In this document: positions 1 to 64,000 of the stretch, one piece after another
How positions within the stretch are numbered: position 1 is the first letter of the stretch
How the letters are laid out: each line of letters starts with the position of its first letter
Origin: an uncultured virus (IMG/VR IMGVR_UViG_3300025635_000024)
Taxonomy: Duplodnaviria; Heunggongvirae; Uroviricota; Caudoviricetes
DNA length: 64,000 bases
Strand: one strand, 5' to 3'
IMG/VR virus record: IMGVR_UViG_3300025635_000024
Program-made: the position numbers and the translations under genes
The notes under the pieces: generated by a model
The model's database searches: none
Told to the model about the DNA's origin: nothing
What the model saw: the letters and a program-made list of their open reading frames with translations, nothing else

Positions 1-194
1 AGAATAAAGAAGCCATAAAAATGGTTATTCTCTAGTACCACCCACAGCATTGCCTTTTGGTTCCAGCAATCTGTATATACATCTTCAGTGATCCAGTTCT
101 CAGGACTTCTGCCCTTAATCTTCTCAAGACCCGGCTTAATGCTAGGCCACCATTTGCGGAGATCATCCACAGAGATATATTTAAATTCTGTCAT
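1..194 (-). CDS. Partial virion-module protein (MTEFKYISVDDLRKWW...), runs off the window edge
   Basis: Hand translation. ATG at 194 overlaps the stop of 191..979 (ATGA) and the frame is open to position 1. Confidence 0.65.
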   Translation of the reverse strand, partial: MTEFKYISVDDLRKWWPSIKPGLEKIKGRSPENWITEDVYTDCWNQKAMLWVVLENNHFYGFFI

Positions 195-979
195 CCAACA
201 ATTATATAGCCGTATTTCTTATCCGCAGTATTATTAGCCCAATGAGTTACCGTAGCCTGACCTTGTTGCTGCGTTGAAACATATAGATTCGTTGTAGCAG
301 CAGGAGCTACATAAGATACCGTTGCAATAGCACTAGGAATTGCTGGTCTCGTTGGAGTCGTACTGGTTCCATAAGCCTCTAAAGAAACACCAATATCGCT
401 AGGTCTCCACATAATCTGGGCATAGTCTCCAGCGTTCATCTCAATAAAATAGTTCATTGCCACAATGACATGAGATGGATCGCCAGAACTTTTCCTAGCT
501 TGCATACCAAAACGACTATTGGATTTAGCTACATCAGAGCCATTTTTCCTAAACCAAATATCTACGTCTTGAGTATCGTTAGTTGTATTCTTAAATTGAA
601 ATGAAAACTGAATATTGTAAATTCCGTAATTTCTTACATTCAGCCTAGAACTATTAGATAGATATATTCCGTTTTCGTAATCTGTTGTATCAAACGTAAT
701 TGCATAGGCTGTAGTCGTATTTGCAGCAGTTTGGTCTGTAGAGTCCTGAAACGCTCCATAAGGCGCTGAATCATTTTCTGCTGCTGTGGATAGCGGAACA
801 AAGAAAATCAGGCTATCGTAGCCTATACGCTCATCGTAGAGGGTAGTTGTAGTGGCATTGCCAGTGGCTAAGGTAAGTTCGCCAGTATTATTGGTCTTAC
901 CGTCCATAATTCCACGGACAACCTCAGCAACAGATCGCTGATCGCCTCCAAATGGCGGTAATGTGCGAAATTGCCTCAT
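191..979 (-). CDS. Phage A tail-associated structural protein
   Basis: 262 aa, Thr/Ser-rich beta-type sequence, coupled to the upstream tail gene by an ATGA overlap. Confidence 0.6.
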   Translation of the reverse strand: MRQFRTLPPFGGDQRSVAEVVRGIMDGKTNNTGELTLATGNATTTTLYDERIGYDSLIFFVPLSTAAENDSAPYGAFQDSTDQTAANTTTAYAITFDTTDYENGIYLSNSSRLNVRNYGIYNIQFSFQFKNTTNDTQDVDIWFRKNGSDVAKSNSRFGMQARKSSGDPSHVIVAMNYFIEMNAGDYAQIMWRPSDIGVSLEAYGTSTTPTRPAIPSAIATVSYVAPAATTNLYVSTQQQGQATVTHWANNTADKKYGYIIVG

Positions 980-2394
980 CGAGTACCCTGCTTAACTAGA
1001 TCGACTTCAACTCCTACGGCTGTTTTCCAGTTTGAACCAGTTGGAGTCAGATTTAGACGATGATATTTGCCATTACTCCGCAAACTCACACGGTTTTCGC
1101 TATCAGCAGCCGTACTTGTACCAAATTCCACCTGATCTGAGAGATTATTGCGGCTTGCAATGGCTACAGAACCACTACCTTTGTCCACAATCGGCTTTGC
1201 CAGAGTAACAATTGACTGTCCTACGCTAATATCACCAGTGGCAATGCTCGCAGTCTTAGGCTGACCAGAGAAAGCAATAATCTTTTGACCAGAAACACCA
1301 GCAAATAGAAGCTGACCACCTGCAAATACACGAGAATCTAGCGAAATATCCAGCGCATCAATGCTCGTATTGTAATTATCCACCTGCTCTAACGTAGCTG
1401 AAGGCGTTAATACATAGGCAATAGATGTAGCAGTAGTTTCAGCATAAGACCATCTATTCAAATCAATGGAATAAATCAGCAAATACTTGCTACCAAACGT
1501 ATTATTAAACTTCCATATTATCAATTTGTTAACTGGATCAACTGTAGCACTCATCCCTGAATATATTTCGTTAGGAATGGCATTTTCAAAGAACCAGCGG
1601 TTTACCTTCTCAGTACCGATATTCTTGGCAGATTGCCCATCACAGGAGTAAAAACCATCGTCAGCAAGGAAATAAGTCAAATTGCCATACTGAGTTATGG
1701 AGCCGTTAGAAATACAGCCTAGAGACCTAGAAATAGCGTCAAATTGGAAGAAAAACGGAGAGCCTGTGTAGCTCATTCGGTAGATAGCTCGTTCCAAGAA
1801 GATCAGACCATACTCACCACCAGCTAGACCAGTAATATCTCCACCATCAGGGAGTATCTGGCTATCTGACTGAGAAGCAGCACTAGGAGTCCAGTCTGTC
1901 TCATCGTTAATATCAGACCAATAAACCTTACTTGTGTCAGTACCGTCATTAGCCGCAACCACAAAGTCACGGACTACGGTTACATATTTAGCCGTAGGAG
2001 CAGCAGCAGCAAGATCAGCAAAGCTAGTTGATGAATTCAGCGTCCATGCCTGTAACTTATCCTGACCATTAGCCAGAATCATCTTTGCGCCAAACTGAGT
2101 TACATCCCAACCTTCTACAGCCGTATACCCAGTAGTCGTAGCAGCATCCAAACTAGCATCACTGCTGTCAAACTTGTAAATCTGTGTTGCACTAGCTGCA
2201 AATAACGTACTTGCCCCGCCAAACTTACCAGCAAATGTTACCAATAATGTAGCACCAGCAGCATCGGAGTAATCTGCTTCACTCTTAATAGGAGCATATC
2301 CGTTAGCAACTGGATAACAGTTCTTAGCGTCTGTTACCGCGCCTGTTACGCCGGGTTGATCTGGGAGCCATTCGCCAAAGTTAATCGTTTGCAT
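976..2394 (-). CDS. Phage A tail nozzle / P22 gp10-like DNA-stabilisation protein
   Basis: Probable start MQTINFGEWLPDQP at 2394 (TAATG overlap). Beta-propeller-like sequence with VYWSDINDETDW and YFLADDGFY motifs typical of podovirus nozzle proteins. Confidence 0.7.
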   Translation of the reverse strand: MQTINFGEWLPDQPGVTGAVTDAKNCYPVANGYAPIKSEADYSDAAGATLLVTFAGKFGGASTLFAASATQIYKFDSSDASLDAATTTGYTAVEGWDVTQFGAKMILANGQDKLQAWTLNSSTSFADLAAAAPTAKYVTVVRDFVVAANDGTDTSKVYWSDINDETDWTPSAASQSDSQILPDGGDITGLAGGEYGLIFLERAIYRMSYTGSPFFFQFDAISRSLGCISNGSITQYGNLTYFLADDGFYSCDGQSAKNIGTEKVNRWFFENAIPNEIYSGMSATVDPVNKLIIWKFNNTFGSKYLLIYSIDLNRWSYAETTATSIAYVLTPSATLEQVDNYNTSIDALDISLDSRVFAGGQLLFAGVSGQKIIAFSGQPKTASIATGDISVGQSIVTLAKPIVDKGSGSVAIASRNNLSDQVEFGTSTAADSENRVSLRSNGKYHRLNLTPTGSNWKTAVGVEVDLVKQGTR

Positions 2395-5300
2395 TACTGC
2401 CTCAACCAAGTATTTGAAGACTCTGACGCTTGCTGCCAAATATTAGCAGTCGGAGAAGTATCAGTCCACGTTGACGAAGTAATAGAAGAATCTGACCATT
2501 CCTCGCCAATAATTTGACCATTTGCAATAACATCAGCATTTGCTGTAACTAAAGCATTAAAACTGTAAGTTGCACTACCGTAAGCTGAAACCTCAGAAAA
2601 TGCACTAACACTAGCAGACCCGCCAGCCGTAATGTTACCAATTCCTGAAACTATTGTATTTCCAGTAATATCACCTGAAGCAACTCTAACTCTAACAACT
2701 TGACCCTCAACAGAAGCATTAGCGGATATATCACCTGCAAATAACCTTGTCCTGTATCCAATAGCAGAAATTGCAGCGGCTGCAGATACATCACCAGCAA
2801 ATAATCGCACCCTTAAAGCAGAACCAGTTACGGTTGCGTCAGCCGTAACATCAGCAGAAGCATCAACATAATTACCAAAACTCCACCCAGTATTATTTCC
2901 TGAGTTTATATTTCCATTAGGTGCTAATGCTTGCCAAGTAGCGCCACCTGTTGCAGCACTATCCTTAATATCAAGATACGAAACGGACACAGTGCCGGAA
3001 GACTTGGACAGTGTGAATCTTGTACCAGACGTAGAACTGCGAAGCGATATTAAGTTACCGGATGTGCCAGACAGACTGAAGTTATTAAACGTGTTTGTCG
3101 TACTGGCAGGGAACGTAATCTGGCTTGCGGTAGCGTTCGTATTAGCAATGTCGTTAAACGTATTTGCGCCAGTAATTGTCAGCGTTCCAGCACCACCTTG
3201 GTTCAGTGTGCAGTTGTAGGTAGACCCCCCGCCCACAAACGTCTTAGCAGTTGCAGCAGTCATAGAGATCGTGCCTGTGCCAGTACCTGCTGTGGTAGTG
3301 AAATTAGTTGGTTGAGCGTTGTTAAATGCGGTCGTAGATGCGTTTGGACAAACTAAAGTCCCACCGTTAAACGTAAGATTTTTAGTTCCTGTGGCAGTTG
3401 TAAATGCTGTTCCTACTGTGCAAGTTTTTCCATTCAGGTTTAATGTTCCGTTAGTTAATGTCATGGTTCGTGTAGAACCCATTGTAAAAGCATCTTCAAG
3501 CCTGAATGTTCCACCTACACCGTTAAACGTAACAGGGAAATCTAAAGTTTTACCGTTAGTTGTTATTAACTGCGTTCCACTGGTAGCGCCGAATGTAATT
3601 GCGCTAGATGATGCAGTTAATGACATACCCGTAGAAAGCGTTAAGTTGCCGTATATGGTTGCAGTTGATGTTGCCTGCCACGTTCCAGCGTATCCAGTAA
3701 AGTCTACGTTTTTTACTGTATGAGAAGAAACAGCTAAAAAAGTTAATGCGTAAGTTCCACCAGTAAAATTAAAACTTATAGAGTCTGATTCTGACAAGGT
3801 TCCGGGAGCAACAGATATAGAAGTTGACCCTGATGATGTTACATTGACTACTTGAGTACCAGTTGTAGTTAAATTAGTTGATACTGAAGTTGTCCAAACA
3901 GTACCAGTACCAGAACAAGATATATTTCCAGTACCAAATGCAATAGTTCTTGTGTTGCTATTAGTTGAAGAAAATAATCCTGTTGTCAATGTCAGATTGT
4001 TCAGGTCTAACGTACCCTGCGTTAAAGTAGTGGTAAGCGTTGATCCTAACGTAAGATTATTTGTAAGAAGCTGAATACCACCGCCGGGAGCGTTTATTGT
4101 TACTGGCTGCGTAAATGTTTTACCACCAGAGTTGAGTGTCTTTGTGGAGCGATTAGAGAATGTGTATGTTCCAGTACCAGTAGGTGTTACGCCTGATCCG
4201 TAAGTAAAGTCGCCGTAGAAAGTTGGCGTATTTGTACTTGACGCTAACGTCATTGCATTAGTACGTGTTGATGCGTCTAACGTACCGATATTCCAGTTAC
4301 CATTGATTGTTATGGTGTTTCCAGCAGTTAATCCTGTGTTTTCAATAATTGCCGTGTCTTGAGGTAGTGGGTAGTTAGTATCTGCTACGCCTCCACCTGA
4401 ACTTGTTGCCCAAGCAGTTGCAGTCCAGTTACCACCAGCCGCCAAGTTCCAATACTTGTTTGCACCAGCCACAAATGTAATATTGCTGTTGCCGCCGCAG
4501 TCTCCCAATCGAGTACCAGACAACGTACCAGCCGCGCCAGCTATTGTGATGTCTCTAAAGTCAACATCAGTCATAGCAGCAATAGCCGCGCAAGTTAGTG
4601 TGCGTGATGTTCCAAGCGTATCGGAACGAACAAATTGTCTGCGGTTACCATTAGAACCGTTGACTGTTAGAGTTCCATTGATTGTCTGGTTTGCGCCAAA
4701 AGTGATGTTGTTTAATGCAGCAGCGGCTGGAGTTGAAAACGTCAGATTATTAAATGTGTTTGCGCCAGTAATTTGTTTAGAAGCTGTAAGAGAAGAGGTA
4801 CTTGCAAAAGATACGTTGTAGTAAGTAAGCCCCCCACCAGCAAACGATGCAGCTAAATTAGACGTAAAATTTATTGTTGACATACCAGCATTTAACGTTG
4901 CATTTGTGCTGGTTGTCATAGTCCAAGCAAAGTTAAAAGTAGTTAGTGTAATTGTTGAACTGTTTAAATTTATTGTCCTTACGTTTGAATTACTTGAAGA
5001 AAATGCAGCCGCAGTAACGGAATAATTACTTGCTGATGTGTCAAACGTACCGTTTGTTAGTGTAAGCGTAAACGAACCAATATTTAACGCAGAACCCAAC
5101 GTCCATGCTCCACCAACACCATTGAGTGTAGTAGCAACACCAATCGTTACGCCATTCGTTGTAATTGTTTTGCCTGTAGTCGTGGCATTAAACGTCAGTG
5201 TTCCTGCTGTATTTGTTGCAGCAAAGTTAGTGGCTTGATTTGTCCATGAGCCAGATACGGTAAGTGTAGATGACGAAAAAGCAAGCGTCATTGCACCGTC

Positions 5301-5528
5301 TAATGCTTGTGGCGCACTTGCCCCACCAATGGTTATATCGTTACAAACCGCAGCCGATACCGTAACGGTAAACGCGCCTGTACCTGTGTTTGAGTTGGAG
5401 TCAAAAAAGACGTTATCCGCAGCCGTAGGCGCAGATGCTCCTGCAGCACCGCCAGATGATGCGGCCCAGTTACCTGTGTTGGTAGTGTTCCATGTACCTG
5501 ATCCACCAACCCAATAGCGATCTGCCAT
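2394..5528 (-). CDS. Large Thr/Gly/Asn-rich fibre or adhesin-like virion protein, copy 1 (1044 aa)
   Basis: Repetitive beta-helix-like sequence. The first ~880 aa are homologous to 39668..42337, followed by a unique ~160-aa C-terminus. Confidence 0.75.
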   Translation of the reverse strand: MADRYWVGGSGTWNTTNTGNWAASSGGAAGASAPTAADNVFFDSNSNTGTGAFTVTVSAAVCNDITIGGASAPQALDGAMTLAFSSSTLTVSGSWTNQATNFAATNTAGTLTFNATTTGKTITTNGVTIGVATTLNGVGGAWTLGSALNIGSFTLTLTNGTFDTSASNYSVTAAAFSSSNSNVRTINLNSSTITLTTFNFAWTMTTSTNATLNAGMSTINFTSNLAASFAGGGLTYYNVSFASTSSLTASKQITGANTFNNLTFSTPAAAALNNITFGANQTINGTLTVNGSNGNRRQFVRSDTLGTSRTLTCAAIAAMTDVDFRDITIAGAAGTLSGTRLGDCGGNSNITFVAGANKYWNLAAGGNWTATAWATSSGGGVADTNYPLPQDTAIIENTGLTAGNTITINGNWNIGTLDASTRTNAMTLASSTNTPTFYGDFTYGSGVTPTGTGTYTFSNRSTKTLNSGGKTFTQPVTINAPGGGIQLLTNNLTLGSTLTTTLTQGTLDLNNLTLTTGLFSSTNSNTRTIAFGTGNISCSGTGTVWTTSVSTNLTTTGTQVVNVTSSGSTSISVAPGTLSESDSISFNFTGGTYALTFLAVSSHTVKNVDFTGYAGTWQATSTATIYGNLTLSTGMSLTASSSAITFGATSGTQLITTNGKTLDFPVTFNGVGGTFRLEDAFTMGSTRTMTLTNGTLNLNGKTCTVGTAFTTATGTKNLTFNGGTLVCPNASTTAFNNAQPTNFTTTAGTGTGTISMTAATAKTFVGGGSTYNCTLNQGGAGTLTITGANTFNDIANTNATASQITFPASTTNTFNNFSLSGTSGNLISLRSSTSGTRFTLSKSSGTVSVSYLDIKDSAATGGATWQALAPNGNINSGNNTGWSFGNYVDASADVTADATVTGSALRVRLFAGDVSAAAAISAIGYRTRLFAGDISANASVEGQVVRVRVASGDITGNTIVSGIGNITAGGSASVSAFSEVSAYGSATYSFNALVTANADVIANGQIIGEEWSDSSITSSTWTDTSPTANIWQQASESSNTWLRQ

Positions 5529-5700
5529 TTATCATTCCTTTGGTTCTTCTGGAGGAGCAGTAATGACAGCAATCCAGTTATCCAGACGTTGCTGTTTCAT
5601 TGCTTCAATTTCTGATTCAGTAAACGTATGATCGTCTGGCAAATGCAAAGCATCGCAGAACTTGCCATACTGAGTATCAAAACAAAAATCAATCTTCATG
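2882..5700. repeat. Direct repeat copy 1 (~2.8 kb, small ORF + fibre), with perfect core 4180-4694
   Basis: Base-by-base reading shows 4180-4694 identical to 41007-41521; the flanks are similar but diverged. Confidence 0.95.
5532..5699 (-). CDS. 55-aa fibre-associated protein, copy 1 (MKIDFCFDTQYGKF...)
   Basis: Near-identical to 42341..42508 and directly upstream of the fibre gene in both copies. Start set at the ATG conserved in both copies. Confidence 0.75.
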   Translation of the reverse strand: MKIDFCFDTQYGKFCDALHLPDDHTFTESEIEAMKQQRLDNWIAVITAPPEEPKE

Positions 5701-5701
5701 A

Positions 5702-7108
5702 TTAAGCTTGAGTTGTAACCGCGATGGCATCCCAACGGGTATTGTCGGCGTTATAAATGCAGCCCACATACGTTGTCTTACCAGCAGTAGTGGAGGTTGG
5801 TAGGGTGACACCTATAGCAGTATAGGTAGCGTTCCAGGTTAATGACCGGCTCGTACCATTATCCAAAAATCTAAACAATAATTTATTGCCGTTTACTGGC
5901 GTGCCAATAGGCGCATTTATTGTTAATCCTGAAGCTAATGCTGTGTAAGCGTATACATCTTTTGCTGATATATCAGGCGTTAAAGATGTAGCTGTAGCAG
6001 CAGAAACACTTCTAGGATCTAATCTTGGTGAGTTACTTTTTTCCCATAGATCTGTTGTGCTGTTATATACAATGGTTTGGCCATTGCTAGGCGATTGCGC
6101 AGCAACATTATGCAGTTCATCTAACTCATAGCCATTCTGTACTTTAACAAATAGTTTTCCTTGCGTAGGGTGTGCATACTCAACAATAGCTACATAAACA
6201 AGATGATCAGGAGCGTAAGGTTTTGTACTCGTATACGTACCAGCAACTGTAGGACTTAAATATAACTGCGTTCCATCGGAGTACGCCGACGTATCCATCC
6301 CGGTAACCAAACCGATGATGGTTACATATCCATTTGCGTTATTTGCTAGATCCGCCGATATAACACCTAACGTCTGTGCTGAAGTAGTATCGCCGCTTGC
6401 AAGAGCTTTGGTTACAGTAGAAATTTGACCTGTAGCGCCAGAGATATAGACTACCGTTCCTTTAGTCAGGGTTGCGCCAGTAGTATTTCTAACTTGAGCA
6501 ACTACATTCGTGGTTGATGCAGCTACTGCTACAGATAAATCTACGGCGCCGCTAGTGGTAGTTACCGTCACACTGCCATCGGCAGAAGCAACCGAGCTAA
6601 TGCCACCACCGCCATTGTTAGTGGACATGGTAGTGACATGACGGATTTGTTCAGCTAGATTGGGTGCGACTACCTCACCGACATTTATCTCTTTGCCAGT
6701 CGATAAAGTAATAACTAACGAACCGTCAAAATCGATTTTTGCGTCTGTAACCGATACGCCGTCTTTACCATCTACGCCATCGCGCCCATCACGACCATCT
6801 TTACCGTTTTTTCCCTCTAGTCCTCGAGGACCAGGTGGCCCATCCTTACCATCACGGCCATCTTTGCCAGGCCGCCCTTCAATTTTGGCTGCTTTATCGT
6901 TAAAACTTTGCTCAAAAAGGTTAAATTTATCTTCTATGTCGTTACGTATCTTTTTTAACGACTGTAAAACCAAATCCGTATTGGTTTTTACCAATTCTTT
7001 TTGGCGTACTTTGCTGTTTACTAATGCTTTTTCGATAGATGACAGAAGTTTTACCTGTTCTGACAGGCTCATGCTATCTAAATTAAGGTTTTTTATGATG
7101 TCACTCAT
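5702..7108 (-). CDS. Phage B collagen-repeat virion fibre or decoration protein
   Basis: N-terminal coiled coil, G-X-Y run (GRPGKDGRDGKDGPPGPRG...), Thr-rich C-terminal domains; directly after the portal. Confidence 0.7.
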   Translation of the reverse strand: MSDIIKNLNLDSMSLSEQVKLLSSIEKALVNSKVRQKELVKTNTDLVLQSLKKIRNDIEDKFNLFEQSFNDKAAKIEGRPGKDGRDGKDGPPGPRGLEGKNGKDGRDGRDGVDGKDGVSVTDAKIDFDGSLVITLSTGKEINVGEVVAPNLAEQIRHVTTMSTNNGGGGISSVASADGSVTVTTTSGAVDLSVAVAASTTNVVAQVRNTTGATLTKGTVVYISGATGQISTVTKALASGDTTSAQTLGVISADLANNANGYVTIIGLVTGMDTSAYSDGTQLYLSPTVAGTYTSTKPYAPDHLVYVAIVEYAHPTQGKLFVKVQNGYELDELHNVAAQSPSNGQTIVYNSTTDLWEKSNSPRLDPRSVSAATATSLTPDISAKDVYAYTALASGLTINAPIGTPVNGNKLLFRFLDNGTSRSLTWNATYTAIGVTLPTSTTAGKTTYVGCIYNADNTRWDAIAVTTQA

Positions 7109-9147
7109 TAGCGTAACCCTTTAGAGAGCTCTTCTAAAAAGTCATTATCAACTTTTAGGTTATCTTCGGCTGTTTTAGCCATTTGCATCTCGACAATCTT
7201 CGACTTGTTCTTGATGTCGGCTTCTTTTAGCATCAATTCGGCGATCTTCACCCGTTTGTCAAACTCTTTGGACGCCATCTCGTCGTTAGTTGGCAGATTC
7301 TGCGTATTGGCGGCCATAATCTTGCTCTGCACCTCAATCGGCTTTAATTTCGTCTCGATTGTGGTGTTAATGGCTTCCGCCCGGTTGCGTTCAGCCTGCG
7401 TCTGGTTGACCGCAATCTGCGCTTGCGCTGCCTGCATGGCCAGTTGCTGCTGCATCATGGCTGCTTGCTGCGCTTCTGGGTTAGGCTGCGCCATCTGCGT
7501 CAGCGATTCCATCAGCTCCATGCGGTTTGACAGCGAGCTGTTGGCCACAATACCCTTCAGAATCAGCGGCAAGACTGGTGTGTCGGGGCCAAGGGTCTGC
7601 AGCAAGGCGATAAACTGCGCTTGCTCGTACTCACGGGCGATGATACCCAGTGTGGCGGTCGGCACGAAGTTCAGATCGACCGATGGATAGCGCTCGGGGT
7701 CGAACTGCATGTACCGAAACGCCGCTTTTTTGATGAACGGAATCAGGAAGTCTTCCTGGAAGTTCACCAGCGTGCGCTTGTACTTCTTGATGATGGTCGC
7801 CACCGCCATTGACATGCCTGCATTGCCGCCATCACGGGCCACTTGGCTCACCATGCCTTGGCTATCCAAGGTGCCTGTGGCTTGCAGCAGCATGCGCTCG
7901 AACGCCTGCGCGGTGGTCAGGTTGTTGCCATCAGTCTGGCCAAACTTGAACGGGTACAGGATCTCGGACGGGTTGCCGTTGGTCATGAACGCCTTGCCCG
8001 GCCGCACCTCAAACTTGGCACCCCGTGGCAGACGGGTGGCGTCCATTGCCACCATCGGCACTGCAGTTAGCGCCAGCGAGTCCAAGTGCGTTCTGACTTG
8101 GGCATCGATCGCCTTTTGCATGTTGTACGCTTTTTCCACCGTGCCACGGCCAGGCAGCCGGTTGGGCACCGTGTCGTCCTGGTAGGTCAATACCGGACGG
8201 TCCTTCATCATGTACGGATTCTCTTCGGCTTTTAGCAACATGCTGTCGTTGCCGATGACCACGATAGCTTCGACCAAGTCGGTGTACTCTTCCGCCGCCG
8301 AATCTTCGGGGAACAGCTCGACCATTTCCTCGTCTTCGCTGTTCAACTTCGCCAGATACTCTTTAGGCACCAGACCATAGTAGGTCAGCAGTTTGACCTT
8401 CTCGTTCTGGTACTGGCTGACCTCTTGCGTAGGTTCCAAGTCCGTGTCGTCGTAGGTCGGCACGATGTTGACCTTACGATAGACGCCCTTTTCAATGTTG
8501 GCCACCACCTTGTGGATCGAGACGTACTTCTCAATCGCCACACCCATGCAGTCGTCCACCGACGTGCCGTTGGGATCCCACAGGAAGTTCTTTGGATTCA
8601 CGGGTATGGGCTTGACCGAGACGCGATCCGTCTCTTGCACGCCGATAGCCGCTTGACCTTGCATGCCGGGAATCGGTTGCGTGGCTGGCGTGTACTCTTT
8701 TTCCATCGTGACCGTGATCTCGGCGATACCCGTGCCGTAAATCTCAGCCAAGAGCTCGATCTGATCGACGTACTTCCTGAACTTGTCCTTTTTCAGATCC
8801 TCCATCATCTGGATCTTGATCATCTCGACATCCATCGGATTGCCGTCGATGTCCTTGACGTCGTCCTTGATGTCGAAGAACTCGCCCGAACCAAAGATCG
8901 CCTCCATGATCTCAGCGTGTCTGGTTTCGACCGCCTGCTGCGTCATGGGGGTTACGATGCGGGAGCGTTCAGAGTCGCGCGTCTTGTCTTCGATGGCCCA
9001 TTCACCACGGAAGATGCGCTCATATTCTTCCCATTGCGGGAGAAAGTTGACGTTGCGGTAGTCGCGCCAGCGGTCGCAGTGGTCTACCACGAAAGCGATA
9101 AGCTCTTTATCGTTCTCAGTGGGCTGGTCAAAATCGTTTTGGTCCAT
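7108..9147 (-). CDS. Phage B portal protein
   Basis: 679 aa directly after terL, with a Q/A-rich helical C-terminal barrel as in P22-like podovirus portals. Confidence 0.85.
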   Translation of the reverse strand: MDQNDFDQPTENDKELIAFVVDHCDRWRDYRNVNFLPQWEEYERIFRGEWAIEDKTRDSERSRIVTPMTQQAVETRHAEIMEAIFGSGEFFDIKDDVKDIDGNPMDVEMIKIQMMEDLKKDKFRKYVDQIELLAEIYGTGIAEITVTMEKEYTPATQPIPGMQGQAAIGVQETDRVSVKPIPVNPKNFLWDPNGTSVDDCMGVAIEKYVSIHKVVANIEKGVYRKVNIVPTYDDTDLEPTQEVSQYQNEKVKLLTYYGLVPKEYLAKLNSEDEEMVELFPEDSAAEEYTDLVEAIVVIGNDSMLLKAEENPYMMKDRPVLTYQDDTVPNRLPGRGTVEKAYNMQKAIDAQVRTHLDSLALTAVPMVAMDATRLPRGAKFEVRPGKAFMTNGNPSEILYPFKFGQTDGNNLTTAQAFERMLLQATGTLDSQGMVSQVARDGGNAGMSMAVATIIKKYKRTLVNFQEDFLIPFIKKAAFRYMQFDPERYPSVDLNFVPTATLGIIAREYEQAQFIALLQTLGPDTPVLPLILKGIVANSSLSNRMELMESLTQMAQPNPEAQQAAMMQQQLAMQAAQAQIAVNQTQAERNRAEAINTTIETKLKPIEVQSKIMAANTQNLPTNDEMASKEFDKRVKIAELMLKEADIKNKSKIVEMQMAKTAEDNLKVDNDFLEELSKGLR

Positions 9148-9148
9148 C

Positions 9149-10408
9149 CTACACCCCAGAAATTACGTCTATCGGCTCCCAATCATCGTCAGCATCGTCG
9201 ATGAAGTAGGAAGTCACCGCCAGCTGGTCAATGTAAGAGAGCGCATCGGGTAGGTCATCGTGGACGCCTTGCGCCGGAAACATCAACAGCTGGTCAAGAA
9301 AGGTCTCAAAATCACCTTCTTGGTTGAGCACGATCCTGCCGTGCTCGAACCGACCCTGGAGGCTCCAGATGATCCGGTCAGCCTTTTTCCGGTTGCCATG
9401 CGTGAGATCAACTATGTGCGAATATACATTATTTTTGCGCATTAAATCACTCAAATACGGCAAAACCGCGTTTTTTAGTGCCCCTCGCTCAATCCCGACC
9501 GACAGGGGCCGGTAGTCGCGCATGGCCATTAGAATCTTCGCTGCCGTCTCGCGGATGTCCCAGCGCCCGTGCTGAATGTCCTTGACGAACCACTTGCCGT
9601 CGTCCGTCACTTTCACGATCGCGATCGCCGTCTCGTCCAGTCGCTTCTTCGAGTTCGCCGCCTGCTTGGCCACTTCCTCAAACCCGGCCAAGTCCACCGC
9701 CACGAAGTAGCTGCCATAGTCCGGCTCCTCGCCATACTTGATCCACTCGTCCTTGAAGATGTCCGAGCCCGCGTTGTCAAAACTTGCCATGTACTCTTGC
9801 TTAAATGCAAAGGTCGATAGCGTCTTTTTCGCCGACTCGATTTCCTTCGGGTCAATCAGCGGATTGTCTTTGGTCGTGAAGTGCCAGCTCTTCCAGTCCG
9901 TGTCGTCGCCCGTCTGTCCTAACTTGTATAGGTCGTTGAACCAGTTTCGACCCTTGGGCGTTCCAATGAACATGGCGCGACCCTTCTTGTCGGACAGAGA
10001 CGCGCGAATGACCTGCTCCCAGGCTTCGGGCTTGATGTCCGCCACCTCGTCTAGCACGGCGTAGGTCAAGGACACGCCTCGCAGGGTGTCTGGCCGATCC
10101 GCGCCACGCACGTAGATCACCGCGCCGTTGACCATCGTGATGTCCTGATTGTTCACATGACTGCCGGCGATCACTTCCTTGCCCAGCTCTAACAACACAT
10201 TCCAGATAATCTGTCGCGCCTGACCGTTGGTGGGCGCTACGTACAGGACCGCCGAGCCAGGCGGGCAGCGCAGCGCCTCGATGATCAGCGTAGTAGCCGC
10301 TAACCTAGACTTGCCACAACGCCTGCCAGCGGCCACCACTTTAAAGCGCGTTGGGTCGTTGAAGACCTCCTGCTGCCAGGGTAGTAACTGGAAGTTAAGG
10401 TCCGACAT
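9149..10408 (-). CDS. terL: Phage B terminase large subunit
   Basis: Walker A AGRRCGKS, Walker B AVLDE, GTPKG motif, RNase H-like VDLA and HDDLPDA. Confidence 0.95.
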   Translation of the reverse strand: MSDLNFQLLPWQQEVFNDPTRFKVVAAGRRCGKSRLAATTLIIEALRCPPGSAVLYVAPTNGQARQIIWNVLLELGKEVIAGSHVNNQDITMVNGAVIYVRGADRPDTLRGVSLTYAVLDEVADIKPEAWEQVIRASLSDKKGRAMFIGTPKGRNWFNDLYKLGQTGDDTDWKSWHFTTKDNPLIDPKEIESAKKTLSTFAFKQEYMASFDNAGSDIFKDEWIKYGEEPDYGSYFVAVDLAGFEEVAKQAANSKKRLDETAIAIVKVTDDGKWFVKDIQHGRWDIRETAAKILMAMRDYRPLSVGIERGALKNAVLPYLSDLMRKNNVYSHIVDLTHGNRKKADRIIWSLQGRFEHGRIVLNQEGDFETFLDQLLMFPAQGVHDDLPDALSYIDQLAVTSYFIDDADDDWEPIDVISGV

Positions 10409-10706
10409 CCGTGATGTCCTTTAGCTCTGGCGGGCTGGAGAGCCCTGAGATGGTGATGTTGATCGCGCTGCGTTGCGCGGCCGTCTTTTCGAACAGGCTG
10501 GTCGGTAGCGCACGCTCCATGCAGAGCTTTAGCGCTGCCATCTGGCCTGGGTGGCCGTCGTCCAGCGCGATGTCGAGCACTTTCTGGACGACTTGCTCGC
10601 CCTTGCCCTCGATCAGCATCTTTTTCAGCTCTTTGATGCGCTGATTGTCGGTCTTGGGTAGCGTGGCCGGTGGCACGTAAGGCGGGTCTTTGATCGGTGC
10701 TGGCAT
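10395..10706 (-). CDS. terS: Phage B probable terminase small subunit
   Basis: 103 aa helical protein overlapping the terL start; assigned by position. Confidence 0.6.
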   Translation of the reverse strand: MPAPIKDPPYVPPATLPKTDNQRIKELKKMLIEGKGEQVVQKVLDIALDDGHPGQMAALKLCMERALPTSLFEKTAAQRSAINITISGLSSPPELKDITDVGP

Positions 10707-11061
10707 GGCTTTTTTCCTGTGTGGGGAAGCTGCGTGGATTGTAGCCTTTTTTCTAAAGGCGTTGGGCAGTTTGCTGAAAGGCTAATTTCACTTTTCATGG
10801 GGGTAGGAGGGTGGCCTAAATTTTATAGTAGAGGCTGACCCCCCTCCCCCCCATGTTGTCAGCCTGATAATTATCAGAAAAGCAACGAATTCATAGCTAT
10901 CTGCTATCGACCGCGTTTTACATAACGCACGTTATATAACGTCGAAGTTTTTGCTATAGATGCAGACTATGGGGATAGGGGTTGGCTATTGCCAGGCCAG
11001 GATTGATAGATTTTAATTAGGGTCAGAGTGCAAGGGGGAGAGGGGCCTTTTTGCCAGTACC

Positions 11062-11280
11062 TTACGGCCGCAAGTTATTAGCCGGCGATCGATCGCCAGA
11101 TATAACAAAATCATTAGCATTGCCAGGCTGACAATGCATTTGTTGATACCAGTCTAATAGATTCCGAAAGCCGGCGCTGATATCGCCATTACCGGCGTGA
11201 GCCAAAATCGCCACTTCCGTTTCAGTCAAATGGCGCAAAAAGTGGCGAGTTCTAACCGAAGCAGGACGGCCAGCAGGCAT
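11062..11280 (-). CDS. Small hypothetical protein, possibly DNA-binding (MPAGRPASVRT...)
   Basis: Short ORF in the terS/early intergenic region with a GRP-type basic N-terminus. Confidence 0.4.
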   Translation of the reverse strand: MPAGRPASVRTRHFLRHLTETEVAILAHAGNGDISAGFRNLLDWYQQMHCQPGNANDFVISGDRSPANNLRP

Positions 11281-11320
11281 AAGCAAAACCCCTAAAAAAA
11301 CGTGTTATCAAAATATAAAA

Positions 11321-11569
11321 TGGTCAAATGGTCATTATGGTCATCATTTTAAATCGCGCCGACCCCAACGCGAAATTTTAAATTTTTGCGTGAACGTGCG
11401 ACCGTAAAGTTTCGCAGAGCCTAAAATTTTCACCCATATATCTACTTACTTACTAACTTAAAAAAATAATGACCATATGACCATAAATCCGCAAAACCCG
11501 CAGCCAGGCTACGTTTTCGGCTGGTCATCGCGCCCAAAAACATGACCATAAAATGACCATTGATGACCA
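11321..11569. repeat. Nine copies of TGACCA(T)/(A)TGGTCA in direct and inverted clusters
   Basis: TGGTCA at 11321, 11329, 11338, 11522; TGACCA at 11470, 11478, 11543, 11554, 11564. Confidence 0.85.
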
Positions 11570-11616
11570 TAAACCGCGCCAAAAGCAAAAAAACGCATGA
11601 AAATGCAAAAGATTGT

Positions 11617-11645
11617 TTGACACATGCCGATTTATGGTCTAACCT
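11617..11645 (+). promoter_or_regulatory. Sigma70-type early promoter of phage B
   Basis: TTGACA, 17 bp, TAACCT, about 40 bp upstream of the first + strand early ORF. Confidence 0.7.
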
Positions 11646-11687
11646 GTACGCGTAACACAATTATTTACAAACTACCCGGGGCCAAAA

Positions 11688-11873
11688 ATGACTAAATTTG
11701 AAACCAAACAAGCCGCGATCGTCGAATCACACGTTAACGCAGGAAATGACATTTCCGCCGCGCGCATATTGTCTTCATTAATCCGCGTGGCACGTACTGA
11801 CAAAAGCCGCCGCGATTTAATTGCACTAGCCGAAGGCCTTCGTTTGGCCGGACACGTTGAATTCAGAATCTAA
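11688..11873 (+). CDS. Early hypothetical protein (61 aa)
   Basis: First ORF after the promoter, GGGG-type RBS. Confidence 0.65.
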   Translation: MTKFETKQAAIVESHVNAGNDISAARILSSLIRVARTDKSRRDLIALAEGLRLAGHVEFRI

Positions 11874-11880
11874 ATCAAAC

Positions 11881-11898
11881 GGCCGGCGAAAGCCGGCC
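11881..11898 (+). other. Perfect GC hairpin with GAAA tetraloop
   Basis: GGCCGGC-GAAA-GCCGGCC with no U-tract; function unknown. Confidence 0.6.
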
Positions 11899-11918
11899 AC
11901 TACCCAAAGGGGCAAAAA

Positions 11919-12002
11919 ATGAAAAATTACGGATTCGAGATTCTCTCAGCGATTTATTGCGCGGCCATGCTGTTCACCGCATATCTTATGTTTACTTTGT
12001 GA
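11919..12002 (+). CDS. 27-aa hydrophobic peptide (MKNYGFEILSAIYCAAMLFTAYLMFTL)
   Basis: Hand translation; AAGGGG RBS; single TM-like segment. Confidence 0.55.
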   Translation: MKNYGFEILSAIYCAAMLFTAYLMFTL

Positions 12003-12015
12003 TAAGGGGCAAAAC

Positions 12016-12171
12016 ATGAATTCAAAACCTATCGTCGGCCAAAAAATCAAAATGTCCGTTTACGGCAAATTGCAGACTGTCACTGTTCTTGCCGTATACA
12101 AATTTGGCACCATGGATATCGAAACCGAATCTGGCGCATGTTTCCGCGTCACTGGCTTATCTTTTATTTAA
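12016..12171 (+). CDS. 51-aa early protein (MNSKPIVGQKIKMSVYGK...)
   Basis: Hand translation; AAGGGG RBS. Confidence 0.6.
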   Translation: MNSKPIVGQKIKMSVYGKLQTVTVLAVYKFGTMDIETESGACFRVTGLSFI

Positions 12172-12183
12172 TAGGGGCGAATC

Positions 12184-12264
12184 ATGACACCTTTTCAATA
12201 TATCGCCGCGCTAATTACCGGCGCATTCGTTTATCTGATGTTTGTCTTTTTGCTGTCATTCTAA
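12184..12264 (+). CDS. 26-aa hydrophobic peptide (MTPFQYIAALITGAFVYLMFVFLLSF)
   Basis: Hand translation; AGGGG RBS; single TM-like segment. Confidence 0.55.
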   Translation: MTPFQYIAALITGAFVYLMFVFLLSF

Positions 12265-12283
12265 TAACTGAAGGGAACCGACC

Positions 12284-13036
12284 ATGCAAAACCCGTTCAA
12301 AGCGCAACTAAAACGTGAAAATCTACCCTATCGGCCGATTTTGGGCGAATCCAGCGCCAAAACGATCAAAGGCCAGAAAATCGGCTATCTGACGGCCATA
12401 TGTTATCTAGTGCCGGATGAAAAGCTCTGTCCGTTCGCGATAATGGCCGGCTGTTTTGAGCCGTGCCTGAAATCATCCGGCCGTGGTGCGTTTAATGCCG
12501 TGCAAGCGGCTAGAGCGGCGAAAACCGCGTTTTTCCGCGAGAATCAACGGGCGTTTATGCTCTCAATGGCCGCTGACGTATGGTCGCACGCACGCCGTGC
12601 GGAAAAGCTCGGATTGATCCCGCTGGTACGGCCGAACGGCACGTCAGATATACCCTTTGAAAACATTCAAATTGACGGCAAAACGATCTTCCAGCTGTTC
12701 GCTGACGTACAGTTTTATGACTACACAAAGCACCCAAGCCGCAAGTTAGACGGCAAAACGGCCGGCAATTATGACCTGACGTACTCATTTTCCGCTATCA
12801 CGCCGAAACCGATTTCAATCAAGGGTTTGATCAATCCAGCAAATAAACGCACGGCCGTGGTATTCCAAAAGCAGAGCGATATACCGGCCGAATTTCGCGG
12901 CTGGCCGGTCGTTGACGGCGACGACACGGATGTTAGGCATATCGAGCCGGCCGGCGTGGTAGTAGCACTCTATGCCAAAGGTAAAGCAAAACGCGACACC
13001 GGCGGATTCGTTCAAATCAAGGGGAGGGATTATTAA
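12284..13036 (+). CDS. GP88-family phage protein (Cys cluster, radical-SAM-like)
   Basis: CPF-x4-C-x3-C followed by SGRG, RPNGTSDI, QFYDYTK, YDLTYS and GDDTDVR motifs recalled from the gene product 88 family. Confidence 0.65.
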   Translation: MQNPFKAQLKRENLPYRPILGESSAKTIKGQKIGYLTAICYLVPDEKLCPFAIMAGCFEPCLKSSGRGAFNAVQAARAAKTAFFRENQRAFMLSMAADVWSHARRAEKLGLIPLVRPNGTSDIPFENIQIDGKTIFQLFADVQFYDYTKHPSRKLDGKTAGNYDLTYSFSAITPKPISIKGLINPANKRTAVVFQKQSDIPAEFRGWPVVDGDDTDVRHIEPAGVVVALYAKGKAKRDTGGFVQIKGRDY

Positions 13037-13263
13037 TGCGCACGATAACCGCAAAATATACCGGCATATGCGCCGCTACCGGCGCGCGCATACTGGCCGG
13101 CGACCTGATCCAATGGTCCAAAGGCCGCACGGTTTTGCTCGAGCGGCGCCGCACGGCCGTGGATACGATCACGCTTTACGGCGAGAACGGCCCGCAAACG
13201 TACTATCAAAACGCGCGCGGCCGGTGTATTGATGCACCCTGTTGCGGCTGTTGCACTATTTAA
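13036..13263 (+). CDS. Small Cys-rich hypothetical protein (ends RCIDAPCCGCC)
   Basis: TAATG coupling to the upstream gene; likely metal-binding. Confidence 0.7.
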   Translation: MRTITAKYTGICAATGARILAGDLIQWSKGRTVLLERRRTAVDTITLYGENGPQTYYQNARGRCIDAPCCGCCTI

Positions 13264-13280
13264 CCTAGAGGGATAACACA

Positions 13281-13484
13281 ATGGCAAAACTCAAAACGGC
13301 GCTTTTGCGCGCGCAAGAAACGGCTGGTTTCATCGGCTCGAATGAATCACTACTCTGGAAAGCCAGAGAGGTGTTATCCAAAGCGCTTGATGATCCTGAG
13401 CCGTTTGAAGGCCTGGCAAGCGCTGAGACAGCCCTACACTTGATCAATACTTACTTGATGGAGACTGAATTATGCAAACGATAA
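13281..13484 (+). CDS. Hypothetical early protein
   Basis: GAGGG RBS, in operon. Confidence 0.6.
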   Translation: MAKLKTALLRAQETAGFIGSNESLLWKAREVLSKALDDPEPFEGLASAETALHLINTYLMETELCKR

Positions 13485-13747
13485 ATATTGACGGTACCAC
13501 GTACCGCGTGAAATTCGACCGCGATCCGATCGAGCTTGCCAAAGCGGCGCGCAAACCCTGGAAACCGAAAAAGCCCAAAGACATCCGGAAATTTCCGGTC
13601 CGATCGGACTTGAGCACGGCCGAATACGTGCGCCAATATGACAAGCTCAATTTTCTGCAGCCGGTCCAGTACTGGCCGGAATTAAACACCAAAAGCACGG
13701 CGCAATACGATCCGTCAATGCCACTACTGGAGGAAATTGCAGAATGA
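13472..13747 (+). CDS. Hypothetical early protein
   Basis: Overlapping operon organisation. Confidence 0.6.
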   Translation: MQTINIDGTTYRVKFDRDPIELAKAARKPWKPKKPKDIRKFPVRSDLSTAEYVRQYDKLNFLQPVQYWPELNTKSTAQYDPSMPLLEEIAE

Positions 13748-14001
13748 AAACGCATACCGATATCAGCGGCCCACACTGGCCGCAGCATCTTTGGCCGTAC
13801 ACATACACTCACGGCGACACTGAATTGCTTTGCTTTGTAGATTGGGAGCCGGCCGATCGCTCAGTCGGCTGGAGCGGCGGCGCCTGGCTGATCCACGCGT
13901 ATGCTGGCGGCGTTGATGTCGTCGAGCTGCTCAAAGATCAGGTTATCAAAGATATCGAGCAAGCGGCTGCTGAAGCGCTGCAGGAAGGCCCGACATGCTA
14001 A
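13744..14001 (+). CDS. Hypothetical early protein
   Basis: ATGA coupling with the upstream ORF. Confidence 0.6.
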   Translation: MKTHTDISGPHWPQHLWPYTYTHGDTELLCFVDWEPADRSVGWSGGAWLIHAYAGGVDVVELLKDQVIKDIEQAAAEALQEGPTC

Positions 14002-14120
14002 CCATTGCGATAAAAGTGATTGTCGGCTTGTGGGTACTTGTGCGACGATTGTAACGCGGCTACTCTCCGGCCGTAGCGTTCAGCAACGCTCGAGTCTTCC
14101 GCCACTCCCTCCGGCGGATT

Positions 14121-14154
14121 GCCCGTCAGGTTTAAGGCCTGACGGGCTTTTTTT
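14121..14154 (+). terminator. Intrinsic terminator of the early operon
   Basis: GCCCGTCAGG stem / CCTGACGGGC followed by a T run, between convergent operons. Confidence 0.85.
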
Positions 14155-14155
14155 A

Positions 14156-16453
14156 TTAGGCTAGGCGGACGGCTTGCGGTGCCGGTACTTCCTCGACCAT
14201 GCGGCGCAATTCTGATTTCGGCAGGCCCACCAGTTCAGGCGCGCAGAAGATATGCCGCTTGCTCTGGAATTCAGCCGAGTGTATGCGACCCATATCGACC
14301 CAGCCGGCTTCTCTGAGCGCGTGCAGCAGCGCCGCCTGGTAAATGCGCTGGTTACCTGCTACGCCGCTCTGCAGGCGGTCGCAGAGCGCATGGAAGGGGC
14401 CTGCAATCACGCCGGACGCAAACTCCGACAGCCGGCGCTCAATCAGCTCGACCAGATACGATTCACCCGAGCTGCGGCCCTGGTCGATCATGATGGCCTT
14501 TGCTTCGGTCATGGGCGGCGCGGCTGCAGGGTTGAAGGCTGACACGTCACGCGTGTGCAGGTAGGATGCAATGGCCTCAAACCCGCCCGAATGGTACCAG
14601 CGCCAGAGCTCGACAGCCTCGGCCTCGGGCAAGCGGCCGGCCTCGGACCAGACGCAAAACCAGCGCCGGTCGTTTGAGGGAATAGCGATCGCGGCCCGCT
14701 CGTTACTGAAGGCGACCACGAACACGCGGTTCAGAGCCATGTAGGGGTGAAGGCCCTTACGGTTGATTTGTAGCAGCTCTGGAGGCGCTGCGATGATGGG
14801 TTTTAGGGCATTCTCGAGCGCTCGCCGATCGCGTGCCTCAGACTGGCGCAGCTCGGCAATTTCCATGACTTCGCACTCGAGCGCGTAGCCCCACTGACTA
14901 TTCAGGTCTTCGTTCTTGACCAGGCTGCAGTTCTGCTTAGTCTTGCCGCCAATGGCCCAGAAAAACGGCGCCATCATGGTGTCTTTGCCCGAGCCTGGGT
15001 GGCCGCCGATCAGGATTGCGTGGTTGATCTTCTGGTTCGGGTTTTGGACCTTGAAGGCCAGCGCGTTTAAAACGTGCTCGCGCTCGAAATCGGTCGGGAT
15101 CATGCGCTCGACATGCGCAAGCCATCGGGTCACGTCGCCTGGGATGCCTGCAGGCCGAGCGTCGCGCCAGCGGTTGCCGTACTGGTGGCCCTCACGCTCG
15201 ACGATCTTGGGCTCGCCGGCGGCATACGTTATGCCGACCAGCGCATGAGCGCCCTCTGATTGGCGATTCTCGTCGAAACATGTAGACGCTTCAATTTTGC
15301 TGCCGTTATGTATGGACCTGCAGGGGATATGCCGGAAAAGTGCGTTAAAAGTAGATCGAGAAATCTCCCGACGATCTTCCAGATCAAAAAAGCTCTCATC
15401 TTCCTGAACATAGGCAAACCTCGTAAACCAGTCGGCTTTTTCGAGCCTGTTTAATTCCCGGCGCTCGTTCTTTGCTTCAATATCCTTGATGATATGTTCG
15501 GCGCTGTCTTCGAACATGCCTGAATCGGGGATTTTTGACAAGGCAGTCGTCATCACTTGCGCGAGCAGCTCGTCACGCAAGCCAGGCGAGTGCTTTGGCC
15601 CGCCCTGCCCTGCTACCCAGTCGAGAAACGTCTGCGAGTCGAAGTCGAGGCAGTGCGAGTGCAGGCAGCAGTACGCCCGGTTGGCCGGGTGGTAGCGCCC
15701 TTCAGGATTGCCGTCGGTGTGCTCGCCGTGGTTCGGGCAAACGACGCCCATCCAGCCCTCGGGGTTCGGGTGCCGCAGGATCATGCCCTGGTCCGAGAGC
15801 CAGCGCATCACATCGTCGTTGCCGTCGTCTGCGACGCGGATAGCCACCGGCCCCAGCCGCACGCTCTCGTCCGGCACGACGTCAAGCGCTGCGCAGATTT
15901 GCTCGAGCGTGTATTCGCGCTCGGGATTGAAGCGGGCGAGCTGTGCCTTAAAGCCGTCCTTGCCGGGCTTGAGATTGACCGAGCCGGGTAAGCGGAAGTT
16001 GCGCACCGGGTTGCAGGCACCGGGATCCGTGTAGCCGGCGTTGGCGATCGCGCGGATAGCGGCTGCGAAGTCGGCTTTGGTCGGCTGTTCGGAAAAGACG
16101 TAGCCCCACTGGAATGAGCCGGGCGACGTCTCCATGATCCAGGTGGGCTCTAACGGCGGTGTTTTCGATTTGGTGCCGATGTCGTCCAACATCATGACCA
16201 GGATGTACTCGCAGTTGGCAATACTTGCGCTCGGCTTGCCCTTGAAGCGGTCGATGATGAAGGAGGCCGTGTTGCCGTACCAGCTCTCGCCATCCTTGCG
16301 CTTGTGGTTCGGGTAGTAGGCCGGCCATGTGGCCTTGATCGCGCCGTCTGCGTGGAATTGCATCTGGCCGCCCGCGAGGATGGGCTTCTGGCGCACGATC
16401 AGCGCAGTCTCACCTTCGGGCGCGAGACTGGTGTAGAATTCTAAAAAACTCAT
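14156..16453 (-). CDS. Primase-helicase (RepB-like primase-polymerase + Zn finger + DUF5906/SF3-like helicase)
   Basis: LDDIG and METSPGSFQWGY primase motifs, CP..H...C.H.HC Zn site, P-loop GHPGSGKD, and FSN / DRRW motifs. Confidence 0.85.
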   Translation of the reverse strand: MSFLEFYTSLAPEGETALIVRQKPILAGGQMQFHADGAIKATWPAYYPNHKRKDGESWYGNTASFIIDRFKGKPSASIANCEYILVMMLDDIGTKSKTPPLEPTWIMETSPGSFQWGYVFSEQPTKADFAAAIRAIANAGYTDPGACNPVRNFRLPGSVNLKPGKDGFKAQLARFNPEREYTLEQICAALDVVPDESVRLGPVAIRVADDGNDDVMRWLSDQGMILRHPNPEGWMGVVCPNHGEHTDGNPEGRYHPANRAYCCLHSHCLDFDSQTFLDWVAGQGGPKHSPGLRDELLAQVMTTALSKIPDSGMFEDSAEHIIKDIEAKNERRELNRLEKADWFTRFAYVQEDESFFDLEDRREISRSTFNALFRHIPCRSIHNGSKIEASTCFDENRQSEGAHALVGITYAAGEPKIVEREGHQYGNRWRDARPAGIPGDVTRWLAHVERMIPTDFEREHVLNALAFKVQNPNQKINHAILIGGHPGSGKDTMMAPFFWAIGGKTKQNCSLVKNEDLNSQWGYALECEVMEIAELRQSEARDRRALENALKPIIAAPPELLQINRKGLHPYMALNRVFVVAFSNERAAIAIPSNDRRWFCVWSEAGRLPEAEAVELWRWYHSGGFEAIASYLHTRDVSAFNPAAAPPMTEAKAIMIDQGRSSGESYLVELIERRLSEFASGVIAGPFHALCDRLQSGVAGNQRIYQAALLHALREAGWVDMGRIHSAEFQSKRHIFCAPELVGLPKSELRRMVEEVPAPQAVRLA

Positions 16454-16474
16454 TGTTGTCCTTGTAGTTGAAAG

Positions 16475-16500
16475 AGCCGCCCTGCCAGGCGGCTTTTTTA
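16475..16500. terminator. Probable intrinsic terminator hairpin
   Basis: AGCCGCC-CTGCCA-GGCGGCT with T-rich tails on both strands. Confidence 0.6.
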
Positions 16501-16947
16501 TTTAATTAATCTTTCCCAACGTATACGGGCTATATTGGCGGACCCTATATCTGCTCGCCTACGTCCAGGCCTATCCCACCCTTTATTCGCATTTAACTCC
16601 GCTACCAAAGTCCAACCTGCGCCACGCAACGAGGCACCTGACTCCTGATGCTGTGTATAGGTGATGCATTTAGCGTAGCCTAACGCGGTAGCGGCTCTGA
16701 CGATTGCCCCATAAAGCATCGAATTCGCATTGCGGGTTCCATCTGTACAAGAACGAGTAATTTCTAATGTTAACCCGTCATCTAACATTCGCGCGATGGG
16801 CCGACCTGCTACAGCTACACCAACTAATTTGTTTTCGCTCGTAAATAAACCAACGCTAAATTTATGCCCTATAGGCGGTCTGTTATGACGATGATGCTCT
16901 GCTATAAATTGTTGCGCTAGTTTAAGCGATATGGGTCTTATTCTCAT
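16498..16947 (-). CDS. XF1762-family protein (GNAT/Mom-like fold suspected)
   Basis: HHRH, GVA..GRP.AR.LDDG.TLE, SMLYGA, ITYT...ESG.SL..AGW motifs; AT-rich relative to neighbours. Confidence 0.65.
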   Translation of the reverse strand: MRIRPISLKLAQQFIAEHHRHNRPPIGHKFSVGLFTSENKLVGVAVAGRPIARMLDDGLTLEITRSCTDGTRNANSMLYGAIVRAATALGYAKCITYTQHQESGASLRGAGWTLVAELNANKGWDRPGRRRADIGSANIARIRWERLIK

Positions 16948-18884
16948 TTTCCATACCTCGTCATAGTTTCAACCTCTGCCGACAAAGGCAGACCCGCAGC
17001 CCATGCGGGCGGCGTACACATCACTTGCTTTAGGGTATTGGGTGCATCAGGGTCGGCGGTCTCTAGAACGATCTCATCATGGACATGCAGCACGACGTCA
17101 TCAAGCTGGCGTAAAGCATTCCGCAGCAGATCGTTGGCGACTGCTTGCGTTATGTTCTCACAAGCCAGACCCCGCCACAAGCGTGCCCGTGGCCATTCTT
17201 TGGCATCCGCCGCCGGTTTCCATGCCGCCTTCACATAAGTGATCTCATCACCCTCAAACTTAGCAAATGGATAGCACAGGATGCGCCCCGACGGCAGCGC
17301 GTACCAGAGGTGTTGGCGGTCATACAGGTATGTCACCCGCCCGGCGGTAAACTCCCGCCCAGGATTCCTGAGCGCCCGCGTGTAGGCGTCCTCGAGCTTG
17401 GTCCAGTAGCGCACGGCCCAGGCGTTCGAGCGCCGCCACGCGTCTACAATGCGGCGAGAGTCCGACTCGGCCATGATGACGCCGTAGTTGCGGCCCATCG
17501 CCGAAAACGCTCCGATCGAGCCGCCGAAGCCCAGCGACAGGATCGCGACCTTGCCGATCTGGCGCTGCTCTTTATCGACGTTATCCTCGGGCACCCGGTA
17601 GATACCGGCGGCTTCCCGCTTGTAGATGTCGCGGCCCTCGCGAAAGACCTGCAGCACCTCGTCAGCCTGTGGGTCGGCTGACGCCCAGGCGGTGACGCGA
17701 GCTTCGACCGCTGACCAGTCGGCGACAACGAACTGTTTGCCGGGCGCCGGGATCAGTGCGGGCCGGAGCATTCCCTTGAGAACATCTGTAGTGCGTTTTC
17801 CAAATCTTGGGGTGATGCTGTGGCCTCGGACCATAGCGTGCCTAACGTCATCTGGCTCTGCGGCGCACTTGCGCGTAAAGTTGTGAACTTGCGCGCCATA
17901 GCTTGAAGCACGTCCGGTGGCAGATCCTCCTGCAAATACGAAAGCACCTCGTACTCGGTGATCGTCTTCATCTGCCAGGCCCGCAAGGCGGCTGAACTTC
18001 GCAACCGACGACGCCCAGAGGTCATCTGCGCATTGAATGACGTCCGCAACAGTGGCCGGAATCTCATCAGGGTTCTCCTCTGCAAAAGCGAGCAAATTAG
18101 CGCGGATTGATTTGTCGATACTGTACTTCTTTTCGCCATCCTTGTAGACCTCCATCATCTTTAGCGCCTGCGGGCCGACACGGTCCATGACCCACTGCTT
18201 CATGCGTGGGCTGCGCACCGACTGGATCTCGCCCTGGGTAATGTCAGCGACTAACGTCTCGATTTCTTCTAGTTCGACCGAAGCGTAGCGCACTGCGGCT
18301 TGTGCCAGTGGCATGTCGAGCAACACGCCACGGTCGTTGATGCGCTCGTTGACGTGGTAGTCGGCTAACTCCTGATCGGACAGCGGCCGCATGGCCTTGG
18401 AAATCTCGCGCATGGCGCGCACGTCCTGCTCGCAGTAGGCGATCATCTCGGCCAGAAGGGCGGGATCGGTATTAAATGATCCATCAGCGCGGGGTATAGA
18501 TAATGCTCGTATGAGTTGGCTTCCTCGGTGGTCTTTGCGCATGTTGCTGGAGATGGCGCGTCCGACGTCTTCGAGAGACCCAGGCAAGCAGTTAGCACGC
18601 GCTTGTGTCGCGGTGCAATAGAACTGCGTGAGATCGAAATTAACTTGTAGGACGTACCAGAAAATAAGGCGCTCGAACGCAGCGTTATGAGCGTAGATTC
18701 GCCCCTTGTGATGCCGTACCGCGTCAGGGAACGGCTGGTCGGGAGTCCAGGTGACAACGTCATCGTCGTCAAACGCGTAGGACATACACAGTACATCTGT
18801 ACTTGCATCTTGCGCATAGTTGTAAACCCCCTTGGTGGTGAGATCGCATCGCGACCGGGTTTCGAAATCAAGCCAGAGCGTCAT
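16944..18884 (-). CDS. Family A DNA polymerase with 3'-5' exonuclease (APSE/BPP-1-like)
   Basis: ExoI DFET, AHNAAFE, TGR, motif A ADWSAVEAR, motif B RQIGK...LSLGFG, motif C HVHDE. Start placed at the ATGA overlap (18884). Confidence 0.92.
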   Translation of the reverse strand: MTLWLDFETRSRCDLTTKGVYNYAQDASTDVLCMSYAFDDDDVVTWTPDQPFPDAVRHHKGRIYAHNAAFERLIFWYVLQVNFDLTQFYCTATQARANCLPGSLEDVGRAISSNMRKDHRGSQLIRALSIPRADGSFNTDPALLAEMIAYCEQDVRAMREISKAMRPLSDQELADYHVNERINDRGVLLDMPLAQAAVRYASVELEEIETLVADITQGEIQSVRSPRMKQWVMDRVGPQALKMMEVYKDGEKKYSIDKSIRANLLAFAEENPDEIPATVADVIQCADDLWASSVAKFSRLAGLADEDDHRVRGAFVFAGGSATGRASSYGAQVHNFTRKCAAEPDDVRHAMVRGHSITPRFGKRTTDVLKGMLRPALIPAPGKQFVVADWSAVEARVTAWASADPQADEVLQVFREGRDIYKREAAGIYRVPEDNVDKEQRQIGKVAILSLGFGGSIGAFSAMGRNYGVIMAESDSRRIVDAWRRSNAWAVRYWTKLEDAYTRALRNPGREFTAGRVTYLYDRQHLWYALPSGRILCYPFAKFEGDEITYVKAAWKPAADAKEWPRARLWRGLACENITQAVANDLLRNALRQLDDVVLHVHDEIVLETADPDAPNTLKQVMCTPPAWAAGLPLSAEVETMTRYGK

Positions 18885-19453
18885 CCCCATTGCGCTGCCA
18901 TTGCGTCGGCAATGCCTTGAAATGTTTTTGACCTTATTTTTCCGCTTTTATTGTCTGAGTACCATTTAGGCAGTTTTTTCCCTGTAGGCGATATATAGAA
19001 ATCGCCTTTATCAACAATATTCGTAGGGCTTAGTAACGGTAAATTTTTAAGCCACAGACAAGTTGTTTTTTGGGCTTTATCACCAAATTGCCATGGCTGA
19101 ATTATTTGATCTGGTTTACGGTAAATGGTACTCATAATCCCAACAGGATTTTCTACAGCTATTTTGGGTATATTTGCGTTAGCAATTTTCATAAAAAAAT
19201 CTATGCCCTGTTGTTGCCGTCCATCAGCGCGCTTCTTTGCAAAATGTTTTGCCCCGCTGACTGCCAAATGCGTGCAAGGAGGGAAGGCAATCATTAAATC
19301 CCATCCGTCATCAATAACATCAAATATATCGCCTTGGTAATGAGGGCCAGGCGCATCGGTAGCCAATATGTCGCACGACATAGCTTCATGACCTCTAGCT
19401 ATAAATGCGTCACGGACAGCCCCGGAATATTCGCAAGCTATAAGAATTTTCAT
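18881..19453 (-). CDS. Short C5-cytosine DNA methyltransferase-like protein
   Basis: ACEYSG SAM-binding start, catalytic FPPC, ENPV motif; AT-rich. Confidence 0.75.
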   Translation of the reverse strand: MKILIACEYSGAVRDAFIARGHEAMSCDILATDAPGPHYQGDIFDVIDDGWDLMIAFPPCTHLAVSGAKHFAKKRADGRQQQGIDFFMKIANANIPKIAVENPVGIMSTIYRKPDQIIQPWQFGDKAQKTTCLWLKNLPLLSPTNIVDKGDFYISPTGKKLPKWYSDNKSGKIRSKTFQGIADAMAAQWG

Positions 19454-19472
19454 AATTTTTATTCTGAGAGGG

Positions 19473-19542
19473 TGGCCCCAGTCACCGCCTCATCAGGTCG
19501 AACCGACCAAGGAAAAACCTGATGATTAGACAACTAGGGCCA
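19473..19542 (-). ncRNA. Putative long hairpin RNA with pyrimidine-rich loop
   Basis: TCATCAGGT/ACCTGATGA 9-bp inner stem plus outer TGGCCC/GGGCCA; minus-strand loop UUUUCCUUGGUCGGUUCG. Confidence 0.5.
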
Positions 19543-19551
19543 TTGAAGGGT

Positions 19552-19614
19552 GGGGTACTCGCTGCACTGAGCCTCGGTGGCCATGGGACGTATCCGCAGC
19601 ATCCGCTTTCCCCC
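19552..19614 (-). ncRNA. Putative structured RNA (GAAAGCGGAUGCUG...CAGUGCAGCGAGUA), phage B copy
   Basis: Shares core sequence with 63138-63212, with a different but still pairing closing stem; 7 nt after the SSB stop. Confidence 0.65.
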
Positions 19615-19621
19615 GTGCTAC

Positions 19622-20251
19622 TTACGCCGAGCGACGACGACGTGCTGGTGCGGCTTCTTCAGCAGGCGCGTCTTGCTCCGCCTCTTCCGATTTGCCGTCC
19701 ATGCCGACCCACTCAACAATTTCAAACACTGGCGTGAAAATCTTGCCGTAGCTCTTGTGTTTGTATGAGTCGTTTTTCAAGCGCACGACGGGAACCGGCT
19801 TGCTCTGATCGGTTTCAATCTGCTGCGCAATCGCAACGCCTAATTGCTGCACGGCTTTCTTACCGCCCACCGACGTCACAGTAAAGCGCACTTCCATGCC
19901 CTTGTCTGCACCGCTAAGGGCTTTCAAACCCATACCCACTTGCACTTGCCAGCCTTTCTCGGCGTTGGGTGGTGCTGCACCAACTTCAGGCAATGGCTCC
20001 ATGACAGGAACCATCGTCTCGGCCAGCACTTCAGCGTCGCCCCAAGCGATATAGCCGTGAACGAACGACATTGGGTTGACAGCCCAGAGCGTGCCTTCTT
20101 CGACTTCCGTTTGGTTTGCGCCGTAGATCCAGTCCCCACGTTTATCCATCTTCAGGATGATGGAGCCCACAGGACCGACGTCTTTTTCAAGCGTGCGCAG
20201 AGCAGTAGTCAAGGCCGCGACGTTTGGGAGATTTGCTAGAGCGAATGACAT
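19622..20251 (-). CDS. Probable ssDNA-binding protein (DUF2815-like context)
   Basis: Between DUF2800 and the polymerase; SYKHKSYGKIFTPVFEIVEW motif and acidic C-terminal tail. Confidence 0.65.
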   Translation of the reverse strand: MSFALANLPNVAALTTALRTLEKDVGPVGSIILKMDKRGDWIYGANQTEVEEGTLWAVNPMSFVHGYIAWGDAEVLAETMVPVMEPLPEVGAAPPNAEKGWQVQVGMGLKALSGADKGMEVRFTVTSVGGKKAVQQLGVAIAQQIETDQSKPVPVVRLKNDSYKHKSYGKIFTPVFEIVEWVGMDGKSEEAEQDAPAEEAAPARRRRSA

Positions 20252-20267
20252 TGTACTTTCCTTTACT

Positions 20268-21386
20268 TTAAAGTTTAGAGAGGGCCGCAGTTAACTGCTT
20301 CCCGATTTGCAACACCGCTGGCCTCGGATCTGACTCCGGTGCCAACGTACTACCCGACGAAACCGATACAACCAGATGCGACGGTAATTTTATTTTAATC
20401 TTTTTAAGCGCCTTCTCGGCCTGCGCTGGAGAAATAACTTCAAGCTCTTTGTACGGCTCAACAAGAGACTTTAACAGAAACTGCTTGGCCTTCTCTTCGC
20501 TCACCCACTGGCGCTGCGCCTGCTTGGCGACTAACTTGTAGCCTGGCACCGGGTGATCCTTTTCAAGCATCTGGAACGCCAGCGCACGCAGGTCTTTGAT
20601 GTAGTCTTCCAGTCGATCGGCTTGCTCTAATTGCATCGCGATCTGTTCTGCCGGCAGGTTAGCCAGCTGCAGTTTCAGCGCACGCTCGACTTCGCCTGTC
20701 ATCTGCGGGCAGATCGGCTTGGCTGCGCACCAGCGGCAATGGTCGCCTGTTTGCATCGGCGCGTTAGGCCAACTGGCGATGCGAACGGCCTTGGCTAACT
20801 CGATTTCAAAGTCAATCACCCGCGCCGGTGTCGTCACCCAACGACGGATGGCCGGCGGCTGCACGATGATGCACTCGATTTCTTCTACGTCTTCAAAGAC
20901 CCATTGTGCGGCGGGTGTTCGCATTGCCGCAGCTGCGTAAAATAGTAGCTGAGGGTTTTCCACAGCATCCACAAGTACACCATCGCCAAATTTCCAATCC
21001 AGAACGACCGCGCGTTTATTCTTACGCCCAAGTAGGTCAGTGCTACCAAAGACACCAGGCAGATAATCGCCAAACCCAACTCGGGTCTCCACCATGTATT
21101 CCATCGTCTTGTCGGGGTCGATGGTGTCGAGTGCTTCAAGAGCGGGAATAATCTTCTCATCAAGTAGCTCCTGTGTTAGAACCTGATCTTTGTAGGTGGC
21201 GCCAATGCACTGCTGTGGCGGCTTGTCGAACTCGAGTAGTTCGGCGATCACGTTGTGCAGCAGTGTGCCACGGTCTGCGTGTTCACTCGAGGGTTTGGGC
21301 GGCATCTTGGCGCAGAGTGCGACTGACGCCGGGCAGCTGATGACGCGCTTGGCAGTCGAGCCACCGACAATATTAGAATGGTTCAC
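20268..21386 (-). CDS. DUF2800 / Cas4-like PD-(D/E)XK exonuclease
   Basis: GTLLH, GSTD, LDWKFG, QLLFYA, HCRWC...CP. Probable GTG start at 21386 with a GGAG RBS. Confidence 0.8.
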   Translation of the reverse strand: MNHSNIVGGSTAKRVISCPASVALCAKMPPKPSSEHADRGTLLHNVIAELLEFDKPPQQCIGATYKDQVLTQELLDEKIIPALEALDTIDPDKTMEYMVETRVGFGDYLPGVFGSTDLLGRKNKRAVVLDWKFGDGVLVDAVENPQLLFYAAAAMRTPAAQWVFEDVEEIECIIVQPPAIRRWVTTPARVIDFEIELAKAVRIASWPNAPMQTGDHCRWCAAKPICPQMTGEVERALKLQLANLPAEQIAMQLEQADRLEDYIKDLRALAFQMLEKDHPVPGYKLVAKQAQRQWVSEEKAKQFLLKSLVEPYKELEVISPAQAEKALKKIKIKLPSHLVVSVSSGSTLAPESDPRPAVLQIGKQLTAALSKL

Positions 21387-21414
21387 TGTACTCTCCTGAA
21401 CTGTTTGAACCCCG

Positions 21415-21466
21415 ACTATGCCCGGTAAGATAATCCTTGTCAAATACTTTTTTAGGGTGTTATATT
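21415..21466. promoter_or_regulatory. Divergent promoters of the replication region
   Basis: Minus strand: TTGACA-17-CATAGT. Plus strand: extended -10 TGtTATATT ending 6 nt before the ATG at 21473. Confidence 0.6.
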
Positions 21467-21472
21467 TCGGCC

Positions 21473-21745
21473 ATGCGTGAATCAGAGATCGAGAATTATT
21501 TTGTCTGGACGGTCGAGCGGGCTGGCGGCAAGACGTACAAGTTCAAGTCCATCACCCAGCGCGGAGTGAGTGACCGCATCGCTTGTATGCCTGATGGATC
21601 TACGTGGTTTATAGAATTGAAAGCCCCCAAAGGGCGCCTGTCAGAGCTGCAAAAGATATTCCGCAACGATGTGTTGCGATTGAGACAAAACTATGCCTGT
21701 TTATGGTCAAAGGAAATGGTGGATGAGTGGGTTAAGGGGTTATAA
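21473..21745 (+). CDS. VRR-NUC domain nuclease
   Basis: MRESEIE..., GVSDRI, FIELKAPKGRLSELQ motifs. Confidence 0.85.
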   Translation: MRESEIENYFVWTVERAGGKTYKFKSITQRGVSDRIACMPDGSTWFIELKAPKGRLSELQKIFRNDVLRLRQNYACLWSKEMVDEWVKGL

Positions 21746-21748
21746 GTT

Positions 21749-21898
21749 ATGAACAAAGAAGACAGCATCCATACCTGCAATGCATATGAGCCGCGTTGTG
21801 ACAGTTGTCCCAGTGGTGTTGCAAACGCTATCCGCGCAAGGATGACTCCACTACAACGCATGAACAAAGCCGCTGAAGATAACGGGGAGGAGTTATGA
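21749..21898 (+). CDS. 49-aa mosaic ORF (MNKEDSIHTC-NA-YEPRCDSCPSGVANAIRAR-MTP-LQRMNKAAEDNGEEL)
   Basis: Hand translation; made of three segments matching phage A ORFs at 60319-61200. Confidence 0.65.
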   Translation: MNKEDSIHTCNAYEPRCDSCPSGVANAIRARMTPLQRMNKAAEDNGEEL

Positions 21899-22239
21899 CA
21901 ACAGATAGAGAGCTAATGCAGATGGCGTTGGATGCGTTGGAGAAACACATCCTTGAATACGAAACAGTAGAAGCACTCCGCGCCAGACTAGCGCAGCCTG
22001 AACCGGAGCCGGTGGCGTGGATGGAAGTTGTGAAACGGATTGACCCAAACAGCAGAGAAATATCGGAACAAACAATTTTAAGAAACTACGACACAGGGCA
22101 TGGCGAACCACTCTACACCGCCCCACCACAGCGCGAATGGCAAGGGCTGACGGATGAGGAAATTGAAAACTGCTTTGAAATGAGTATGTTTGGGACTTGC
22201 CGCGCCATCGAAGCCAAGCTGAAGGCCAAAAATGCTTAA
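21895..22239 (+). CDS. Hypothetical phage protein (TDRELMQ...EPVAW...PLYTAPPQREW type)
   Basis: ATGA coupling, GGAGG RBS. Confidence 0.7.
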   Translation: MTTDRELMQMALDALEKHILEYETVEALRARLAQPEPEPVAWMEVVKRIDPNSREISEQTILRNYDTGHGEPLYTAPPQREWQGLTDEEIENCFEMSMFGTCRAIEAKLKAKNA

Positions 22240-23572
22240 GCTGCGCCCCTATCAGGATGAAGCGGCTGACTTCCTGTACGAGCGCGATCGAGCGATGATC
22301 TTGGCGCCTGTGGGCGCAGGCAAGACGGCGATCACGCTGACCGCCATGCAGGCAATGATTAAGGACGGCCATGCGTCACGCTTCCTGGTTCTCGCGCCCA
22401 AGCGTGTCTGCACGGACGTGTGGCCCGTCGAGGCGCGCAAGTGGGCGTCTGCGCTGACGATTGCTGTAGCGGTAGGATCACCAACACTTCGCTGGGCTGC
22501 AATGAAGCATGGCGATTCAATAGTGGTCATCAACTACGACAACATCCAGTGGCTGGCCGAGCAGGATCTGTCATCGTTCGACGCCATTGTGTTTGATGAG
22601 CTGACAAAGCTGAAGAACCCGTCAGGCACGCGGTTCAAGGCGCTGCACAAGGTGATTGGCCAGTTCAAAATCCGCTGGGGTTTGACCGGGTCGTTCACGT
22701 CTAACGGCCTCGAGGATGTCTTCGGGCAGTGCAAGATCATCGACGAGAAGCTGCTTGGCCGCGCCAAGGGCGCCTTCCTGCAGCAATACTTTGTATGTAT
22801 GAACCGCGACTTCGGCGAGTGGCTGCCACGCCCTGGCGCCCTGCCGCTGGTCATGGAGCGCATCAAGCCGGCGACCTATGTCTTGGAGCCGGGCGAGTAC
22901 AAGGACAAGCTGCCCGAGTGCCATGTCGTCGAGCTGCGATGCCAGCTGGACGACCGGCAGCCCTACGAGAAGATGAAAAAAGATTTCGTGGTGCGCTTTC
23001 CGACCGCCGAGGTACTGGCGGCCAACGCCGCCGCCGTTACATCAAAGTTGCAACAGATGGCGTCCGGCTTTGTGTACGACAGCAGCCGCGTGGCGTCGGA
23101 CGCGCCGGGTAAATTCACTAGCAGCAAGGAGGCTGTCTGGTTTAGCAGCCACAAGTTTGATCGGTTGGACGAACTATTGGAGGAGAATCAACATGCGAAC
23201 ACGCTTATCGTTTACCAGTTTCAGGAAGAGGTGGCAGAACTTCGTCGCCGCTATCCGAAACTTGCCACGCTCGATGATGACCGCGCTATTGAGCGATGGA
23301 ACGCCGGCCAAACGGAGCTCCTTGCTGTACATCCAAAATCCGCCGGACACGGTCTTAACCTCCAGCACGGTGGATGCCACATGGTCTTTTTGTCGTTGCC
23401 GTGGTCGCTGGAACTCTATGAACAGGTCATTGGACGACTCCACCGATCTGGACAGCAGCGCGACGTGTGGGTCTATATTCTGCTCGCCGAAAAGACAGTT
23501 GACGAAAAGATCTTCGCCGCTCTGCACGACAAACGAGCAATTTCCGACATAGCAATGGAGGCATTGAAATGA
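22232..23572 (+). CDS. SNF2-like superfamily 2 helicase
   Basis: LRPYQ, GAGKT, FDELT, LTGS, GHGLNLQ, QVIGRLHRSGQ. Confidence 0.9.
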   Translation: MLKLRPYQDEAADFLYERDRAMILAPVGAGKTAITLTAMQAMIKDGHASRFLVLAPKRVCTDVWPVEARKWASALTIAVAVGSPTLRWAAMKHGDSIVVINYDNIQWLAEQDLSSFDAIVFDELTKLKNPSGTRFKALHKVIGQFKIRWGLTGSFTSNGLEDVFGQCKIIDEKLLGRAKGAFLQQYFVCMNRDFGEWLPRPGALPLVMERIKPATYVLEPGEYKDKLPECHVVELRCQLDDRQPYEKMKKDFVVRFPTAEVLAANAAAVTSKLQQMASGFVYDSSRVASDAPGKFTSSKEAVWFSSHKFDRLDELLEENQHANTLIVYQFQEEVAELRRRYPKLATLDDDRAIERWNAGQTELLAVHPKSAGHGLNLQHGGCHMVFLSLPWSLELYEQVIGRLHRSGQQRDVWVYILLAEKTVDEKIFAALHDKRAISDIAMEALK

Positions 23573-23742
23573 AACGGCTGCAATACTGGATGGCCAAGTT
23601 GCGAGCAGCGCAGGCCGAAGAACGCGCGCGCCGCCGCGAATTAAATCAGATGCAGCGGGCATTTGAGCGAGCATTAGAAGACGTTACTAAAATTGAACAG
23701 AGGATTAACCATGAAAAAGCTAAGTTGGCGCGCCCTAAATGA
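23569..23742 (+). CDS. 57-aa basic coiled-coil protein
   Basis: Hand translation; ATGA coupling with the helicase. Confidence 0.55.
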   Translation: MKRLQYWMAKLRAAQAEERARRRELNQMQRAFERALEDVTKIEQRINHEKAKLARPK

Positions 23743-23905
23743 CAAGATTGCGACGCTATCCGAAGATGAGGTGTTTGCCTTGCTAACGCATGAGCAATTG
23801 AACGAGCGCCGGAGTTCCATTCTTGAGCGACTGCACCAGCGCTACTGCGCTTTGCGCGATGCCCGTGAACGGGTCGAGATTTTGCAGAAAGCAGTGCGCC
23901 CATGA
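23711..23905 (+). CDS. Hypothetical protein
   Basis: GAGG RBS before the ATG at 23711. Confidence 0.6.
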   Translation: MKKLSWRALNDKIATLSEDEVFALLTHEQLNERRSSILERLHQRYCALRDARERVEILQKAVRP

Positions 23906-24147
23906 AATGTCAGCACTGTGGTTCTAGAACGTTCGTTGTGAACACTAACCAACAACCAGGTGGCATCCGACGGCAACGTCGATGTGACTCATGCAAGATT
24001 AGTGCCTACTCAGCCGAGGTGTGGATTGCCGGCAACGTGATGGTAGGAAAATCGATCTATACTAACCAAGAGGCGGCGTTGATAAAAAAGAAAGGCGTTG
24101 ACGCTCGCCGCGCAAATGAAGATAGGAGGAAAAAAGATGCTTCGTGA
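23902..24147 (+). CDS. Zn-ribbon protein (NrdR N-terminus-like)
   Basis: MKCxxC...RRQRRCxxC. Confidence 0.7.
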   Translation: MKCQHCGSRTFVVNTNQQPGGIRRQRRCDSCKISAYSAEVWIAGNVMVGKSIYTNQEAALIKKKGVDARRANEDRRKKDAS

Positions 24148-24319
24148 CGGAAACTTTATCCGAGAAGAACCCCCTAAGATTGGCGCGCACTACGTGCCGG
24201 AGTTCTACGCTAAACCTGCAACGCCTGAAGAGCGCTTTGTGCAGGACATTATGTTGGGCGCCAAGCCGCATCATGAATCGCCACTTACTAAATTTTTTGG
24301 GAGGCTACTGAGCGTATGA
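24137..24319 (+). CDS. Hypothetical protein
   Basis: AGGAGG RBS upstream; in operon. Confidence 0.55.
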   Translation: MLRDGNFIREEPPKIGAHYVPEFYAKPATPEERFVQDIMLGAKPHHESPLTKFFGRLLSV

Positions 24320-24498
24320 AAGAACTTGTCTATATCTATTACGCGATGATCATCATCGCAACGCTCGGGTTCTTGGTTTTTTTCGTTGATGAACCGCACC
24401 GCCCTACGGCCGCCGAATGCGGCATCGCGGAGATATCGCCCGACATGTCGCCACAAGACCGCGCCGTCTGCCGCCAGCTGCGACGGCACCGCATGTAA
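24316..24498 (+). CDS. Small membrane protein with C-x3-EISPD...C motif
   Basis: N-terminal TM helix; homologous to phage A 61197..61376. Confidence 0.65.
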   Translation: MKELVYIYYAMIIIATLGFLVFFVDEPHRPTAAECGIAEISPDMSPQDRAVCRQLRRHRM

Positions 24499-24972
24499 TT
24501 ACTTGGGTCTTAGGGATTCGTACTGGGCGTGGCATTGCTTGAGGGCTGCGCGGAGCTCATCTGCTCTGGCAGCCTCCCCTGCAAGAAATGCTGCATCCTC
24601 TCGAGAAAGTCCTGCTCCAGTACAGCTGGTGGGGGCGCATCCAGCGCTGGCGGTACTGGGCACGGCACTGGCTTCGGCGGTGGGGCGACTGGGGCGCTCG
24701 CGCAGGCTGTTAGCAAGAGCAGCGGCGCGAGCGTTGATATTCCGAATTTCTGCATCTTTGTCCTTTCGCAATTTGTCCGCTGACGCCTGCAAGTCTTGCT
24801 CCTTCTGACGCGCGGCTTCCTGCGCTTCGGCATACGCCGCGTACTGCTGGGTCTTCTCTTTATCCCATGCCTGCTGGACCTTGGCCATGCCAAGTTCGTG
24901 GCCCTTGTACAGGCCGCCAGCGCCGGCAGCCGCTACTGCCAGCGTGGCGCCCAGGATAAACCAAGGATTCAT
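24499..24972 (-). CDS. Rz: Inner-membrane spanin
   Basis: N-terminal TM, coiled coil, C-terminal Cys; last gene of the lysis cassette. Confidence 0.75.
   Translation of the reverse strand: MNPWFILGATLAVAAAGAGGLYKGHELGMAKVQQAWDKEKTQQYAAYAEAQEAARQKEQDLQASADKLRKDKDAEIRNINARAAALANSLRERPSRPTAEASAVPSTASAGCAPTSCTGAGLSREDAAFLAGEAARADELRAALKQCHAQYESLRPK
24510..24755 (-). CDS. Rz1: Outer-membrane lipoprotein spanin fully embedded in Rz
   Basis: MQKFGISTLAPLLLLTAC lipobox followed by a Pro-rich sequence in an alternative frame. Confidence 0.75.
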   Translation of the reverse strand: MQKFGISTLAPLLLLTACASAPVAPPPKPVPCPVPPALDAPPPAVLEQDFLERMQHFLQGRLPEQMSSAQPSSNATPSTNP

Positions 24973-25136
24973 TTGGGCGGCACTTTCGTGCCGTCGAGTT
25001 TCTTATGAACCTTGATCATTTTGCAGACTTCGACTTCTTTGCCCTTTTGCTTCTCTTTGTGGCAGACCTTTTTGGTTTCGGCAGCCAGCGATAAGTTAAC
25101 AGTCAGGGCCAATAAAGTTATCAATAGCGTTTTCAT
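24969..25136 (-). CDS. 55-aa exported Lys-rich protein with two Cys
   Basis: Hand translation MKTLLITLLALTVNLSLAAETKKVC...; ATGA overlaps on both sides. Confidence 0.65.
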   Translation of the reverse strand: MKTLLITLLALTVNLSLAAETKKVCHKEKQKGKEVEVCKMIKVHKKLDGTKVPPK

Positions 25137-25537
25137 TCGTCTCTCTCTGGGTGGGGTGGTTGAACTGGGGCAGGTTTGCCACCGTAGCCGACTGTTGTGG
25201 GTTCCGACTCCGTGCGTACCGTGGTCACCGTAGTGGTTACTACCGGCTTTGGTGGCTCTGGCTCTGGCTTGCTCAGATTAGGCGGCACGAACTGTGGCAG
25301 GGCTTCTTTGCCTTTAACCGCGATCAGCGTGGCCAAGGCGCCCAGGATGTACTTTGACATGTCCGAGAGCAGCAAGAAAAACTGTTTGTCCGCTGGCGCC
25401 ATGCCCGACATCGGCTGCGTCACGAACACGACCGAGTACATGGCCAGGGTCGCCATCATGCCCAGAATTGCGCAGAACGTAATACCGATCGCGAACTTCA
25501 GATAGGCGTTAAGTTGTTCTTCGGTCAGATGCGTCAT
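25133..25537 (-). CDS. Two-TM membrane protein, holin candidate
   Basis: Two hydrophobic helices and a Pro-rich tail, in the lysis cassette. Confidence 0.55.
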   Translation of the reverse strand: MTHLTEEQLNAYLKFAIGITFCAILGMMATLAMYSVVFVTQPMSGMAPADKQFFLLLSDMSKYILGALATLIAVKGKEALPQFVPPNLSKPEPEPPKPVVTTTVTTVRTESEPTTVGYGGKPAPVQPPHPERDE

Positions 25538-25728
25538 GGTTTGGCCTTTTCAGGTTGGGTTACATCGTCGGGACAGGTTCCTGTCGCCGTGCAGATAGGC
25601 GGCTTGCACTCTTTCGTCTCCCAGTTGGCCGGATCCTGGCAAGGGTACCGAAAGCGGTCGCTGCAGGCGTTAGCCGCCCAGCACATGCAGAGCATGAGCG
25701 TAATGTTTCTTACGGTCTTCGAGTCCAA
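25534..25728 (-). CDS. Small Cys-rich putative lipoprotein overlapping the endolysin 3' end
   Basis: Signal-like N-terminus, ...ANAC-SDRFRYPCQDPANW...C.PP.C...G.CP. Confidence 0.6.
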   Translation of the reverse strand: MDSKTVRNITLMLCMCWAANACSDRFRYPCQDPANWETKECKPPICTATGTCPDDVTQPEKAKP

Positions 25729-26308
25729 TGGTTCCTCCGTTAATCCGCTTGGTCATAGTCAGTATGTCGCCAGCGTCGGCCAACGCGTTCAGTTTTGCGG
25801 TTTCCCAGTACCAGCAGGCGCTTTGCGCTGCGCCCTCGAAGGTCTGCATGTATTCGGCAGCAGCTTCAGGCGTGATCTCGAGCGACGACGCGAACCAGAA
25901 ATAGTTGTCCTTGCCGGTGACTTGTATCAAACCTCGGCCCTTGTACCGGGCGCCATCGCCCGACGCCTCGTCGCCGTTGCCCATACGGTTGGCGTAGACG
26001 CGGTTGGCGATCTTGTCGGGCTGTCTGGCGTAGGCGTTTGCGGTCGCCTGATCAGGAAAATACTTGGCAAAGGTTTTCATCAGACCTGCTGCGCTGTAGT
26101 TCAGATTCTCGGTGAGGAACACAAAGCCGCCCGACTCATGACCGCATTGGGCCATGAACGCGGCAATACGCTTGGGGGTGTTGATCTCGTACTCGTCCAG
26201 CAGGGTTTTGTTGCCTAGAATGGACTTGTGGCCAAACAAGGTGTCGTACCACTGCTGTGGGTATTTGGTGTTGGGAACTAACTGCTTGAACTGTTGTAAC
26301 GTAATCAA
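25670..26308 (-). CDS. Endolysin, glycoside hydrolase family 19 (chitinase-like)
   Basis: AAFMAQCGHES, ENLNYS, YKGRGLIQVTGKDNY, TKRINGG. Confidence 0.92.
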   Translation of the reverse strand: MITLQQFKQLVPNTKYPQQWYDTLFGHKSILGNKTLLDEYEINTPKRIAAFMAQCGHESGGFVFLTENLNYSAAGLMKTFAKYFPDQATANAYARQPDKIANRVYANRMGNGDEASGDGARYKGRGLIQVTGKDNYFWFASSLEITPEAAAEYMQTFEGAAQSACWYWETAKLNALADAGDILTMTKRINGGTIGLEDRKKHYAHALHVLGG

Positions 26309-26559
26309 GGCTCACCTCGCATTTGATCAGCAATTATTTGCTTGCGTAACTCTCGTATTGCTTTGATTTCCATCTCAACTGCCGCTCTGGCATTGTTAAG
26401 ATCCATGTACATGACCCCCATAATTGGGATAACCACCACGAAGGTCAATGCCATTATCGCCACACATAAGACGACAATAAGCGATACGTCAGACTCTCCC
26501 TTAGAAGATACAGGACGGCGAGGAGCCACACGACGACGAAAAATACTGCCCCAAACCAT
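26305..26559 (-). CDS. Single-TM membrane protein upstream of the endolysin (holin/antiholin candidate)
   Basis: Basic N-terminus, long TM, coiled-coil tail; ATGA coupling to the endolysin. Confidence 0.55.
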   Translation of the reverse strand: MVWGSIFRRRVAPRRPVSSKGESDVSLIVVLCVAIMALTFVVVIPIMGVMYMDLNNARAAVEMEIKAIRELRKQIIADQMRGEP

Positions 26560-27149
26560 GTTGCGTACTCCCAGCGTCTTCTTACCATCCTGCGTCTGTT
26601 CAATCGCTCCTGCTGCATCCGGTAGGTTTCGCGCTTATGCGCTTCGTCCTGCTCCGCGATGATTTGCTTCCACATCTTTTCATACTTGCCCCACAAGTCG
26701 CCCAACTCGGGTGGGGCCTTGTAGACCATTGTCTCGCGTAATTCGGCGAGCATGGCGTCCAATCTTGACCGGATGATGACCCGGTTCAACGCCCGTTTCC
26801 CGATGGACTGGGTGCCGGTGTAGACCTCTTTGGCTTGCGCTTCCTCCATAAGGAAGGCTTTTCCGATCTCATCATAGGCATCCATCAACGCACCCAGATC
26901 GTTGCCAATCTGGAGAAACACATCGTTCGGATCGGCCCGGCCGATTTCCTGAACGCGCTGGACTTCCTCGTTGTACTGCTGTTTCTGTGCGTTGGTGGGG
27001 TTTGGTATCTTCTGGAACTGCGACTTCAGATCATCCAGTACATCCTTAACCTCGCCAGCGGCACCTTTAATGTCCTTGTAAAGCTGACACCCCTTCTTGA
27101 CTGCTGCAACCGCAGCATTTGCAGCCGCCAGTAGGGTGAGCGGGTCAAT
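26454..27149 (-). CDS. 231-aa coiled-coil membrane protein with inferred AUU start
   Basis: Frame is open 76 codons upstream of the called GTG, to ATT-GAC-CCG-CTC (IDPLTLLAAA); C-terminal TM. Confidence 0.65.
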   Translation of the reverse strand: MDPLTLLAAANAAVAAVKKGCQLYKDIKGAAGEVKDVLDDLKSQFQKIPNPTNAQKQQYNEEVQRVQEIGRADPNDVFLQIGNDLGALMDAYDEIGKAFLMEEAQAKEVYTGTQSIGKRALNRVIIRSRLDAMLAELRETMVYKAPPELGDLWGKYEKMWKQIIAEQDEAHKRETYRMQQERLNRRRMVRRRWEYATWFGAVFFVVVWLLAVLYLLRESLTYRLLSSYVWR

Positions 27150-27151
27150 TT

Positions 27152-29296
27152 TTACTCACCCACATCCATACCGCGATTACGTGCTTCTTCTAGTAATTGT
27201 TCTAGTGTAAGTTCTCTGCTTTCAACTACTGGTACTTCTGGCAATACTCGTTCCTCTACCGTTGTAGGTGTCGTTTCTGATGCGGCAACACCGCGTGTAC
27301 CGACCTGTATCAGCCCACGTTTAAGTGTATTCAAGGCCTCTAAAGCGCGGTCACCTTTGGTTTTGCCCCGTGCCAGATCCGTAATAAGTTTACGATTATT
27401 GGGATCAAAAATCACCTTGGAGAAGGCTTCTGGGCTGGCGATAACGTCGCGGGTAAACCCGACCAATTCACGCAGCAGCAGACTGGATTGCACGTTAGCG
27501 CCTGCGCCGCGCGTAGCGCCGAACACAGTGCCGCCGGATGGCCCACCAAGACCCATTGAGGCCTCTTTAGACATGACTTGCTGCAAATACTTAATGGCCA
27601 ATTGCGCGTCAGCCAGATCTGTTGGATTAGGGAACAGATCAGCCAGATCGCCTTTGCGCTGCAACGCGCGCAACGTCTGTTTAAGGCTGAACTGCGGGTC
27701 TAGTGCAGACGCGCCTTCTGCGCCCTGACGACCACGGCTCAACACATCGTCCATCTGCGCTCGACGCATGGTTTCCAATACCATGTTGACCTGTGGGTTA
27801 GGGTTATTTTGCATGACATCGATGAGGATAGCGCGCTGCGACGGTGGCATACGCTTCAATTTAGCCAGTACGTCTTCTGGCACCAACTGACTGACGTTTT
27901 GAACATCAAACGCTTTGGTCAATGGCCGGTTGGAGAATTCTTCGATGCGGTCAATATTGGCTGCAAAATTATCCCGTGCAGCCTTCAGTTTGTCTGCACC
28001 AGGGATATTGTTGTTAATCGCCTCGTCCAGTGACTCCTTAAAGCCGCGCAGCACCGACAATGCGATGCCTTTGGCTTTGCCAGGCGCGACATTCTCAAAA
28101 ATGTTGCCTTTACCAAAGTCAGCTTTGCCCGAATACGCAGCCTCACCCCAAACGGCTAGATTGTCTTGTAAACGACCGATACTGATTGGCTTATTAGACG
28201 GCGGACGAGCAGGCGTAACATTGACTGACGCAGGTTGGCCTGTCGGTCCTACGATAGATGATGGCGTAACCGATGCAGGCGCGCCGGGGTCCACATATTC
28301 ATCCAATATGTTCTGAAGCGATTGCTTTAGAGATGCAAATCCTGGCTCTTCAGGTGCGATGCCTGCCAATTGCGCTCTGACGCGGTCAACGATTGGCGTA
28401 GTATCTACCTGACCGCCAGAGGCCTTGGCGGCATTGAAGTCTTTTTTGGCATCCAACCGCAGCCGGGTAGACAGTGTCTTACCGTAATTCTTGAACGCGT
28501 CAACGATGCTGCCAGTGACCTGCTGCGCTTGCGCTGTAGTCACAGGCGCGCCAGCAGCACGGTCAAATAGGTTACTCAGGAACGATTCCACGTCCTTGGC
28601 CTGACCAATACGGAATTGCGAAGGCGCTTGGCCTGACGACGGCGCTGCCTCAACGCGGGCCTCGGTGGCTAACTGGTTGCGGAACAAGCTGGCTTCGCCG
28701 GGCGTGATACGACCTACGCGCAAGAGTTCGTTAACTTCGGCTTCGGTGGGATAAGTACCGCGAGGGCGGGTGATCATACCTTGTGTCGCGCCGTAGAGCG
28801 ACTTAGCCGCGTAAGGTGACAGCATCAGCCCCATCTGAACTAACGGACTCTCAGGCGCGATTTGTTGCGCAGCTAGTGATGTAGTACCTGCCGCGCCGAA
28901 CTCACCCGCCAAACCCGCAGGAGTGCGGCTAAACAGACCAGGCACGCCCATCAATGAAAAAGCGACGTTAGGAGCGCCGGCTTCGCCGAACTCGTATACG
29001 CCGCGATAACCGGGGATAGTCAGGATATCAACGCCAGTAAGATTCTTAATGCCGCGTGCTATGCCCGCGCCGGACAAAGCACTAGGGTCGCCTGACTTAA
29101 TTAAATAATCGTACAGATTGCCCCAGCCACCAACGATATTGATAATGCCTTTTACCGGACCTTTAAGTAATGACTCACCAGCTTTGACAAACTCATCAAA
29201 ACTAGACCCGCGCTCATCCATGACAGATTCAGTGCTAGTCACTAAACCGCGACGAGCGGCTTCAGCTTGCAATTCCTCTAGTGTCGGCTCGGCCAT
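27152..29296 (-). CDS. Internal virion / DNA ejection protein
   Basis: 714 aa, Ala/Gly-rich helical; last of three large genes after the tail module. Confidence 0.6.
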   Translation of the reverse strand: MAEPTLEELQAEAARRGLVTSTESVMDERGSSFDEFVKAGESLLKGPVKGIINIVGGWGNLYDYLIKSGDPSALSGAGIARGIKNLTGVDILTIPGYRGVYEFGEAGAPNVAFSLMGVPGLFSRTPAGLAGEFGAAGTTSLAAQQIAPESPLVQMGLMLSPYAAKSLYGATQGMITRPRGTYPTEAEVNELLRVGRITPGEASLFRNQLATEARVEAAPSSGQAPSQFRIGQAKDVESFLSNLFDRAAGAPVTTAQAQQVTGSIVDAFKNYGKTLSTRLRLDAKKDFNAAKASGGQVDTTPIVDRVRAQLAGIAPEEPGFASLKQSLQNILDEYVDPGAPASVTPSSIVGPTGQPASVNVTPARPPSNKPISIGRLQDNLAVWGEAAYSGKADFGKGNIFENVAPGKAKGIALSVLRGFKESLDEAINNNIPGADKLKAARDNFAANIDRIEEFSNRPLTKAFDVQNVSQLVPEDVLAKLKRMPPSQRAILIDVMQNNPNPQVNMVLETMRRAQMDDVLSRGRQGAEGASALDPQFSLKQTLRALQRKGDLADLFPNPTDLADAQLAIKYLQQVMSKEASMGLGGPSGGTVFGATRGAGANVQSSLLLRELVGFTRDVIASPEAFSKVIFDPNNRKLITDLARGKTKGDRALEALNTLKRGLIQVGTRGVAASETTPTTVEERVLPEVPVVESRELTLEQLLEEARNRGMDVGE

Positions 29297-29298
29297 GT

Positions 29299-31212
29299 CT
29301 ACTTACCTTTCCTGGCTTTTTCAATCGCTGCTTTTAACTCGTCATCCGTCATCGATCTCACAGTGCCCGGCGCCGGCGCATTAACAATAGGTATTTTTGG
29401 CCTAAAGCCTTTTAATCCGTCATTCTCTCTAGCGTAATCTTCAAGACGAATAGCTTCATCTATGATGAGCTGGTTCTTATTCACCATAAAGTTAATCAAC
29501 TGTTGACGCGCTTTACGGCTTGTCTCTAGTTGAGGAACCAACCCAGCGATAAACTTACGATCATCGTTAGAGAAACCTGCTCCAAGTTTTCCACCCAAAG
29601 TGGCCAAAATAAGGTCGCCAGATACTTTACTAAACGTTTGTGAGTTAGCTAACGTACCTGCGTCTTTATTGCTAACCAAACCAAGCGTATTGAGTAAGTT
29701 AACCGCGCCTATACGACCTTCAGCAAACGCGCCGCTAGTAACACCTTGCTGATCAAGGCGGGTAAGCTCGTTCAACGTATTAAGTGCAGCAATTGCGTTA
29801 TCACGATTAGCGCGAGCGGCTTCAACGTCTTTGGCGTCCAATCCGCCAAGCTTTTCTCTAAATGCTTTGACGCCAGGCGCTGATGAAGACGCGGTTGCAG
29901 TGACTTGCGATGTCATTCTATCTACATCAACATCAGATACTAATTTACGTACTTGCTCACCTTTCTCATTTTTTGAGTATACAAATTGTTGGTCTTTATT
30001 CTCATCAACATAAACAGTCTTTCCTTTATCTGTGCCAGATCTAACTTCGCCGACCACGGTAAGATTTGGCTTGTCTTTCCTGAGCTGCTGCTCCAGTACG
30101 GCCAACCTATCTTTGGCTTCCAAAACTTCAGGTGCGGAAGGATCTTTAGCGTCGCGTATTTGCTTACGTAACTTAACAATATTGTCAGCCACTACCAACG
30201 ATTCAAACTCTTTGCCGCCTTTACGATCGGTAGATTTATCGATAAGCATCTGCAGTGCCTTGGCTCTAGGATCATTTTCAAACCCTTTAGTGTCAGGACC
30301 ATATTTTGTTTGTATAGTAGAAAGTTCAGTTAAGTACCCTTCAAGACGCGTAACGTCATCGATAGTTGCTTTAGTTTCTGCTTGGTCAAGATATTTTTTA
30401 GTATTGCGCAATTCTTGTGCTTCAGGACTATCTCCCATATTTTGGGAGTCTAGTACCCTGAGTCGTTCGTCTATACGTGCGCGCTCTCTAGCAATAACAA
30501 GTTCTTTATGCTTACCCTTACCTGCACCATCACCTTCGCCATCACCTTCACCTGCGCCGCCTTTTAGTGGTGCCAATGACTGGATCAGACGGTCAATACT
30601 TTTAACCGCGTTCGAATCTACACCAAACTGAGCGACAGCTTCCTCGCGCTTAACATATAGATCTTGAAGTTGTGCGTATTTATCCTCGGCGCCGGGGCGG
30701 AGTGCCTTTTGAAGTCGTTGTATTTCAGCGTCTATAGGACCGCGTTCGTTTTCAGGCAGTTTAAGTCTATCTTCTGTCAACTTACGAATTCTTGCGGCAA
30801 TCTGTATATCTTGCGGGACTTTTTCCGTTTCACGCTGTTTGGTCAGCGCTATCTCGCTACCTTGCTTATTCATAAAGTCGGTCAACGACAAGGCCAACTC
30901 TTGGTCGCCCATTTGTGATGCGCGCTGAATACCAGCGGTCAAGGAAGCCATATCCGCCGGGTTGATCGACCGCATGATTTCTTCGCGTTGACGAATGCGT
31001 TGCAGCTGGGGATCTTGCACACCCAAGAGACCGCCCAATCCACGGGCTAACTGTTGTCCGCCCAAGAACATGCCGTAGACGGCTTGATCACGGGGGCTCA
31101 ACTGGGCAAAGTTAAATGCGCGCTGTTGTTCAGCGGCTTGCTGTTGCGCCAACTGCTGCGCCTGATATTGTTCAGGCGACACAAACAGACCTAAGATATC
31201 ACTGGTAGCCAT
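29299..31212 (-). CDS. Internal virion / DNA ejection protein
   Basis: 637 aa, Q-rich N-terminus, charged helical body. Confidence 0.6.
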   Translation of the reverse strand: MATSDILGLFVSPEQYQAQQLAQQQAAEQQRAFNFAQLSPRDQAVYGMFLGGQQLARGLGGLLGVQDPQLQRIRQREEIMRSINPADMASLTAGIQRASQMGDQELALSLTDFMNKQGSEIALTKQRETEKVPQDIQIAARIRKLTEDRLKLPENERGPIDAEIQRLQKALRPGAEDKYAQLQDLYVKREEAVAQFGVDSNAVKSIDRLIQSLAPLKGGAGEGDGEGDGAGKGKHKELVIARERARIDERLRVLDSQNMGDSPEAQELRNTKKYLDQAETKATIDDVTRLEGYLTELSTIQTKYGPDTKGFENDPRAKALQMLIDKSTDRKGGKEFESLVVADNIVKLRKQIRDAKDPSAPEVLEAKDRLAVLEQQLRKDKPNLTVVGEVRSGTDKGKTVYVDENKDQQFVYSKNEKGEQVRKLVSDVDVDRMTSQVTATASSSAPGVKAFREKLGGLDAKDVEAARANRDNAIAALNTLNELTRLDQQGVTSGAFAEGRIGAVNLLNTLGLVSNKDAGTLANSQTFSKVSGDLILATLGGKLGAGFSNDDRKFIAGLVPQLETSRKARQQLINFMVNKNQLIIDEAIRLEDYARENDGLKGFRPKIPIVNAPAPGTVRSMTDDELKAAIEKARKGK

Positions 31213-31221
31213 AACATATCC

Positions 31222-32328
31222 TTAATACGAGAAACTGTAGCCGCTAGTGCCTCGAGGAATAATTGCTGGATTTTGCCCAAATGACGGTAAATACATCATA
31301 GGGCTTGATTCAGCATACATAGTAGATTGCGCAGGCGTGCCGCCAAACATGCCTTTGGCCCAGTCATAAATCTGTGAACCCATTTGGCCTAATTGCGGGC
31401 TACTACCCAAACCTGATAACGCAGCAGACCACGGGTCAATTGAAGCCGCTTGCGTAGTGCGGGCTGCGCTTAATCCACCCGTCAATAACGACTGCCCTAC
31501 GTTGGCGCCTGCCGTAGCCGCGCGGCCACCCAACTGCGCACCAATATCCAGCGGCTGTTGGCCCAAGCTCTCGAGCGTCGAGACGCCGCCCAATGCCGTA
31601 GTAAATGGCGACAGCGCGCCGGTTACGCCTGACTCGTAGCCACCGTAGAGCCCGGCGCCTTGGCCAAACAGGCCGGTGCCAAACGCCAGTTGACGCTGGC
31701 CTTCCTGTTGCGCTTGAGCCGCCAGGGCAGCATCCTGCTGTGCTAAAGCGTTGTAGTACGCTTCCATCTCAGGATTGGCTGCTGCAAGACCGGGAGCACC
31801 GCTTGGGCGCATGCCAGTGCCGCCAACGGCCAAACCGCCACGGCCTGTCTGGTACAACTGGTTCTGCAGCTGAGCATATTGACGCTCCCGCGACGGCGCC
31901 AGCAAGTCAAGTTGGCGCTGCATGTACTTCTGCGCTACTTGCTCCGGTGTCTCAGCCAAATACTGGCCACCGAGCTGCATCAGACGGCCGCCAGCTTCGC
32001 GTAGAGGCGCGTAAGCTTCAGGTGCCATCTCGGCTTCGCCAAGCCGCTGTTCGGCCAGTGCTTGCAGACGGTCTTGATAGGCACGCAGTTGAGGGTCGAT
32101 CTGGTAACCAGCGCCAATCAGTCGGCCTTCAGGCCCAAACTGGAATTGGCTACGGCCAAACCGTGTCGTCACCCCAACTGGGCGGAAGCGCTGCTCTTCG
32201 GCAGCGAGTCGCGCAGCGCGCAGTTGCGCGTCAGCGGAAATTTGTGCGGCTCGTTTTTGGGCATCGCCGCCCATGATGCCGCCTAAAAGACTGGCGCCGC
32301 CGCCGATAAGAGCTGCCGTTATTGGCAT
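31222..32328 (-). CDS. DNA transfer / pilot protein (P22 gp7-like position)
   Basis: Gly/Ala/Gln-rich with a hydrophobic GGASLLGG N-terminus. Confidence 0.65.
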   Translation of the reverse strand: MPITAALIGGGASLLGGIMGGDAQKRAAQISADAQLRAARLAAEEQRFRPVGVTTRFGRSQFQFGPEGRLIGAGYQIDPQLRAYQDRLQALAEQRLGEAEMAPEAYAPLREAGGRLMQLGGQYLAETPEQVAQKYMQRQLDLLAPSRERQYAQLQNQLYQTGRGGLAVGGTGMRPSGAPGLAAANPEMEAYYNALAQQDAALAAQAQQEGQRQLAFGTGLFGQGAGLYGGYESGVTGALSPFTTALGGVSTLESLGQQPLDIGAQLGGRAATAGANVGQSLLTGGLSAARTTQAASIDPWSAALSGLGSSPQLGQMGSQIYDWAKGMFGGTPAQSTMYAESSPMMYLPSFGQNPAIIPRGTSGYSFSY

Positions 32329-32329
32329 G

Positions 32330-32653
32330 TTAGTACCCCTTTATGATGACTTCATCCACTTTAGCCGCGTCCTTCTCGTCCGTGGCGTGGATGCAATACC
32401 AAACACAATCTTCAATGGCTTTAACGCCGTGTACTACGTCCGCTTTAATTTCCAAACACGCCGGCGCAGAGATAATTTCAATTTCATCGCCGATCAATAC
32501 TGCTACCTTACCTCGAGCCAGAATCGACAAATGGCTAAAGTTATGCGTGTGTTTTAGAATTGCTTGTCCAGCTTCAACACGCATCTCTTTGGCATACAGA
32601 CCATCACTAAAATGATGAATGATCTGATGATCAGGTAAGGTTTCAACAATCAT
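32330..32653 (-). CDS. Cupin-fold protein
   Basis: HHFSDGLYAKE, HTHNFSH and H..KA motifs; start at the ATGA overlap. Confidence 0.7.
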   Translation of the reverse strand: MIVETLPDHQIIHHFSDGLYAKEMRVEAGQAILKHTHNFSHLSILARGKVAVLIGDEIEIISAPACLEIKADVVHGVKAIEDCVWYCIHATDEKDAAKVDEVIIKGY

Positions 32654-33348
32654 GCTGTCCGCTTCCACATATAGACCGTGATGTACGGCTGGTAGTTTGC
32701 GTTAGTGCCGCTTGAGCCTTCCGTTGAGAGGCTAGTAGCTACTGTAATGCCTGTTGTTACGGTAGAAGTTGATGGAGTTCCACCTACACCACCATTGCCT
32801 TGACCACCATCTATAAAAGCACCGTCATCAGTAGATTTATATGTAGTAACTGTATGACTATGACCAGAATCAGTTACGGTAGAAGTAGCCGTATGGGTAT
32901 GGCTAACTACAGAAGAATTAGCTGAACCACCCGTCTCTTCCGCTGTGTCAAATAATGAGTTGCCAGAATCAAAACCAACCATGACTCGACCAGCACCAAA
33001 CGCGGTCCATGTACCAAACCCCAACAACGTACCAGGGTTGGTACTGTTAGTAGCATTAGTGTAGATAGATCCTACAGGGTACAACGCTGCAAGAGCAGCC
33101 TGCACAAATGCCGTAGTAGCTAACGCAGTTGTGTTATTACCATAGGATTGCGTAGCTGCAGTAGTTCCAGTAGGCAGCGCAGGCGATCCTGTAAATATTG
33201 GACTAGCCAAATCAGCTTTAGTTGCGACAGCCGTGGCAATATTATTGAACTCGGTATCAATCTCCGTGCCCTTAACAATCTTCCCCGCGTTACCAGATGC
33301 CAATGCATCTTTAGCAGCAAAATCTGTACTTTTTGTGTAATTACTCAT
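32650..33348 (-). CDS. Short tail fibre / baseplate-collar-like protein
   Basis: YPVGSIY, GTW..FGAGRV.VG, N.QPYITVYMWKRTA motifs. Confidence 0.75.
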   Translation of the reverse strand: MSNYTKSTDFAAKDALASGNAGKIVKGTEIDTEFNNIATAVATKADLASPIFTGSPALPTGTTAATQSYGNNTTALATTAFVQAALAALYPVGSIYTNATNSTNPGTLLGFGTWTAFGAGRVMVGFDSGNSLFDTAEETGGSANSSVVSHTHTATSTVTDSGHSHTVTTYKSTDDGAFIDGGQGNGGVGGTPSTSTVTTGITVATSLSTEGSSGTNANYQPYITVYMWKRTA

Positions 33349-34904
33349 GACAGCCTTCCGTTTTTCGACTGAATTTCAATTTTCTGAATCGACAGCGCCG
33401 AAGAATTAATATCCGCCTCATAACCTGTTTGCACAATGCGACCAGACCCCGTGCCTTGTGCGTAAAGTGTTTGTAATGCAATACCATCGGCGTACTCCGC
33501 AAGAGGAACACCATTAGAACCATACTCTGCTATGCCGTACTCAGATACACTCTGCGTTGGGATTTGCGTGTTTTGCGACAAATAATTTTCGCTAAAATCG
33601 AAACACCATTTAATCGTCACATATTGATTCGTGCCGCCAATCACAATAACGCCAATGCGTTTCAATATAGACGTAACACTTTGGTCGCCCAAGTCGCTAT
33701 GGTTGGTGTAGTACTGAAAACGGTACTCAGCAGTGTCATCTAGATAGGTGCTGTACTTGCCAATGTAACCAGTCTGTCCCAGCAGCAAATCGCCATTACG
33801 GCGCGATAATAACGCCGATGGCGTAATCGACGTCCATACAGTAACTCTTGATGACCCATCAGGAAGATACCCGCGAGTATCAAATACATATACCGATTGA
33901 TTGCTAGGTAGTGTTAGCAAATAAAATGCATTTATTTCCGAGTACACGGCCTTGATGTTTGCCAATGTCTCGCCCGCAACAATACCCATAAAGTCATTAC
34001 GCACATTCTTGCTGATGTCGCGAAACGGTGCTGACTTTTCCTGAATCGTGCGCATTAACGACCGCACGCCGCTGTTGGACAGGAAGAAGACATCGGTCGC
34101 AGTGCCTTGGATTGAGTCGCGCGCGATGCAGCCAATGCCCACTACTGTATCGTTTAACGACATTGTGGCCGGCGCCGTTGCGCCTTGATATACCAATATC
34201 TGGCGCTTGCCGAAGATAATCAGGAAATTGTTGTGGGCTGCCAGGCCAACGATCTCGTCTGGTCCAGCAGGCCAAACGTTATTCACATTCAACGTGCCAG
34301 ACGTGCCGCCGGTATAGATATGCCCCGCCAGCAGATCCGAAAACGTCAATGTTTGCTTGTCAGATGCCGTATTAGCAATCCACAGACGACCGTATGCTGA
34401 GATGACGATATTGCCTGACGGCACCGTGCCTGCATAGCCTGTCTTCTCGCTCACACGGCGATACGTGGTGGTGCTGACCGCTGGATCGTAAATTAGCGGG
34501 TCATGGCCCGTCTGGAAGAAATAAGTAATGCCATTAAGCGAGGCGCACTGCCAGTTGTTGGCTGTGATCGTCGGGGCAGTACCCCCTCCCCCGTAGGTCA
34601 ACTCGACAACCGCATTGCTGCCATCAAGCTTAAAAATCTTGTTGTTGCCGGCAAACAGTACGGTGTATGTGCCGTCCGCTACTACCAGTTCATGAATGAC
34701 GCCGACGTCATTAGCGCCCAAGTTGCCAGAGCTGCTATTGACTTTAGACCAGCCTTTACGTGCGCCGACACGGCCGTATTGATCGATGACGCAGTTAGTT
34801 GCGACTAGCGCAAAACCAGCGTTCAAATCAAGCGGGGAATCTTGGGTATTCAGGCCATAAAAGCCTGGCGCCGAGATTGTATCGATGCGCAGTGGCTGGC
34901 TCAT
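33345..34904 (-). CDS. Phage B tail nozzle (tubular protein B-like)
   Basis: 519 aa beta-propeller-like, follows the adaptor gene. Confidence 0.7.
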   Translation of the reverse strand: MSQPLRIDTISAPGFYGLNTQDSPLDLNAGFALVATNCVIDQYGRVGARKGWSKVNSSSGNLGANDVGVIHELVVADGTYTVLFAGNNKIFKLDGSNAVVELTYGGGGTAPTITANNWQCASLNGITYFFQTGHDPLIYDPAVSTTTYRRVSEKTGYAGTVPSGNIVISAYGRLWIANTASDKQTLTFSDLLAGHIYTGGTSGTLNVNNVWPAGPDEIVGLAAHNNFLIIFGKRQILVYQGATAPATMSLNDTVVGIGCIARDSIQGTATDVFFLSNSGVRSLMRTIQEKSAPFRDISKNVRNDFMGIVAGETLANIKAVYSEINAFYLLTLPSNQSVYVFDTRGYLPDGSSRVTVWTSITPSALLSRRNGDLLLGQTGYIGKYSTYLDDTAEYRFQYYTNHSDLGDQSVTSILKRIGVIVIGGTNQYVTIKWCFDFSENYLSQNTQIPTQSVSEYGIAEYGSNGVPLAEYADGIALQTLYAQGTGSGRIVQTGYEADINSSALSIQKIEIQSKNGRLS

Positions 34905-35551
34905 GAAGCGTAAAACTCCTGCATTTCAGGAAAGCGAGTGGCTTCCAAAGCAATGTAGTCCGACAGCATGGTTTTGTACAGCGCGTAAGCCTCAGACGAA
35001 TTAAGACCGCCGTCCTCGCCGCGCTCAACCAGCGCTCTGGCGTAAGCATTCTGAGTCACCAATACATCTGGCACTAATACGGAAGTGGAGTCCGACGACA
35101 GCGTGGCTTGCGGCACCGACAGGAAAAACTTGATACTGTAGACACCGTTAGGGCGGCCCCACAATTGCACCTTGGCGTCGCCGTTGCCATCCACACCTTC
35201 AAAGCAATATTCCGTGGGGACTGCGGTAACCGTGGGTTGCAAATTTTGCTTGCGGCGCATGTCGCCTACAGGGATAACCTGCATAACGACGTTGCTGGTG
35301 GTGTTCAATGGATCGCTGGTAACACGGAATTTCTGCCCGGCGCCAGTCATGGAGTATTCATAAGTGCTTGCTGAAGTAGTGATCGTTATCTCTTGCCCAA
35401 GCGCATTCCAGTCGTAAGCATCCTCAATCTGACGCTTGGCGTCATTGACGAACTTGCCGATCAGGGAAGAGTAGGTAGTCAGGCCGACCGTTGTCACCTG
35501 CGTCTCTCGCAGGCGGGCCAAGACATCATTGACGAGTTCCAAGTAGGTCAT
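34901..35551 (-). CDS. Phage B head-tail adaptor (tubular protein A-like)
   Basis: MTYLELVNDVLARLRE N-terminus typical of podovirus adaptors. Confidence 0.7.
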   Translation of the reverse strand: MTYLELVNDVLARLRETQVTTVGLTTYSSLIGKFVNDAKRQIEDAYDWNALGQEITITTSASTYEYSMTGAGQKFRVTSDPLNTTSNVVMQVIPVGDMRRKQNLQPTVTAVPTEYCFEGVDGNGDAKVQLWGRPNGVYSIKFFLSVPQATLSSDSTSVLVPDVLVTQNAYARALVERGEDGGLNSSEAYALYKTMLSDYIALEATRFPEMQEFYAS

Positions 35552-35850
35552 TTGCTTTTCGCCTTATTCCTTGCGGATATAGCTTTAGCTTTTGCCTTTG
35601 CATCTGCCTTGGATGATGCCCCCCAAGCATTTAAAGACAGCAAGAGCCGAGTAGGCTGACCGTCTTTACGCTCGGGACCGGGCATATTGCCCATCCTGGC
35701 GAGAAAAGAAGCTCGTCGCGGGTTGTCGCCAGATTTTACCGGCGCTTTGAGGTTGCCCCCAGTTGCTGCATTATAAGACTCCCGGCCTTTGGCATTCAAG
35801 CCGCCCTTTGCATTTTGACCGGCCTTTCTTTGCCAAGCTGGAGTTTTCAT
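35548..35850 (-). CDS. Basic conserved phage protein (DUF6321-like)
   Basis: GGLNAKGR...RRASFLARM...LSL.AW; homologue at 53597..53881. Confidence 0.7.
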   Translation of the reverse strand: MKTPAWQRKAGQNAKGGLNAKGRESYNAATGGNLKAPVKSGDNPRRASFLARMGNMPGPERKDGQPTRLLLSLNAWGASSKADAKAKAKAISARNKAKSK

Positions 35851-36005
35851 TTCTTCCTCGCTGCCCTCAAGTTATCGACCATATTGGGATAGGGCCGTCC
35901 GGCGGCCTTTGCCATTCGTTTTGCCGCTGCCTTTTTGGCAGGCGCCAAGGGTTTGGACGGGCCTAACTTTTCAGGCCGCTTCTGCTCCCAGATTGGCTTT
36001 TTCAT
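35847..36005 (-). CDS. 52-aa Lys/Ala-rich basic protein
   Basis: Hand translation MKKPIWEQKRP...GRPYPNMVDNLRAARKK; ATGA overlaps. Confidence 0.65.
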   Translation of the reverse strand: MKKPIWEQKRPEKLGPSKPLAPAKKAAAKRMAKAAGRPYPNMVDNLRAARKK

Positions 36006-36166
36006 TTCTTGGCCTTTTTCTTGGCCATGCCAGCCTCAGACAGCGCAATGGCGATTGCCTGCTTTTTAGATGTAACGACAGAGCCGCCTTTGCCGGAATG
36101 CAAGGAACCTGCCTTGTATTCGTGCATGACCTTACCGACTTTCTTTTGGCCTTTGCTCATCTTCAT
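36002..36166 (-). CDS. Small basic protein (DUF6496-like)
   Basis: KVMHEYKAGSLHSG...KQAIAIALSEAG; homologue at 55103..55267. Confidence 0.7.
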   Translation of the reverse strand: MKMSKGQKKVGKVMHEYKAGSLHSGKGGSVVTSKKQAIAIALSEAGMAKKKAKK

Positions 36167-36168
36167 GA

Positions 36169-36576
36169 TCACTCCTTGGTGATAGGACCGCCTGATTTCC
36201 ACGCGTCGCAAGTACGATTCGACGCGCAAGTAAACTGGAACAAATCGCAGTAGCCAAGATCGGCAGCGGCTACAAACTGCTCATCGTAAGACAACTCATT
36301 CTTGCCTTCGTTTTTTTCCAAACCCCCAATGATGCACTGCATCATGGCTGGCGTCTGGATAAAAGCCGCGCAATTACCGCACCGCATGCCTTTTACCGTG
36401 GCCGTAGGAGCGTTATACATGGTGGCTTTTTTCATCCAAAAAGCCGTGTTTGCCTCATTCGGATTAGGTGGCCCATAACCATACTCTTTGAACGCATGGT
36501 TGCGGTTCTTCAGATTGACAGACACGTCCTGTGTTGCCACAGGGCATTGTTTGCCGGACAACAGGCCGGTTTTCAT
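36169..36576 (-). CDS. Cys-rich conserved phage protein
   Basis: YGPPNP, RCGNCAAF, GYC...F.CA..RTC.AW; homologue at 54481..54960. Confidence 0.7.
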   Translation of the reverse strand: MKTGLLSGKQCPVATQDVSVNLKNRNHAFKEYGYGPPNPNEANTAFWMKKATMYNAPTATVKGMRCGNCAAFIQTPAMMQCIIGGLEKNEGKNELSYDEQFVAAADLGYCDLFQFTCASNRTCDAWKSGGPITKE

Positions 36577-36779
36577 CTGAAAAATACCCGATCCATGATG
36601 AACGCCGCCGCACCACTAATGGCCGACACGATCGCCATGCCTACCCAAAAACCGCCTTTGGATTTATTGGCCATCTCCAGCAGTTTTTTAACGTCTTCGC
36701 GCAAGGCGTGCACCTCCACTTGGAGTGCTTCCACCTGGGCTTCGAGTTTTCCAAACTCGCGTGGGTCAATTTCCGACAT
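36573..36779 (-). CDS. Small coiled-coil + C-terminal TM protein
   Basis: 68 aa with a single terminal hydrophobic helix. Confidence 0.65.
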   Translation of the reverse strand: MSEIDPREFGKLEAQVEALQVEVHALREDVKKLLEMANKSKGGFWVGMAIVSAISGAAAFIMDRVFFR

Positions 36780-36969
36780 TTTCTAGTTTCCTTGGACGCC
36801 CCATGCGTTTGGCTGGCGGCGTTAAGATGACCGAAGATGACACTCCGTCCGCAGGTTCTTCAGGCTCATCAACCCGCACGTAGCCCTGATGGCCTTTCAT
36901 GCTGTCGATATCGTGCTGATGAACGAACGTAACCGTTTGGCCACTGACCAAACATTTGAATGTCGCCAT
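36766..36969 (-). CDS. Hypothetical protein
   Basis: GGAG RBS before MATFKC. Confidence 0.6.
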   Translation of the reverse strand: MATFKCLVSGQTVTFVHQHDIDSMKGHQGYVRVDEPEEPADGVSSSVILTPPAKRMGRPRKLENVGN

Positions 36970-36986
36970 AAAATCTCCAGAAGGCA

Positions 36987-37012
36987 AACTGGGGGCGGTG
37001 GCCCCCAGTTTT
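36987..37012. terminator. Terminator hairpin after the capsid decoration gene
   Basis: AAACTGGGGGC-GGTG-GCCCCCAGTTT. Confidence 0.7.
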
Positions 37013-37338
37013 TACGCCAGTGAACGAGCTACAACAATACGCAGTGTGGCCGAAGCCAGATCTACGGTACTGCCAGATTCGTTTTGCAGACGGAATTTGA
37101 CCGTATTGGCGGCGCTGACATAGCCAGTGACCGTAATACCCACCAAATCCACGCCCAACGAAGCGCCAATCACCATGTCGCCAAGCGCTACGCCGGGGAC
37201 GGTGACGTCATCAGTCTCACCCGCACCATCAGCCAGCGAACCAGCATCCAGTGTGGCCTTGACTAGCCAAGTATTTGAGAAAAGACCGCGAAACTGGTCA
37301 TTGCCAGCGCGGACTGTTACGGAAGATGCAGTTGCCAT
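37012..37338 (-). CDS. Capsid decoration / cement protein
   Basis: 108 aa beta-rich protein directly after the MCP. Confidence 0.6.
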   Translation of the reverse strand: MATASSVTVRAGNDQFRGLFSNTWLVKATLDAGSLADGAGETDDVTVPGVALGDMVIGASLGVDLVGITVTGYVSAANTVKFRLQNESGSTVDLASATLRIVVARSLA

Positions 37339-37358
37339 GATGTTCTCCTAATTAGGTT

Positions 37359-37385
37359 AAAAATCCCCGGCCGAAGCCGGGGAGT
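37359..37385 (-). terminator. Intrinsic terminator after phage B MCP
   Basis: CCCCGGC-TTCG-GCCGGGG-ATTTT. Confidence 0.8.
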
Positions 37386-37389
37386 TTAA

Positions 37390-38361
37390 TTAGGCTGGAA
37401 CAGCCAGAGCAAAAGCCGAGGACGAGGTTGCAGCACCCGTAGTCGCGGCAGTACGCATGGCTTTAACGCCATACAGCATGTCGGACGTGAACAGCGTGCC
37501 CAGGTATTCCTGCTTGTACTGGGTCTGCGAACGAACGCCCATCTGCTCAACCAGAACCATCGATTCCTTGTGGCCCATCAGGCAGATACGGTCAGCGCCC
37601 GAGTTACCAGCGCCAGTATCAGCATTGGAAGTCACGAACACAGGGATACCGTACAGGTTGCCGATTTCGCCGTTACGGATGGCGTTGCCATCACCCACGA
37701 ATGCCTGCTCAGTGTAGCGAGCCAGACCCATCAGCGTGTTACGGCTGGATGGTGGGATGATGAAGAAACGACCGTCCATTGGGGTGTCGTTGTCGTCCAG
37801 ACGCTGGATGGTACGACGGATTGCAGCATCGGTCAGGGCAGCAGCGTTCGAGGTCGCGCTGTTGTACGCAGTGGTGCCGTCCGAGCCGATATAAGCTTTG
37901 GTGCTGGACGCCGAAGTTGCGTAGTCATCAGTGCCAATGGTGGCGCCGTTAAACGCGCGGCCAAGTTGAACCAGATCGGTGTCAACTTGCTTGGCCAGTG
38001 CATAGCCAGCATCGCTGGTATAGAACTGACGCAGCGAGTTCAGAGCTTGAGCTTCGACGATGTCTTCGATCAGGCGGCTGTACTCGTAGTGCTTGTTGAT
38101 CAGGATCTGAACTTCAGATTCAGTCGCGGCGATCAGTGTGACTGCATTGGTGGCTACTTTTGCCGAAGCCGAGCCACGGGTTGGGGCGGGAACGTGAACG
38201 GTGTCACCTTTCTTGCCCTTGAAGTTCATCTTCATCACAACATTGGCCAGAACCAGGTTCTTTTTGTAGGCCGCAACAATCTCATCACTCCAAATCTCTG
38301 GGATAAAGGTTGCTGCTGTTGTGGTTGTTACACTATTTGCTGGGGAAAATGCGGTTGCCAT
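37390..38361 (-). CDS. Phage B major capsid protein
   Basis: FIPEIWS, GDTVHVP, YALAKQVD, D.LYGVK motifs; follows the scaffold. Confidence 0.9.
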   Translation of the reverse strand: MATAFSPANSVTTTTAATFIPEIWSDEIVAAYKKNLVLANVVMKMNFKGKKGDTVHVPAPTRGSASAKVATNAVTLIAATESEVQILINKHYEYSRLIEDIVEAQALNSLRQFYTSDAGYALAKQVDTDLVQLGRAFNGATIGTDDYATSASSTKAYIGSDGTTAYNSATSNAAALTDAAIRRTIQRLDDNDTPMDGRFFIIPPSSRNTLMGLARYTEQAFVGDGNAIRNGEIGNLYGIPVFVTSNADTGAGNSGADRICLMGHKESMVLVEQMGVRSQTQYKQEYLGTLFTSDMLYGVKAMRTAATTGAATSSSAFALAVPA

Positions 38362-38389
38362 GTCTAACTCCTAAAGTCAAAAGTAAAAT

Positions 38390-39148
38390 TTACTTGACCC
38401 GTCCTTCTGCATAGGCCGCCATAATTTCATCGGACAGCGCATCGTATCTAGCCGGGTCGGTCATTTTCAGCCGAATTAGGTCAGCCCTGCGATAGACACG
38501 TTTTGAACTCTCTCCGGTACCCCCTACATCTACCTGCGCGGCTTTCAAGGTCTGCTGGCGGGCTTCCTTACCGGATTGATCCGCCTGCTTTTGCTTGATA
38601 CCGCGTATCTGCTTGTAGGTTGTCAGCAATTCATTGGCCGCATCGAAATCAAACCCGGCATCCGCCCGTGCGTAGAGCTCCAGACGAACCTGAGACGACT
38701 TAATCCATGTCTCAAAGTCCTTATCTGCCCCGATCTCCATGAAATCTGGGTGCTCTTGCGCCAAGCGCTGCTGAGTTTGCATCCGTTTGAACTCAATACC
38801 TGCCTGTTTGGCAGCAAGTACGTCAGGATGTGTCTCAACGGTCTTTTGAATCGCCTTTTGAGGGTCTTCAAAAAAGTCTACTTCAGGCTCTGCCTTCTCA
38901 ACAGGTTGAGGTTTTGACGAGAGATTCTGCTTGATGAGCTCATCGGCCAGTTTCCGCACTTCCCCGACTTCTTGCGCCTGGCGCCCAATGACCTTTTCGG
39001 CCTCCTGGTGCATCTTGACAATGTCCTCGATCGACTTTCCGCGATAGCGGTCTGGCAATTCTGGGACTTGGGGCGCTGCTAGTTCAGGTAGTTTCGCTTC
39101 TTCTGCCTCCAACTCACTAGGCATCTCTGGTTCTTTATCAATCAACAT
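38390..39148 (-). CDS. Phage B capsid scaffolding protein
   Basis: Acidic coiled coil ending EIMAAYAEGRVK, upstream of the MCP. Confidence 0.8.
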   Translation of the reverse strand: MLIDKEPEMPSELEAEEAKLPELAAPQVPELPDRYRGKSIEDIVKMHQEAEKVIGRQAQEVGEVRKLADELIKQNLSSKPQPVEKAEPEVDFFEDPQKAIQKTVETHPDVLAAKQAGIEFKRMQTQQRLAQEHPDFMEIGADKDFETWIKSSQVRLELYARADAGFDFDAANELLTTYKQIRGIKQKQADQSGKEARQQTLKAAQVDVGGTGESSKRVYRRADLIRLKMTDPARYDALSDEIMAAYAEGRVK

Positions 39149-39212
39149 GTCGAAGTTCCTTTTCCTGCCATCTTTTGGTTCTCAGGATTAAACATGAACA
39201 GGGCATTTCTGC

Positions 39213-39440
39213 TTATCTGTTCGCCTTCTGCTCGGATTTTAGCTTGTCTCGGTGGCTTTTATCAAACTTTGCGTGAGCTGTTGGAAACGCTCCCGACCAC
39301 CCTTCCAATTTAAACGCCGGTGCAGATATGGTGCGGCTGGCCGTCTTGCCGCAATTGCAACGAACTACTTTGTCTTCATATTCGACAAATCGTTCGATGC
39401 GCTCTCCACTTTCGCAGAGAAATTCAAAGATCTTTCTCAT
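39213..39440 (-). CDS. FmdB-like Zn-ribbon protein
   Basis: FEFLC...C.CG....R.ISAP.F.L.G. Confidence 0.65.
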   Translation of the reverse strand: MRKIFEFLCESGERIERFVEYEDKVVRCNCGKTASRTISAPAFKLEGWSGAFPTAHAKFDKSHRDKLKSEQKANR

Positions 39441-39663
39441 TGAGTCCCTCGTATGCCTCTTCGCTGACCTGTTTCAGGGTTTTCAGCCAATTTAGGATAG
39501 ATAACTCACCCTTCTTAAATTGTAAATCCTTTTCGTCTTGAATAGTGGATACATTATTTAAAGATGTTATCATTCCGTCAATATCTTCCAATAGATCGCG
39601 CCAGCCCTGGTGGGCCATCATGGCAAACCGATCTTCATAATAGCGTTGCAATTCTGGCGTCAT
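39424..39663 (-). CDS. Conserved head-module small protein
   Basis: 79 aa (GW..L...KGEL.IL), position before the scaffold. Confidence 0.7.
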   Translation of the reverse strand: MTPELQRYYEDRFAMMAHQGWRDLLEDIDGMITSLNNVSTIQDEKDLQFKKGELSILNWLKTLKQVSEEAYEGLNEKDL

Positions 39664-39667
39664 AGTA

Positions 39668-42337
39668 TTAGTTAAAAAACATTAAGAAATTGCCGGTAGC
39701 AAGACCAAAATTCCATCCAGTATTATTGCCTGAGTTTACGTTACCATTTGCTACAAATGCCTGCCAAGTAGCGCCACCTGTAGCTGCACTATCCTGAATA
39801 TCAAGATAAGAAACGGATACAGTGCCAGAAGCATCGGATAGTGTAAATCGAGTGCCTCCAGTAGAGCTACGGATTGACACCAAGTTGCCGGATGTGCCGG
39901 ACAAGGTGAAGTTATTTACCGTTGTTGTACTAACAGGGAACGTAATCTGGCTTGCGGTAGCGTTCGTATTAGCAATGTCGTTAAACGTATTTGCGCCGGT
40001 AATGGTCAGCGTTCCAGCACCGCCTTGGTTTAATGTGCAGTTGTAAGTGAAACTACCTCCAGCAAATGTCTTAGCACTAGCAGATGTCATTGAAATCGCA
40101 CCTGTTCCAGTACCTTGTGTTGTACTAAATCCACCAGCACCAGTAGCATTCCAAGCAGTTGATCCACTACCAGAAATTAACAACGTTCCACCGTTAAATG
40201 TTATGTTTCTTGTGTTAGCTCCCTGTGAGGATGCTGTACCAGTTGTTAAAGTAAATCCAGCAAGATTAACGGTACCCGATACAAAAGCCGTGTTTCTTGT
40301 TGACCCTATTGTTAAAGCATCTTGAAGAACGTATGTTGCACTAGGAGCATTAAAGCTAATTGGAAAATCCATTGTTTTACCATTGCTGGTAATTTGTTTA
40401 GTTCCGCTTGTTGCTCCGAATGTCATTGTCAAAGATGATGCGGTTAATGACATTCCACTAGAAAGCGTTAAGTTACCGTATATGGTTGCAGTAGACGTTG
40501 CTTGCCATGTACCCGAGTAACCTGTGAAGTTTACATTTCTTGCGGCATAACCAGTTATACTTAAAAAACTAAGTGCATATGTACCGCCAGTAAAATTAAA
40601 ACTAATGGAGTTTGCTTCTGATAATGAACCTGTTGAGACAGTAATAGCAGTTGACCCTGATGAAGTTACGTTGACTACTTGAGTACCAGTTGTTGTTAAA
40701 TTAGTTGAGACTGCATTTGTCCAAACCGTACCCGTACCAGAACAAGATATATTCCCAGTACCAAATGCAATTGTTCTTGTGTTTGAGTTGCTTGAAGAAA
40801 ATAAACCTGTTGTTAGTGTAAGATTGTTCAGGTTTAACGTACCCTGCGTTAAAGTAGTGGTAAGCGTTGAGCCTAACGTCAGATTGTTTGTAATAAGTTG
40901 AATACCGCCGCCGGGCGCATCTATTGTTATTGGCTGAGTAAATGTAATACCACCAGAATTAAGTGTCTTTGTGGAACTATTACAGAATGTGTATGTTCCA
41001 GTTCCGGTAGGTGTTACGCCTGATCCGTAAGTAAAGTCGCCGTAGAAAGTTGGCGTATTTGTACTTGACGCTAACGTCATTGCATTAGTACGTGTTGATG
41101 CGTCTAACGTACCGATATTCCAGTTACCATTGATTGTTATGGTGTTTCCAGCAGTTAATCCTGTGTTTTCAATAATTGCCGTGTCTTGAGGTAGTGGGTA
41201 GTTAGTATCTGCTACGCCTCCACCTGAACTTGTTGCCCAAGCAGTTGCAGTCCAGTTACCACCAGCCGCCAAGTTCCAATACTTGTTTGCACCAGCCACA
41301 AATGTAATATTGCTGTTGCCGCCGCAGTCTCCCAATCGAGTACCAGACAACGTACCAGCCGCGCCAGCTATTGTGATGTCTCTAAAGTCAACATCAGTCA
41401 TAGCAGCAATAGCCGCGCAAGTTAGTGTGCGTGATGTTCCAAGCGTATCGGAACGAACAAATTGTCTGCGGTTACCATTAGAACCGTTGACTGTTAGAGT
41501 TCCATTGATTGTCTGGTTTGCACCGATAGTAATATTATTAAGTCCAGCAGAACCAATCGTAGAAAACGTCAGGTTGTTAAATGTATTTGCGCCTGTGATT
41601 GTTTTTGTTAAAGTTGTTGCTGTTGTTGATGTAAAAGAAACGTTGTAGTAAGTTAAACTACCGCCAGAAAAAGTAATAAGATTTGCAGTCAGGTTTATTG
41701 TTGACGTTCCAGCATTAAGTGTTGCATTAGTGCTAGTTGTCAAAGTCCAACTTGAACTTAACGAAAGCGTTGATCCGTTTAAATTTATTGTTCTTATGTT
41801 TGAATTGCTTGAGGAAAATGTTCCAGCAGTAACCGCATAATTACTTACTGATGTATCAAATGTACCGTTAGTTAATGTCAACGAAAACGTACTAAGATTT
41901 AACGCAGAACCAAGTGTCCATGCGCCACCAACACCATTTAATGTTGTAGTTACGCCAATTGTTACGCCGTTTGTTGTAATTGTTTTGCCAGTAGTCGTGG
42001 CATTAAACGTCAAGTTACCTGATGTATTTGTAACAGAAAAGTTGGTTGCTTGATTAGTCCACGAACCAGATACGGTAAGCGAACCTGTTGTACCAAATGC
42101 AAGCGTCATTGCGCCGTCTAGTGCGGTAGGGCTACCAACGTTGAAATCGTTACAGACCGCCGCAGAAACAGTAACGGTAAAAGCGCCTGTACCTACGTTT
42201 GAGTTGGAGTCAAAGAAGACGTTATCCGCAGCCGTAGGCGCAGATGCGCCTGAAGCACCGCCAGATGATGTTGACCAATTACTTATGTTGATAGTGTTCC
42301 ACGTACCTGATCCACCAACCCAATAGCGATCTGCCAT
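39668..42337 (-). CDS. Large Thr/Gly/Asn-rich fibre or adhesin-like virion protein, copy 2 (889 aa)
   Basis: Homologous to 2394..5528 but ends right after the shared domain with GNFLMFFN. Confidence 0.75.
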   Translation of the reverse strand: MADRYWVGGSGTWNTINISNWSTSSGGASGASAPTAADNVFFDSNSNVGTGAFTVTVSAAVCNDFNVGSPTALDGAMTLAFGTTGSLTVSGSWTNQATNFSVTNTSGNLTFNATTTGKTITTNGVTIGVTTTLNGVGGAWTLGSALNLSTFSLTLTNGTFDTSVSNYAVTAGTFSSSNSNIRTINLNGSTLSLSSSWTLTTSTNATLNAGTSTINLTANLITFSGGSLTYYNVSFTSTTATTLTKTITGANTFNNLTFSTIGSAGLNNITIGANQTINGTLTVNGSNGNRRQFVRSDTLGTSRTLTCAAIAAMTDVDFRDITIAGAAGTLSGTRLGDCGGNSNITFVAGANKYWNLAAGGNWTATAWATSSGGGVADTNYPLPQDTAIIENTGLTAGNTITINGNWNIGTLDASTRTNAMTLASSTNTPTFYGDFTYGSGVTPTGTGTYTFCNSSTKTLNSGGITFTQPITIDAPGGGIQLITNNLTLGSTLTTTLTQGTLNLNNLTLTTGLFSSSNSNTRTIAFGTGNISCSGTGTVWTNAVSTNLTTTGTQVVNVTSSGSTAITVSTGSLSEANSISFNFTGGTYALSFLSITGYAARNVNFTGYSGTWQATSTATIYGNLTLSSGMSLTASSLTMTFGATSGTKQITSNGKTMDFPISFNAPSATYVLQDALTIGSTRNTAFVSGTVNLAGFTLTTGTASSQGANTRNITFNGGTLLISGSGSTAWNATGAGGFSTTQGTGTGAISMTSASAKTFAGGSFTYNCTLNQGGAGTLTITGANTFNDIANTNATASQITFPVSTTTVNNFTLSGTSGNLVSIRSSTGGTRFTLSDASGTVSVSYLDIQDSAATGGATWQAFVANGNVNSGNNTGWNFGLATGNFLMFFN

Positions 42338-42509
42338 TTATCACTCCTTTGGTTCTTCTGGAGGAGCAGTAATGACAGCAATCCAGTTATCCAGACGTTG
42401 CTGTTTCATTGCTTCAATTTCTGATTCAGTAAACGTATGATCGTCTGACAAATGCAAAGCATCACAGAACTTGCCGTACTGAGTATCAAAAGAAAAATCA
42501 ATCTTCATG
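39712..42509. repeat. Direct repeat copy 2 (~2.8 kb), with perfect core 41007-41521
   Basis: See copy 1. Confidence 0.95.
42341..42508 (-). CDS. 55-aa fibre-associated protein, copy 2 (missed by the ORF track)
   Basis: Hand translation MKIDFSFDTQYGKF...; ATGA overlap with 42505..42891. Confidence 0.75.
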   Translation of the reverse strand: MKIDFSFDTQYGKFCDALHLSDDHTFTESEIEAMKQQRLDNWIAVITAPPEEPKE

Positions 42510-42891
42510 CCAATGTCACAGAAAGGTTGCCAGATGCAATACGGAAAATGTCATCAACATCAATTACTTTAGATGTAGTCAAAGGAGTGTGATACAGCAA
42601 ATTACCACTGGTTGATGCATCCAAAATGCCAATATGCGTTATTGTCCCCCACGACGATGTGCAAGTCGGGAATTCAACCGCAGCACTATTGGTACTAACG
42701 CCATTGCTGGGCGCACCAAAAGTAACAGCAGTACGAGCATAAGAACCACCAGAGACTTCTGTACCAGTATTAGCATCGGTAGGGTCAGATGTATAAAGAG
42801 CAACATAGACTGTTGCAGGGCTTGTATAGCTCGTATTACGCAAGGTAGCGTTAATCAGAGCGTTTTCCAGATAATTCGACATTTCTGCCAT
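42505..42891 (-). CDS. Phage A virion / tail-fibre-associated protein
   Basis: MSNYLEN...YVALYT.DP......EVSGGSYAR...FP......WGTITH motif. Confidence 0.7.
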   Translation of the reverse strand: MAEMSNYLENALINATLRNTSYTSPATVYVALYTSDPTDANTGTEVSGGSYARTAVTFGAPSNGVSTNSAAVEFPTCTSSWGTITHIGILDASTSGNLLYHTPLTTSKVIDVDDIFRIASGNLSVTLA

Positions 42892-42894
42892 GAT

Positions 42895-43515
42895 TTACCT
42901 CACGTTATAAGACATTGACATAGGTTGACCACTGTATTCACTAGCTTGGTCAGACGTTGAAATAGACGCTATGGCGCGATCATACAGTGAGGCCCAGACC
43001 TGCAATCTCGCATCATTCATTAAATATGGCTCTGCTTCACCCAAAGACGCATACAACAAGGCATCAGGACAATTAGCCAGGAATACATTGCTAGAATTAC
43101 TATCGCTTAGGAGCGTAGGCTTTGCGTAATACAGCATCTGAGCCGTATATACAGAGTCAGGAATAGGTGAAAATTGAAGTTCTGAGGCCAAAACTGTATA
43201 AGTTCTAGGCAAGCCAGCTTCAGTAGACCTATTATTCGCATAAAAGGCGTTAGGAGCCTCGTAAGCCAGAGAAGTAATCGGAGTCGTATTCAGGTGAATA
43301 TCCCGCATCTCAAGGAAGTCTGTAGGCAGACCAACCTTGGAATTGCCAGCAGTCGTAGTAGCCGTAGCCACCACCAACATCTGACGGATTCTCAAGTCTC
43401 GACGCAGACGCTCCTCAGCCAACCGTATAAAGTCAGGGATAACTGAAGTCAGATCACTACGAGCTAAGTAGTTCGCTATCGTAGTCTTTAGTTCGCTATA
43501 GCTCGTAAATGCCAT
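42895..43515 (-). CDS. Phage A head-tail adaptor
   Basis: YSELKT.IA.YLARSDL...IPDFI.LAE; PDALLY.SL.EA.PYL. Confidence 0.75.
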   Translation of the reverse strand: MAFTSYSELKTTIANYLARSDLTSVIPDFIRLAEERLRRDLRIRQMLVVATATTTAGNSKVGLPTDFLEMRDIHLNTTPITSLAYEAPNAFYANNRSTEAGLPRTYTVLASELQFSPIPDSVYTAQMLYYAKPTLLSDSNSSNVFLANCPDALLYASLGEAEPYLMNDARLQVWASLYDRAIASISTSDQASEYSGQPMSMSYNVR

Positions 43516-43517
43516 GT

Positions 43518-44198
43518 CTATTTCCTGTTATTGTGCGCCTCTATAGCGCCTTCCTCTACATCATCCCATCGATACTCGTAAGTGCCAATGTGACCAATGT
43601 GCTTGGAAAGACTATGATCTACATGAGTCTGAATCCCGGCATCCAAAGCCTTGATACAGAAATGCACATCCTCGCCAATGATTCCCTTCGATCCCCAACC
43701 CACATCAAACCAAGGCTTAGGAACCTTCTCAAAGACTTCCTTACGAATCATCACCACACCAAAACCAACCGCTGTAACAGGCTCTATGCCCTCTTTATCC
43801 ATCGAATCTATCTTATGCCAAGCATGATGAATGATCTTTCCATTCTCATCCTTCTCAATCTGAAGATTCAACGCAGTCGGTAGCGTTGGCTTACGTCTTG
43901 TTACTGCATTAACACCAACAATCGGAACATCTCGGCTTAACAAAATGTCAATCGAATCACTAGGAAACCGCATATCCGAATCGATAAACATTACAGCGTC
44001 ACAGCCTTCAGCAAGAGCCGCATCAACCAGCTTTTCTCTCTGGTCAAATATCAGCGTTCCTGCCATCGTATAGAGCTTTAGCCCGTTGCCATCTTTAGAA
44101 CATCTATGTCTTGAATCTCTGCCAACCATCTTGGCAAAATCAAAAGCAAACGATGTATGAACTTCATCCCTAGCTGGTACACAAACTCCAACGATCAT
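43518..44198 (-). CDS. GT-A fold glycosyltransferase within the head-tail module
   Basis: MFIDSD (DxD), G.G..MI...VFE, GEDVHFC, GHIG. Confidence 0.75.
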   Translation of the reverse strand: MIVGVCVPARDEVHTSFAFDFAKMVGRDSRHRCSKDGNGLKLYTMAGTLIFDQREKLVDAALAEGCDAVMFIDSDMRFPSDSIDILLSRDVPIVGVNAVTRRKPTLPTALNLQIEKDENGKIIHHAWHKIDSMDKEGIEPVTAVGFGVVMIRKEVFEKVPKPWFDVGWGSKGIIGEDVHFCIKALDAGIQTHVDHSLSKHIGHIGTYEYRWDDVEEGAIEAHNNRK

Positions 44199-44491
44199 AT
44201 GGTTCCCCTATAGACTTTCCATTGTGCATTATCGGAACTATTGAGCCAACGAGCAAAAGCAACGTCATCAATGATATTAAAGCCCTTCATTATCCCCTTT
44301 TTATTCAAGTCATCAATGACCGTAAAAGGGATACGAGCTACATGGTGCATTTCATTAAGATGTCCGGTTCTTTGCTTGTCTGCCTCCAGAATTTCCTTGT
44401 TACTTTCAAGAATGTCAGTAACGTCCTGTTTAGTTTCGATGACGATACCACCATCACCGTCCGAATGTACAACCTGTTGTCTATAGTCCAT
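44195..44491 (-). CDS. Conserved hypothetical protein after the MCP
   Basis: QDVT.I, HHVARIP, WLN motifs; GAGG RBS before the ATG at 44491. Confidence 0.65.
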   Translation of the reverse strand: MDYRQQVVHSDGDGGIVIETKQDVTDILESNKEILEADKQRTGHLNEMHHVARIPFTVIDDLNKKGIMKGFNIIDDVAFARWLNSSDNAQWKVYRGTI

Positions 44492-44504
44492 AAATCCTCG
44501 TAGA

Positions 44505-44533
44505 AAAGCCCCCAACCATAAGGTCAGGGGCTA
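44505..44533 (-). terminator. Intrinsic terminator after phage A MCP
   Basis: GCCCCTGACC-TTAT-GGTTGGGGGC-TTTT. Confidence 0.75.
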
Positions 44534-44539
44534 TTTCAA

Positions 44540-45490
44540 TTACAGCGACATATCCAAGTCAGCAACGATACCGTGAGCAGCTTCGTTCTTGACTTCCAGC
44601 GTAACTTCGACCAGAACCTGAGTCTTGTCAGCATCGCCAGCTTTCGCCAGTTCGATAGTCTGGAAAGGACGCAGATAGGCCAGAGCAGCGTACTCAGGAT
44701 CAAGGATCAGAGCATCGCGGGTACGCATGAAGCGGTTAGGAACAACTGCCATATTGCCGAAGTCCGACACATAGATGTCAGCAGCACCAACGATGGCAGC
44801 AGGAGCAGCCGAACCGTTGACGTTGTAACGATATGCCGAAATACCAGTGAAGCTCGACACTTTCTGTTTACCAGCAGCGCCAACCATCAGGACTTTAGGC
44901 GAACCACCCGAGGTGAAGACTTCAGCAACAACGCCTTTCAGTAGGGCTTCAGTAAAGGTACGGGTATTACCGTCAGTACGAGTCGAAACACCGATAGTCG
45001 TAGGATCGCCACCGTTTGTCTGAACAGACGAGTTGGTCTTGATCCATGACAGCAGCGAACCCATCTTACGAGCAGTAGAGTTGCTAGAACCAGCAGAACG
45101 GCCCTGATTCGACAGCAGGATGGTTTCCAGATCGCGCTTCAGTTCTTGCGAAGCCTTAGCCAACTGGTAAGCCTTTTCCGACTTACGACCAGCCTTGTTC
45201 ACTGCGTCCAGAGTGCCAGAGACTTTGATAGTCTTTTGCAGGATCTGGGTGTAGTTACCAAGACGAGTAGTCGGAGACAGAGTAGCGTCGGAAGCGTCAG
45301 CACCTTCAACAGCAGCGTTGTTGGTGGTAGCAGCAGCCAGCGAGTCAGTCTGCCATTCGTGGTAAACAGCAGTAGCTTTGGTCTTGCCAATCGAACTCAT
45401 GAACGGAGTTTCGGTAGGCGAGATGTCATAGATTACGTCGGTCAAATCTTCGCGCTGACCGATTGCGTCGTAGGCGTTATAAATTGCCAT
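44540..45490 (-). CDS. Phage A major capsid protein (DUF5309/SU10-like)
   Basis: REDLTDVIYDISPTETPF, HEWQTD, NYTQI, ELKRDLE, SDFG, LAKAGD. Confidence 0.9.
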   Translation of the reverse strand: MAIYNAYDAIGQREDLTDVIYDISPTETPFMSSIGKTKATAVYHEWQTDSLAAATTNNAAVEGADASDATLSPTTRLGNYTQILQKTIKVSGTLDAVNKAGRKSEKAYQLAKASQELKRDLETILLSNQGRSAGSSNSTARKMGSLLSWIKTNSSVQTNGGDPTTIGVSTRTDGNTRTFTEALLKGVVAEVFTSGGSPKVLMVGAAGKQKVSSFTGISAYRYNVNGSAAPAAIVGAADIYVSDFGNMAVVPNRFMRTRDALILDPEYAALAYLRPFQTIELAKAGDADKTQVLVEVTLEVKNEAAHGIVADLDMSL

Positions 45491-45501
45491 GATTCAATCC
45501 T

Positions 45502-46473
45502 TTATAAAAAGCGTTCAAATACACTTGCCGCATCCTTGATACTTCCTGTGGACTTAGCTCGTGACTTCAGTTTCCTAATTTCCTCAGAATTACTATCTCT
45601 AGGCTTGGAAACACCGGGCTTAATCGCCTTTGGAGCCTCCGCAACCTTCTTAGTAATCCCCGGCTTTGCAGACTGCAACTTGTCGTACTGCATCGCCTTG
45701 TATAACGTCAGAACGGCTCTGGAATCAAACACATTAGCCAATTCTTCATCAGAGAACCCCATCTGCTTACCAAAAGTGCGGATTTCCTTACGGATTGTCT
45801 CGCCCTTCTCAGGATCAGCATACTCAGGGATCGCAGAAACTAGCTTCTCAGACTCAGCAGCAATCGTCTGCCTCATCTGTTGTTGCCTGTCATATTCCTG
45901 CTGTTGCGAGATTCTTTCCCGTTCAGCACGAACCTGCGCTAACTGTTTCTCCTTCTGAGACATCTCAGCGACCTTCACGGCATAACCGATAGGGTCAGTC
46001 TCTTTCAGATAATCCAGATCCTCTGCTTCTTGTGGCTGGTTCAACATCGATTCGATGATCTCCAACCGCTGCGCGTATTGATCGCGCAAAGCCTTAGCCT
46101 CTTGAACCGCTTGGCGCTCGGCCTCAACCGCCTTGCGTTCCTCAGCTACAGCTTGCGATTTCTTGGTGTAATCAGTGCCAAGTTGATAAGACTTGATAAG
46201 CTCATCAAGGGTGACCTCCCGTTCTTCGCCAGCGGCTTTGACACGGAATTTTTGAGGTTCCTCTTGCTCACCATCGTCATCTTCTTGTTCTACCTCTGAT
46301 TCCTCTCTCGATTCCTCAGATTCGGCCTCGCTTTCGTTAGCTTCTGAAGCGGATTCTGGTTGTTCCTGTTCGGAGCCATCCTCACGATTCATCATGCTCA
46401 AGAAAGCGTTAGCTGCACCTTCTACCGTTAACTCACCACTACCCTCAGGTGTCGTGTTTTGAGTATCGCTCAT
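45502..46473 (-). CDS. Phage A scaffolding protein
   Basis: Acidic N-terminus, VTLDEL..SY....DYTKKSQ, coiled coil. Confidence 0.85.
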   Translation of the reverse strand: MSDTQNTTPEGSGELTVEGAANAFLSMMNREDGSEQEQPESASEANESEAESEESREESEVEQEDDDGEQEEPQKFRVKAAGEEREVTLDELIKSYQLGTDYTKKSQAVAEERKAVEAERQAVQEAKALRDQYAQRLEIIESMLNQPQEAEDLDYLKETDPIGYAVKVAEMSQKEKQLAQVRAERERISQQQEYDRQQQMRQTIAAESEKLVSAIPEYADPEKGETIRKEIRTFGKQMGFSDEELANVFDSRAVLTLYKAMQYDKLQSAKPGITKKVAEAPKAIKPGVSKPRDSNSEEIRKLKSRAKSTGSIKDAASVFERFL

Positions 46474-46511
46474 AAGTTTCCTAAATTATATCGGGAACCG
46501 CCCGATGCGGG

Positions 46512-46742
46512 TTACAAAATCTTCATCCTTTTCTCGTCAATCATCTTCTGAGCAGCGATGCTTTCAAGATAGGATTCAACGGATTCCAAGACTCGGAGGC
46601 GCATATACGCTTGTTCCCTTAGCTCAGTCTCGCCATAATTACTATTAACAAATTTGTTAAGCTCTGTGCCTCGGAGATCTTCCATCATCTCCTGCCACAT
46701 GGGTTCCCTAAGCAGATTCGTAGCCCACTGTGCTTTATCCAT
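46512..46742 (-). CDS. Conserved head-module small protein
   Basis: 76 aa helical protein between the portal region and the scaffold. Confidence 0.65.
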   Translation of the reverse strand: MDKAQWATNLLREPMWQEMMEDLRGTELNKFVNSNYGETELREQAYMRLRVLESVESYLESIAAQKMIDEKRMKIL

Positions 46743-47423
46743 TTAGTAATCCAAATCCCTAACAATCATTGCTGGAAAATTCTTTACCCCAAGCAAATTC
46801 AATGCCCCAAGCCTATGACCACCCTCAAGAACATACGGGCCTTCTTTATCAATAGCAACAATTAAAGGATCAATATATTTATTTTCTTTAATCTGATTAG
46901 CCAAGTCTTTTACTCTTTTTATATCATCAGCAGACCTAAATAAGTCATAAGGGCTACTTCCTTTAAATGCACTCATTGGCACAGACCTAATTCCTACGTC
47001 AGTCTCGTATTTATTAAACGATGCTGGAATAGAACTAGTGTTTTTTATATTTTCGCCAACTCTCAACCCATCAACAACCTTCTGAGCTTTAGGATACTGA
47101 ACAAAGAAAGGAGCCATTCTTTCCAAATTATTAAGAGGATTATTTAATGGCTTTACTGATCCAGCAAAACCCATAGCTACATCATTGGTAACCCTATCTA
47201 CATATTGCCTAGCAGCTAATTGCTCAGGAGTAACTGGCAATCCTTTACTAGCGTTTATATCACCCTGAACCGCAAGTGATTGCAATCGATTAAAGTCTCT
47301 CGCTTGGCCTTCCATTGTTGCTAGATATTCTCTTGGATCGCTAAAAAGCAAGCCTAAATTAGCTTTAGCAGCCTGTTTAGACCTATCTATAAATCCAGTA
47401 ATATCAGATAACAATCCAGCCAT
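46743..47423 (-). CDS. Post-portal protein with C-terminal ParB/Srx-like domain
   Basis: IDPLIV....YVLEGGHRLGAL motif; AT-rich; MAGLL N-terminus. Confidence 0.6.
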   Translation of the reverse strand: MAGLLSDITGFIDRSKQAAKANLGLLFSDPREYLATMEGQARDFNRLQSLAVQGDINASKGLPVTPEQLAARQYVDRVTNDVAMGFAGSVKPLNNPLNNLERMAPFFVQYPKAQKVVDGLRVGENIKNTSSIPASFNKYETDVGIRSVPMSAFKGSSPYDLFRSADDIKRVKDLANQIKENKYIDPLIVAIDKEGPYVLEGGHRLGALNLLGVKNFPAMIVRDLDY

Positions 47424-49528
47424 TACGCGCTCCCGGTAAGGCTACCCAGTTCCTTAATCGTCTTCAGGACAATCTCAGCCTGTTTTGTACGGCTGGCCTC
47501 GTCTGCAATGTCCATAGCCAAAATAGCTTGCAATTGCTGGACTGCTAACTGAGCCTCTTTAATCCGAATATCGGCCTGATCCTTCTGGTTCTTCATCTGC
47601 ATCTCAATGCCCTTACGGGTGAACTCAGCCTCTAGCGTCTGACGCTCCAGATCCAACTTAGCAGCATCAATCTGAGCCTTGGCCTGAGTTTTCTCACGCT
47701 CAACATCTGCCAGCATCTTGGCTACCTCGGCCTGTGCATCAGGAGCAGGAGGCTGTGGCTGCGACAACATCTGGTCTTGCTCAGGCGTAATCTCATTCAT
47801 GAAGGCATTAGCATCTTTGAAACCTGCTGCCTCAATGAACTTAGCCAATGTATTCCGGTACTGACCAACCGATACCAATGGATTCGATGGGCCATACTGC
47901 TGAATAATCTGTTCCTGCTTTGCAAGAATCATCTGGAGCATTGCCAGTTTCTGATCCCGGTCACCAGCGCCAAGACCAACATTGACCGATACATCGTACT
48001 CATTTGACCATGTACGAGGATCAAACTGGACGTACTTGCCACGCATACGGACGATCTTTGGCTTGTCCTGATACTTGCCCAACAGATGCAAAATACCCCT
48101 AAACAAGCTCTTAACGCCAGTCTCAGCAAAGATACGGGCAATCAACTCCAGCTTGCCAGAGTTCGACTTCATCATCGCAGCAACAGCAGCAGCCGTTACA
48201 TTGGACAACACATCTGGGTCAAGACCTTGTTGTGCGTCATTAACACCAGTACGCTTAGTCTGGATCTCGTCCATGTACTGGAGCATTGGCATAGCCTGAC
48301 CAAAGGTAGACTGAACCTGAAGCGGAACCAGAGCGTTAGGATTCTTGATTCTGACAATACCGCCGGGAGTAGCGTTCAGCAGGTCATCTAGGTTCACCTG
48401 ACCGTCTACAGCACCAACCCGGTTATTGTTCGTCAGATAGAGATTATCGAGAGACTGACGGGTAACAGTGGACTTGATAAGCTGGATGTCCATAACCCGA
48501 TCTGCCAGCGACTGACCGAAAAACTTGTGCGGAATAGGGATAGGACAGATGCTGTGGAATGGAATAAAGTCGCAGTCTTCATCTTCTAGTATTTCCGATC
48601 CGCAATAAACAATCCTACGCAACTCAGCGATTCCGTCATCGTTCTCGTCAATGCGTATATAGCACTCGTATACCTCGACCGTCTGCATGGCAGGATCGAT
48701 GGCCTGAGTTTGATCTGGCTGCTCACCTTGGTTAAAACGAGCAACACGCTCAGGAGAGAAGGATAGATCGTCATAAGAAGGTAGCGCATCTACGATGTCT
48801 TTGTCGTAGCCCATTGCAATCAATTCTGACCGCTGCATGAGCTTTCGATGAGCTACAAAAGGAGAATCCTCAATATTCCTAGCAGCCTTGGAAATCAGGA
48901 ACTCCTCGGGAGGAACATTCTCAATCTTGACTTGACCGTACTTGTTCACCCGCTTGACCGTAACGTCATAGGACGGAGCCATGACAGGCTGACCCATCAT
49001 ATCCGTACCAGCAGGGATCATCTCTACCTTCTGACGGACAACCTCTAGCGACTCATCAGACAGAAGCAGCGCCAGTTCATCCTCAGTTAGGTTCTTGTAT
49101 TTCTCTTTGGTAACGTCTTCCTTGGCATCCCAATAGGATTTAACGACACCAACCTTCTGTAGCAGGGCATCCTTGAACCAGTTGTGCAGGATCAATAGAC
49201 CGTCATTTTCACGGTAAAACACCCAGTTAGAGTAATCTGTAGCCTGTTTAGCAGACTCCTCGTCTTCAGTAGTCTTAGGCTCAAAATAGACAATATCCTC
49301 AGTAGTCGTAAAGACTCGGATAAGTTGTGGCAGCGCACCATCAATAGCCTCGGCAACCTCACCAGTGACAATCTGGCTGCGTCCTTCTACCTCATTGCCA
49401 TAGGGATTACGGAGATAATAATCTAGCGCCTTACGACGTTCTTCAGTGGTTTCAGTGTCAAGATAGCCGATAGAGTCATCTATCTCGGCTTCGACAATGC
49501 TCTTAATCTGGCCTTCATCCATCTTCAT
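47423..49528 (-). CDS. Phage A portal protein
   Basis: 701 aa after terL; GNEVEGRSQ.V, KDALLQK.G motifs; Q-rich C-terminal barrel. Confidence 0.9.
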   Translation of the reverse strand: MKMDEGQIKSIVEAEIDDSIGYLDTETTEERRKALDYYLRNPYGNEVEGRSQIVTGEVAEAIDGALPQLIRVFTTTEDIVYFEPKTTEDEESAKQATDYSNWVFYRENDGLLILHNWFKDALLQKVGVVKSYWDAKEDVTKEKYKNLTEDELALLLSDESLEVVRQKVEMIPAGTDMMGQPVMAPSYDVTVKRVNKYGQVKIENVPPEEFLISKAARNIEDSPFVAHRKLMQRSELIAMGYDKDIVDALPSYDDLSFSPERVARFNQGEQPDQTQAIDPAMQTVEVYECYIRIDENDDGIAELRRIVYCGSEILEDEDCDFIPFHSICPIPIPHKFFGQSLADRVMDIQLIKSTVTRQSLDNLYLTNNNRVGAVDGQVNLDDLLNATPGGIVRIKNPNALVPLQVQSTFGQAMPMLQYMDEIQTKRTGVNDAQQGLDPDVLSNVTAAAVAAMMKSNSGKLELIARIFAETGVKSLFRGILHLLGKYQDKPKIVRMRGKYVQFDPRTWSNEYDVSVNVGLGAGDRDQKLAMLQMILAKQEQIIQQYGPSNPLVSVGQYRNTLAKFIEAAGFKDANAFMNEITPEQDQMLSQPQPPAPDAQAEVAKMLADVEREKTQAKAQIDAAKLDLERQTLEAEFTRKGIEMQMKNQKDQADIRIKEAQLAVQQLQAILAMDIADEASRTKQAEIVLKTIKELGSLTGSA

Positions 49529-49555
49529 AGCAAGCCCTTACAGGAATTTTGCTTA

Positions 49556-50830
49556 TTATACAACCCATTTGGCGTTGATAGGCAAATCTGTTGACCATGA
49601 ATCGTCGCTCTCGTCAAGCCCAATTGCCAAGTATCTGAAGGCATCTGAGTAATGGCTAGACCAGTCATGCAGTGGCTTATCGTAAAACACCTGTTGCTTC
49701 TCGTTATATTCCCGACGATAGTTCCTTAAGGCATCCAGACCAGCCTTGGTTTTGTGGTCAAACCAGCAACGTGGCAGCAAGCGTCTAACAGCCTGAATCC
49801 CGTCAGCTACAGACAGTCTAGGCGCAACCGTGATCTCTAGTCCTGCCTCCTCTAAGACCTCTTTACGGCTCTTTCCAGTGCCTAGTTCCCTTACCTCAAC
49901 GTCATGCGGAAGTATTTGCGAGAAGCCCTCGTAGCGGTTTTCCCTGAGCCATGATACATACCAGTCCAGACCGACTCCGTGGTTCTCGATGCAGTCGATA
50001 AGCCTAATTTCCTTCCCACCAATCTGGCAGACCCATAGACAAGTAGAGTCACCCATACCAAGATCCCAAGCAACAAAAGACTTGCAAAGGTCATCCCGGT
50101 CAATAGTCGTGACCCTAGACTTGGCTTCGAGATCGTTAATAATCTGACCATAATAACTACCCTCAACCGCTGCGTTAAAGGAACACTCAAACTCCTGAGC
50201 GTACTTATCTTCGCCCATCTCCTTACGAGCAGCCCAGAGTTCTTTCTCGTTAAGAATCCCTGTCTCGCTGGCTCTGAACTCAAGTAACGCCCATCCTTCT
50301 GCTGTCTGTGCGCGATCCCTAAAGTCAGCAAAGTGGTTCTTACCCTTAGGCGTACCAATGAATAAGCACCATGTAGGCTCATCATCAGTATTACGGTCTG
50401 CTAATGCTGGTCTAATGACTTCGTTCCAAATCTTAGGGTTTTGGTCTCCGATTTCGTCCAAGACCACACCGTCAAAGTACTGACCACGGAGAGAGTCAGC
50501 GTTATCAGAGCCATAAAGACTAATCCGTCTTCCCCAGAAGTCAACCCGTAGCTCAGAGATGTTTGCAGTAGCTCCCAAAGGACGTGTGAACTCCAACAGA
50601 TAGTCCCAAGCGACACGCTTAGACTGAGCGTATGTAGGGGCAATATACGCAAAACGAGGATTAGGCTTCTTGCACTCAATGGCAGCCTTTATGAGATGGT
50701 TAATGGCAGATACAGTCTTGCCCATACGACGATGAGCTACTACAACCGTAAACCTGTGGTTATCTACTGCCTCATGGATCTTTAGCTGCTGCTCACGAGG
50801 CTTATAAGCAATCTCAATTACTTCAGCCAT
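49556..50830 (-). CDS. terL: Phage A terminase large subunit
   Basis: HRRMGKT, VVLDE, GTPKG, AWDLG, HDWSSH.SDAFRY. Confidence 0.95.
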   Translation of the reverse strand: MAEVIEIAYKPREQQLKIHEAVDNHRFTVVVAHRRMGKTVSAINHLIKAAIECKKPNPRFAYIAPTYAQSKRVAWDYLLEFTRPLGATANISELRVDFWGRRISLYGSDNADSLRGQYFDGVVLDEIGDQNPKIWNEVIRPALADRNTDDEPTWCLFIGTPKGKNHFADFRDRAQTAEGWALLEFRASETGILNEKELWAARKEMGEDKYAQEFECSFNAAVEGSYYGQIINDLEAKSRVTTIDRDDLCKSFVAWDLGMGDSTCLWVCQIGGKEIRLIDCIENHGVGLDWYVSWLRENRYEGFSQILPHDVEVRELGTGKSRKEVLEEAGLEITVAPRLSVADGIQAVRRLLPRCWFDHKTKAGLDALRNYRREYNEKQQVFYDKPLHDWSSHYSDAFRYLAIGLDESDDSWSTDLPINAKWVV

Positions 50831-51141
50831 GTAACTTGATGTATTTGAGCGCCGCCATCTGGGCCAGATACTTCCTGTTTCTGCGTCTCAGCCCACCGCA
50901 TCTGAGCCTTAGTCCACCAGATCAATGCAGTCGTATCCCCACTCTGAGCCTTGTTAAACAGCGTCTTAGCTATCTGTGCGCTAGCTTTAGCCTTGCCCAA
51001 ATCTAGTTCCGTTCGGTAATGTTTACGCAGCGTCTTATCATCTATGCCAATCAATGCCCCTATATGCTCATGAGGCAAGCCAAGACCAGCCGATGTTTCG
51101 ACTAATCTCTTGTTTTCTTCACTAGGAATATGCTCATTCAT
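50818..51141 (-). CDS. terS: Phage A terminase small subunit
   Basis: HTH (IGALIGIDDKTLRKHY), A.IWW.K motif; overlaps terL. Confidence 0.8.
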   Translation of the reverse strand: MNEHIPSEENKRLVETSAGLGLPHEHIGALIGIDDKTLRKHYRTELDLGKAKASAQIAKTLFNKAQSGDTTALIWWTKAQMRWAETQKQEVSGPDGGAQIHQVTWLK

Positions 51142-51158
51142 TTTATTAAGGGGAAATG

Positions 51159-52367
51159 TTAATCATTAGTTAATAATACAGCCTTTTTGCCTGTAAAGTC
51201 TTCCCAACGTTTTACTATTACATCACAGTATTTAGGGTCTAGTTCCATTAGTCTTGCATGGCGATTAACTTTCTCACAAGCAATTAACGTACTACCGCTG
51301 CCACCAAACAAATCCAATATATGGTCTCCTGATTTACTGCTATTCAAGATAGCTCTTTCTGGAAGTTCTACTGGCTTTTGAGTGGGATGATAATCGTTTT
51401 TAGATTCTTTCTTTAATTCCCATACCGTTTTTTCATTTGATGGGCCATACCAAGCAGGTGAGCATCCATCTTTGTGCAAATACATACATGGCTCACAATT
51501 AGGTATGTATTGGCTCATAAATGCGCCTAAACCTGATTTAACTTTGTACCACTGAATAATTGCCCTAATTTTTAATGGCAATTTTGACAATGACGCAAAT
51601 GTTTCAATACTTTTTCCGGAAGCATACCAAACGTAAAAAGCAGCACCATCTTTTGTACACGTTATAGCGGTTGATAAAGATTCATAAAAAAGATCAGTTA
51701 AATCGTCACCCTGCAATGTATCTGCAATAATGCCTTGCCTTTTCTTTTTATTATGACCACCCTCATAAGAAACACCATATGGAGGATCAGTAAACACCAT
51801 ATCGGCCTTCTGACCATCCATTAACTTTTCTACCGCATCAATGCTCGTACTATCTCCACACATTAACCGATGATTGCCAAGTTGATAAATATCACCCAAC
51901 TTTGTCTTAGGATCCACCGGCACATCAGGTACGGCATCCTCATCCGTCAATCCATCTACCTGCTCAGGCTCCAGCAGCTTATCCAGTTCCTTAGCATCAA
52001 AGCCAAGCACATCAAGCTCGAATCCTTGCTCTTTCAGATCAGCCAACTCTAACGATAGCAAGCTAGTATCCCACCCGGCGTTCATGGCTAGTTGATTGTC
52101 AGCAATAACGTAAGCCTTTTTCTGGCTCTCGGTCATATTCTCTAGTTCAATTACCGGAACCTCGATATATCCTAACTTTCGAGCAGCCAATAACCTGCCA
52201 TGACCTGCAATTATTCCGTTAGTTCCGTCTACTAATATTGGGTTAGTCCAGCCAAACTCTTTGATACTGGCTGCAATTTGAGCTACTTGAGCGTCAGAAT
52301 GTGTGCGGCTATTTCTAGCGTATGGGATTAAAGACTCTACTTTTACTTGCTTAACTTGCATTTGCAT
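51159..52367 (-). CDS. ParB-like N-terminal domain fused to an N6/N4 DNA methyltransferase
   Basis: IIAGHGR and ADN (ParB); TDPPY, HPTQKP, LDLFGGSGST. Exact start uncertain. Confidence 0.9.
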   Translation of the reverse strand: MQMQVKQVKVESLIPYARNSRTHSDAQVAQIAASIKEFGWTNPILVDGTNGIIAGHGRLLAARKLGYIEVPVIELENMTESQKKAYVIADNQLAMNAGWDTSLLSLELADLKEQGFELDVLGFDAKELDKLLEPEQVDGLTDEDAVPDVPVDPKTKLGDIYQLGNHRLMCGDSTSIDAVEKLMDGQKADMVFTDPPYGVSYEGGHNKKKRQGIIADTLQGDDLTDLFYESLSTAITCTKDGAAFYVWYASGKSIETFASLSKLPLKIRAIIQWYKVKSGLGAFMSQYIPNCEPCMYLHKDGCSPAWYGPSNEKTVWELKKESKNDYHPTQKPVELPERAILNSSKSGDHILDLFGGSGSTLIACEKVNRHARLMELDPKYCDVIVKRWEDFTGKKAVLLTND

Positions 52368-52380
52368 TATCCTTTGGATG

Positions 52381-53091
52381 TCATGCACCGTATATATCAG
52401 GGTATATATCTGGTCTGTTAGCCTTTATCCACTCTCGTGGCTCCTCATGGCATTTCTTGTAATCAATCCCTACTGTCTGGCTTCCTGCATGATGCACATA
52501 AGCCCGACTGACAAAATGCTCATACCCTGCTTCTTGCAGGTCATGGCATATTATATTATCGGAATACCAATTCGTGCTTGGGAATTTAGCGACGTTCCAA
52601 GCCTTTTTCGTTATGGAGGCAAAGATAGGTGCAATTACCGCAGTCGGCTTAATCTTAGCCTCGCTAGCCCACCGCAATCCTTCTTGCCTATCATCGTAAA
52701 CAGGAAACCTAATGTTCTGGTCAGGCAATACATAGTCTGATCTTGCCCCTAAGAATCCGAGATTTACGCCGTTTGATTCCAGAATTTCCGCATCTTGTCT
52801 GAGCAGATCTATGGTACTAGGTGTTATAACAACATCGTCATTAGACAATATTACTGAATCGTAACGTCCATGCTCAAAGGCATAATCTGTAGCTACATTG
52901 TAGGCATCACCAAAGTTAGTAGCTTGGTTTGGCCTCCATATCAGATTAGGCAGAATTGACTTAGCCCTATGCCATAAGTCCAAACTGTTAGCTGATAGAT
53001 ATACAGGTATCTCAGGAGCATAAACTCTAATGCTTTCAAGCAATATCGTTATGCCGGGATTGCTAACGGAGCAGATTACTATAGCTTGCAC
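52381..53091 (-). CDS. GT2-like glycosyltransferase
   Basis: NFGDAYN, ILSNDDV, WYSDN, YVHHAGSQT. Confidence 0.75.
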   Translation of the reverse strand: MQAIVICSVSNPGITILLESIRVYAPEIPVYLSANSLDLWHRAKSILPNLIWRPNQATNFGDAYNVATDYAFEHGRYDSVILSNDDVVITPSTIDLLRQDAEILESNGVNLGFLGARSDYVLPDQNIRFPVYDDRQEGLRWASEAKIKPTAVIAPIFASITKKAWNVAKFPSTNWYSDNIICHDLQEAGYEHFVSRAYVHHAGSQTVGIDYKKCHEEPREWIKANRPDIYPDIYGA

Positions 53092-53600
53092 AAGGTTACT
53101 TTCATGGATTCGACTGCTCTTGGAGTCCTAAGTATTTCTCCATCGGAAACACCTTTCTCAGACATTTCTGAGCCTAGTTCCGACAGCTTGAACTGGAGTT
53201 CTGATAGTTTAAAGCCAGATTCCCAACCTAAATACCAGCACCATTCTGTGTAGTACAGCCAGCTATTCTCGTTGAATGCTCTTACATGAGTAGGATCTTG
53301 CCATGCACCTAGACTTAGTTCATACGGTACGGATATAACGAACTCTCCACCGACTTTAAGTAAGTCTCGGCAGTTCCTCATGGCACTAATTAAATCCGGA
53401 ATATGCTCTAAAACGTCATTTGCGACGATTTTTTCAAACATCTCCGGCTTAATCTTGATCTGTCCGAACCGGGTATCTATTAACTCACCCCATCGAACTT
53501 TAGATATGTCGCATACCCAGTCAGGATTTACCCTAGCCTGAATATCCGAATTTAGACAATCTTCTCTCCAGTCTTTACCAGAGCCTAGATTTAGTATCAT
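53079..53600 (-). CDS. Class I SAM-dependent methyltransferase
   Basis: LNLGSG, DVLEH, LLKVGG, WQDPTH.R motifs. Confidence 0.8.
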   Translation of the reverse strand: MILNLGSGKDWREDCLNSDIQARVNPDWVCDISKVRWGELIDTRFGQIKIKPEMFEKIVANDVLEHIPDLISAMRNCRDLLKVGGEFVISVPYELSLGAWQDPTHVRAFNENSWLYYTEWCWYLGWESGFKLSELQFKLSELGSEMSEKGVSDGEILRTPRAVESMKVTLCKL

Positions 53601-53881
53601 TTTTTCTTGTTTCTAGCGGAAATAGCTGCGGCTTTCTTCTTGGCATCTGCCTTACTAGAGGCTCCCCATGCTTGTAGGGATAACAGTAGGCGCGTAGGTT
53701 CACCGTTAGGCTTTCTCTCTGGCCCCGGCATATTGCCCATACGGGCTAGGAAACTGGCTCTGCGACCAGAATCTCCAGACTTTAATGGAGGTTTAAGATC
53801 TGCTCCCTCAGTTCGCTTAAAGTGTTCTCTACCAGCCTTATTTAATCCGCCCTTTGGATTTTGATACTTTTTAGCAACCAT
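53597..53881 (-). CDS. Basic conserved phage protein (DUF6321-like)
   Basis: Homologue of 35548..35850. Confidence 0.7.
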   Translation of the reverse strand: MVAKKYQNPKGGLNKAGREHFKRTEGADLKPPLKSGDSGRRASFLARMGNMPGPERKPNGEPTRLLLSLQAWGASSKADAKKKAAAISARNKKK

Positions 53882-54470
53882 GATTTGCCTTATAAGTTTT
53901 AACTCCTGCTTTCAATGGCGCAGAAATAGCAATATCTAAAGGAACACCAGTACGGATTCTACGCATTAAAGTAGCTGGCTTTATCCCATGTAATCTAGCC
54001 AAATCACTTATTGTTTGTTGTTTTGGTTTTGACAATATTTCAATAGATTTTTCTGGTGGAACTTTTTTAACAACAACTAATTTCCACAAAGATTGATATT
54101 TAACCCCATAATTTCTTGCTAATTTTGCAAGGTTTATTGTTTCCCCATTAAATGAAACAAAAATTCCGTTTCTTTTGTTTTGAGCTTGTGTTTTTGCATC
54201 AGCCCATCTTACATTTTCTTTTGTATATCCTTTATTTACATCAATTCTATCTAAAGAATATTCTTTACTTGGTCTTAATCCAATATCATTAATAAAATTC
54301 CAAAATCCATCATCTCCATGCCAAGAATCACAAACTAATATTCCTCTTGCGCCATAATTTTTAAAATCATTATTGTTTTCATTATAACAACGACTAAATA
54401 AATTTCTCCATACAACATGGGAAATTATTATTTTTTCAATCTCATCCTTATTACAAAAAGGAAAATTCAT
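53871..54470 (-). CDS. Free-standing HNH-type homing endonuclease
   Basis: YGARGI.VC..W, SLDRID.NKGY...NVRWA, C-terminal HTH repeats; very AT-rich. Confidence 0.8.
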   Translation of the reverse strand: MNFPFCNKDEIEKIIISHVVWRNLFSRCYNENNNDFKNYGARGILVCDSWHGDDGFWNFINDIGLRPSKEYSLDRIDVNKGYTKENVRWADAKTQAQNKRNGIFVSFNGETINLAKLARNYGVKYQSLWKLVVVKKVPPEKSIEILSKPKQQTISDLARLHGIKPATLMRRIRTGVPLDIAISAPLKAGVKTYKANHGC

Positions 54471-54480
54471 TTTTAATTAC

Positions 54481-54960
54481 TTATTCCAAGTTGCTGCTAT
54501 TTTCATCCTCATCTTCATATTCTCGATCTTTATTGGCCTCATATTTTGCAAGTCTCAACATTTTCTTTTGTTGTTCTGTCATAGGTTTTTTAATGCTTCC
54601 ACCAACTAACCAAGCAGAACAAGTACGGTCAGCAGCGCATTTGAACTCAAAAAGCTCACAATAACCTAGTTCTGCACTAGCAACAACCTCGTTAGCGTAA
54701 GTCTCGTTATCCGATTCCTCGCCCTGAATACCATTGATAATGCAGTCCATCATTTCAGGAGTCTGGATAAATGCAGAACAATTACCGCAGCGCATTGTCT
54801 GTGCATTGTCTGGAGTCGTAGCCCACTCAACAGCACGTTTATTCCAGAAATCACCCGGTTCCTCTGGGTTTGCTGGGCCATAGCCTACATTTTTAAATGC
54901 CCAATCCCGATTCTTCAGGTTAAGCTGGATGTCTGAACAGACTTTAGGACAGGTCTTCAT
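54481..54960 (-). CDS. Cys-rich conserved phage protein
   Basis: Homologue of 36169..36576. Confidence 0.7.
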   Translation of the reverse strand: MKTCPKVCSDIQLNLKNRDWAFKNVGYGPANPEEPGDFWNKRAVEWATTPDNAQTMRCGNCSAFIQTPEMMDCIINGIQGEESDNETYANEVVASAELGYCELFEFKCAADRTCSAWLVGGSIKKPMTEQQKKMLRLAKYEANKDREYEDEDENSSNLE

Positions 54961-55106
54961 TTTTTCTTCTTTGCAGTCTTGGCTGCTTGCTTGAAGTCAG
55001 CCTTGGTTGGCGCACCCTTAGTACCCGGTTTACGCATCTTTTCGCCAGAACCCTCAGCTATTCGCTTACGCTTGGCATGAATATTGGCATAAAGACCGGG
55101 CTTCAC
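54957..55106 (-). CDS. 49-aa Lys-rich protein (MKPGLYANIHAKRKR...)
   Basis: Hand translation; GTGA and ATGA overlaps. Confidence 0.65.
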   Translation of the reverse strand: MKPGLYANIHAKRKRIAEGSGEKMRKPGTKGAPTKADFKQAAKTAKKKK

Positions 55107-55267
55107 TTCTTACCCTTCTTCTTAGCCATGCCAGCTTCGCTAAGGGCGATTGCTACCGCCTGTTTCTGAGACTTGACCACTGGGCCACCTTTGCCACTAT
55201 GCAGCGTTCCCTTGCCAAATTCCTTCATAACTTTGGCTACCTTCTTCTGGCCTTTTGTCTTCTTCAT
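55103..55267 (-). CDS. 54-aa basic protein (DUF6496-like)
   Basis: Hand translation; homologue of 36002..36166. Confidence 0.7.
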   Translation of the reverse strand: MKKTKGQKKVAKVMKEFGKGTLHSGKGGPVVKSQKQAVAIALSEAGMAKKKGKK

Positions 55268-55544
55268 TGAGCAATTCCCCTAGCTGTAATTGCAATTCTT
55301 GTTCGGTAACACCATAGGCACGCTCAAAAGCTTTACGGCCTAAGCCGTGGTAACCTGAATTTCCTCTATGATGCTCTGGGCATAGGGGCAGGACGTTATC
55401 GTGCGAGTTTCTGACTCCCATCCCTAAACCCAAACCCCTGATATGGTGAATCTCGGCTGGAGTACCGGGATAACCTGCCCTATAGCAGATTATACAACCA
55501 ATGTCAGCAACTTTTGACAAGTATTGTGCTTCTCTTTTACGCAC
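55197..55544 (-). CDS. Ref/DUF968-like HNH-fold nuclease
   Basis: GCIIC...AEIHH...LPLCPEHH. Confidence 0.7.
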   Translation of the reverse strand: MRKREAQYLSKVADIGCIICYRAGYPGTPAEIHHIRGLGLGMGVRNSHDNVLPLCPEHHRGNSGYHGLGRKAFERAYGVTEQELQLQLGELLNEEDKRPEEGSQSYEGIWQGNAA

Positions 55545-55645
55545 GATTTTTACCCTCTAATCGCCTGTGAACCAGCTTTATCAAGTCTTTTATCTGGTCT
55601 GGGTAGTAGTACCAAAGGTTGCCAAATGACTGCAACCCGATTTCT

Positions 55646-55879
55646 TCAATGTCCTGATCCGTTAACTTTCGCAAGGTTAGCGGCAATTCGCTGCTGTCGA
55701 GCAAGGTTCGTTGGATCATAGTCGGCGAATCCGTCTACGTCACCGCACTCTGGACACTCAGTAAGAGTATCCTCTGTAAATTGACAGCGCCCACGAGGTA
55801 TCTCATCCCAATCGTCAACAAATCCACATTTGCAACATTGTGCCAAATTGCTATCATCAACTATATATTTGTCGTTCAT
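55646..55879 (-). CDS. Small Zn-finger protein
   Basis: Two CxxC pairs; GGAGG RBS. Confidence 0.6.
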   Translation of the reverse strand: MNDKYIVDDSNLAQCCKCGFVDDWDEIPRGRCQFTEDTLTECPECGDVDGFADYDPTNLARQQRIAANLAKVNGSGH

Positions 55880-55888
55880 ATTATCCTC

Positions 55889-56218
55889 CTATTGGGTTGC
55901 TCTATCTAGACCTCTGTTAGAGGCTTCCTGTGAGCGCCAGACATCGATTCTGGCCTGTGCTGCTACCAACATCCACCTAAGTGTTTCTGCCTTCTCTACG
56001 GCCTCTTTAAGCCCGTCCAGAACCGCTAGATATTCTGGATGACTGTAGGCGTAGTTATCCTTATCGGCAATAGTGTTGCCTATTGCTACTGAGAACAACA
56101 TTGCTTTTTTGCTTTTGCGGAATTCTTCAAGGTAAGTAACCTGAGCCTTGGCCTGTGCGTACTCAGCAGAGTGCCGGATCATGTAGTTAATTGCTTCGTG
56201 AGGATCTATTGAGTTCAT
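55889..56218 (-). CDS. Conserved coiled-coil phage protein
   Basis: 109 aa helical, in operon. Confidence 0.6.
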   Translation of the reverse strand: MNSIDPHEAINYMIRHSAEYAQAKAQVTYLEEFRKSKKAMLFSVAIGNTIADKDNYAYSHPEYLAVLDGLKEAVEKAETLRWMLVAAQARIDVWRSQEASNRGLDRATQ

Positions 56219-56249
56219 ATTGGTAACCCAGCTTTCGCCGGGCCTTTTA

Positions 56250-56450
56250 TTAAGAAAATGTAGCTATTTGTTTTTCAGCACGTTCTACAGCTTCGTTCCA
56301 ATTGGCAACCCACTTAAATGACAAAGTTTCAATATCGTGAGCTTGATAACTTCCTTTATATCCACGAGCAAAAGTGAATGTTTTAGCCTTGTTATCACGA
56401 GTAATTTTTAGCCACTGAGTTTCATTGCGGACATATTTTTCTGTGTTCAT
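56250..56450 (-). CDS. Moron-like small protein with its own promoter
   Basis: AGGAG RBS; AT-rich upstream region with TTGCAC...TAATAT and a CACGAT-N6-ATCGTG palindrome. Confidence 0.6.
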   Translation of the reverse strand: MNTEKYVRNETQWLKITRDNKAKTFTFARGYKGSYQAHDIETLSFKWVANWNEAVERAEKQIATFS

Positions 56451-56521
56451 ATTTAGCTCCTAGTTATTGATATTGTGTTGCGTCAGAAGAATATTACCAC
56501 GATATTTTGATCGTGCAACAA

Positions 56522-56947
56522 TTATTTAGCAGCGTGTTGCCAGACATAATCGATAGCTTGTGCAAATTGTTTTCTTGTCAACGATAGCTGTAAGTTATCA
56601 GTTAGGACTAGTCCATCGCCTACCTGCTTTAGATCGCTACCAGATAAGCCCCATTTGCCAGATTTCTTGTGCCTTTCATCTACTTTCAGCATGGCATCTA
56701 GCCCTATCCTGATGTCTTTAGCCTGATCTTCCTTGCCAGCAGCGTTAGCAGCCACTAACCCAATATTTAGCCTAGCAACTATCGTATTCCAGCTACCCTC
56801 GTCCCCATAGCCCTCTCTCAGCTTCATAAGTTCAGCATGAGGCGCTAGTTGCAGGGCTGTTTCTGATTCCTCGTTATGCCTGATGGTCAGTGGTAGTGCT
56901 TTTGGTATGTACTTTCTAGCTTTTCTTGGCTTCTTGTTTGATGGCAT
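56522..56947 (-). CDS. Hypothetical phage protein
   Basis: 141 aa, in operon. Confidence 0.65.
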   Translation of the reverse strand: MPSNKKPRKARKYIPKALPLTIRHNEESETALQLAPHAELMKLREGYGDEGSWNTIVARLNIGLVAANAAGKEDQAKDIRIGLDAMLKVDERHKKSGKWGLSGSDLKQVGDGLVLTDNLQLSLTRKQFAQAIDYVWQHAAK

Positions 56948-57197
56948 TTATTGCTTCTTCTGCTGTTGTAATTATATTAACTTGACCTTGCCAGTTGTGA
57001 TGCCAGATAACCTGATCTGGTGTTAGTTTGGCTGCTTTATCCCGCTTAATCTCAAACATATAGTTTTTGCCCTTGTATCCAACCACTATGTCAGGACATC
57101 CACCATGTACACCATGTAAGTGCTGAACCGTCATTCCTGCGGCTCGTAGTTCCTTCACAATCTTGGTCTGGTTATCGTCTACCCGTTTGAAGGTCAT
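56916..57197 (-). CDS. PD-(D/E)XK endonuclease (VRR-NUC / resolvase-like)
   Basis: RVD.NQ..IV..LR, GCPDIVVG, FEIK, LTPDQ. Confidence 0.75.
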   Translation of the reverse strand: MTFKRVDDNQTKIVKELRAAGMTVQHLHGVHGGCPDIVVGYKGKNYMFEIKRDKAAKLTPDQVIWHHNWQGQVNIITTAEEAINAIKQEAKKS

Positions 57198-57595
57198 TTC
57201 ACAACACCCCATTGATTAGTACGTTTTTGGGCATCCCAGTTTTCAGCCAAAATTCCACCCTTTTTTCTATCTGCATTTGATTTTTTCTTTAACGTCTGAC
57301 GTTCAGATAAAACTTTATCATTTATAAAATGACATTCAATGTTACTCATCCAGTCTAGTGTTTTTATGTCTTGGGTTTTATCGGTATCCCATAACCTGTT
57401 AGCCAAAGGTTTCATATTATTCGCAACCATAACCCTTACTTGTTCTGCCCATGCAATTTTTTTAGGTATACGCTTTAGCTTTCTATCCATCAATTTAATT
57501 TCATAGGGGGTAAGCCATTTTTCAAGTTCCGTCATACGGATACCAGCCCTAAAAGCCTTAATTAACATTGCGTCATATATTCTTTGCTTATCCAC
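57194..57595 (-). CDS. Hypothetical protein (AT-rich)
   Basis: 133 aa ORF with coupled ends. Confidence 0.55.
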   Translation of the reverse strand: MDKQRIYDAMLIKAFRAGIRMTELEKWLTPYEIKLMDRKLKRIPKKIAWAEQVRVMVANNMKPLANRLWDTDKTQDIKTLDWMSNIECHFINDKVLSERQTLKKKSNADRKKGGILAENWDAQKRTNQWGVVK

Positions 57596-57857
57596 GCCAA
57601 TCTCCTTTTATTCCCCTATTGCCCTTAGCCCACTGCTCTCTAGTGTCGTGTTCTAGCTTGTTTGCAGCCGCCTCATCCCGCTTTTGTCGTACTTTATTAA
57701 GATAACTAACTGCTTTGTCGCGATTTTCTGCTCTCCACCTAAGTACCTGCCTGACCTCGCACTGGTGTCTGTATTCCTCAGATGAATGAAAATTCATTGA
57801 AAATTCATGCAGCTTTGAATCTTCCTCTGTTGTCATAGTCACTCGGTTGACCCTCAA
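57588..57857 (-). CDS. Hypothetical phage protein
   Basis: RHQCEVR..L and QW.KGNRG motifs; start uncertain. Confidence 0.55.
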   Translation of the reverse strand: MRVNRVTMTTEEDSKLHEFSMNFHSSEEYRHQCEVRQVLRWRAENRDKAVSYLNKVRQKRDEAAANKLEHDTREQWAKGNRGIKGDWRG

Positions 57858-58764
57858 ATCGCTCTATAAACTGGCTAGAATCCCTGTGGAACCAGAACGG
57901 ATACCAGTCCGTACTTTCCCCATTCCGCTGCTTCTCGTTCATCAGGATCATATCTGGACTCTGAGGATCAATCTCCTGACCCTTCTGAATATCGTTTTCT
58001 TTCTTTTTGTTGCGCCACACAATAAACACGTTGTCTACCTGATCCGTAATCGAAGACGATCCTCGTAGGTCATTCTTGTTCGGCATCAACTCATCCGACT
58101 GGAGCTTTCGGATATGGTGAATCAGGTGGATATGGCAGTCGTGATCCCTAGCCAGAGCAGTCATCTCGTCTACAAACTTCTTCTGACCGTTATAGTCATC
58201 CTCCCCGGAAATAATTTTCATCAACGAATCCACAAAAAAGTGCTGCACACCTAGTTCTACGGCGCAATATCTTGCCACTGAGATAATCTGTTCCGCAGAC
58301 GTAGTTCCCTGCTGGTCATAGAACCAAAGATTGCCTTGTGCAAAAGCCTTAAAACGGGCGTATAAGGCGCGTTTGTAGGGTTCCCCTTGTCTGGATGCCT
58401 CCCAGTCGATATTTTCGCCTGCAAACTGCCTTAAAAGCCGTTTAATCGATACTCTAGGTTTCATCTCAAAGCTGGCAATACAACATTTCTGCTCAGACTT
58501 GATTAAACCCAGTGCAACCTGACCTGTCAGCAGGGACTTACCGCCACCATTGGAACCTGCCCAAACCGTTACCTCACCCGGCCTGAAAGCAAACGACTTT
58601 GTGGCTTCCCAGACCATAGGAACAGACCGATCCACCAGCGGGTTATCGATCTGGTCTTCAAGCTCGTCAATCCAAACTGAAGCGTCTTTGACTAGGTACT
58701 TGTGGTCTGTAGCGTGTAGATAAGCAGAGAAATCAATATTGTCAGTCAGGTACATAGTCATCAT
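57805..58764 (-). CDS. DnaB/T7 gp4-like replicative helicase (SF4)
   Basis: GEVTVWAGSNGGGKS, SFEM, VDSL, HHIRK, LRGSSSITD, KQRNG. Confidence 0.88.
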   Translation of the reverse strand: MMTMYLTDNIDFSAYLHATDHKYLVKDASVWIDELEDQIDNPLVDRSVPMVWEATKSFAFRPGEVTVWAGSNGGGKSLLTGQVALGLIKSEQKCCIASFEMKPRVSIKRLLRQFAGENIDWEASRQGEPYKRALYARFKAFAQGNLWFYDQQGTTSAEQIISVARYCAVELGVQHFFVDSLMKIISGEDDYNGQKKFVDEMTALARDHDCHIHLIHHIRKLQSDELMPNKNDLRGSSSITDQVDNVFIVWRNKKKENDIQKGQEIDPQSPDMILMNEKQRNGESTDWYPFWFHRDSSQFIERFEGQPSDYDNRGRFKAA

Positions 58765-59083
58765 ATTCCTCAAGATTATTTATCAATATTTGTCCGGACA
58801 CTGTGTGTACACGTAATGCCTTAGCTGCCAGAAATGCGTTATGCAGTGCTTTGACCTTTTGGTACGGCTCACGGGTTGTTATGTGTACTGGCAAGCCTAC
58901 AGCAAACCTGAGATCCAAAGCATTGATATTTTCTATCGGCAATATTTCCACATCAGCAAATTCTATCGAGTGACGATGCCAGACAGCCCATGACTTTGTT
59001 TTGTCTTCACCGTAGTGGACGAAGATAGCTTTAGGAGCAACCCTATCAAGACGCATCTTGATAATCTCTTGGTGGCCTCTCAT
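58742..59083 (-). CDS. Hypothetical replication-module protein
   Basis: Coupled between initiator and helicase. Confidence 0.6.
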   Translation of the reverse strand: MRGHQEIIKMRLDRVAPKAIFVHYGEDKTKSWAVWHRHSIEFADVEILPIENINALDLRFAVGLPVHITTREPYQKVKALHNAFLAAKALRVHTVSGQILINNLEEYDDYVPD

Positions 59084-59742
59084 TTGATTCTAAGTTTCCA
59101 CTCAGGAATATTGTTCTCAGGCATTGCAGGTTTCTGGAACCGCTGATTACGAACCCAGTTACGCCAAGTAGCGTCCCAGTCCTTCTTTACACCTTTAGCA
59201 CCAGCAACGCTAATCCAGTAATCCTTGAAGCCAGCAGAGACTTTAACTGGATCTAGGTCTGGTCTTTCCTGCTTGCAGAACTGCTTTTGGTCTTCAGACA
59301 ATTCCCAGTCTTGAGATAAACGAGTTCCACGAGTGCTTACTATATTGGTTATTGGTTTATGGTTATTGGTTAGTTGAACGTCCGCTGAACTACTGTTCAA
59401 CACCTGTTCATCACCTGTTGAACTGCTGTTAAGCCGCTGTCGTGCAGATGCTTTACCACCACGAGATTTTTTCTCAATAAATGACCGATATTCCGCAATT
59501 TCTTGATCACAACGTGAATGTAACCATTGATCCCCATCCAACTTAAAGAACGAAGAAAGTATCAAATCAACATCATTTTCTGAAACAGCAAGCTGGAAAG
59601 CTAGTGTTCGTAAATCATTTTTTATTGGTTTTTCTGAGTCGTAATACATCCAGAGCATCCGCAAATATGTCATTGTTTGCGTGTCTGTTAGGCGCGAAGT
59701 GGCCTTAATAAAGTCACCGATATGATGCTGGTAATAGTGCAT
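59080..59742 (-). CDS. YdaU/DUF1376-family replication initiator
   Basis: MHYYQHHIGDF...T..L; C-terminal F.DYW......KKDW.ATWRNW. Confidence 0.85.
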   Translation of the reverse strand: MHYYQHHIGDFIKATSRLTDTQTMTYLRMLWMYYDSEKPIKNDLRTLAFQLAVSENDVDLILSSFFKLDGDQWLHSRCDQEIAEYRSFIEKKSRGGKASARQRLNSSSTGDEQVLNSSSADVQLTNNHKPITNIVSTRGTRLSQDWELSEDQKQFCKQERPDLDPVKVSAGFKDYWISVAGAKGVKKDWDATWRNWVRNQRFQKPAMPENNIPEWKLRIK

Positions 59743-59744
59743 AT

Positions 59745-59832
59745 CTGCCTCACGTTATTGGCTGTCGTTACTGGTGGGATGAGGCAGGACGGTAACGAAT
59801 CGTCTTTTCGGGAGCTACCCTAGCCGTTCCCG
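59745..59832 (-). promoter_or_regulatory. Putative structured 5' leader of the initiator gene
   Basis: Interleaved inverted repeats; one arm is the RBS region. Confidence 0.45.
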
Positions 59833-59912
59833 TTGATTATACGGACTTGTTTCTAATACTACAAGACCGACAAACTTCACTTTTCTCAAACTGTATTCCA
59901 CTACGGGAACGC

Positions 59913-60284
59913 TTACACTTTGGACAAACCCTCATTCCGAAAAAATGTGTCTTTGACGTTGCTAACACACGTTTTAAATGATCTTTCGGCAATTTGTTGT
60001 CCACGGGGAGAAACCTTTGGTAAAAATGTCTTTAACGGCTTAAATTCTGGCTGATATTTAGCTGGCACTATGTCCATTACAACAGCCATTTTTTCAGGCT
60101 GTCCAACAGGGAAGTATACATTACCTATCTTTCGGAGTTTCTGATAATTAACTAAAGTCTGTAACTCGCTCTTTAAATCATAGGTTTTTTCAAGGCCAAA
60201 TAGCCCAAAATTCATCAGGAACGACTCAGCAGTCATCCCGCCAAACTTATGGAATACTTCTAGGATACGTTCCCTACGACTCAT
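59913..60284 (-). CDS. Hypothetical protein (possible winged helix)
   Basis: 123 aa; ATGA coupling. Confidence 0.55.
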   Translation of the reverse strand: MSRRERILEVFHKFGGMTAESFLMNFGLFGLEKTYDLKSELQTLVNYQKLRKIGNVYFPVGQPEKMAVVMDIVPAKYQPEFKPLKTFLPKVSPRGQQIAERSFKTCVSNVKDTFFRNEGLSKV

Positions 60285-60322
60285 CCGTTCTTCTCCTTCA
60301 GGATTAGTTCTCTGTCTGTCAT
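60281..60322 (-). pseudogene. 13-aa remnant ORF MTDRELILKEKNG
   Basis: Start and end resemble the termini of phage B 21895..22239; translational coupling is kept at both ends. Confidence 0.5.
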
Positions 60323-60570
60323 AACTCCTCCCCGTTATCTTCAGCGGCTTTGTTCAGGCGTTGTAGTGCAGTCTCTCCTTGTGCTTTATCTTTATGGCAG
60401 TTGATCTGCGTTATCGCTTGTGGTGCTGTCGGATAAACGTACTGCCGTTGGTCTATCGTCAGGTCATCGGTAAACCGCAACGCACTAACTAACGCTGGTG
60501 TCATTGCCGTGTATTGCTTTGGGTTCGGCTCGTCTGGGCAGATCGTAATTGTGTACGGTAATTTAGCCAT
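60319..60570 (-). CDS. Hypothetical protein (MAKLPYTIT...AAEDNGEEL)
   Basis: AGGA RBS; start reset to 60570. Confidence 0.6.
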   Translation of the reverse strand: MAKLPYTITICPDEPNPKQYTAMTPALVSALRFTDDLTIDQRQYVYPTAPQAITQINCHKDKAQGETALQRLNKAAEDNGEEL

Positions 60571-60853
60571 GATTACTTTCCTTTGCTTTATCAAGAATAA
60601 CTTTCGCTTTTTGTACGCCATCCCAAGTGTTAGGTACGCCACGGATAACTGTCCCCAACGCTTCCACCAACTCCGCATTCATCTCGTGCAGTCGTTTACG
60701 CTCTTGCTCTAACTCGGCTGCATATCGCCATCCTTCTCGTTGTGATTGATGCAGTCGGCGTAGTTCTGCATCTGCTAAGGTATGCCACCAGCCATCACGC
60801 TCAGCAAAAGCAAAATCAGCCAGCCTTAATGCTTCTGGTTGTTTGTCAGTCAT
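60563..60853 (-). CDS. Hypothetical protein (MTDKQPEALRLA...)
   Basis: GGAG RBS; ATGA coupling. Confidence 0.6.
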   Translation of the reverse strand: MTDKQPEALRLADFAFAERDGWWHTLADAELRRLHQSQREGWRYAAELEQERKRLHEMNAELVEALGTVIRGVPNTWDGVQKAKVILDKAKESNHG

Positions 60854-61200
60854 TGTTCTCTCCTTGCGCGGATAGCGTTTGCAACACCACTGGGACAACT
60901 GTCACAACGCGGCTCATATGATTCAGCCACCTTCGCACACGCCTCATTCTCATCCTTGCGACCTTCTGCTATGCCGTTAATCATGGCGCGATTCCAATTC
61001 TCTGCAATTTGCCAGTCTAGTTCTGCCAGCATGTCTTCAGTCGTTTCACCATGCCCAGTTGCATAGCTACGTTGAATCATCCACCACGCTACTTTCTCTC
61101 GCTCATCCTTGCGACCTGCTGCATAGGCTTCTCTAACCGCGACACAGGCAGGGCGTTGACATTGGTCATGGCAGGTATGGATGCTGTCTTCTTTGTTCAT
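60850..61200 (-). CDS. Hypothetical protein (MNKEDSIHTC...ANAIRAR)
   Basis: Start reset to 61200 (ATGA coupling, GAGG RBS). Confidence 0.65.
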   Translation of the reverse strand: MNKEDSIHTCHDQCQRPACVAVREAYAAGRKDEREKVAWWMIQRSYATGHGETTEDMLAELDWQIAENWNRAMINGIAEGRKDENEACAKVAESYEPRCDSCPSGVANAIRARREQ

Positions 61201-61376
61201 AGTCGGTGACCTCTCATAACCCGGCATTTCTCACGATCCTGCTGGCTAAAGTCAGGGCTTATCTCTGATACAGAACAAGGGATCCTGACTACGTTATGAG
61301 CCTTAATACCCCAGTAAATAGCCAATCCACCACATATAAATGTAAATATCAAAATAGCAATTTCAGCAACTTTCAT
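61197..61376 (-). CDS. Small membrane protein with C-x3-EISPD...C motif
   Basis: Hand translation; homologue of 24316..24498. Confidence 0.65.
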   Translation of the reverse strand: MKVAEIAILIFTFICGGLAIYWGIKAHNVVRIPCSVSEISPDFSQQDREKCRVMRGHRL

Positions 61377-61406
61377 AGTTTTCTCCGTTAGTTGTGCTGC
61401 CGAAAC

Positions 61407-61508
61407 ATAATGCTGCTTTGGCGAAATCCTGTCAATAGAATTTCTATATCGTAATATTCCACTTAATTAAAATTATTCATTGACATAGTTATTGCATTGG
61501 TGCATTAT
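61407..61508. promoter_or_regulatory. Back-to-back sigma70 promoters, both TTGACA-17-CATTAT
   Basis: Minus: -35 at 61435-61430, -10 at 61412-61407. Plus: -35 at 61480-61485, -10 at 61503-61508. Confidence 0.75.
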
Positions 61509-61544
61509 TCCTATACCGCAATCGCGGATTACTAGGAGATCAAT

Positions 61545-61820
61545 ATGAATAAATATGAGTTGCAATATTACTATCTTAATGAGATACAAACAGGCCATCC
61601 AGACGATTTCCTGTGCGACCTAAGTGCTGATGTAATACAGGAAGAATTCAGCAATCTACTGTCAGTCTGGGCTAATAACCGTCTTGATGCAAATAAGTTG
61701 CGTCAGGCTCTTAGCAATGAAATAGGAGCAATGATCTGTCGTGCTACCAAGTCAGCACCAGACGTTATTCTTACAGCAGAAGATTATCAAGACTATGCAG
61801 ACGAATTGAGGAGAGACTAA
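61545..61820 (+). CDS. Hypothetical early protein
   Basis: AGGAG RBS. Confidence 0.65.
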   Translation: MNKYELQYYYLNEIQTGHPDDFLCDLSADVIQEEFSNLLSVWANNRLDANKLRQALSNEIGAMICRATKSAPDVILTAEDYQDYADELRRD

Positions 61821-62014
61821 TGGATAACTCAATTATTGCAGAAGTACGCACTATTGCTTATAAAGAAGGCATTGCAGAAGGTTTTGAGATTGCCCGTCAG
61901 ATGCTTTGTAAGTCACTAGGTGAAGACCTTGATAGCTTTGGCAAGGCTTGCGCTCACGTTGATAAATTGATATGGGAGAAAGCACGTTATGAAAAAGCTA
62001 TTTTCGACGAATGA
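61820..62014 (+). CDS. Hypothetical early protein
   Basis: GAGGAG RBS; TAATG coupling. Confidence 0.65.
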   Translation: MDNSIIAEVRTIAYKEGIAEGFEIARQMLCKSLGEDLDSFGKACAHVDKLIWEKARYEKAIFDE

Positions 62015-62083
62015 CTGGTTTGCTAGACATCCAGTCTGCACTGGTGCAATAATGGTCTTTCTTTATCTTTTAGCCTGTTCAAT

Positions 62084-62257
62084 ATGAGTAAATCAATCCT
62101 AGATCCATCGTTTAAATATGTCTCAGCCGCTAATACAAACATTGCTAAGACGTTTGCAAAGATTCGCAAGGATCAGCAAGTTAAGACTAAGCCGTTACCG
62201 CCTGTTCAGGAAGTTCGGCAATTCAATATTATGCAGTATAAAAAATTCAAAGGATAA
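62084..62257 (+). CDS. 57-aa hypothetical protein (MSKSILDPSFKYV...)
   Basis: Hand translation; preceded by a coupled 32-aa hydrophobic ORF at 61989..62087. Confidence 0.55.
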   Translation: MSKSILDPSFKYVSAANTNIAKTFAKIRKDQQVKTKPLPPVQEVRQFNIMQYKKFKG

Positions 62258-62260
62258 ATA

Positions 62261-62884
62261 ATGTCTGAATATCAAGTATACGCAAAGCTGCAAAAAGCTA
62301 GGATCAAACTACAATCAGCAGCCATTAAGAAGTCAGGACACAATAAATTCGCAGGTTATCAGTATTTCGAGCTTGGTGATTTTCTTCCTACCATTAACGA
62401 GATATTCAATGAACTTGGACTCTGCTCAGTCATCAGCTTTGATAAAGAGTTGGCTACTCTACGCATTATCGATACTGATAATGGTGGGAGCATTACATTT
62501 ACTAGCCCGATGGCTGATGCTCACCTGAAAGGCTGTCATCCTATCCAGAACCTCGGAGCAGTAGAAACATATAGCCGCCGTTACTTATACGTTACAGCGC
62601 TTGAGATCGTAGAACACGATGCTCTTGATGCTACAACAGGCCAAGATACGCCCAAGTCTGCAAAGCCCATTACTAAAGACGTATTTGACAGCATGACCTC
62701 TGAGGAACAAGAGGCAATCCGCAGTATCGGAGTACAAGTTATCTCCCTACTGGCTATGGACGATGTGGAAGGTGCTGTTCAGTATATTGAACAATGCGAA
62801 TTGGATGCAGATTCCAAAACCGCCCTATGGAGTCTGTTGGATAGTAAACAACGGGCAGCAATTAAGAAATTCACTACAAGGTAA
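62261..62884 (+). CDS. erf: ERF-family ssDNA annealing protein
   Basis: IKKSGHNKF..Y.YFEL.D, Q.LGAVETYSRRY, EHD.LD. Confidence 0.85.
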   Translation: MSEYQVYAKLQKARIKLQSAAIKKSGHNKFAGYQYFELGDFLPTINEIFNELGLCSVISFDKELATLRIIDTDNGGSITFTSPMADAHLKGCHPIQNLGAVETYSRRYLYVTALEIVEHDALDATTGQDTPKSAKPITKDVFDSMTSEEQEAIRSIGVQVISLLAMDDVEGAVQYIEQCELDADSKTALWSLLDSKQRAAIKKFTTR

Positions 62885-62886
62885 AT

Positions 62887-63132
62887 ATGAGCAATTTTGA
62901 CAATACTAATCGTGGGATTCTCTCTAAGAATCTCAATAAGACAGCCGATAATCATCCAGAATACTCTGGTTCTATCAATATAGATGGCACAGATTACTGG
63001 CTATCTGCATGGATTAAAGAATCCAGCAAAGACGGTAAGAAGTTTTTTAGCTTGTCAGTAAAACCTAAAGATTCTGTTAAGCAGAAACCTAAAGCAAAAG
63101 ACGATCTGCCTATAGATGATGTGCCGTTCTGA
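62887..63132 (+). CDS. Small SSB-like protein
   Basis: PEYSG.I..DG..YWLSAW, acidic DDVPF C-terminus; follows ERF. Confidence 0.7.
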   Translation: MSNFDNTNRGILSKNLNKTADNHPEYSGSINIDGTDYWLSAWIKESSKDGKKFFSLSVKPKDSVKQKPKAKDDLPIDDVPF

Positions 63133-63137
63133 TCTAC

Positions 63138-63212
63138 GGCCTGAAAGCGGATACTGTGAAGTGGGTAGCTGGGATTTAATCACCGCCAGCCACAGACGCA
63201 GCGAGTAAGGCC
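63138..63212 (+). ncRNA. Putative structured RNA (GAAAGCGGAUACUG...CAGACGCAGCGAGUA), phage A copy
   Basis: Closing stem GGCCU/AGGCC, inner stem CUGUG/CACAG; 5 nt after the SSB stop. Confidence 0.65.
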
Positions 63213-63220
63213 ACCTAATA

Positions 63221-63301
63221 CGCCAAGCTAGGAGTGGCGCGTAACCCTAGCAGCAGGGGCTGAGTCCTCCTTCGTAATGCTCCAAAACTCAGTGACCCTG
63301 C
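63221..63301 (+). ncRNA. Putative pseudoknot plus hairpin with anti-Shine-Dalgarno-like loop
   Basis: CGCCA/TGGCG crossed with GCTAGG/CCTAGC, then GCAGGG-CTGAGT/ACTCAG-CCCTGC stem with loop CCTCCTT... Confidence 0.5.
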
Positions 63302-63362
63302 ACAATTTATAAAGTAAATACCATATACAGCTTTATATATTTGTATATACCATAGGAGATTT

Positions 63363-63557
63363 ATGAAACTGCTAGACGAACTGCAAAAACGCCTTGATGC
63401 ACCTAATGACCGTCAACTGGCTGCAAAACTTAATCTATCTACACCAGTAATTAGCCGCATTAGAACTGGTAAAAATGGCGTTAGTGCAGAAATTATGATT
63501 CATCTACATGAACTGCTAGGTATGTCTATTGCTGAGATCAAGGAGCTTTGCAAGTGA
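63363..63557 (+). CDS. Cro/XRE-like HTH protein
   Basis: DRQLAAKLNLSTPVISRIRTG. Confidence 0.8.
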   Translation: MKLLDELQKRLDAPNDRQLAAKLNLSTPVISRIRTGKNGVSAEIMIHLHELLGMSIAEIKELCK

Positions 63558-63862
63558 CTTGGAATATTACAGAACTAGACGTTATACGGTGGGCTGAAGC
63601 TAGAGGAATTGTAGCTAATTCAGACTCCAAGACGCAGTTACTCAAAGCAGTATCTGAAATGGGAGAACTAGCAGATGCCATTATTAAACGGGATCGACCT
63701 GCTATTATTGATGGCATTGGTGATGTGCTTGTTTGTCTTATTGTGGTGGGGGCTTTAGAGGATATTAGCCTGACACACTGTCTAGAATCAGCCTATAACG
63801 AGATTAAAAACCGCAGAGGCTTCCTTAATAAAGATGGAGTATTCGTCAAAGATGGGAGTTAA
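63548..63862 (+). CDS. MazG-like NTP pyrophosphohydrolase
   Basis: WAEARG, K..SE.GEL, DGIGDVLV, AYNEIK.R.G. Confidence 0.85.
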   Translation: MQVTWNITELDVIRWAEARGIVANSDSKTQLLKAVSEMGELADAIIKRDRPAIIDGIGDVLVCLIVVGALEDISLTHCLESAYNEIKNRRGFLNKDGVFVKDGS

Positions 63863-64000
63863 ACCAACAGTAGAACTCTATGCAGAATCTATTAAATATC
63901 TACTCAACAATGAAACCACAATACATCAATTCTCTGAGGCTACAGGATTCCATGTAGTAACGTCAGGAAGAATACTTAGGGTATTCCATAAATATAAGCT
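63852..64000 (+). CDS. Partial hypothetical protein
   Basis: Open frame MGVKPTVELYAES... to the window edge. Confidence 0.45.
   Translation, partial: MGVKPTVELYAESIKYLLNNETTIHQFSEATGFHVVTSGRILRVFHKYK

Follow-up and report, generated by a model that had tools for sequence, protein, structure and literature searches.

An apparently nested podovirus genome as a very probable assembly chimera of two phages sharing an identical tail-gene tract

The window analysed here is the whole 64,000-bp stretch of IMG/VR record IMGVR_UViG_3300025635_000024, in which one phage genome (phage B) appears to lie inside a fibre-like gene of another (phage A). We conclude with high confidence that this arrangement is an assembly chimera of two phages, joined through a tract that they share and that is truly identical in both. 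As biology, a whole genome nested in this way is not supported in view of a coverage step at the repeat and of the existence of phage B on its own, and we do not take it for a real feature. The identical 515-bp tract, on the other hand, is real, and is an ordinary recent gene exchange of a known kind.

Two phages and an exact repeat in one record

The window encodes two TerL proteins, two portals, two major capsid proteins (MCPs) and two replication modules. The portals of A and B are 20% identical over 433 aa and their TerL proteins 34% identical over 202 aa, and their MCPs have no significant BLASTP match to each other. A BLASTP comparison of 37 open frames of A with 67 of B, all outside the shared cassette of a small ORF and a fibre-like gene, returned 4 pairs. 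GC content is 53% in the body of B and 43-44% in the parts of A. Two replication modules had also been seen in the preliminary description of this DNA: that of B comprises PolA, a primase and an SNF2-type helicase, and that of A a DnaB-like helicase and DUF1376. The same description had counted two complete, unrelated head and packaging sets. Two far-apart sets of TerL, portal and MCP are indeed present, but phage A is incomplete in the window, and the TerS and scaffold genes of B are so labelled from their position.

Phage B occupies positions 4180..41006. Excision through the core of the repeat yields, as had been described, a coherent circle of 36,827 bp, and this circle has 0 mismatches to the nearest stand-alone record, the circular G001 (36,947 bp including an end repeat of 120 bp, 36,827 bp without it). 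On the minus strand, phage B carries the B allele of the 55-aa small ORF of the cassette (5532..5699; 100% match in another B record, L094, and no Pfam match above cut-off), the portal (7108..9147), the terminase large subunit (9149..10408), a family A DNA polymerase (16944..18890) and the MCP (37390..38361; phrog_267, E 1.7e-51). The putative TerS (10395..10706) is without a family match, and the putative scaffold (38390..39148) has an unnamed PHROG match only. A 49-aa mini-ORF lies on the plus strand at 21749..21898.

The outer sequence belongs to phage A. Its left part (1..4179; GC 43% over 1-2873) holds a 262-aa gene, a nozzle-like gene and the A-specific 3' half of the fibre-like gene, and is 95% identical over 4-2379 to G002, a complete 36,673-bp relative of A that is syntenic across the junction and was also nearest in the nozzle search. 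The putative nozzle, a virion protein (976..2439, minus strand), matches phrog_3287 (E 6.5e-61) and, weakly, a head-closure family. The right part (41522..64000) is syntenic with G002, mostly at 93-99% identity where aligned. On its minus strand are the A allele of the 55-aa small ORF (42341..42508), a 128-aa homolog of the fibre I protein gp80 of podophage GP4 (42505..42891; Pfam Gp80, 174.5 bits; PDB 8jou, E 5.6e-15) and a block for MCP, scaffold, portal, TerL and TerS (44540..51141) with SU10-type portal and MCP families. On the plus strand, A encodes a homologous recombinase, an ERF-family single-strand annealing protein (62261-62884; Pfam ERF, 50.7 bits against a cut-off of 25), with SSB adjoining (both within 62261..63132). 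Phage A amounts to 27,173 bp of the window, about 9.2 kb being missing as judged by G002. Since G002 is complete at 36,673 bp, one A-type genome is about half of the joined size. Relatives in the A family carry the 128-aa gene, the small ORF, the fibre and the nozzle in that sequence, as had been stated for A once B was removed.

Direct copies of the cassette flank the inner 36,827 bp, exactly as first described. The direct repeat spans 2874-5700 and 39704-42509 (82.8% identity over 2845 columns) and contains an exact 515-bp run, 4180-4694 = 41007-41521, at an offset of 36,827. A run this long has a probability of about 1e-39 against a background identity of 83% and of about 5e-10 against one of 95%, so chance cannot explain the core. 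Repeat alignment and flank phasing against G001 assign copy 1 (2874..5700) as A-left, core and B-right and copy 2 (39704..42509) as B-left, core and A-right. The core would be a graph node common to both phages (copy 1, 4180..4694), with a contig fork and a depth step at 41521 where copy 2 (41007..41521) ends.

Because G001 carries B flanks on both sides of the core, both long fibre-like ORFs of the window are assembly hybrids and are unfit for use as real alleles. The 1044-aa ORF at 2394..5528 (minus strand) consists of the 5' half from B, the core and the 3' half from A, including the ~150-aa C-terminal extension of A, an ending common to seven alleles on A backbones. The 889-aa ORF at 39668..42337 (minus strand) consists of the 5' half from A, the core and the 3' half from B. 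The fibre-like allele of B itself encodes 895 aa.

Origin of the join

We examined the sequences that flank the core in other records. In G001, the copy-2 flank lies to its left and the copy-1 flank to its right; the B flanks match at 1400 of 1400 bases on each side, whereas the A flanks match at 923 and 447 bases of 1400. Among fetched loci with the core sequence, B flanks alone were found in 10 of 10 and an A flank in 0 of 10, these ten loci amounting to about three independent data sets (several repeat G001, and three records have 39488 as their common first base). A core-motif search returned two viral and two metagenome stretches, all of them B, and an A-side junction motif was found in one stretch, in a B-type relative. 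In a collection from which records very close to the window may be missing, core-motif, A-side junction-motif and nozzle searches returned no stand-alone A record with this cassette. Phage B therefore stands alone as a genome, and for A the complete genome found is the ~95% relative with a different fibre.

The exact repeat in which the junctions lie is longer than the k-mer, and other assemblies fork at its edges. One contig (L087) ends exactly at 4180 and another (L178) ends 120 bases into the core; together they make up 36,827 + 240 bp and look like two pieces of one assembly that was broken at the core-edge fork.

Read depth also differs across the join. Six of 24 listed runs hold at least half of the words of window positions 37001-47000, and depth was compared in four runs over 35001-50000, in every case from contigs, which cannot phase a 515-bp repeat. 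Exact-match Logan contigs from run X1, which may be the source sample, had depths of 48.9 for B-left, 57.6 for the core and 10.4 for A-right (sum of the two sides 59.3, ratio 4.7), and another exact A contig had 13.6. The corresponding values from run X3 were 101.1, 104.4 and 7.8 (sum 108.9, ratio 13). Both runs have a core contig that stops at 41521 and an A-right contig that begins at 41492. A single contig of B-core-B type, at 11.3, was obtained from run X6; it extends from 39488 via B-left and the core and goes on as a diverged allele, and A bins in this run have a median depth of 0.6. Binned depth in X1, in which related strains are summed, showed a weaker step (median 48.3 in B bins vs 30.7 in A bins). 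X7, from a group of 18 runs whose shares were about 0.3, holds relatives of both phages; it has no cassette contig at 95% likeness and is uninformative on absence. The depth step, measured on the right side of A, means that B occurs mostly without A and says nothing on whether A occurs without B. Comparing coverage inside and outside the repeat had been proposed at the outset, with a step there as the result that would speak against a real co-integrate, and such a step is what we found at the core edge. Together with the stand-alone B circle and its B-B flanks, it supports the suggestion that two phages present together were joined by an assembler at their common repeat.

These observations are best explained as follows. 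Two separate freshwater podoviruses of about 36.7 kb would have been present in the same water, each with the small ORF and a predicted beta-solenoid fibre-like gene in a variable tail slot. The tract may have moved between them by two-ended homeologous recombination during co-infection of a cell, for which the Erf protein of A is a plausible agent, and this recent homologous exchange would have left 515 bp identical in both. An exact core that is longer than the k-mer and common to A and B turns the two circles into a figure-8 in the assembly graph, and this one is probably also longer than a read pair. The assembler may then have passed from A into the core, once round B, into the core again and back into A, and A presumably exists as an A-A circle of its own.

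It is very unlikely that the perfect identity is an artefact as well as the join, that is, that the core of A differs by a few bases and was collapsed onto the commoner B version. Phage A is the minority partner, and the core was seen in no stand-alone A record. Bubble removal in de Bruijn assemblers hides sparse differences and could have done so with those of A. Core depth is also slightly under the sum of the two sides (57.6 vs 59.3 in X1 and 104.4 vs 108.9 in X3). Nevertheless, the near-additive depth in X1 requires most core k-mers to be shared, and forks occur at the same edges in assemblies of different k. Even with a few hidden SNPs, moreover, the tract would still be recent against its 75-87% flanks.

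A real co-integrate, formed by a single crossover of A and B within the core in a co-infected cell and common enough, as a ~73-kb molecule beside an excess of free B, to direct the assembly, is in our estimate highly improbable. Neither hybrid ORF is interrupted or shifted out of frame, although an assembly-graph path through a repeat in register would leave them so too. A encodes an ERF protein, and the identical tract and a second shared module (described below) imply that both lineages meet in one cell. Depth alone would allow all of A to be joined to B, the joined form then making up at most about one in five B copies in X1 and one in thirteen in X3. However, the equal copy number of A and B expected of a co-integrate was not observed, and the B:A ratio shifts across runs from 4.7 to 13 and on to A at trace level. 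The A-B junction occurs in 0 of the 10 fetched core-bearing loci. Members of both families are 36-37 kb long, so that a joined molecule of ~73 kb would be twice the normal head load and probably not packageable whole, and there is no integrase to hold the joined form in a chromosome. Our literature searches, incomplete in coverage, turned up no natural co-integrate formed by two lytic phages. A proven co-integrate would be of greater importance, as modular exchange caught midway, but the evidence speaks against one. We likewise give a very slim chance to the broader reading that this record captured a real intracellular ~73-kb intermediate by which two podoviruses, unrelated and integrase-free, exchange segments of a common beta-solenoid adhesin; on that reading, the adhesin would be a recombining gene pool across phage families, refitted to each virion by a swapped C-terminus.

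The nested geometry with direct repeats might also suggest site-specific insertion of B, as a prophage or satellite-like element, into the fibre gene of A, the repeat being a target duplication, but this has a practically negligible probability given that the repeats are 2.8-kb diverged alleles rather than an att core, that B has head, packaging, polymerase and lysis genes of its own and outnumbers A, and that no tyrosine or serine recombinase was found in the window, G001 or G002. This last result rests on a PHROGs scan of 77 window ORFs, which found no integrase, and on PF00589 and PF00239 searches, which were negative in both G001 and G002 (0/2) and positive in 14/14 and 12/14 control genomes. 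The earlier statement that no recombinase is visible thus holds for integrases but not for the ERF-family annealing protein of A.

Exchange and possible role of the shared cassette

The A and B fibre alleles form a patchwork. Their identity is 94% in the initial 340 bp, falls to 76% in the ~650 bp that follow, reaches 100% in the core, is 87% in the 250 bp after it and 75-76% thereafter. Synonymous differences are absent from codons 302-421 and number 8-22 in other 60-codon blocks. The core has a shoulder of 86-90% identity over 3794-4179, with 70-80% just past its other side, so that a near-identical patch with an intermediate flank stands on a diverged background. The claim of a very recently transferred cassette accordingly applies to tracts (the core, with no synonymous difference, and the first 340 bp at 94%) but not to the remainder, which is 75-87% identical with many synonymous differences. 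Erf may have carried out the exchange.

The cassette is widespread, with a relative encoded in 125 viral stretches, and the content of the slot varies across relatives. Among the best 80 of ~600 matches per search, with duplicates kept, the small ORF was present in 8 of 46 A-family slots and in 2 of 41 B-family slots, B included. This first count suggested A as the donor; we set that idea aside after a fibre search found five more B-type backbones with the cassette, plus several others. For 17 chosen loci, a tree of the 5' fibre segment groups the A allele with those on B-type and other backbones (100/100), and a tree of the core has no resolved grouping. Among 30 distinct full alleles, the seven on close A-type backbones share one C-terminal ending, and a short phenylalanine-rich motif closes those found on B-type backbones and on several others. 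Judged from these sequences, the C-terminus is therefore likely to be a backbone-specific anchor.

We modelled the structure of the fibre-like protein from the B allele. A single-sequence model (pLDDT 41.5) was replaced by one built with a 29-row alignment, which is almost all-beta (pLDDT 91.5). Proteins with a related fold come from uncultured tailed phages and are either uncharacterised or labelled 'parallel beta-helix', and no PDB fold matched at E<=0.001. Pfam and PHROG searches gave no match to the predicted beta-solenoid protein, and the C-terminal extension of A has no meaningful match among PDB sequences; homology to a characterised fibre or spike was thus not found in Pfam, PHROG or PDB folds. 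The gene does lie in a variable tail slot where relatives carry tail fibres: in G002, the genes that separate the gp80-like gene from the nozzle are different, and three of them are PHROG tail fibres. Gene position and modelled fold together suggest a 'fibre' or 'receptor-binding' role, and the protein may bind the host. With its backbone-specific C-termini, this uncharacterised beta-solenoid family is a sensible choice for studies of host recognition.

Phages A and B share a second module. Pieces of the B mini-ORF at 21749-21898 match the A ORFs at 60850-61227 and 60319-60678 over 60 bp at 100%, 57 bp at 96% and 35 bp at 97%, and the 60-mer is also present in G002. The identical tract and this mini-module link two phages with unrelated heads, and they point to, and predict, a common host. 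Matches that might indicate that host are diverse: the nearest cultured MCP match is a Methylophilales phage (54%), the only fibre match among GenBank phages is a partial one to a Limnohabitans phage, and matches among MAGs are taxonomically mixed. More generally, recent exchange of fibre genes creates exact repeats between co-occurring phages, and these can place double-size 'genomes' and hybrid fibre proteins in databases.

Comparison with known systems

Chimeric joins between genomes are described by Chen et al. (2020, PMC7111523) as marked by differences in coverage and ancestry, with misassembly at perfect repeats longer than read pairs, and the COBRA paper (PMC10914622) describes end overlaps of fixed length at regions common to genomes. 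Both sources, in the parts that treat such joins, describe inter-genome chimeric contigs as rare. The window resembles these de Bruijn inter-genome chimeras in its join at a perfect repeat, in the differences of coverage and ancestry on each side and in the fixed-length overlaps (here 120 bases) at contig ends where another assembly was interrupted. It is unlike the cases described in those parts in that both junctions of the figure-8 fall within one record, which makes one genome look nested.

The exchange itself has a parallel in lambdoid phages, whose mosaicism by homeologous recombination Martinsohn et al. (2008, PMC2327257) describe as 'hits' with 'shoulders' and medians of 400-500 bp. 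Erf is placed in the same Rad52-like superfamily as Red-beta (PMC2896510). A patch of about 500 bp that is near-identical, an intermediate flank and the presence of a phage single-strand annealing protein are common to those cases and ours, at least as that account presents them. Those phages are temperate lambdoids of one family; here, in contrast, the heads are unrelated, there is no integrase and the tract is 100% identical.

The fibre I module of podophage GP4 (gp80, PDB 8JOU, PMC13730344) offers a comparison for the slot. The 128-aa gene beside the cassette in A encodes a gp80 homolog, and its position adjoining the cassette places the slot in a tail-fibre region. Unlike the GP4 module, as far as the source describes it, the module shared by A and B is built on a predicted beta-solenoid protein that stands apart from Pfam, PHROG and PDB entries.

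Cassette alleles and the boundary of the shared tract

Exact runs of 40-65 bp link the A or B allele of the fibre cassette to cassettes carried on other backbones (loci L189, L192, L179/L190, L215 and L185), although outside these runs the same cassettes are only 75-80% alike to the A and B alleles. One such run, 45 bp long, joins the B-type locus L189 to the A allele at the boundary of A's 515-bp core. This pattern suggests that numerous small tracts have been exchanged among cassettes.

Where the shared tract ends may itself vary among A variants, as judged from contig ends only. The core contig from run X1 begins at 40984, 23 bases ahead of the core edge in the window (40984-41006, corresponding to 4157-4179) and exactly where the next 19-bp exact run beyond the core starts, whereas the fork in L087, one of two apparent pieces of a B assembly, lies at 4180.

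Tail slot, distant relatives and a probable further fork in phage B

The collagen-containing tail-like gene of B (5702-7108) has a GC3 of 0.33, close to that of the cassette (0.30) but unlike the 0.55-0.76 of B core genes, so the whole tail slot looks either foreign or subject to a codon bias of another kind. In the distant B-type phages L139 and L165, the cassette's fibre-like protein is found in a much longer version (1738 aa in L139), and the small ORF ahead of it is 73% identical.

The interval 17858-17980, inside the B DNA polymerase gene, is probably another graph fork, common to B and a relative. The end repeat of G001, the stand-alone circular record of B, is located here, as is the second break implied by the lengths of L087 and its companion piece L178.

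Variable regions of phage A and sequence common to both phages

The 226-aa ParB-like ORF that follows the portal of A (46743-47423) is, on sequence comparison, an optional insertion: it is absent from G002, the complete relative of A, and from an X7 contig in which 46741 is joined directly to 47439. G002 is also unlike A across 51159-53600, upstream of terS, where A has a ParB-methyltransferase fusion together with a 236-aa ORF of no family match and a methyltransferase-like ORF.

A 49-aa mini-ORF of B (21749-21898) corresponds to the start and end of a 125-aa ORF of A plus the end of a 119-aa ORF, the counterpart region in A being 60317-61201. A 60-bp exact piece of this mini-ORF is present in G002 too, and most of 60299-60849 appears to be absent from that genome. 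Further small genes are common to B (35548-36576) and A (53597-55267) at ~70-80% DNA identity, namely a 94/100-aa pair (75% amino acid identity) and a 135/159-aa pair (52%); these genes would either stem from exchange at an earlier time or belong to an accessory pool shared by both phages.

Follow-up and report, generated by a model that had tools for sequence, protein, structure and literature searches.

Comparative sequence evidence for a modular loop-E-type RNA element with RNase P-type borders in uncultured phages

Few natural non-tRNA substrates of RNase P are known. PMC10731613, PMC11143913 and PMC5499578 name the C4, CI, M3 and 4.5S RNAs as substrates that lack a T loop, and describe pairing of a 3′ RCC with RNase P RNA, A-2U-1 as the optimal leader and an inhibitory effect of pairing between the leader and RCC; a CC end in turn blocks RNase T, according to PMC3439924. 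The C4 antisense RNA of phages P1 and P7 (RF01695, clan CL00128), located in an antirepressor leader, and the CI RNA of P4 are phage-borne, have A at −2 of the leader, G+1 and a 3′ ACC, and are freed by RNase P from a longer transcript. Pre-4.5S (SRP) RNA and the phi80 M3 RNA are long irregular hairpins starting with G, the stem being followed by ACC(U/C). The RNase P hairpin of hisCD lies within an operon mRNA, part of which it is proposed to stabilise. Finally, the tandem structured STAXI motif is found near SSB and DNA-handling genes and sometimes near c4 RNAs, as described in Weinberg 2010 (PMC2864571).

The element described here was recognised in a 64-kb stretch of DNA from an uncultured tailed phage (IMG/VR record IMGVR_UViG_3300025635_000024), below called the window. 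It shares with C4 and CI the phage origin, G+1, the 3′ ACC and A-2, and its release by RNase P is predicted. However, it has no match to the Rfam C4 model, for which the phage P1 control scores 68.8 bits, its own model gives no match at the C4 region of phage P1, and it differs further from C4 in its loop E base, its tandem arrays and its slot behind replication and recombination genes. Compared with pre-4.5S and M3 RNA, it has no RF00169 match, a far shorter terminal stem and a variable top. Compared with the hisCD hairpin it is a repeated, modular and sequence-conserved family, and its cleavage is a prediction only. STAXI is a repeated pseudoknot, in contrast to the present stem with internal loops, and this difference in fold, together with the lack of an Rfam match in the window, speaks against membership in that family. 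By analogy, the family would act most like the RNase P-matured phage RNAs, without being a member of the C4 family.

Two copies in the window and their upstream genes

The original prediction had placed one structured motif directly behind the genes for single-stranded DNA-binding (SSB) proteins of two unrelated phages, 5-7 nt past the stop codon. Both copies are indeed present as described, and the two-part core pattern matches the window twice, against 0.00 matches expected and 0/100 shuffles. P1 of copy B (19614-19611 with 19555-19552, enclosing the core 19610-19556, minus strand) begins 7 nt past a TAA at 19624-19622, and copy A (63138-63212, plus strand) lies 5 nt past a TGA at 63130-63132. 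The features of the two loci are the following.

19622..20251, minus strand: gene upstream of copy B, encoding a probable SSB of 209 aa with an OB-type fold (Gp3/RDF-like)
19615..19621, minus strand: unpaired leader of 7 nt after the stop of this gene, with A at −2 (19616) and C at −1 (19615)
19611..19614, minus strand: copy B P1, 5′ strand, with G+1, acceptor-stem-like (from covariation)
19601..19610, minus strand: copy B core, 5′ half, with the GAA side of loop E, two G-C pairs and the GGAU side of a second internal loop
19566..19600, minus strand: copy B P3 (19600-19597 with 19569-19566, from pair types), closing a variable top of 27 nt
19556..19565, minus strand: copy B core, 3′ half, the last part being the AGUA side of loop E
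19552..19555, minus strand: copy B P1, 3′ strand (from covariation)
19549..19551, minus strand: unpaired ACC tail (discriminator and CC) immediately 3′ of copy B P1
19471..19541, minus strand: second tandem unit, a long hairpin that covaries and lacks loop E, with an A-2 U-1 G+1 leader and an ACC tail (folding z −5.17)
62887..63132, plus strand: upstream gene of phage A, an 81-aa SSB, after an ERF gene
63138..63215, plus strand: copy A, with a 5-bp P1 of other sequence, the same core, a longer top and an A-2 C-1 G+1 leader; the ACC tail is 63213-63215
63220..63253, plus strand: H-type pseudoknot-like element 3′ of copy A, a separate motif

Folding energy alone is unexceptional compared with shuffled sequences (z 0.46 for copy B and −1.65 for copy A), and the structural case therefore rests on covariation. 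The second tandem unit keeps A-2 U-1 G+1 and the ACC tail in 15/15 listed relatives. As to the pseudoknot-like element, its second stem covaries across 14 distinct relatives, and Rfam gives no match; behind this element, a hairpin with a 3-nt bulge (63254-63301, plus strand) recurs in A-type relatives. The window also holds two portal genes (7108-10408 and 47423-49528) and a GC shift, which indicates that it consists of joined pieces of at least two phage contigs.

The two upstream proteins show no evident sequence similarity (BLASTP E 2.3), in agreement with the original prediction. Its statement that both are SSBs stands for phage A, where the protein matches SSB PHROGs (E 3e-17), and is weakened to plausible for phage B. 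The phage B protein has no Pfam match, matches PHROG 9528, which is labelled nucleotidyltransferase, and gives a model that has no Foldseek match at E 0.001. This OB-type model comes closest, with a middling score, to the phiC31 RDF (Z 7.5, rmsd 4.8, 141 residues aligned), followed by the PRD1 and T4 SSBs at an equally middling Z of about 4. The gene has a DUF2800 exonuclease on one side and a methyltransferase-PolA pair on the other, and phage B has genes of its own for primase, helicase and polymerase. The family of this protein comprises 5772 homologs, with a C-terminus that is arginine-rich rather than acidic.

Covariation, spread and modular organisation

The motif is widespread, the exact core having at least 120 matches in viral contigs and at least 120 in metagenome contigs, so that the search for further homologues, suggested as a check on the motif, did find them. 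Among the viral-contig matches listed, without any selection for the stem, P1 of at least four pairs is formed in 111 of 122 rows. For covariation we aligned the two window copies with 84 rows picked for a stem of at least three pairs and short length, a choice that inflates the paired fraction of this alignment. In these 86 rows, double-sided changes number 14, 15, 19 and 35 at the four inner pairs of P1; the P1 covariation score was reached by 0/500 shuffles, and every slid register scored lower. P3 covaries as well, one of its pairs being UA in 88, CG in 20 and GC in 5 of 116 elements. The core hardly moves: when allowed to vary, its centre is unchanged in 105/107 elements and the GGAU/GCA neck in 72/98. 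Closing stems that differ and still pair around a conserved core had been noted from the two copies alone, and the relatives bear this out.

Within the core, GAA and AGUA flank P1 directly, a placement that we take to be the geometry of loop E. The likeness to the loop E or S-turn module, known from the sarcin-ricin loop and others, lies in AGUA opposite GAA beside a canonical stem. The element has no GNRA cap, and it is not a mimic of the sarcin-ricin loop because P1 occupies the side where the latter carries its tetraloop. Taken together, sequence comparison indicates that the motif is a real, covarying, loop-E-type structured element, as had been proposed.

The element belongs apparently to an undescribed RNA family. 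The Rfam check, suggested in the original prediction, gave nothing at the gathering threshold in the window; near the two copies there were only weak unrelated matches, with a limit of E 10, and in 20 related loci there was no match to E 0.5. A full-text literature search for the core strings returned 0 papers, and topic searches returned no description of the motif. Six supplementary files of Fremin 2023 (8,495 IMG/VR candidates) contain no match, and the motif may be among the unnamed candidates of that study; the supplements of PMC5737381 and PMC10690425 may also bear on novelty.

In blastn searches of cultured phages, three natural copies matched only two spring-water records of identical length, and plasmids gave only weak matches, nearly all within coding genes. 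Bacterial genomes seldom carry the element: of 120 matches listed from a pattern scan of them, 8 have a P1 of at least three pairs, the others being consistent with chance; in one family the pattern finds the element in 2 of 401 genomes, and in Comamonas the model finds it in 5 of 77. Several Pseudomonas genomes (L378, L390, L393 and others) carry repeated 37-nt matches to the two core halves, often at contig ends and without P1, which are probably an unrelated repeat.

The 120 loci listed for a pattern restricted to the base, which it fixes so that base conservation cannot be judged from it, carry 65 distinct tops, the smallest form measuring 27 nt. Arrays of 2-4 units with spacers of 6-9 nt occur in 28 of 154 distinct arrangements. 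The loop motif of the second unit (19471..19541) is also carried, among the matches listed, by loop-E elements behind A-type genes, and one top motif was found on two unrelated carrier stems. The sequences thus describe the element as one member of a modular family, with a constant loop-E base, swappable tops and arrays of 2-4. These arrays and tops go beyond the original prediction, as do the RNase P-type borders and the LexA-associated chromosomal copy treated below.

A same-strand open frame ends at most 40 nt upstream of 91/108 elements, and 4-8 nt before P1 in 59/108, compared with 25/114 and scattered distances in the opposite-strand control. Of 76 upstream proteins called, 71 were scanned and 15 bear an SSB label; the others are MazG, endonucleases, an exonuclease, GroES or proteins without a known label, many of which have acidic or aromatic C-terminal tails. 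Such tails are typical of SSBs. In a gene-anchored count, an automatic and crude procedure in which duplicates and incomplete loci were dropped and at least one true core element was missed, an element with G-stem and RCC lies behind 26/64 distinct B-type loci and 26/40 A-type loci, against 2% in shuffles; B-type loci have terminator-like or plain hairpins instead in 24/64 and neither in 14/64. The element is thus placed on the sense strand, often but not only behind SSB genes. The tie to SSB holds in part: labelled proteins and SSB-like tails speak for it, but most upstream proteins lack the label and fewer than half of the B-type loci carry the element.

Two further observations concern these gene slots. 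Another multi-stem RNA motif, which lacks loop E and has a GAGGAUG-type loop and a G-rich closing stem mostly followed by RCC, occupies the same slot behind the B-type gene in L653, L665, L671, L673, L686, L704 and L706, and has no Rfam match in L671. Small cysteine-rich proteins are encoded upstream of the element in L002, L015, L043, L048, L071, L105 and L112; the five scanned belong to no PHROG family, and in other loci they lie directly behind the A-type SSB.

RNase P-type borders

Of 167 elements, taken from sets whose choice did not depend on the flanks, 152 have G+1; G is avoided in the leader, being present at −1 in 4 and at −2 in 1. Position −2 is A in 112 and C is the commonest residue at −1 (105/167). 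The tail is ACC in 134 and RCC in 139, the first residue of xCC tails is a purine in 139/143, and the reversed-sequence control gave 0 elements. All these counts are to be read with the shared ancestry of the elements in mind, and do not represent independent events. RCC is also kept by 74/97 elements whose stem is not all G, and ACC adjoins the stem end whether P1 has 4, 5 or 6 bp. The same picture emerged from a held-out metagenome set: among its 90 new elements that form P1, 80 have G+1, 3 have G-1, 3 have G-2 and 67 have RCC (60 without the trimming rule, by which a terminal pyrimidine-purine pair is cut off the stem end), compared with a background of 2.4% for RCC and 18% for G.

The C4 RNA of phage P1 has A-2 U-1 G+1 and a 3′ end in ACC. 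In five host-type genomes, 4.5S RNA has a stem with an ACCU end in three and RNase P RNA ends in ACAC in four. By sequence, the borders of the element resemble those of RNase P substrates, as in these C4 and 4.5S RNAs, even though P1 counts only 4-6 bp before the irregular part compared with 12 bp in tRNA. RNase P probably cuts the element, and in copy B the border statistics of the family would place the cut between 19615 and 19614.

RNA-library contigs of a relative neither show nor exclude processing. Two of them, from one sample, span the upstream gene and the element (X1, 19538-20322; X6, 19550-19864) and run unbroken across the predicted cut, which means that uncut RNA or DNA is present. 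The end of X1 cannot be taken as an RNA end because it shares about 34 nt with the contig that follows, which is the pattern of a branch in the assembly graph. Positions 19013-19414 are without cover, and neither this gap nor the contig ends near the element were weighed as evidence.

Possible roles of the element

Of the functions first suggested for the motif, that of a non-coding RNA or processing element now appears to be the best reading. With slightly less than even confidence, we favour a small RNA that is released by RNase P and binds to a protein of the host. The element would be transcribed together with the early or middle phage gene in front of it and would serve as the cassette for a small stable RNA. 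Host RNase P would read P1 with RCC as an acceptor stem without T loop, as in C4 and pre-4.5S RNA, and cut just before G+1. A second cut, either in the U-rich spacer or where the following unit starts, and 3′ trimming stopped at CC, would then leave an RNA of 30-90 nt, and tandem arrays would give several such RNAs. The weakest step of this scheme is the binding of a conserved host protein by the invariant core, whose most likely role would be that of a decoy or modulator when ssDNA accumulates, in phage replication or SOS. Release is favoured by the G+1/RCC borders, the arrays, the many tops on one base and the Comamonas copies that lie without an ORF before a terminator-like hairpin. Against it stand C instead of the optimal U at −1, the short P1, the loss of RCC in some of these Comamonas copies and the unbroken RNA-library contigs.

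The same borders would be expected if RNase P solely split the operon mRNA, as with hisCD (PMC10731613), leaving the hairpin as a protective 5′ end of the downstream mRNA and setting the ratio of upstream to downstream products. The position at gene junctions, shortly past the stop codon and in a slot shared with terminators, fits this as well, and the T4 gene 32 mRNA is named as an RNase P substrate in PMC11143913. But a single site would suffice, yet the arrays hold 2-4 different units; the core is conserved far beyond the needs of RNase P, and behind the chromosomal copies, which are closed by a terminator, there is no gene to shield. We consider this reading unlikely. Just as unlikely is an uncut 3′-end stabiliser, in which stem and ACC would halt exonucleases on the upstream mRNA and raise SSB output in the manner of a terminator hairpin. 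The B-type gene can be followed by terminator-like or plain hairpins in place of the element, an exchange that fits a role at the mRNA level, the RNA-library contigs link gene and element and end near its 3′ side, and RNase T is blocked by CC (PMC3439924). On the other hand, a stabiliser has no need of G+1, of a purine before CC or of A at −2, shuffled sequences fold just as stably, and the X1 end resembles an assembly branch. An intrinsic terminator as such was rejected, none being called at 19552-19614, where ACC parts the stem from the U-rich tail.

The two internal loops hold some 20 near-invariant nucleotides, which lie between stems that vary freely and could also form the active site of a self-cleaving ribozyme or a ligand-sensing RNA. 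However, the neck is swapped or missing in siblings down to 27 nt, there is neither an expression platform nor a common downstream gene, the permuted order gives only 17 matches, which are tandem copies or apparent chance, and no Rfam ribozyme matches, so that such a role seems very improbable. The ssDNA structure considered in the original prediction fared worst. AAGCGG in the element, which we take to be the hexamer of primosome assembly sites, might point to an ssDNA hairpin of this kind, at which host PriA would be loaded onto the template of the lagging strand; so might ColE1 1336-1364, where both core halves occur with two mismatches each and in swapped order. But the two halves come together no more often than chance predicts (2 cases, with about 1 expected on half-site counts), the model matches neither the ColE1 site nor the phiX174 F-G hairpin, the hexamer is lost in many siblings, the position follows stop codons and the ACC tail, and phage B has its own replication enzymes; we give this possibility next to no credit. 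Two other roles were tried and rejected. As stimulator of readthrough or frameshifting, the element shows no length bias by frame, and the stops are mostly UAA. As cis antisense guide of the C4 type, 272 tops gave both-side 7-mer seeds at 0.062 compared with 0.062 in the control, while the C4 control itself shows targets (2 up, 5 down); complementarity to wider flanks was 7.71 against 7.68. For one top motif that recurs, five host-type genomes were searched and gave no conserved match.

Five Comamonas genomes have one locus type, with the element between two LexA-type boxes and a hairpin followed by a terminator-like stem and a U run; seemingly from one lineage, they count as one event. The boxes score 13-16 of 20 on the consensus, two boxes were found in 0/1000 shuffled windows, and recA in these genomes carries comparable ones (score 12-14). 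In 3/5 copies the stretch from boxes to element is free of any substantial ORF. RCC is lost in three of the five while the core is intact, which suggests that the core has a binding role of its own. No LexA-type box reaches a score of 13 in the window, or of 14 in 75 phage loci, and the SOS link is thus confined to the Comamonas locus.

Tentatively, and with considerable doubt as to the whole, these data may be combined into a wider scenario for phages of aquatic bacteria. Host RNase P would cut modular arrays of small RNAs, made of a loop-E carrier with exchangeable payloads, from SSB and recombination transcripts; the RNAs would act as decoys of ssDNA-sensing, SOS or anti-phage defence proteins, and one Comamonas lineage would have domesticated a unit as a LexA-controlled small RNA. 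If RNase P cuts the units, they would form a large new natural class of non-tRNA substrates with exact predicted cut sites. Should the RNAs be active once released, they would represent a widespread modular toolkit of phage small RNAs linked to ssDNA metabolism, a proposal that could be tested in a cultured Comamonas strain without need of the phage. In the same genus, an ORF of about 100 aa lies downstream of two LexA-type boxes (1107-1469 of L419, Comamonas trifloxystrobinivorans J-3, without Pfam match; also L782) and is a candidate for an unannotated SOS gene.
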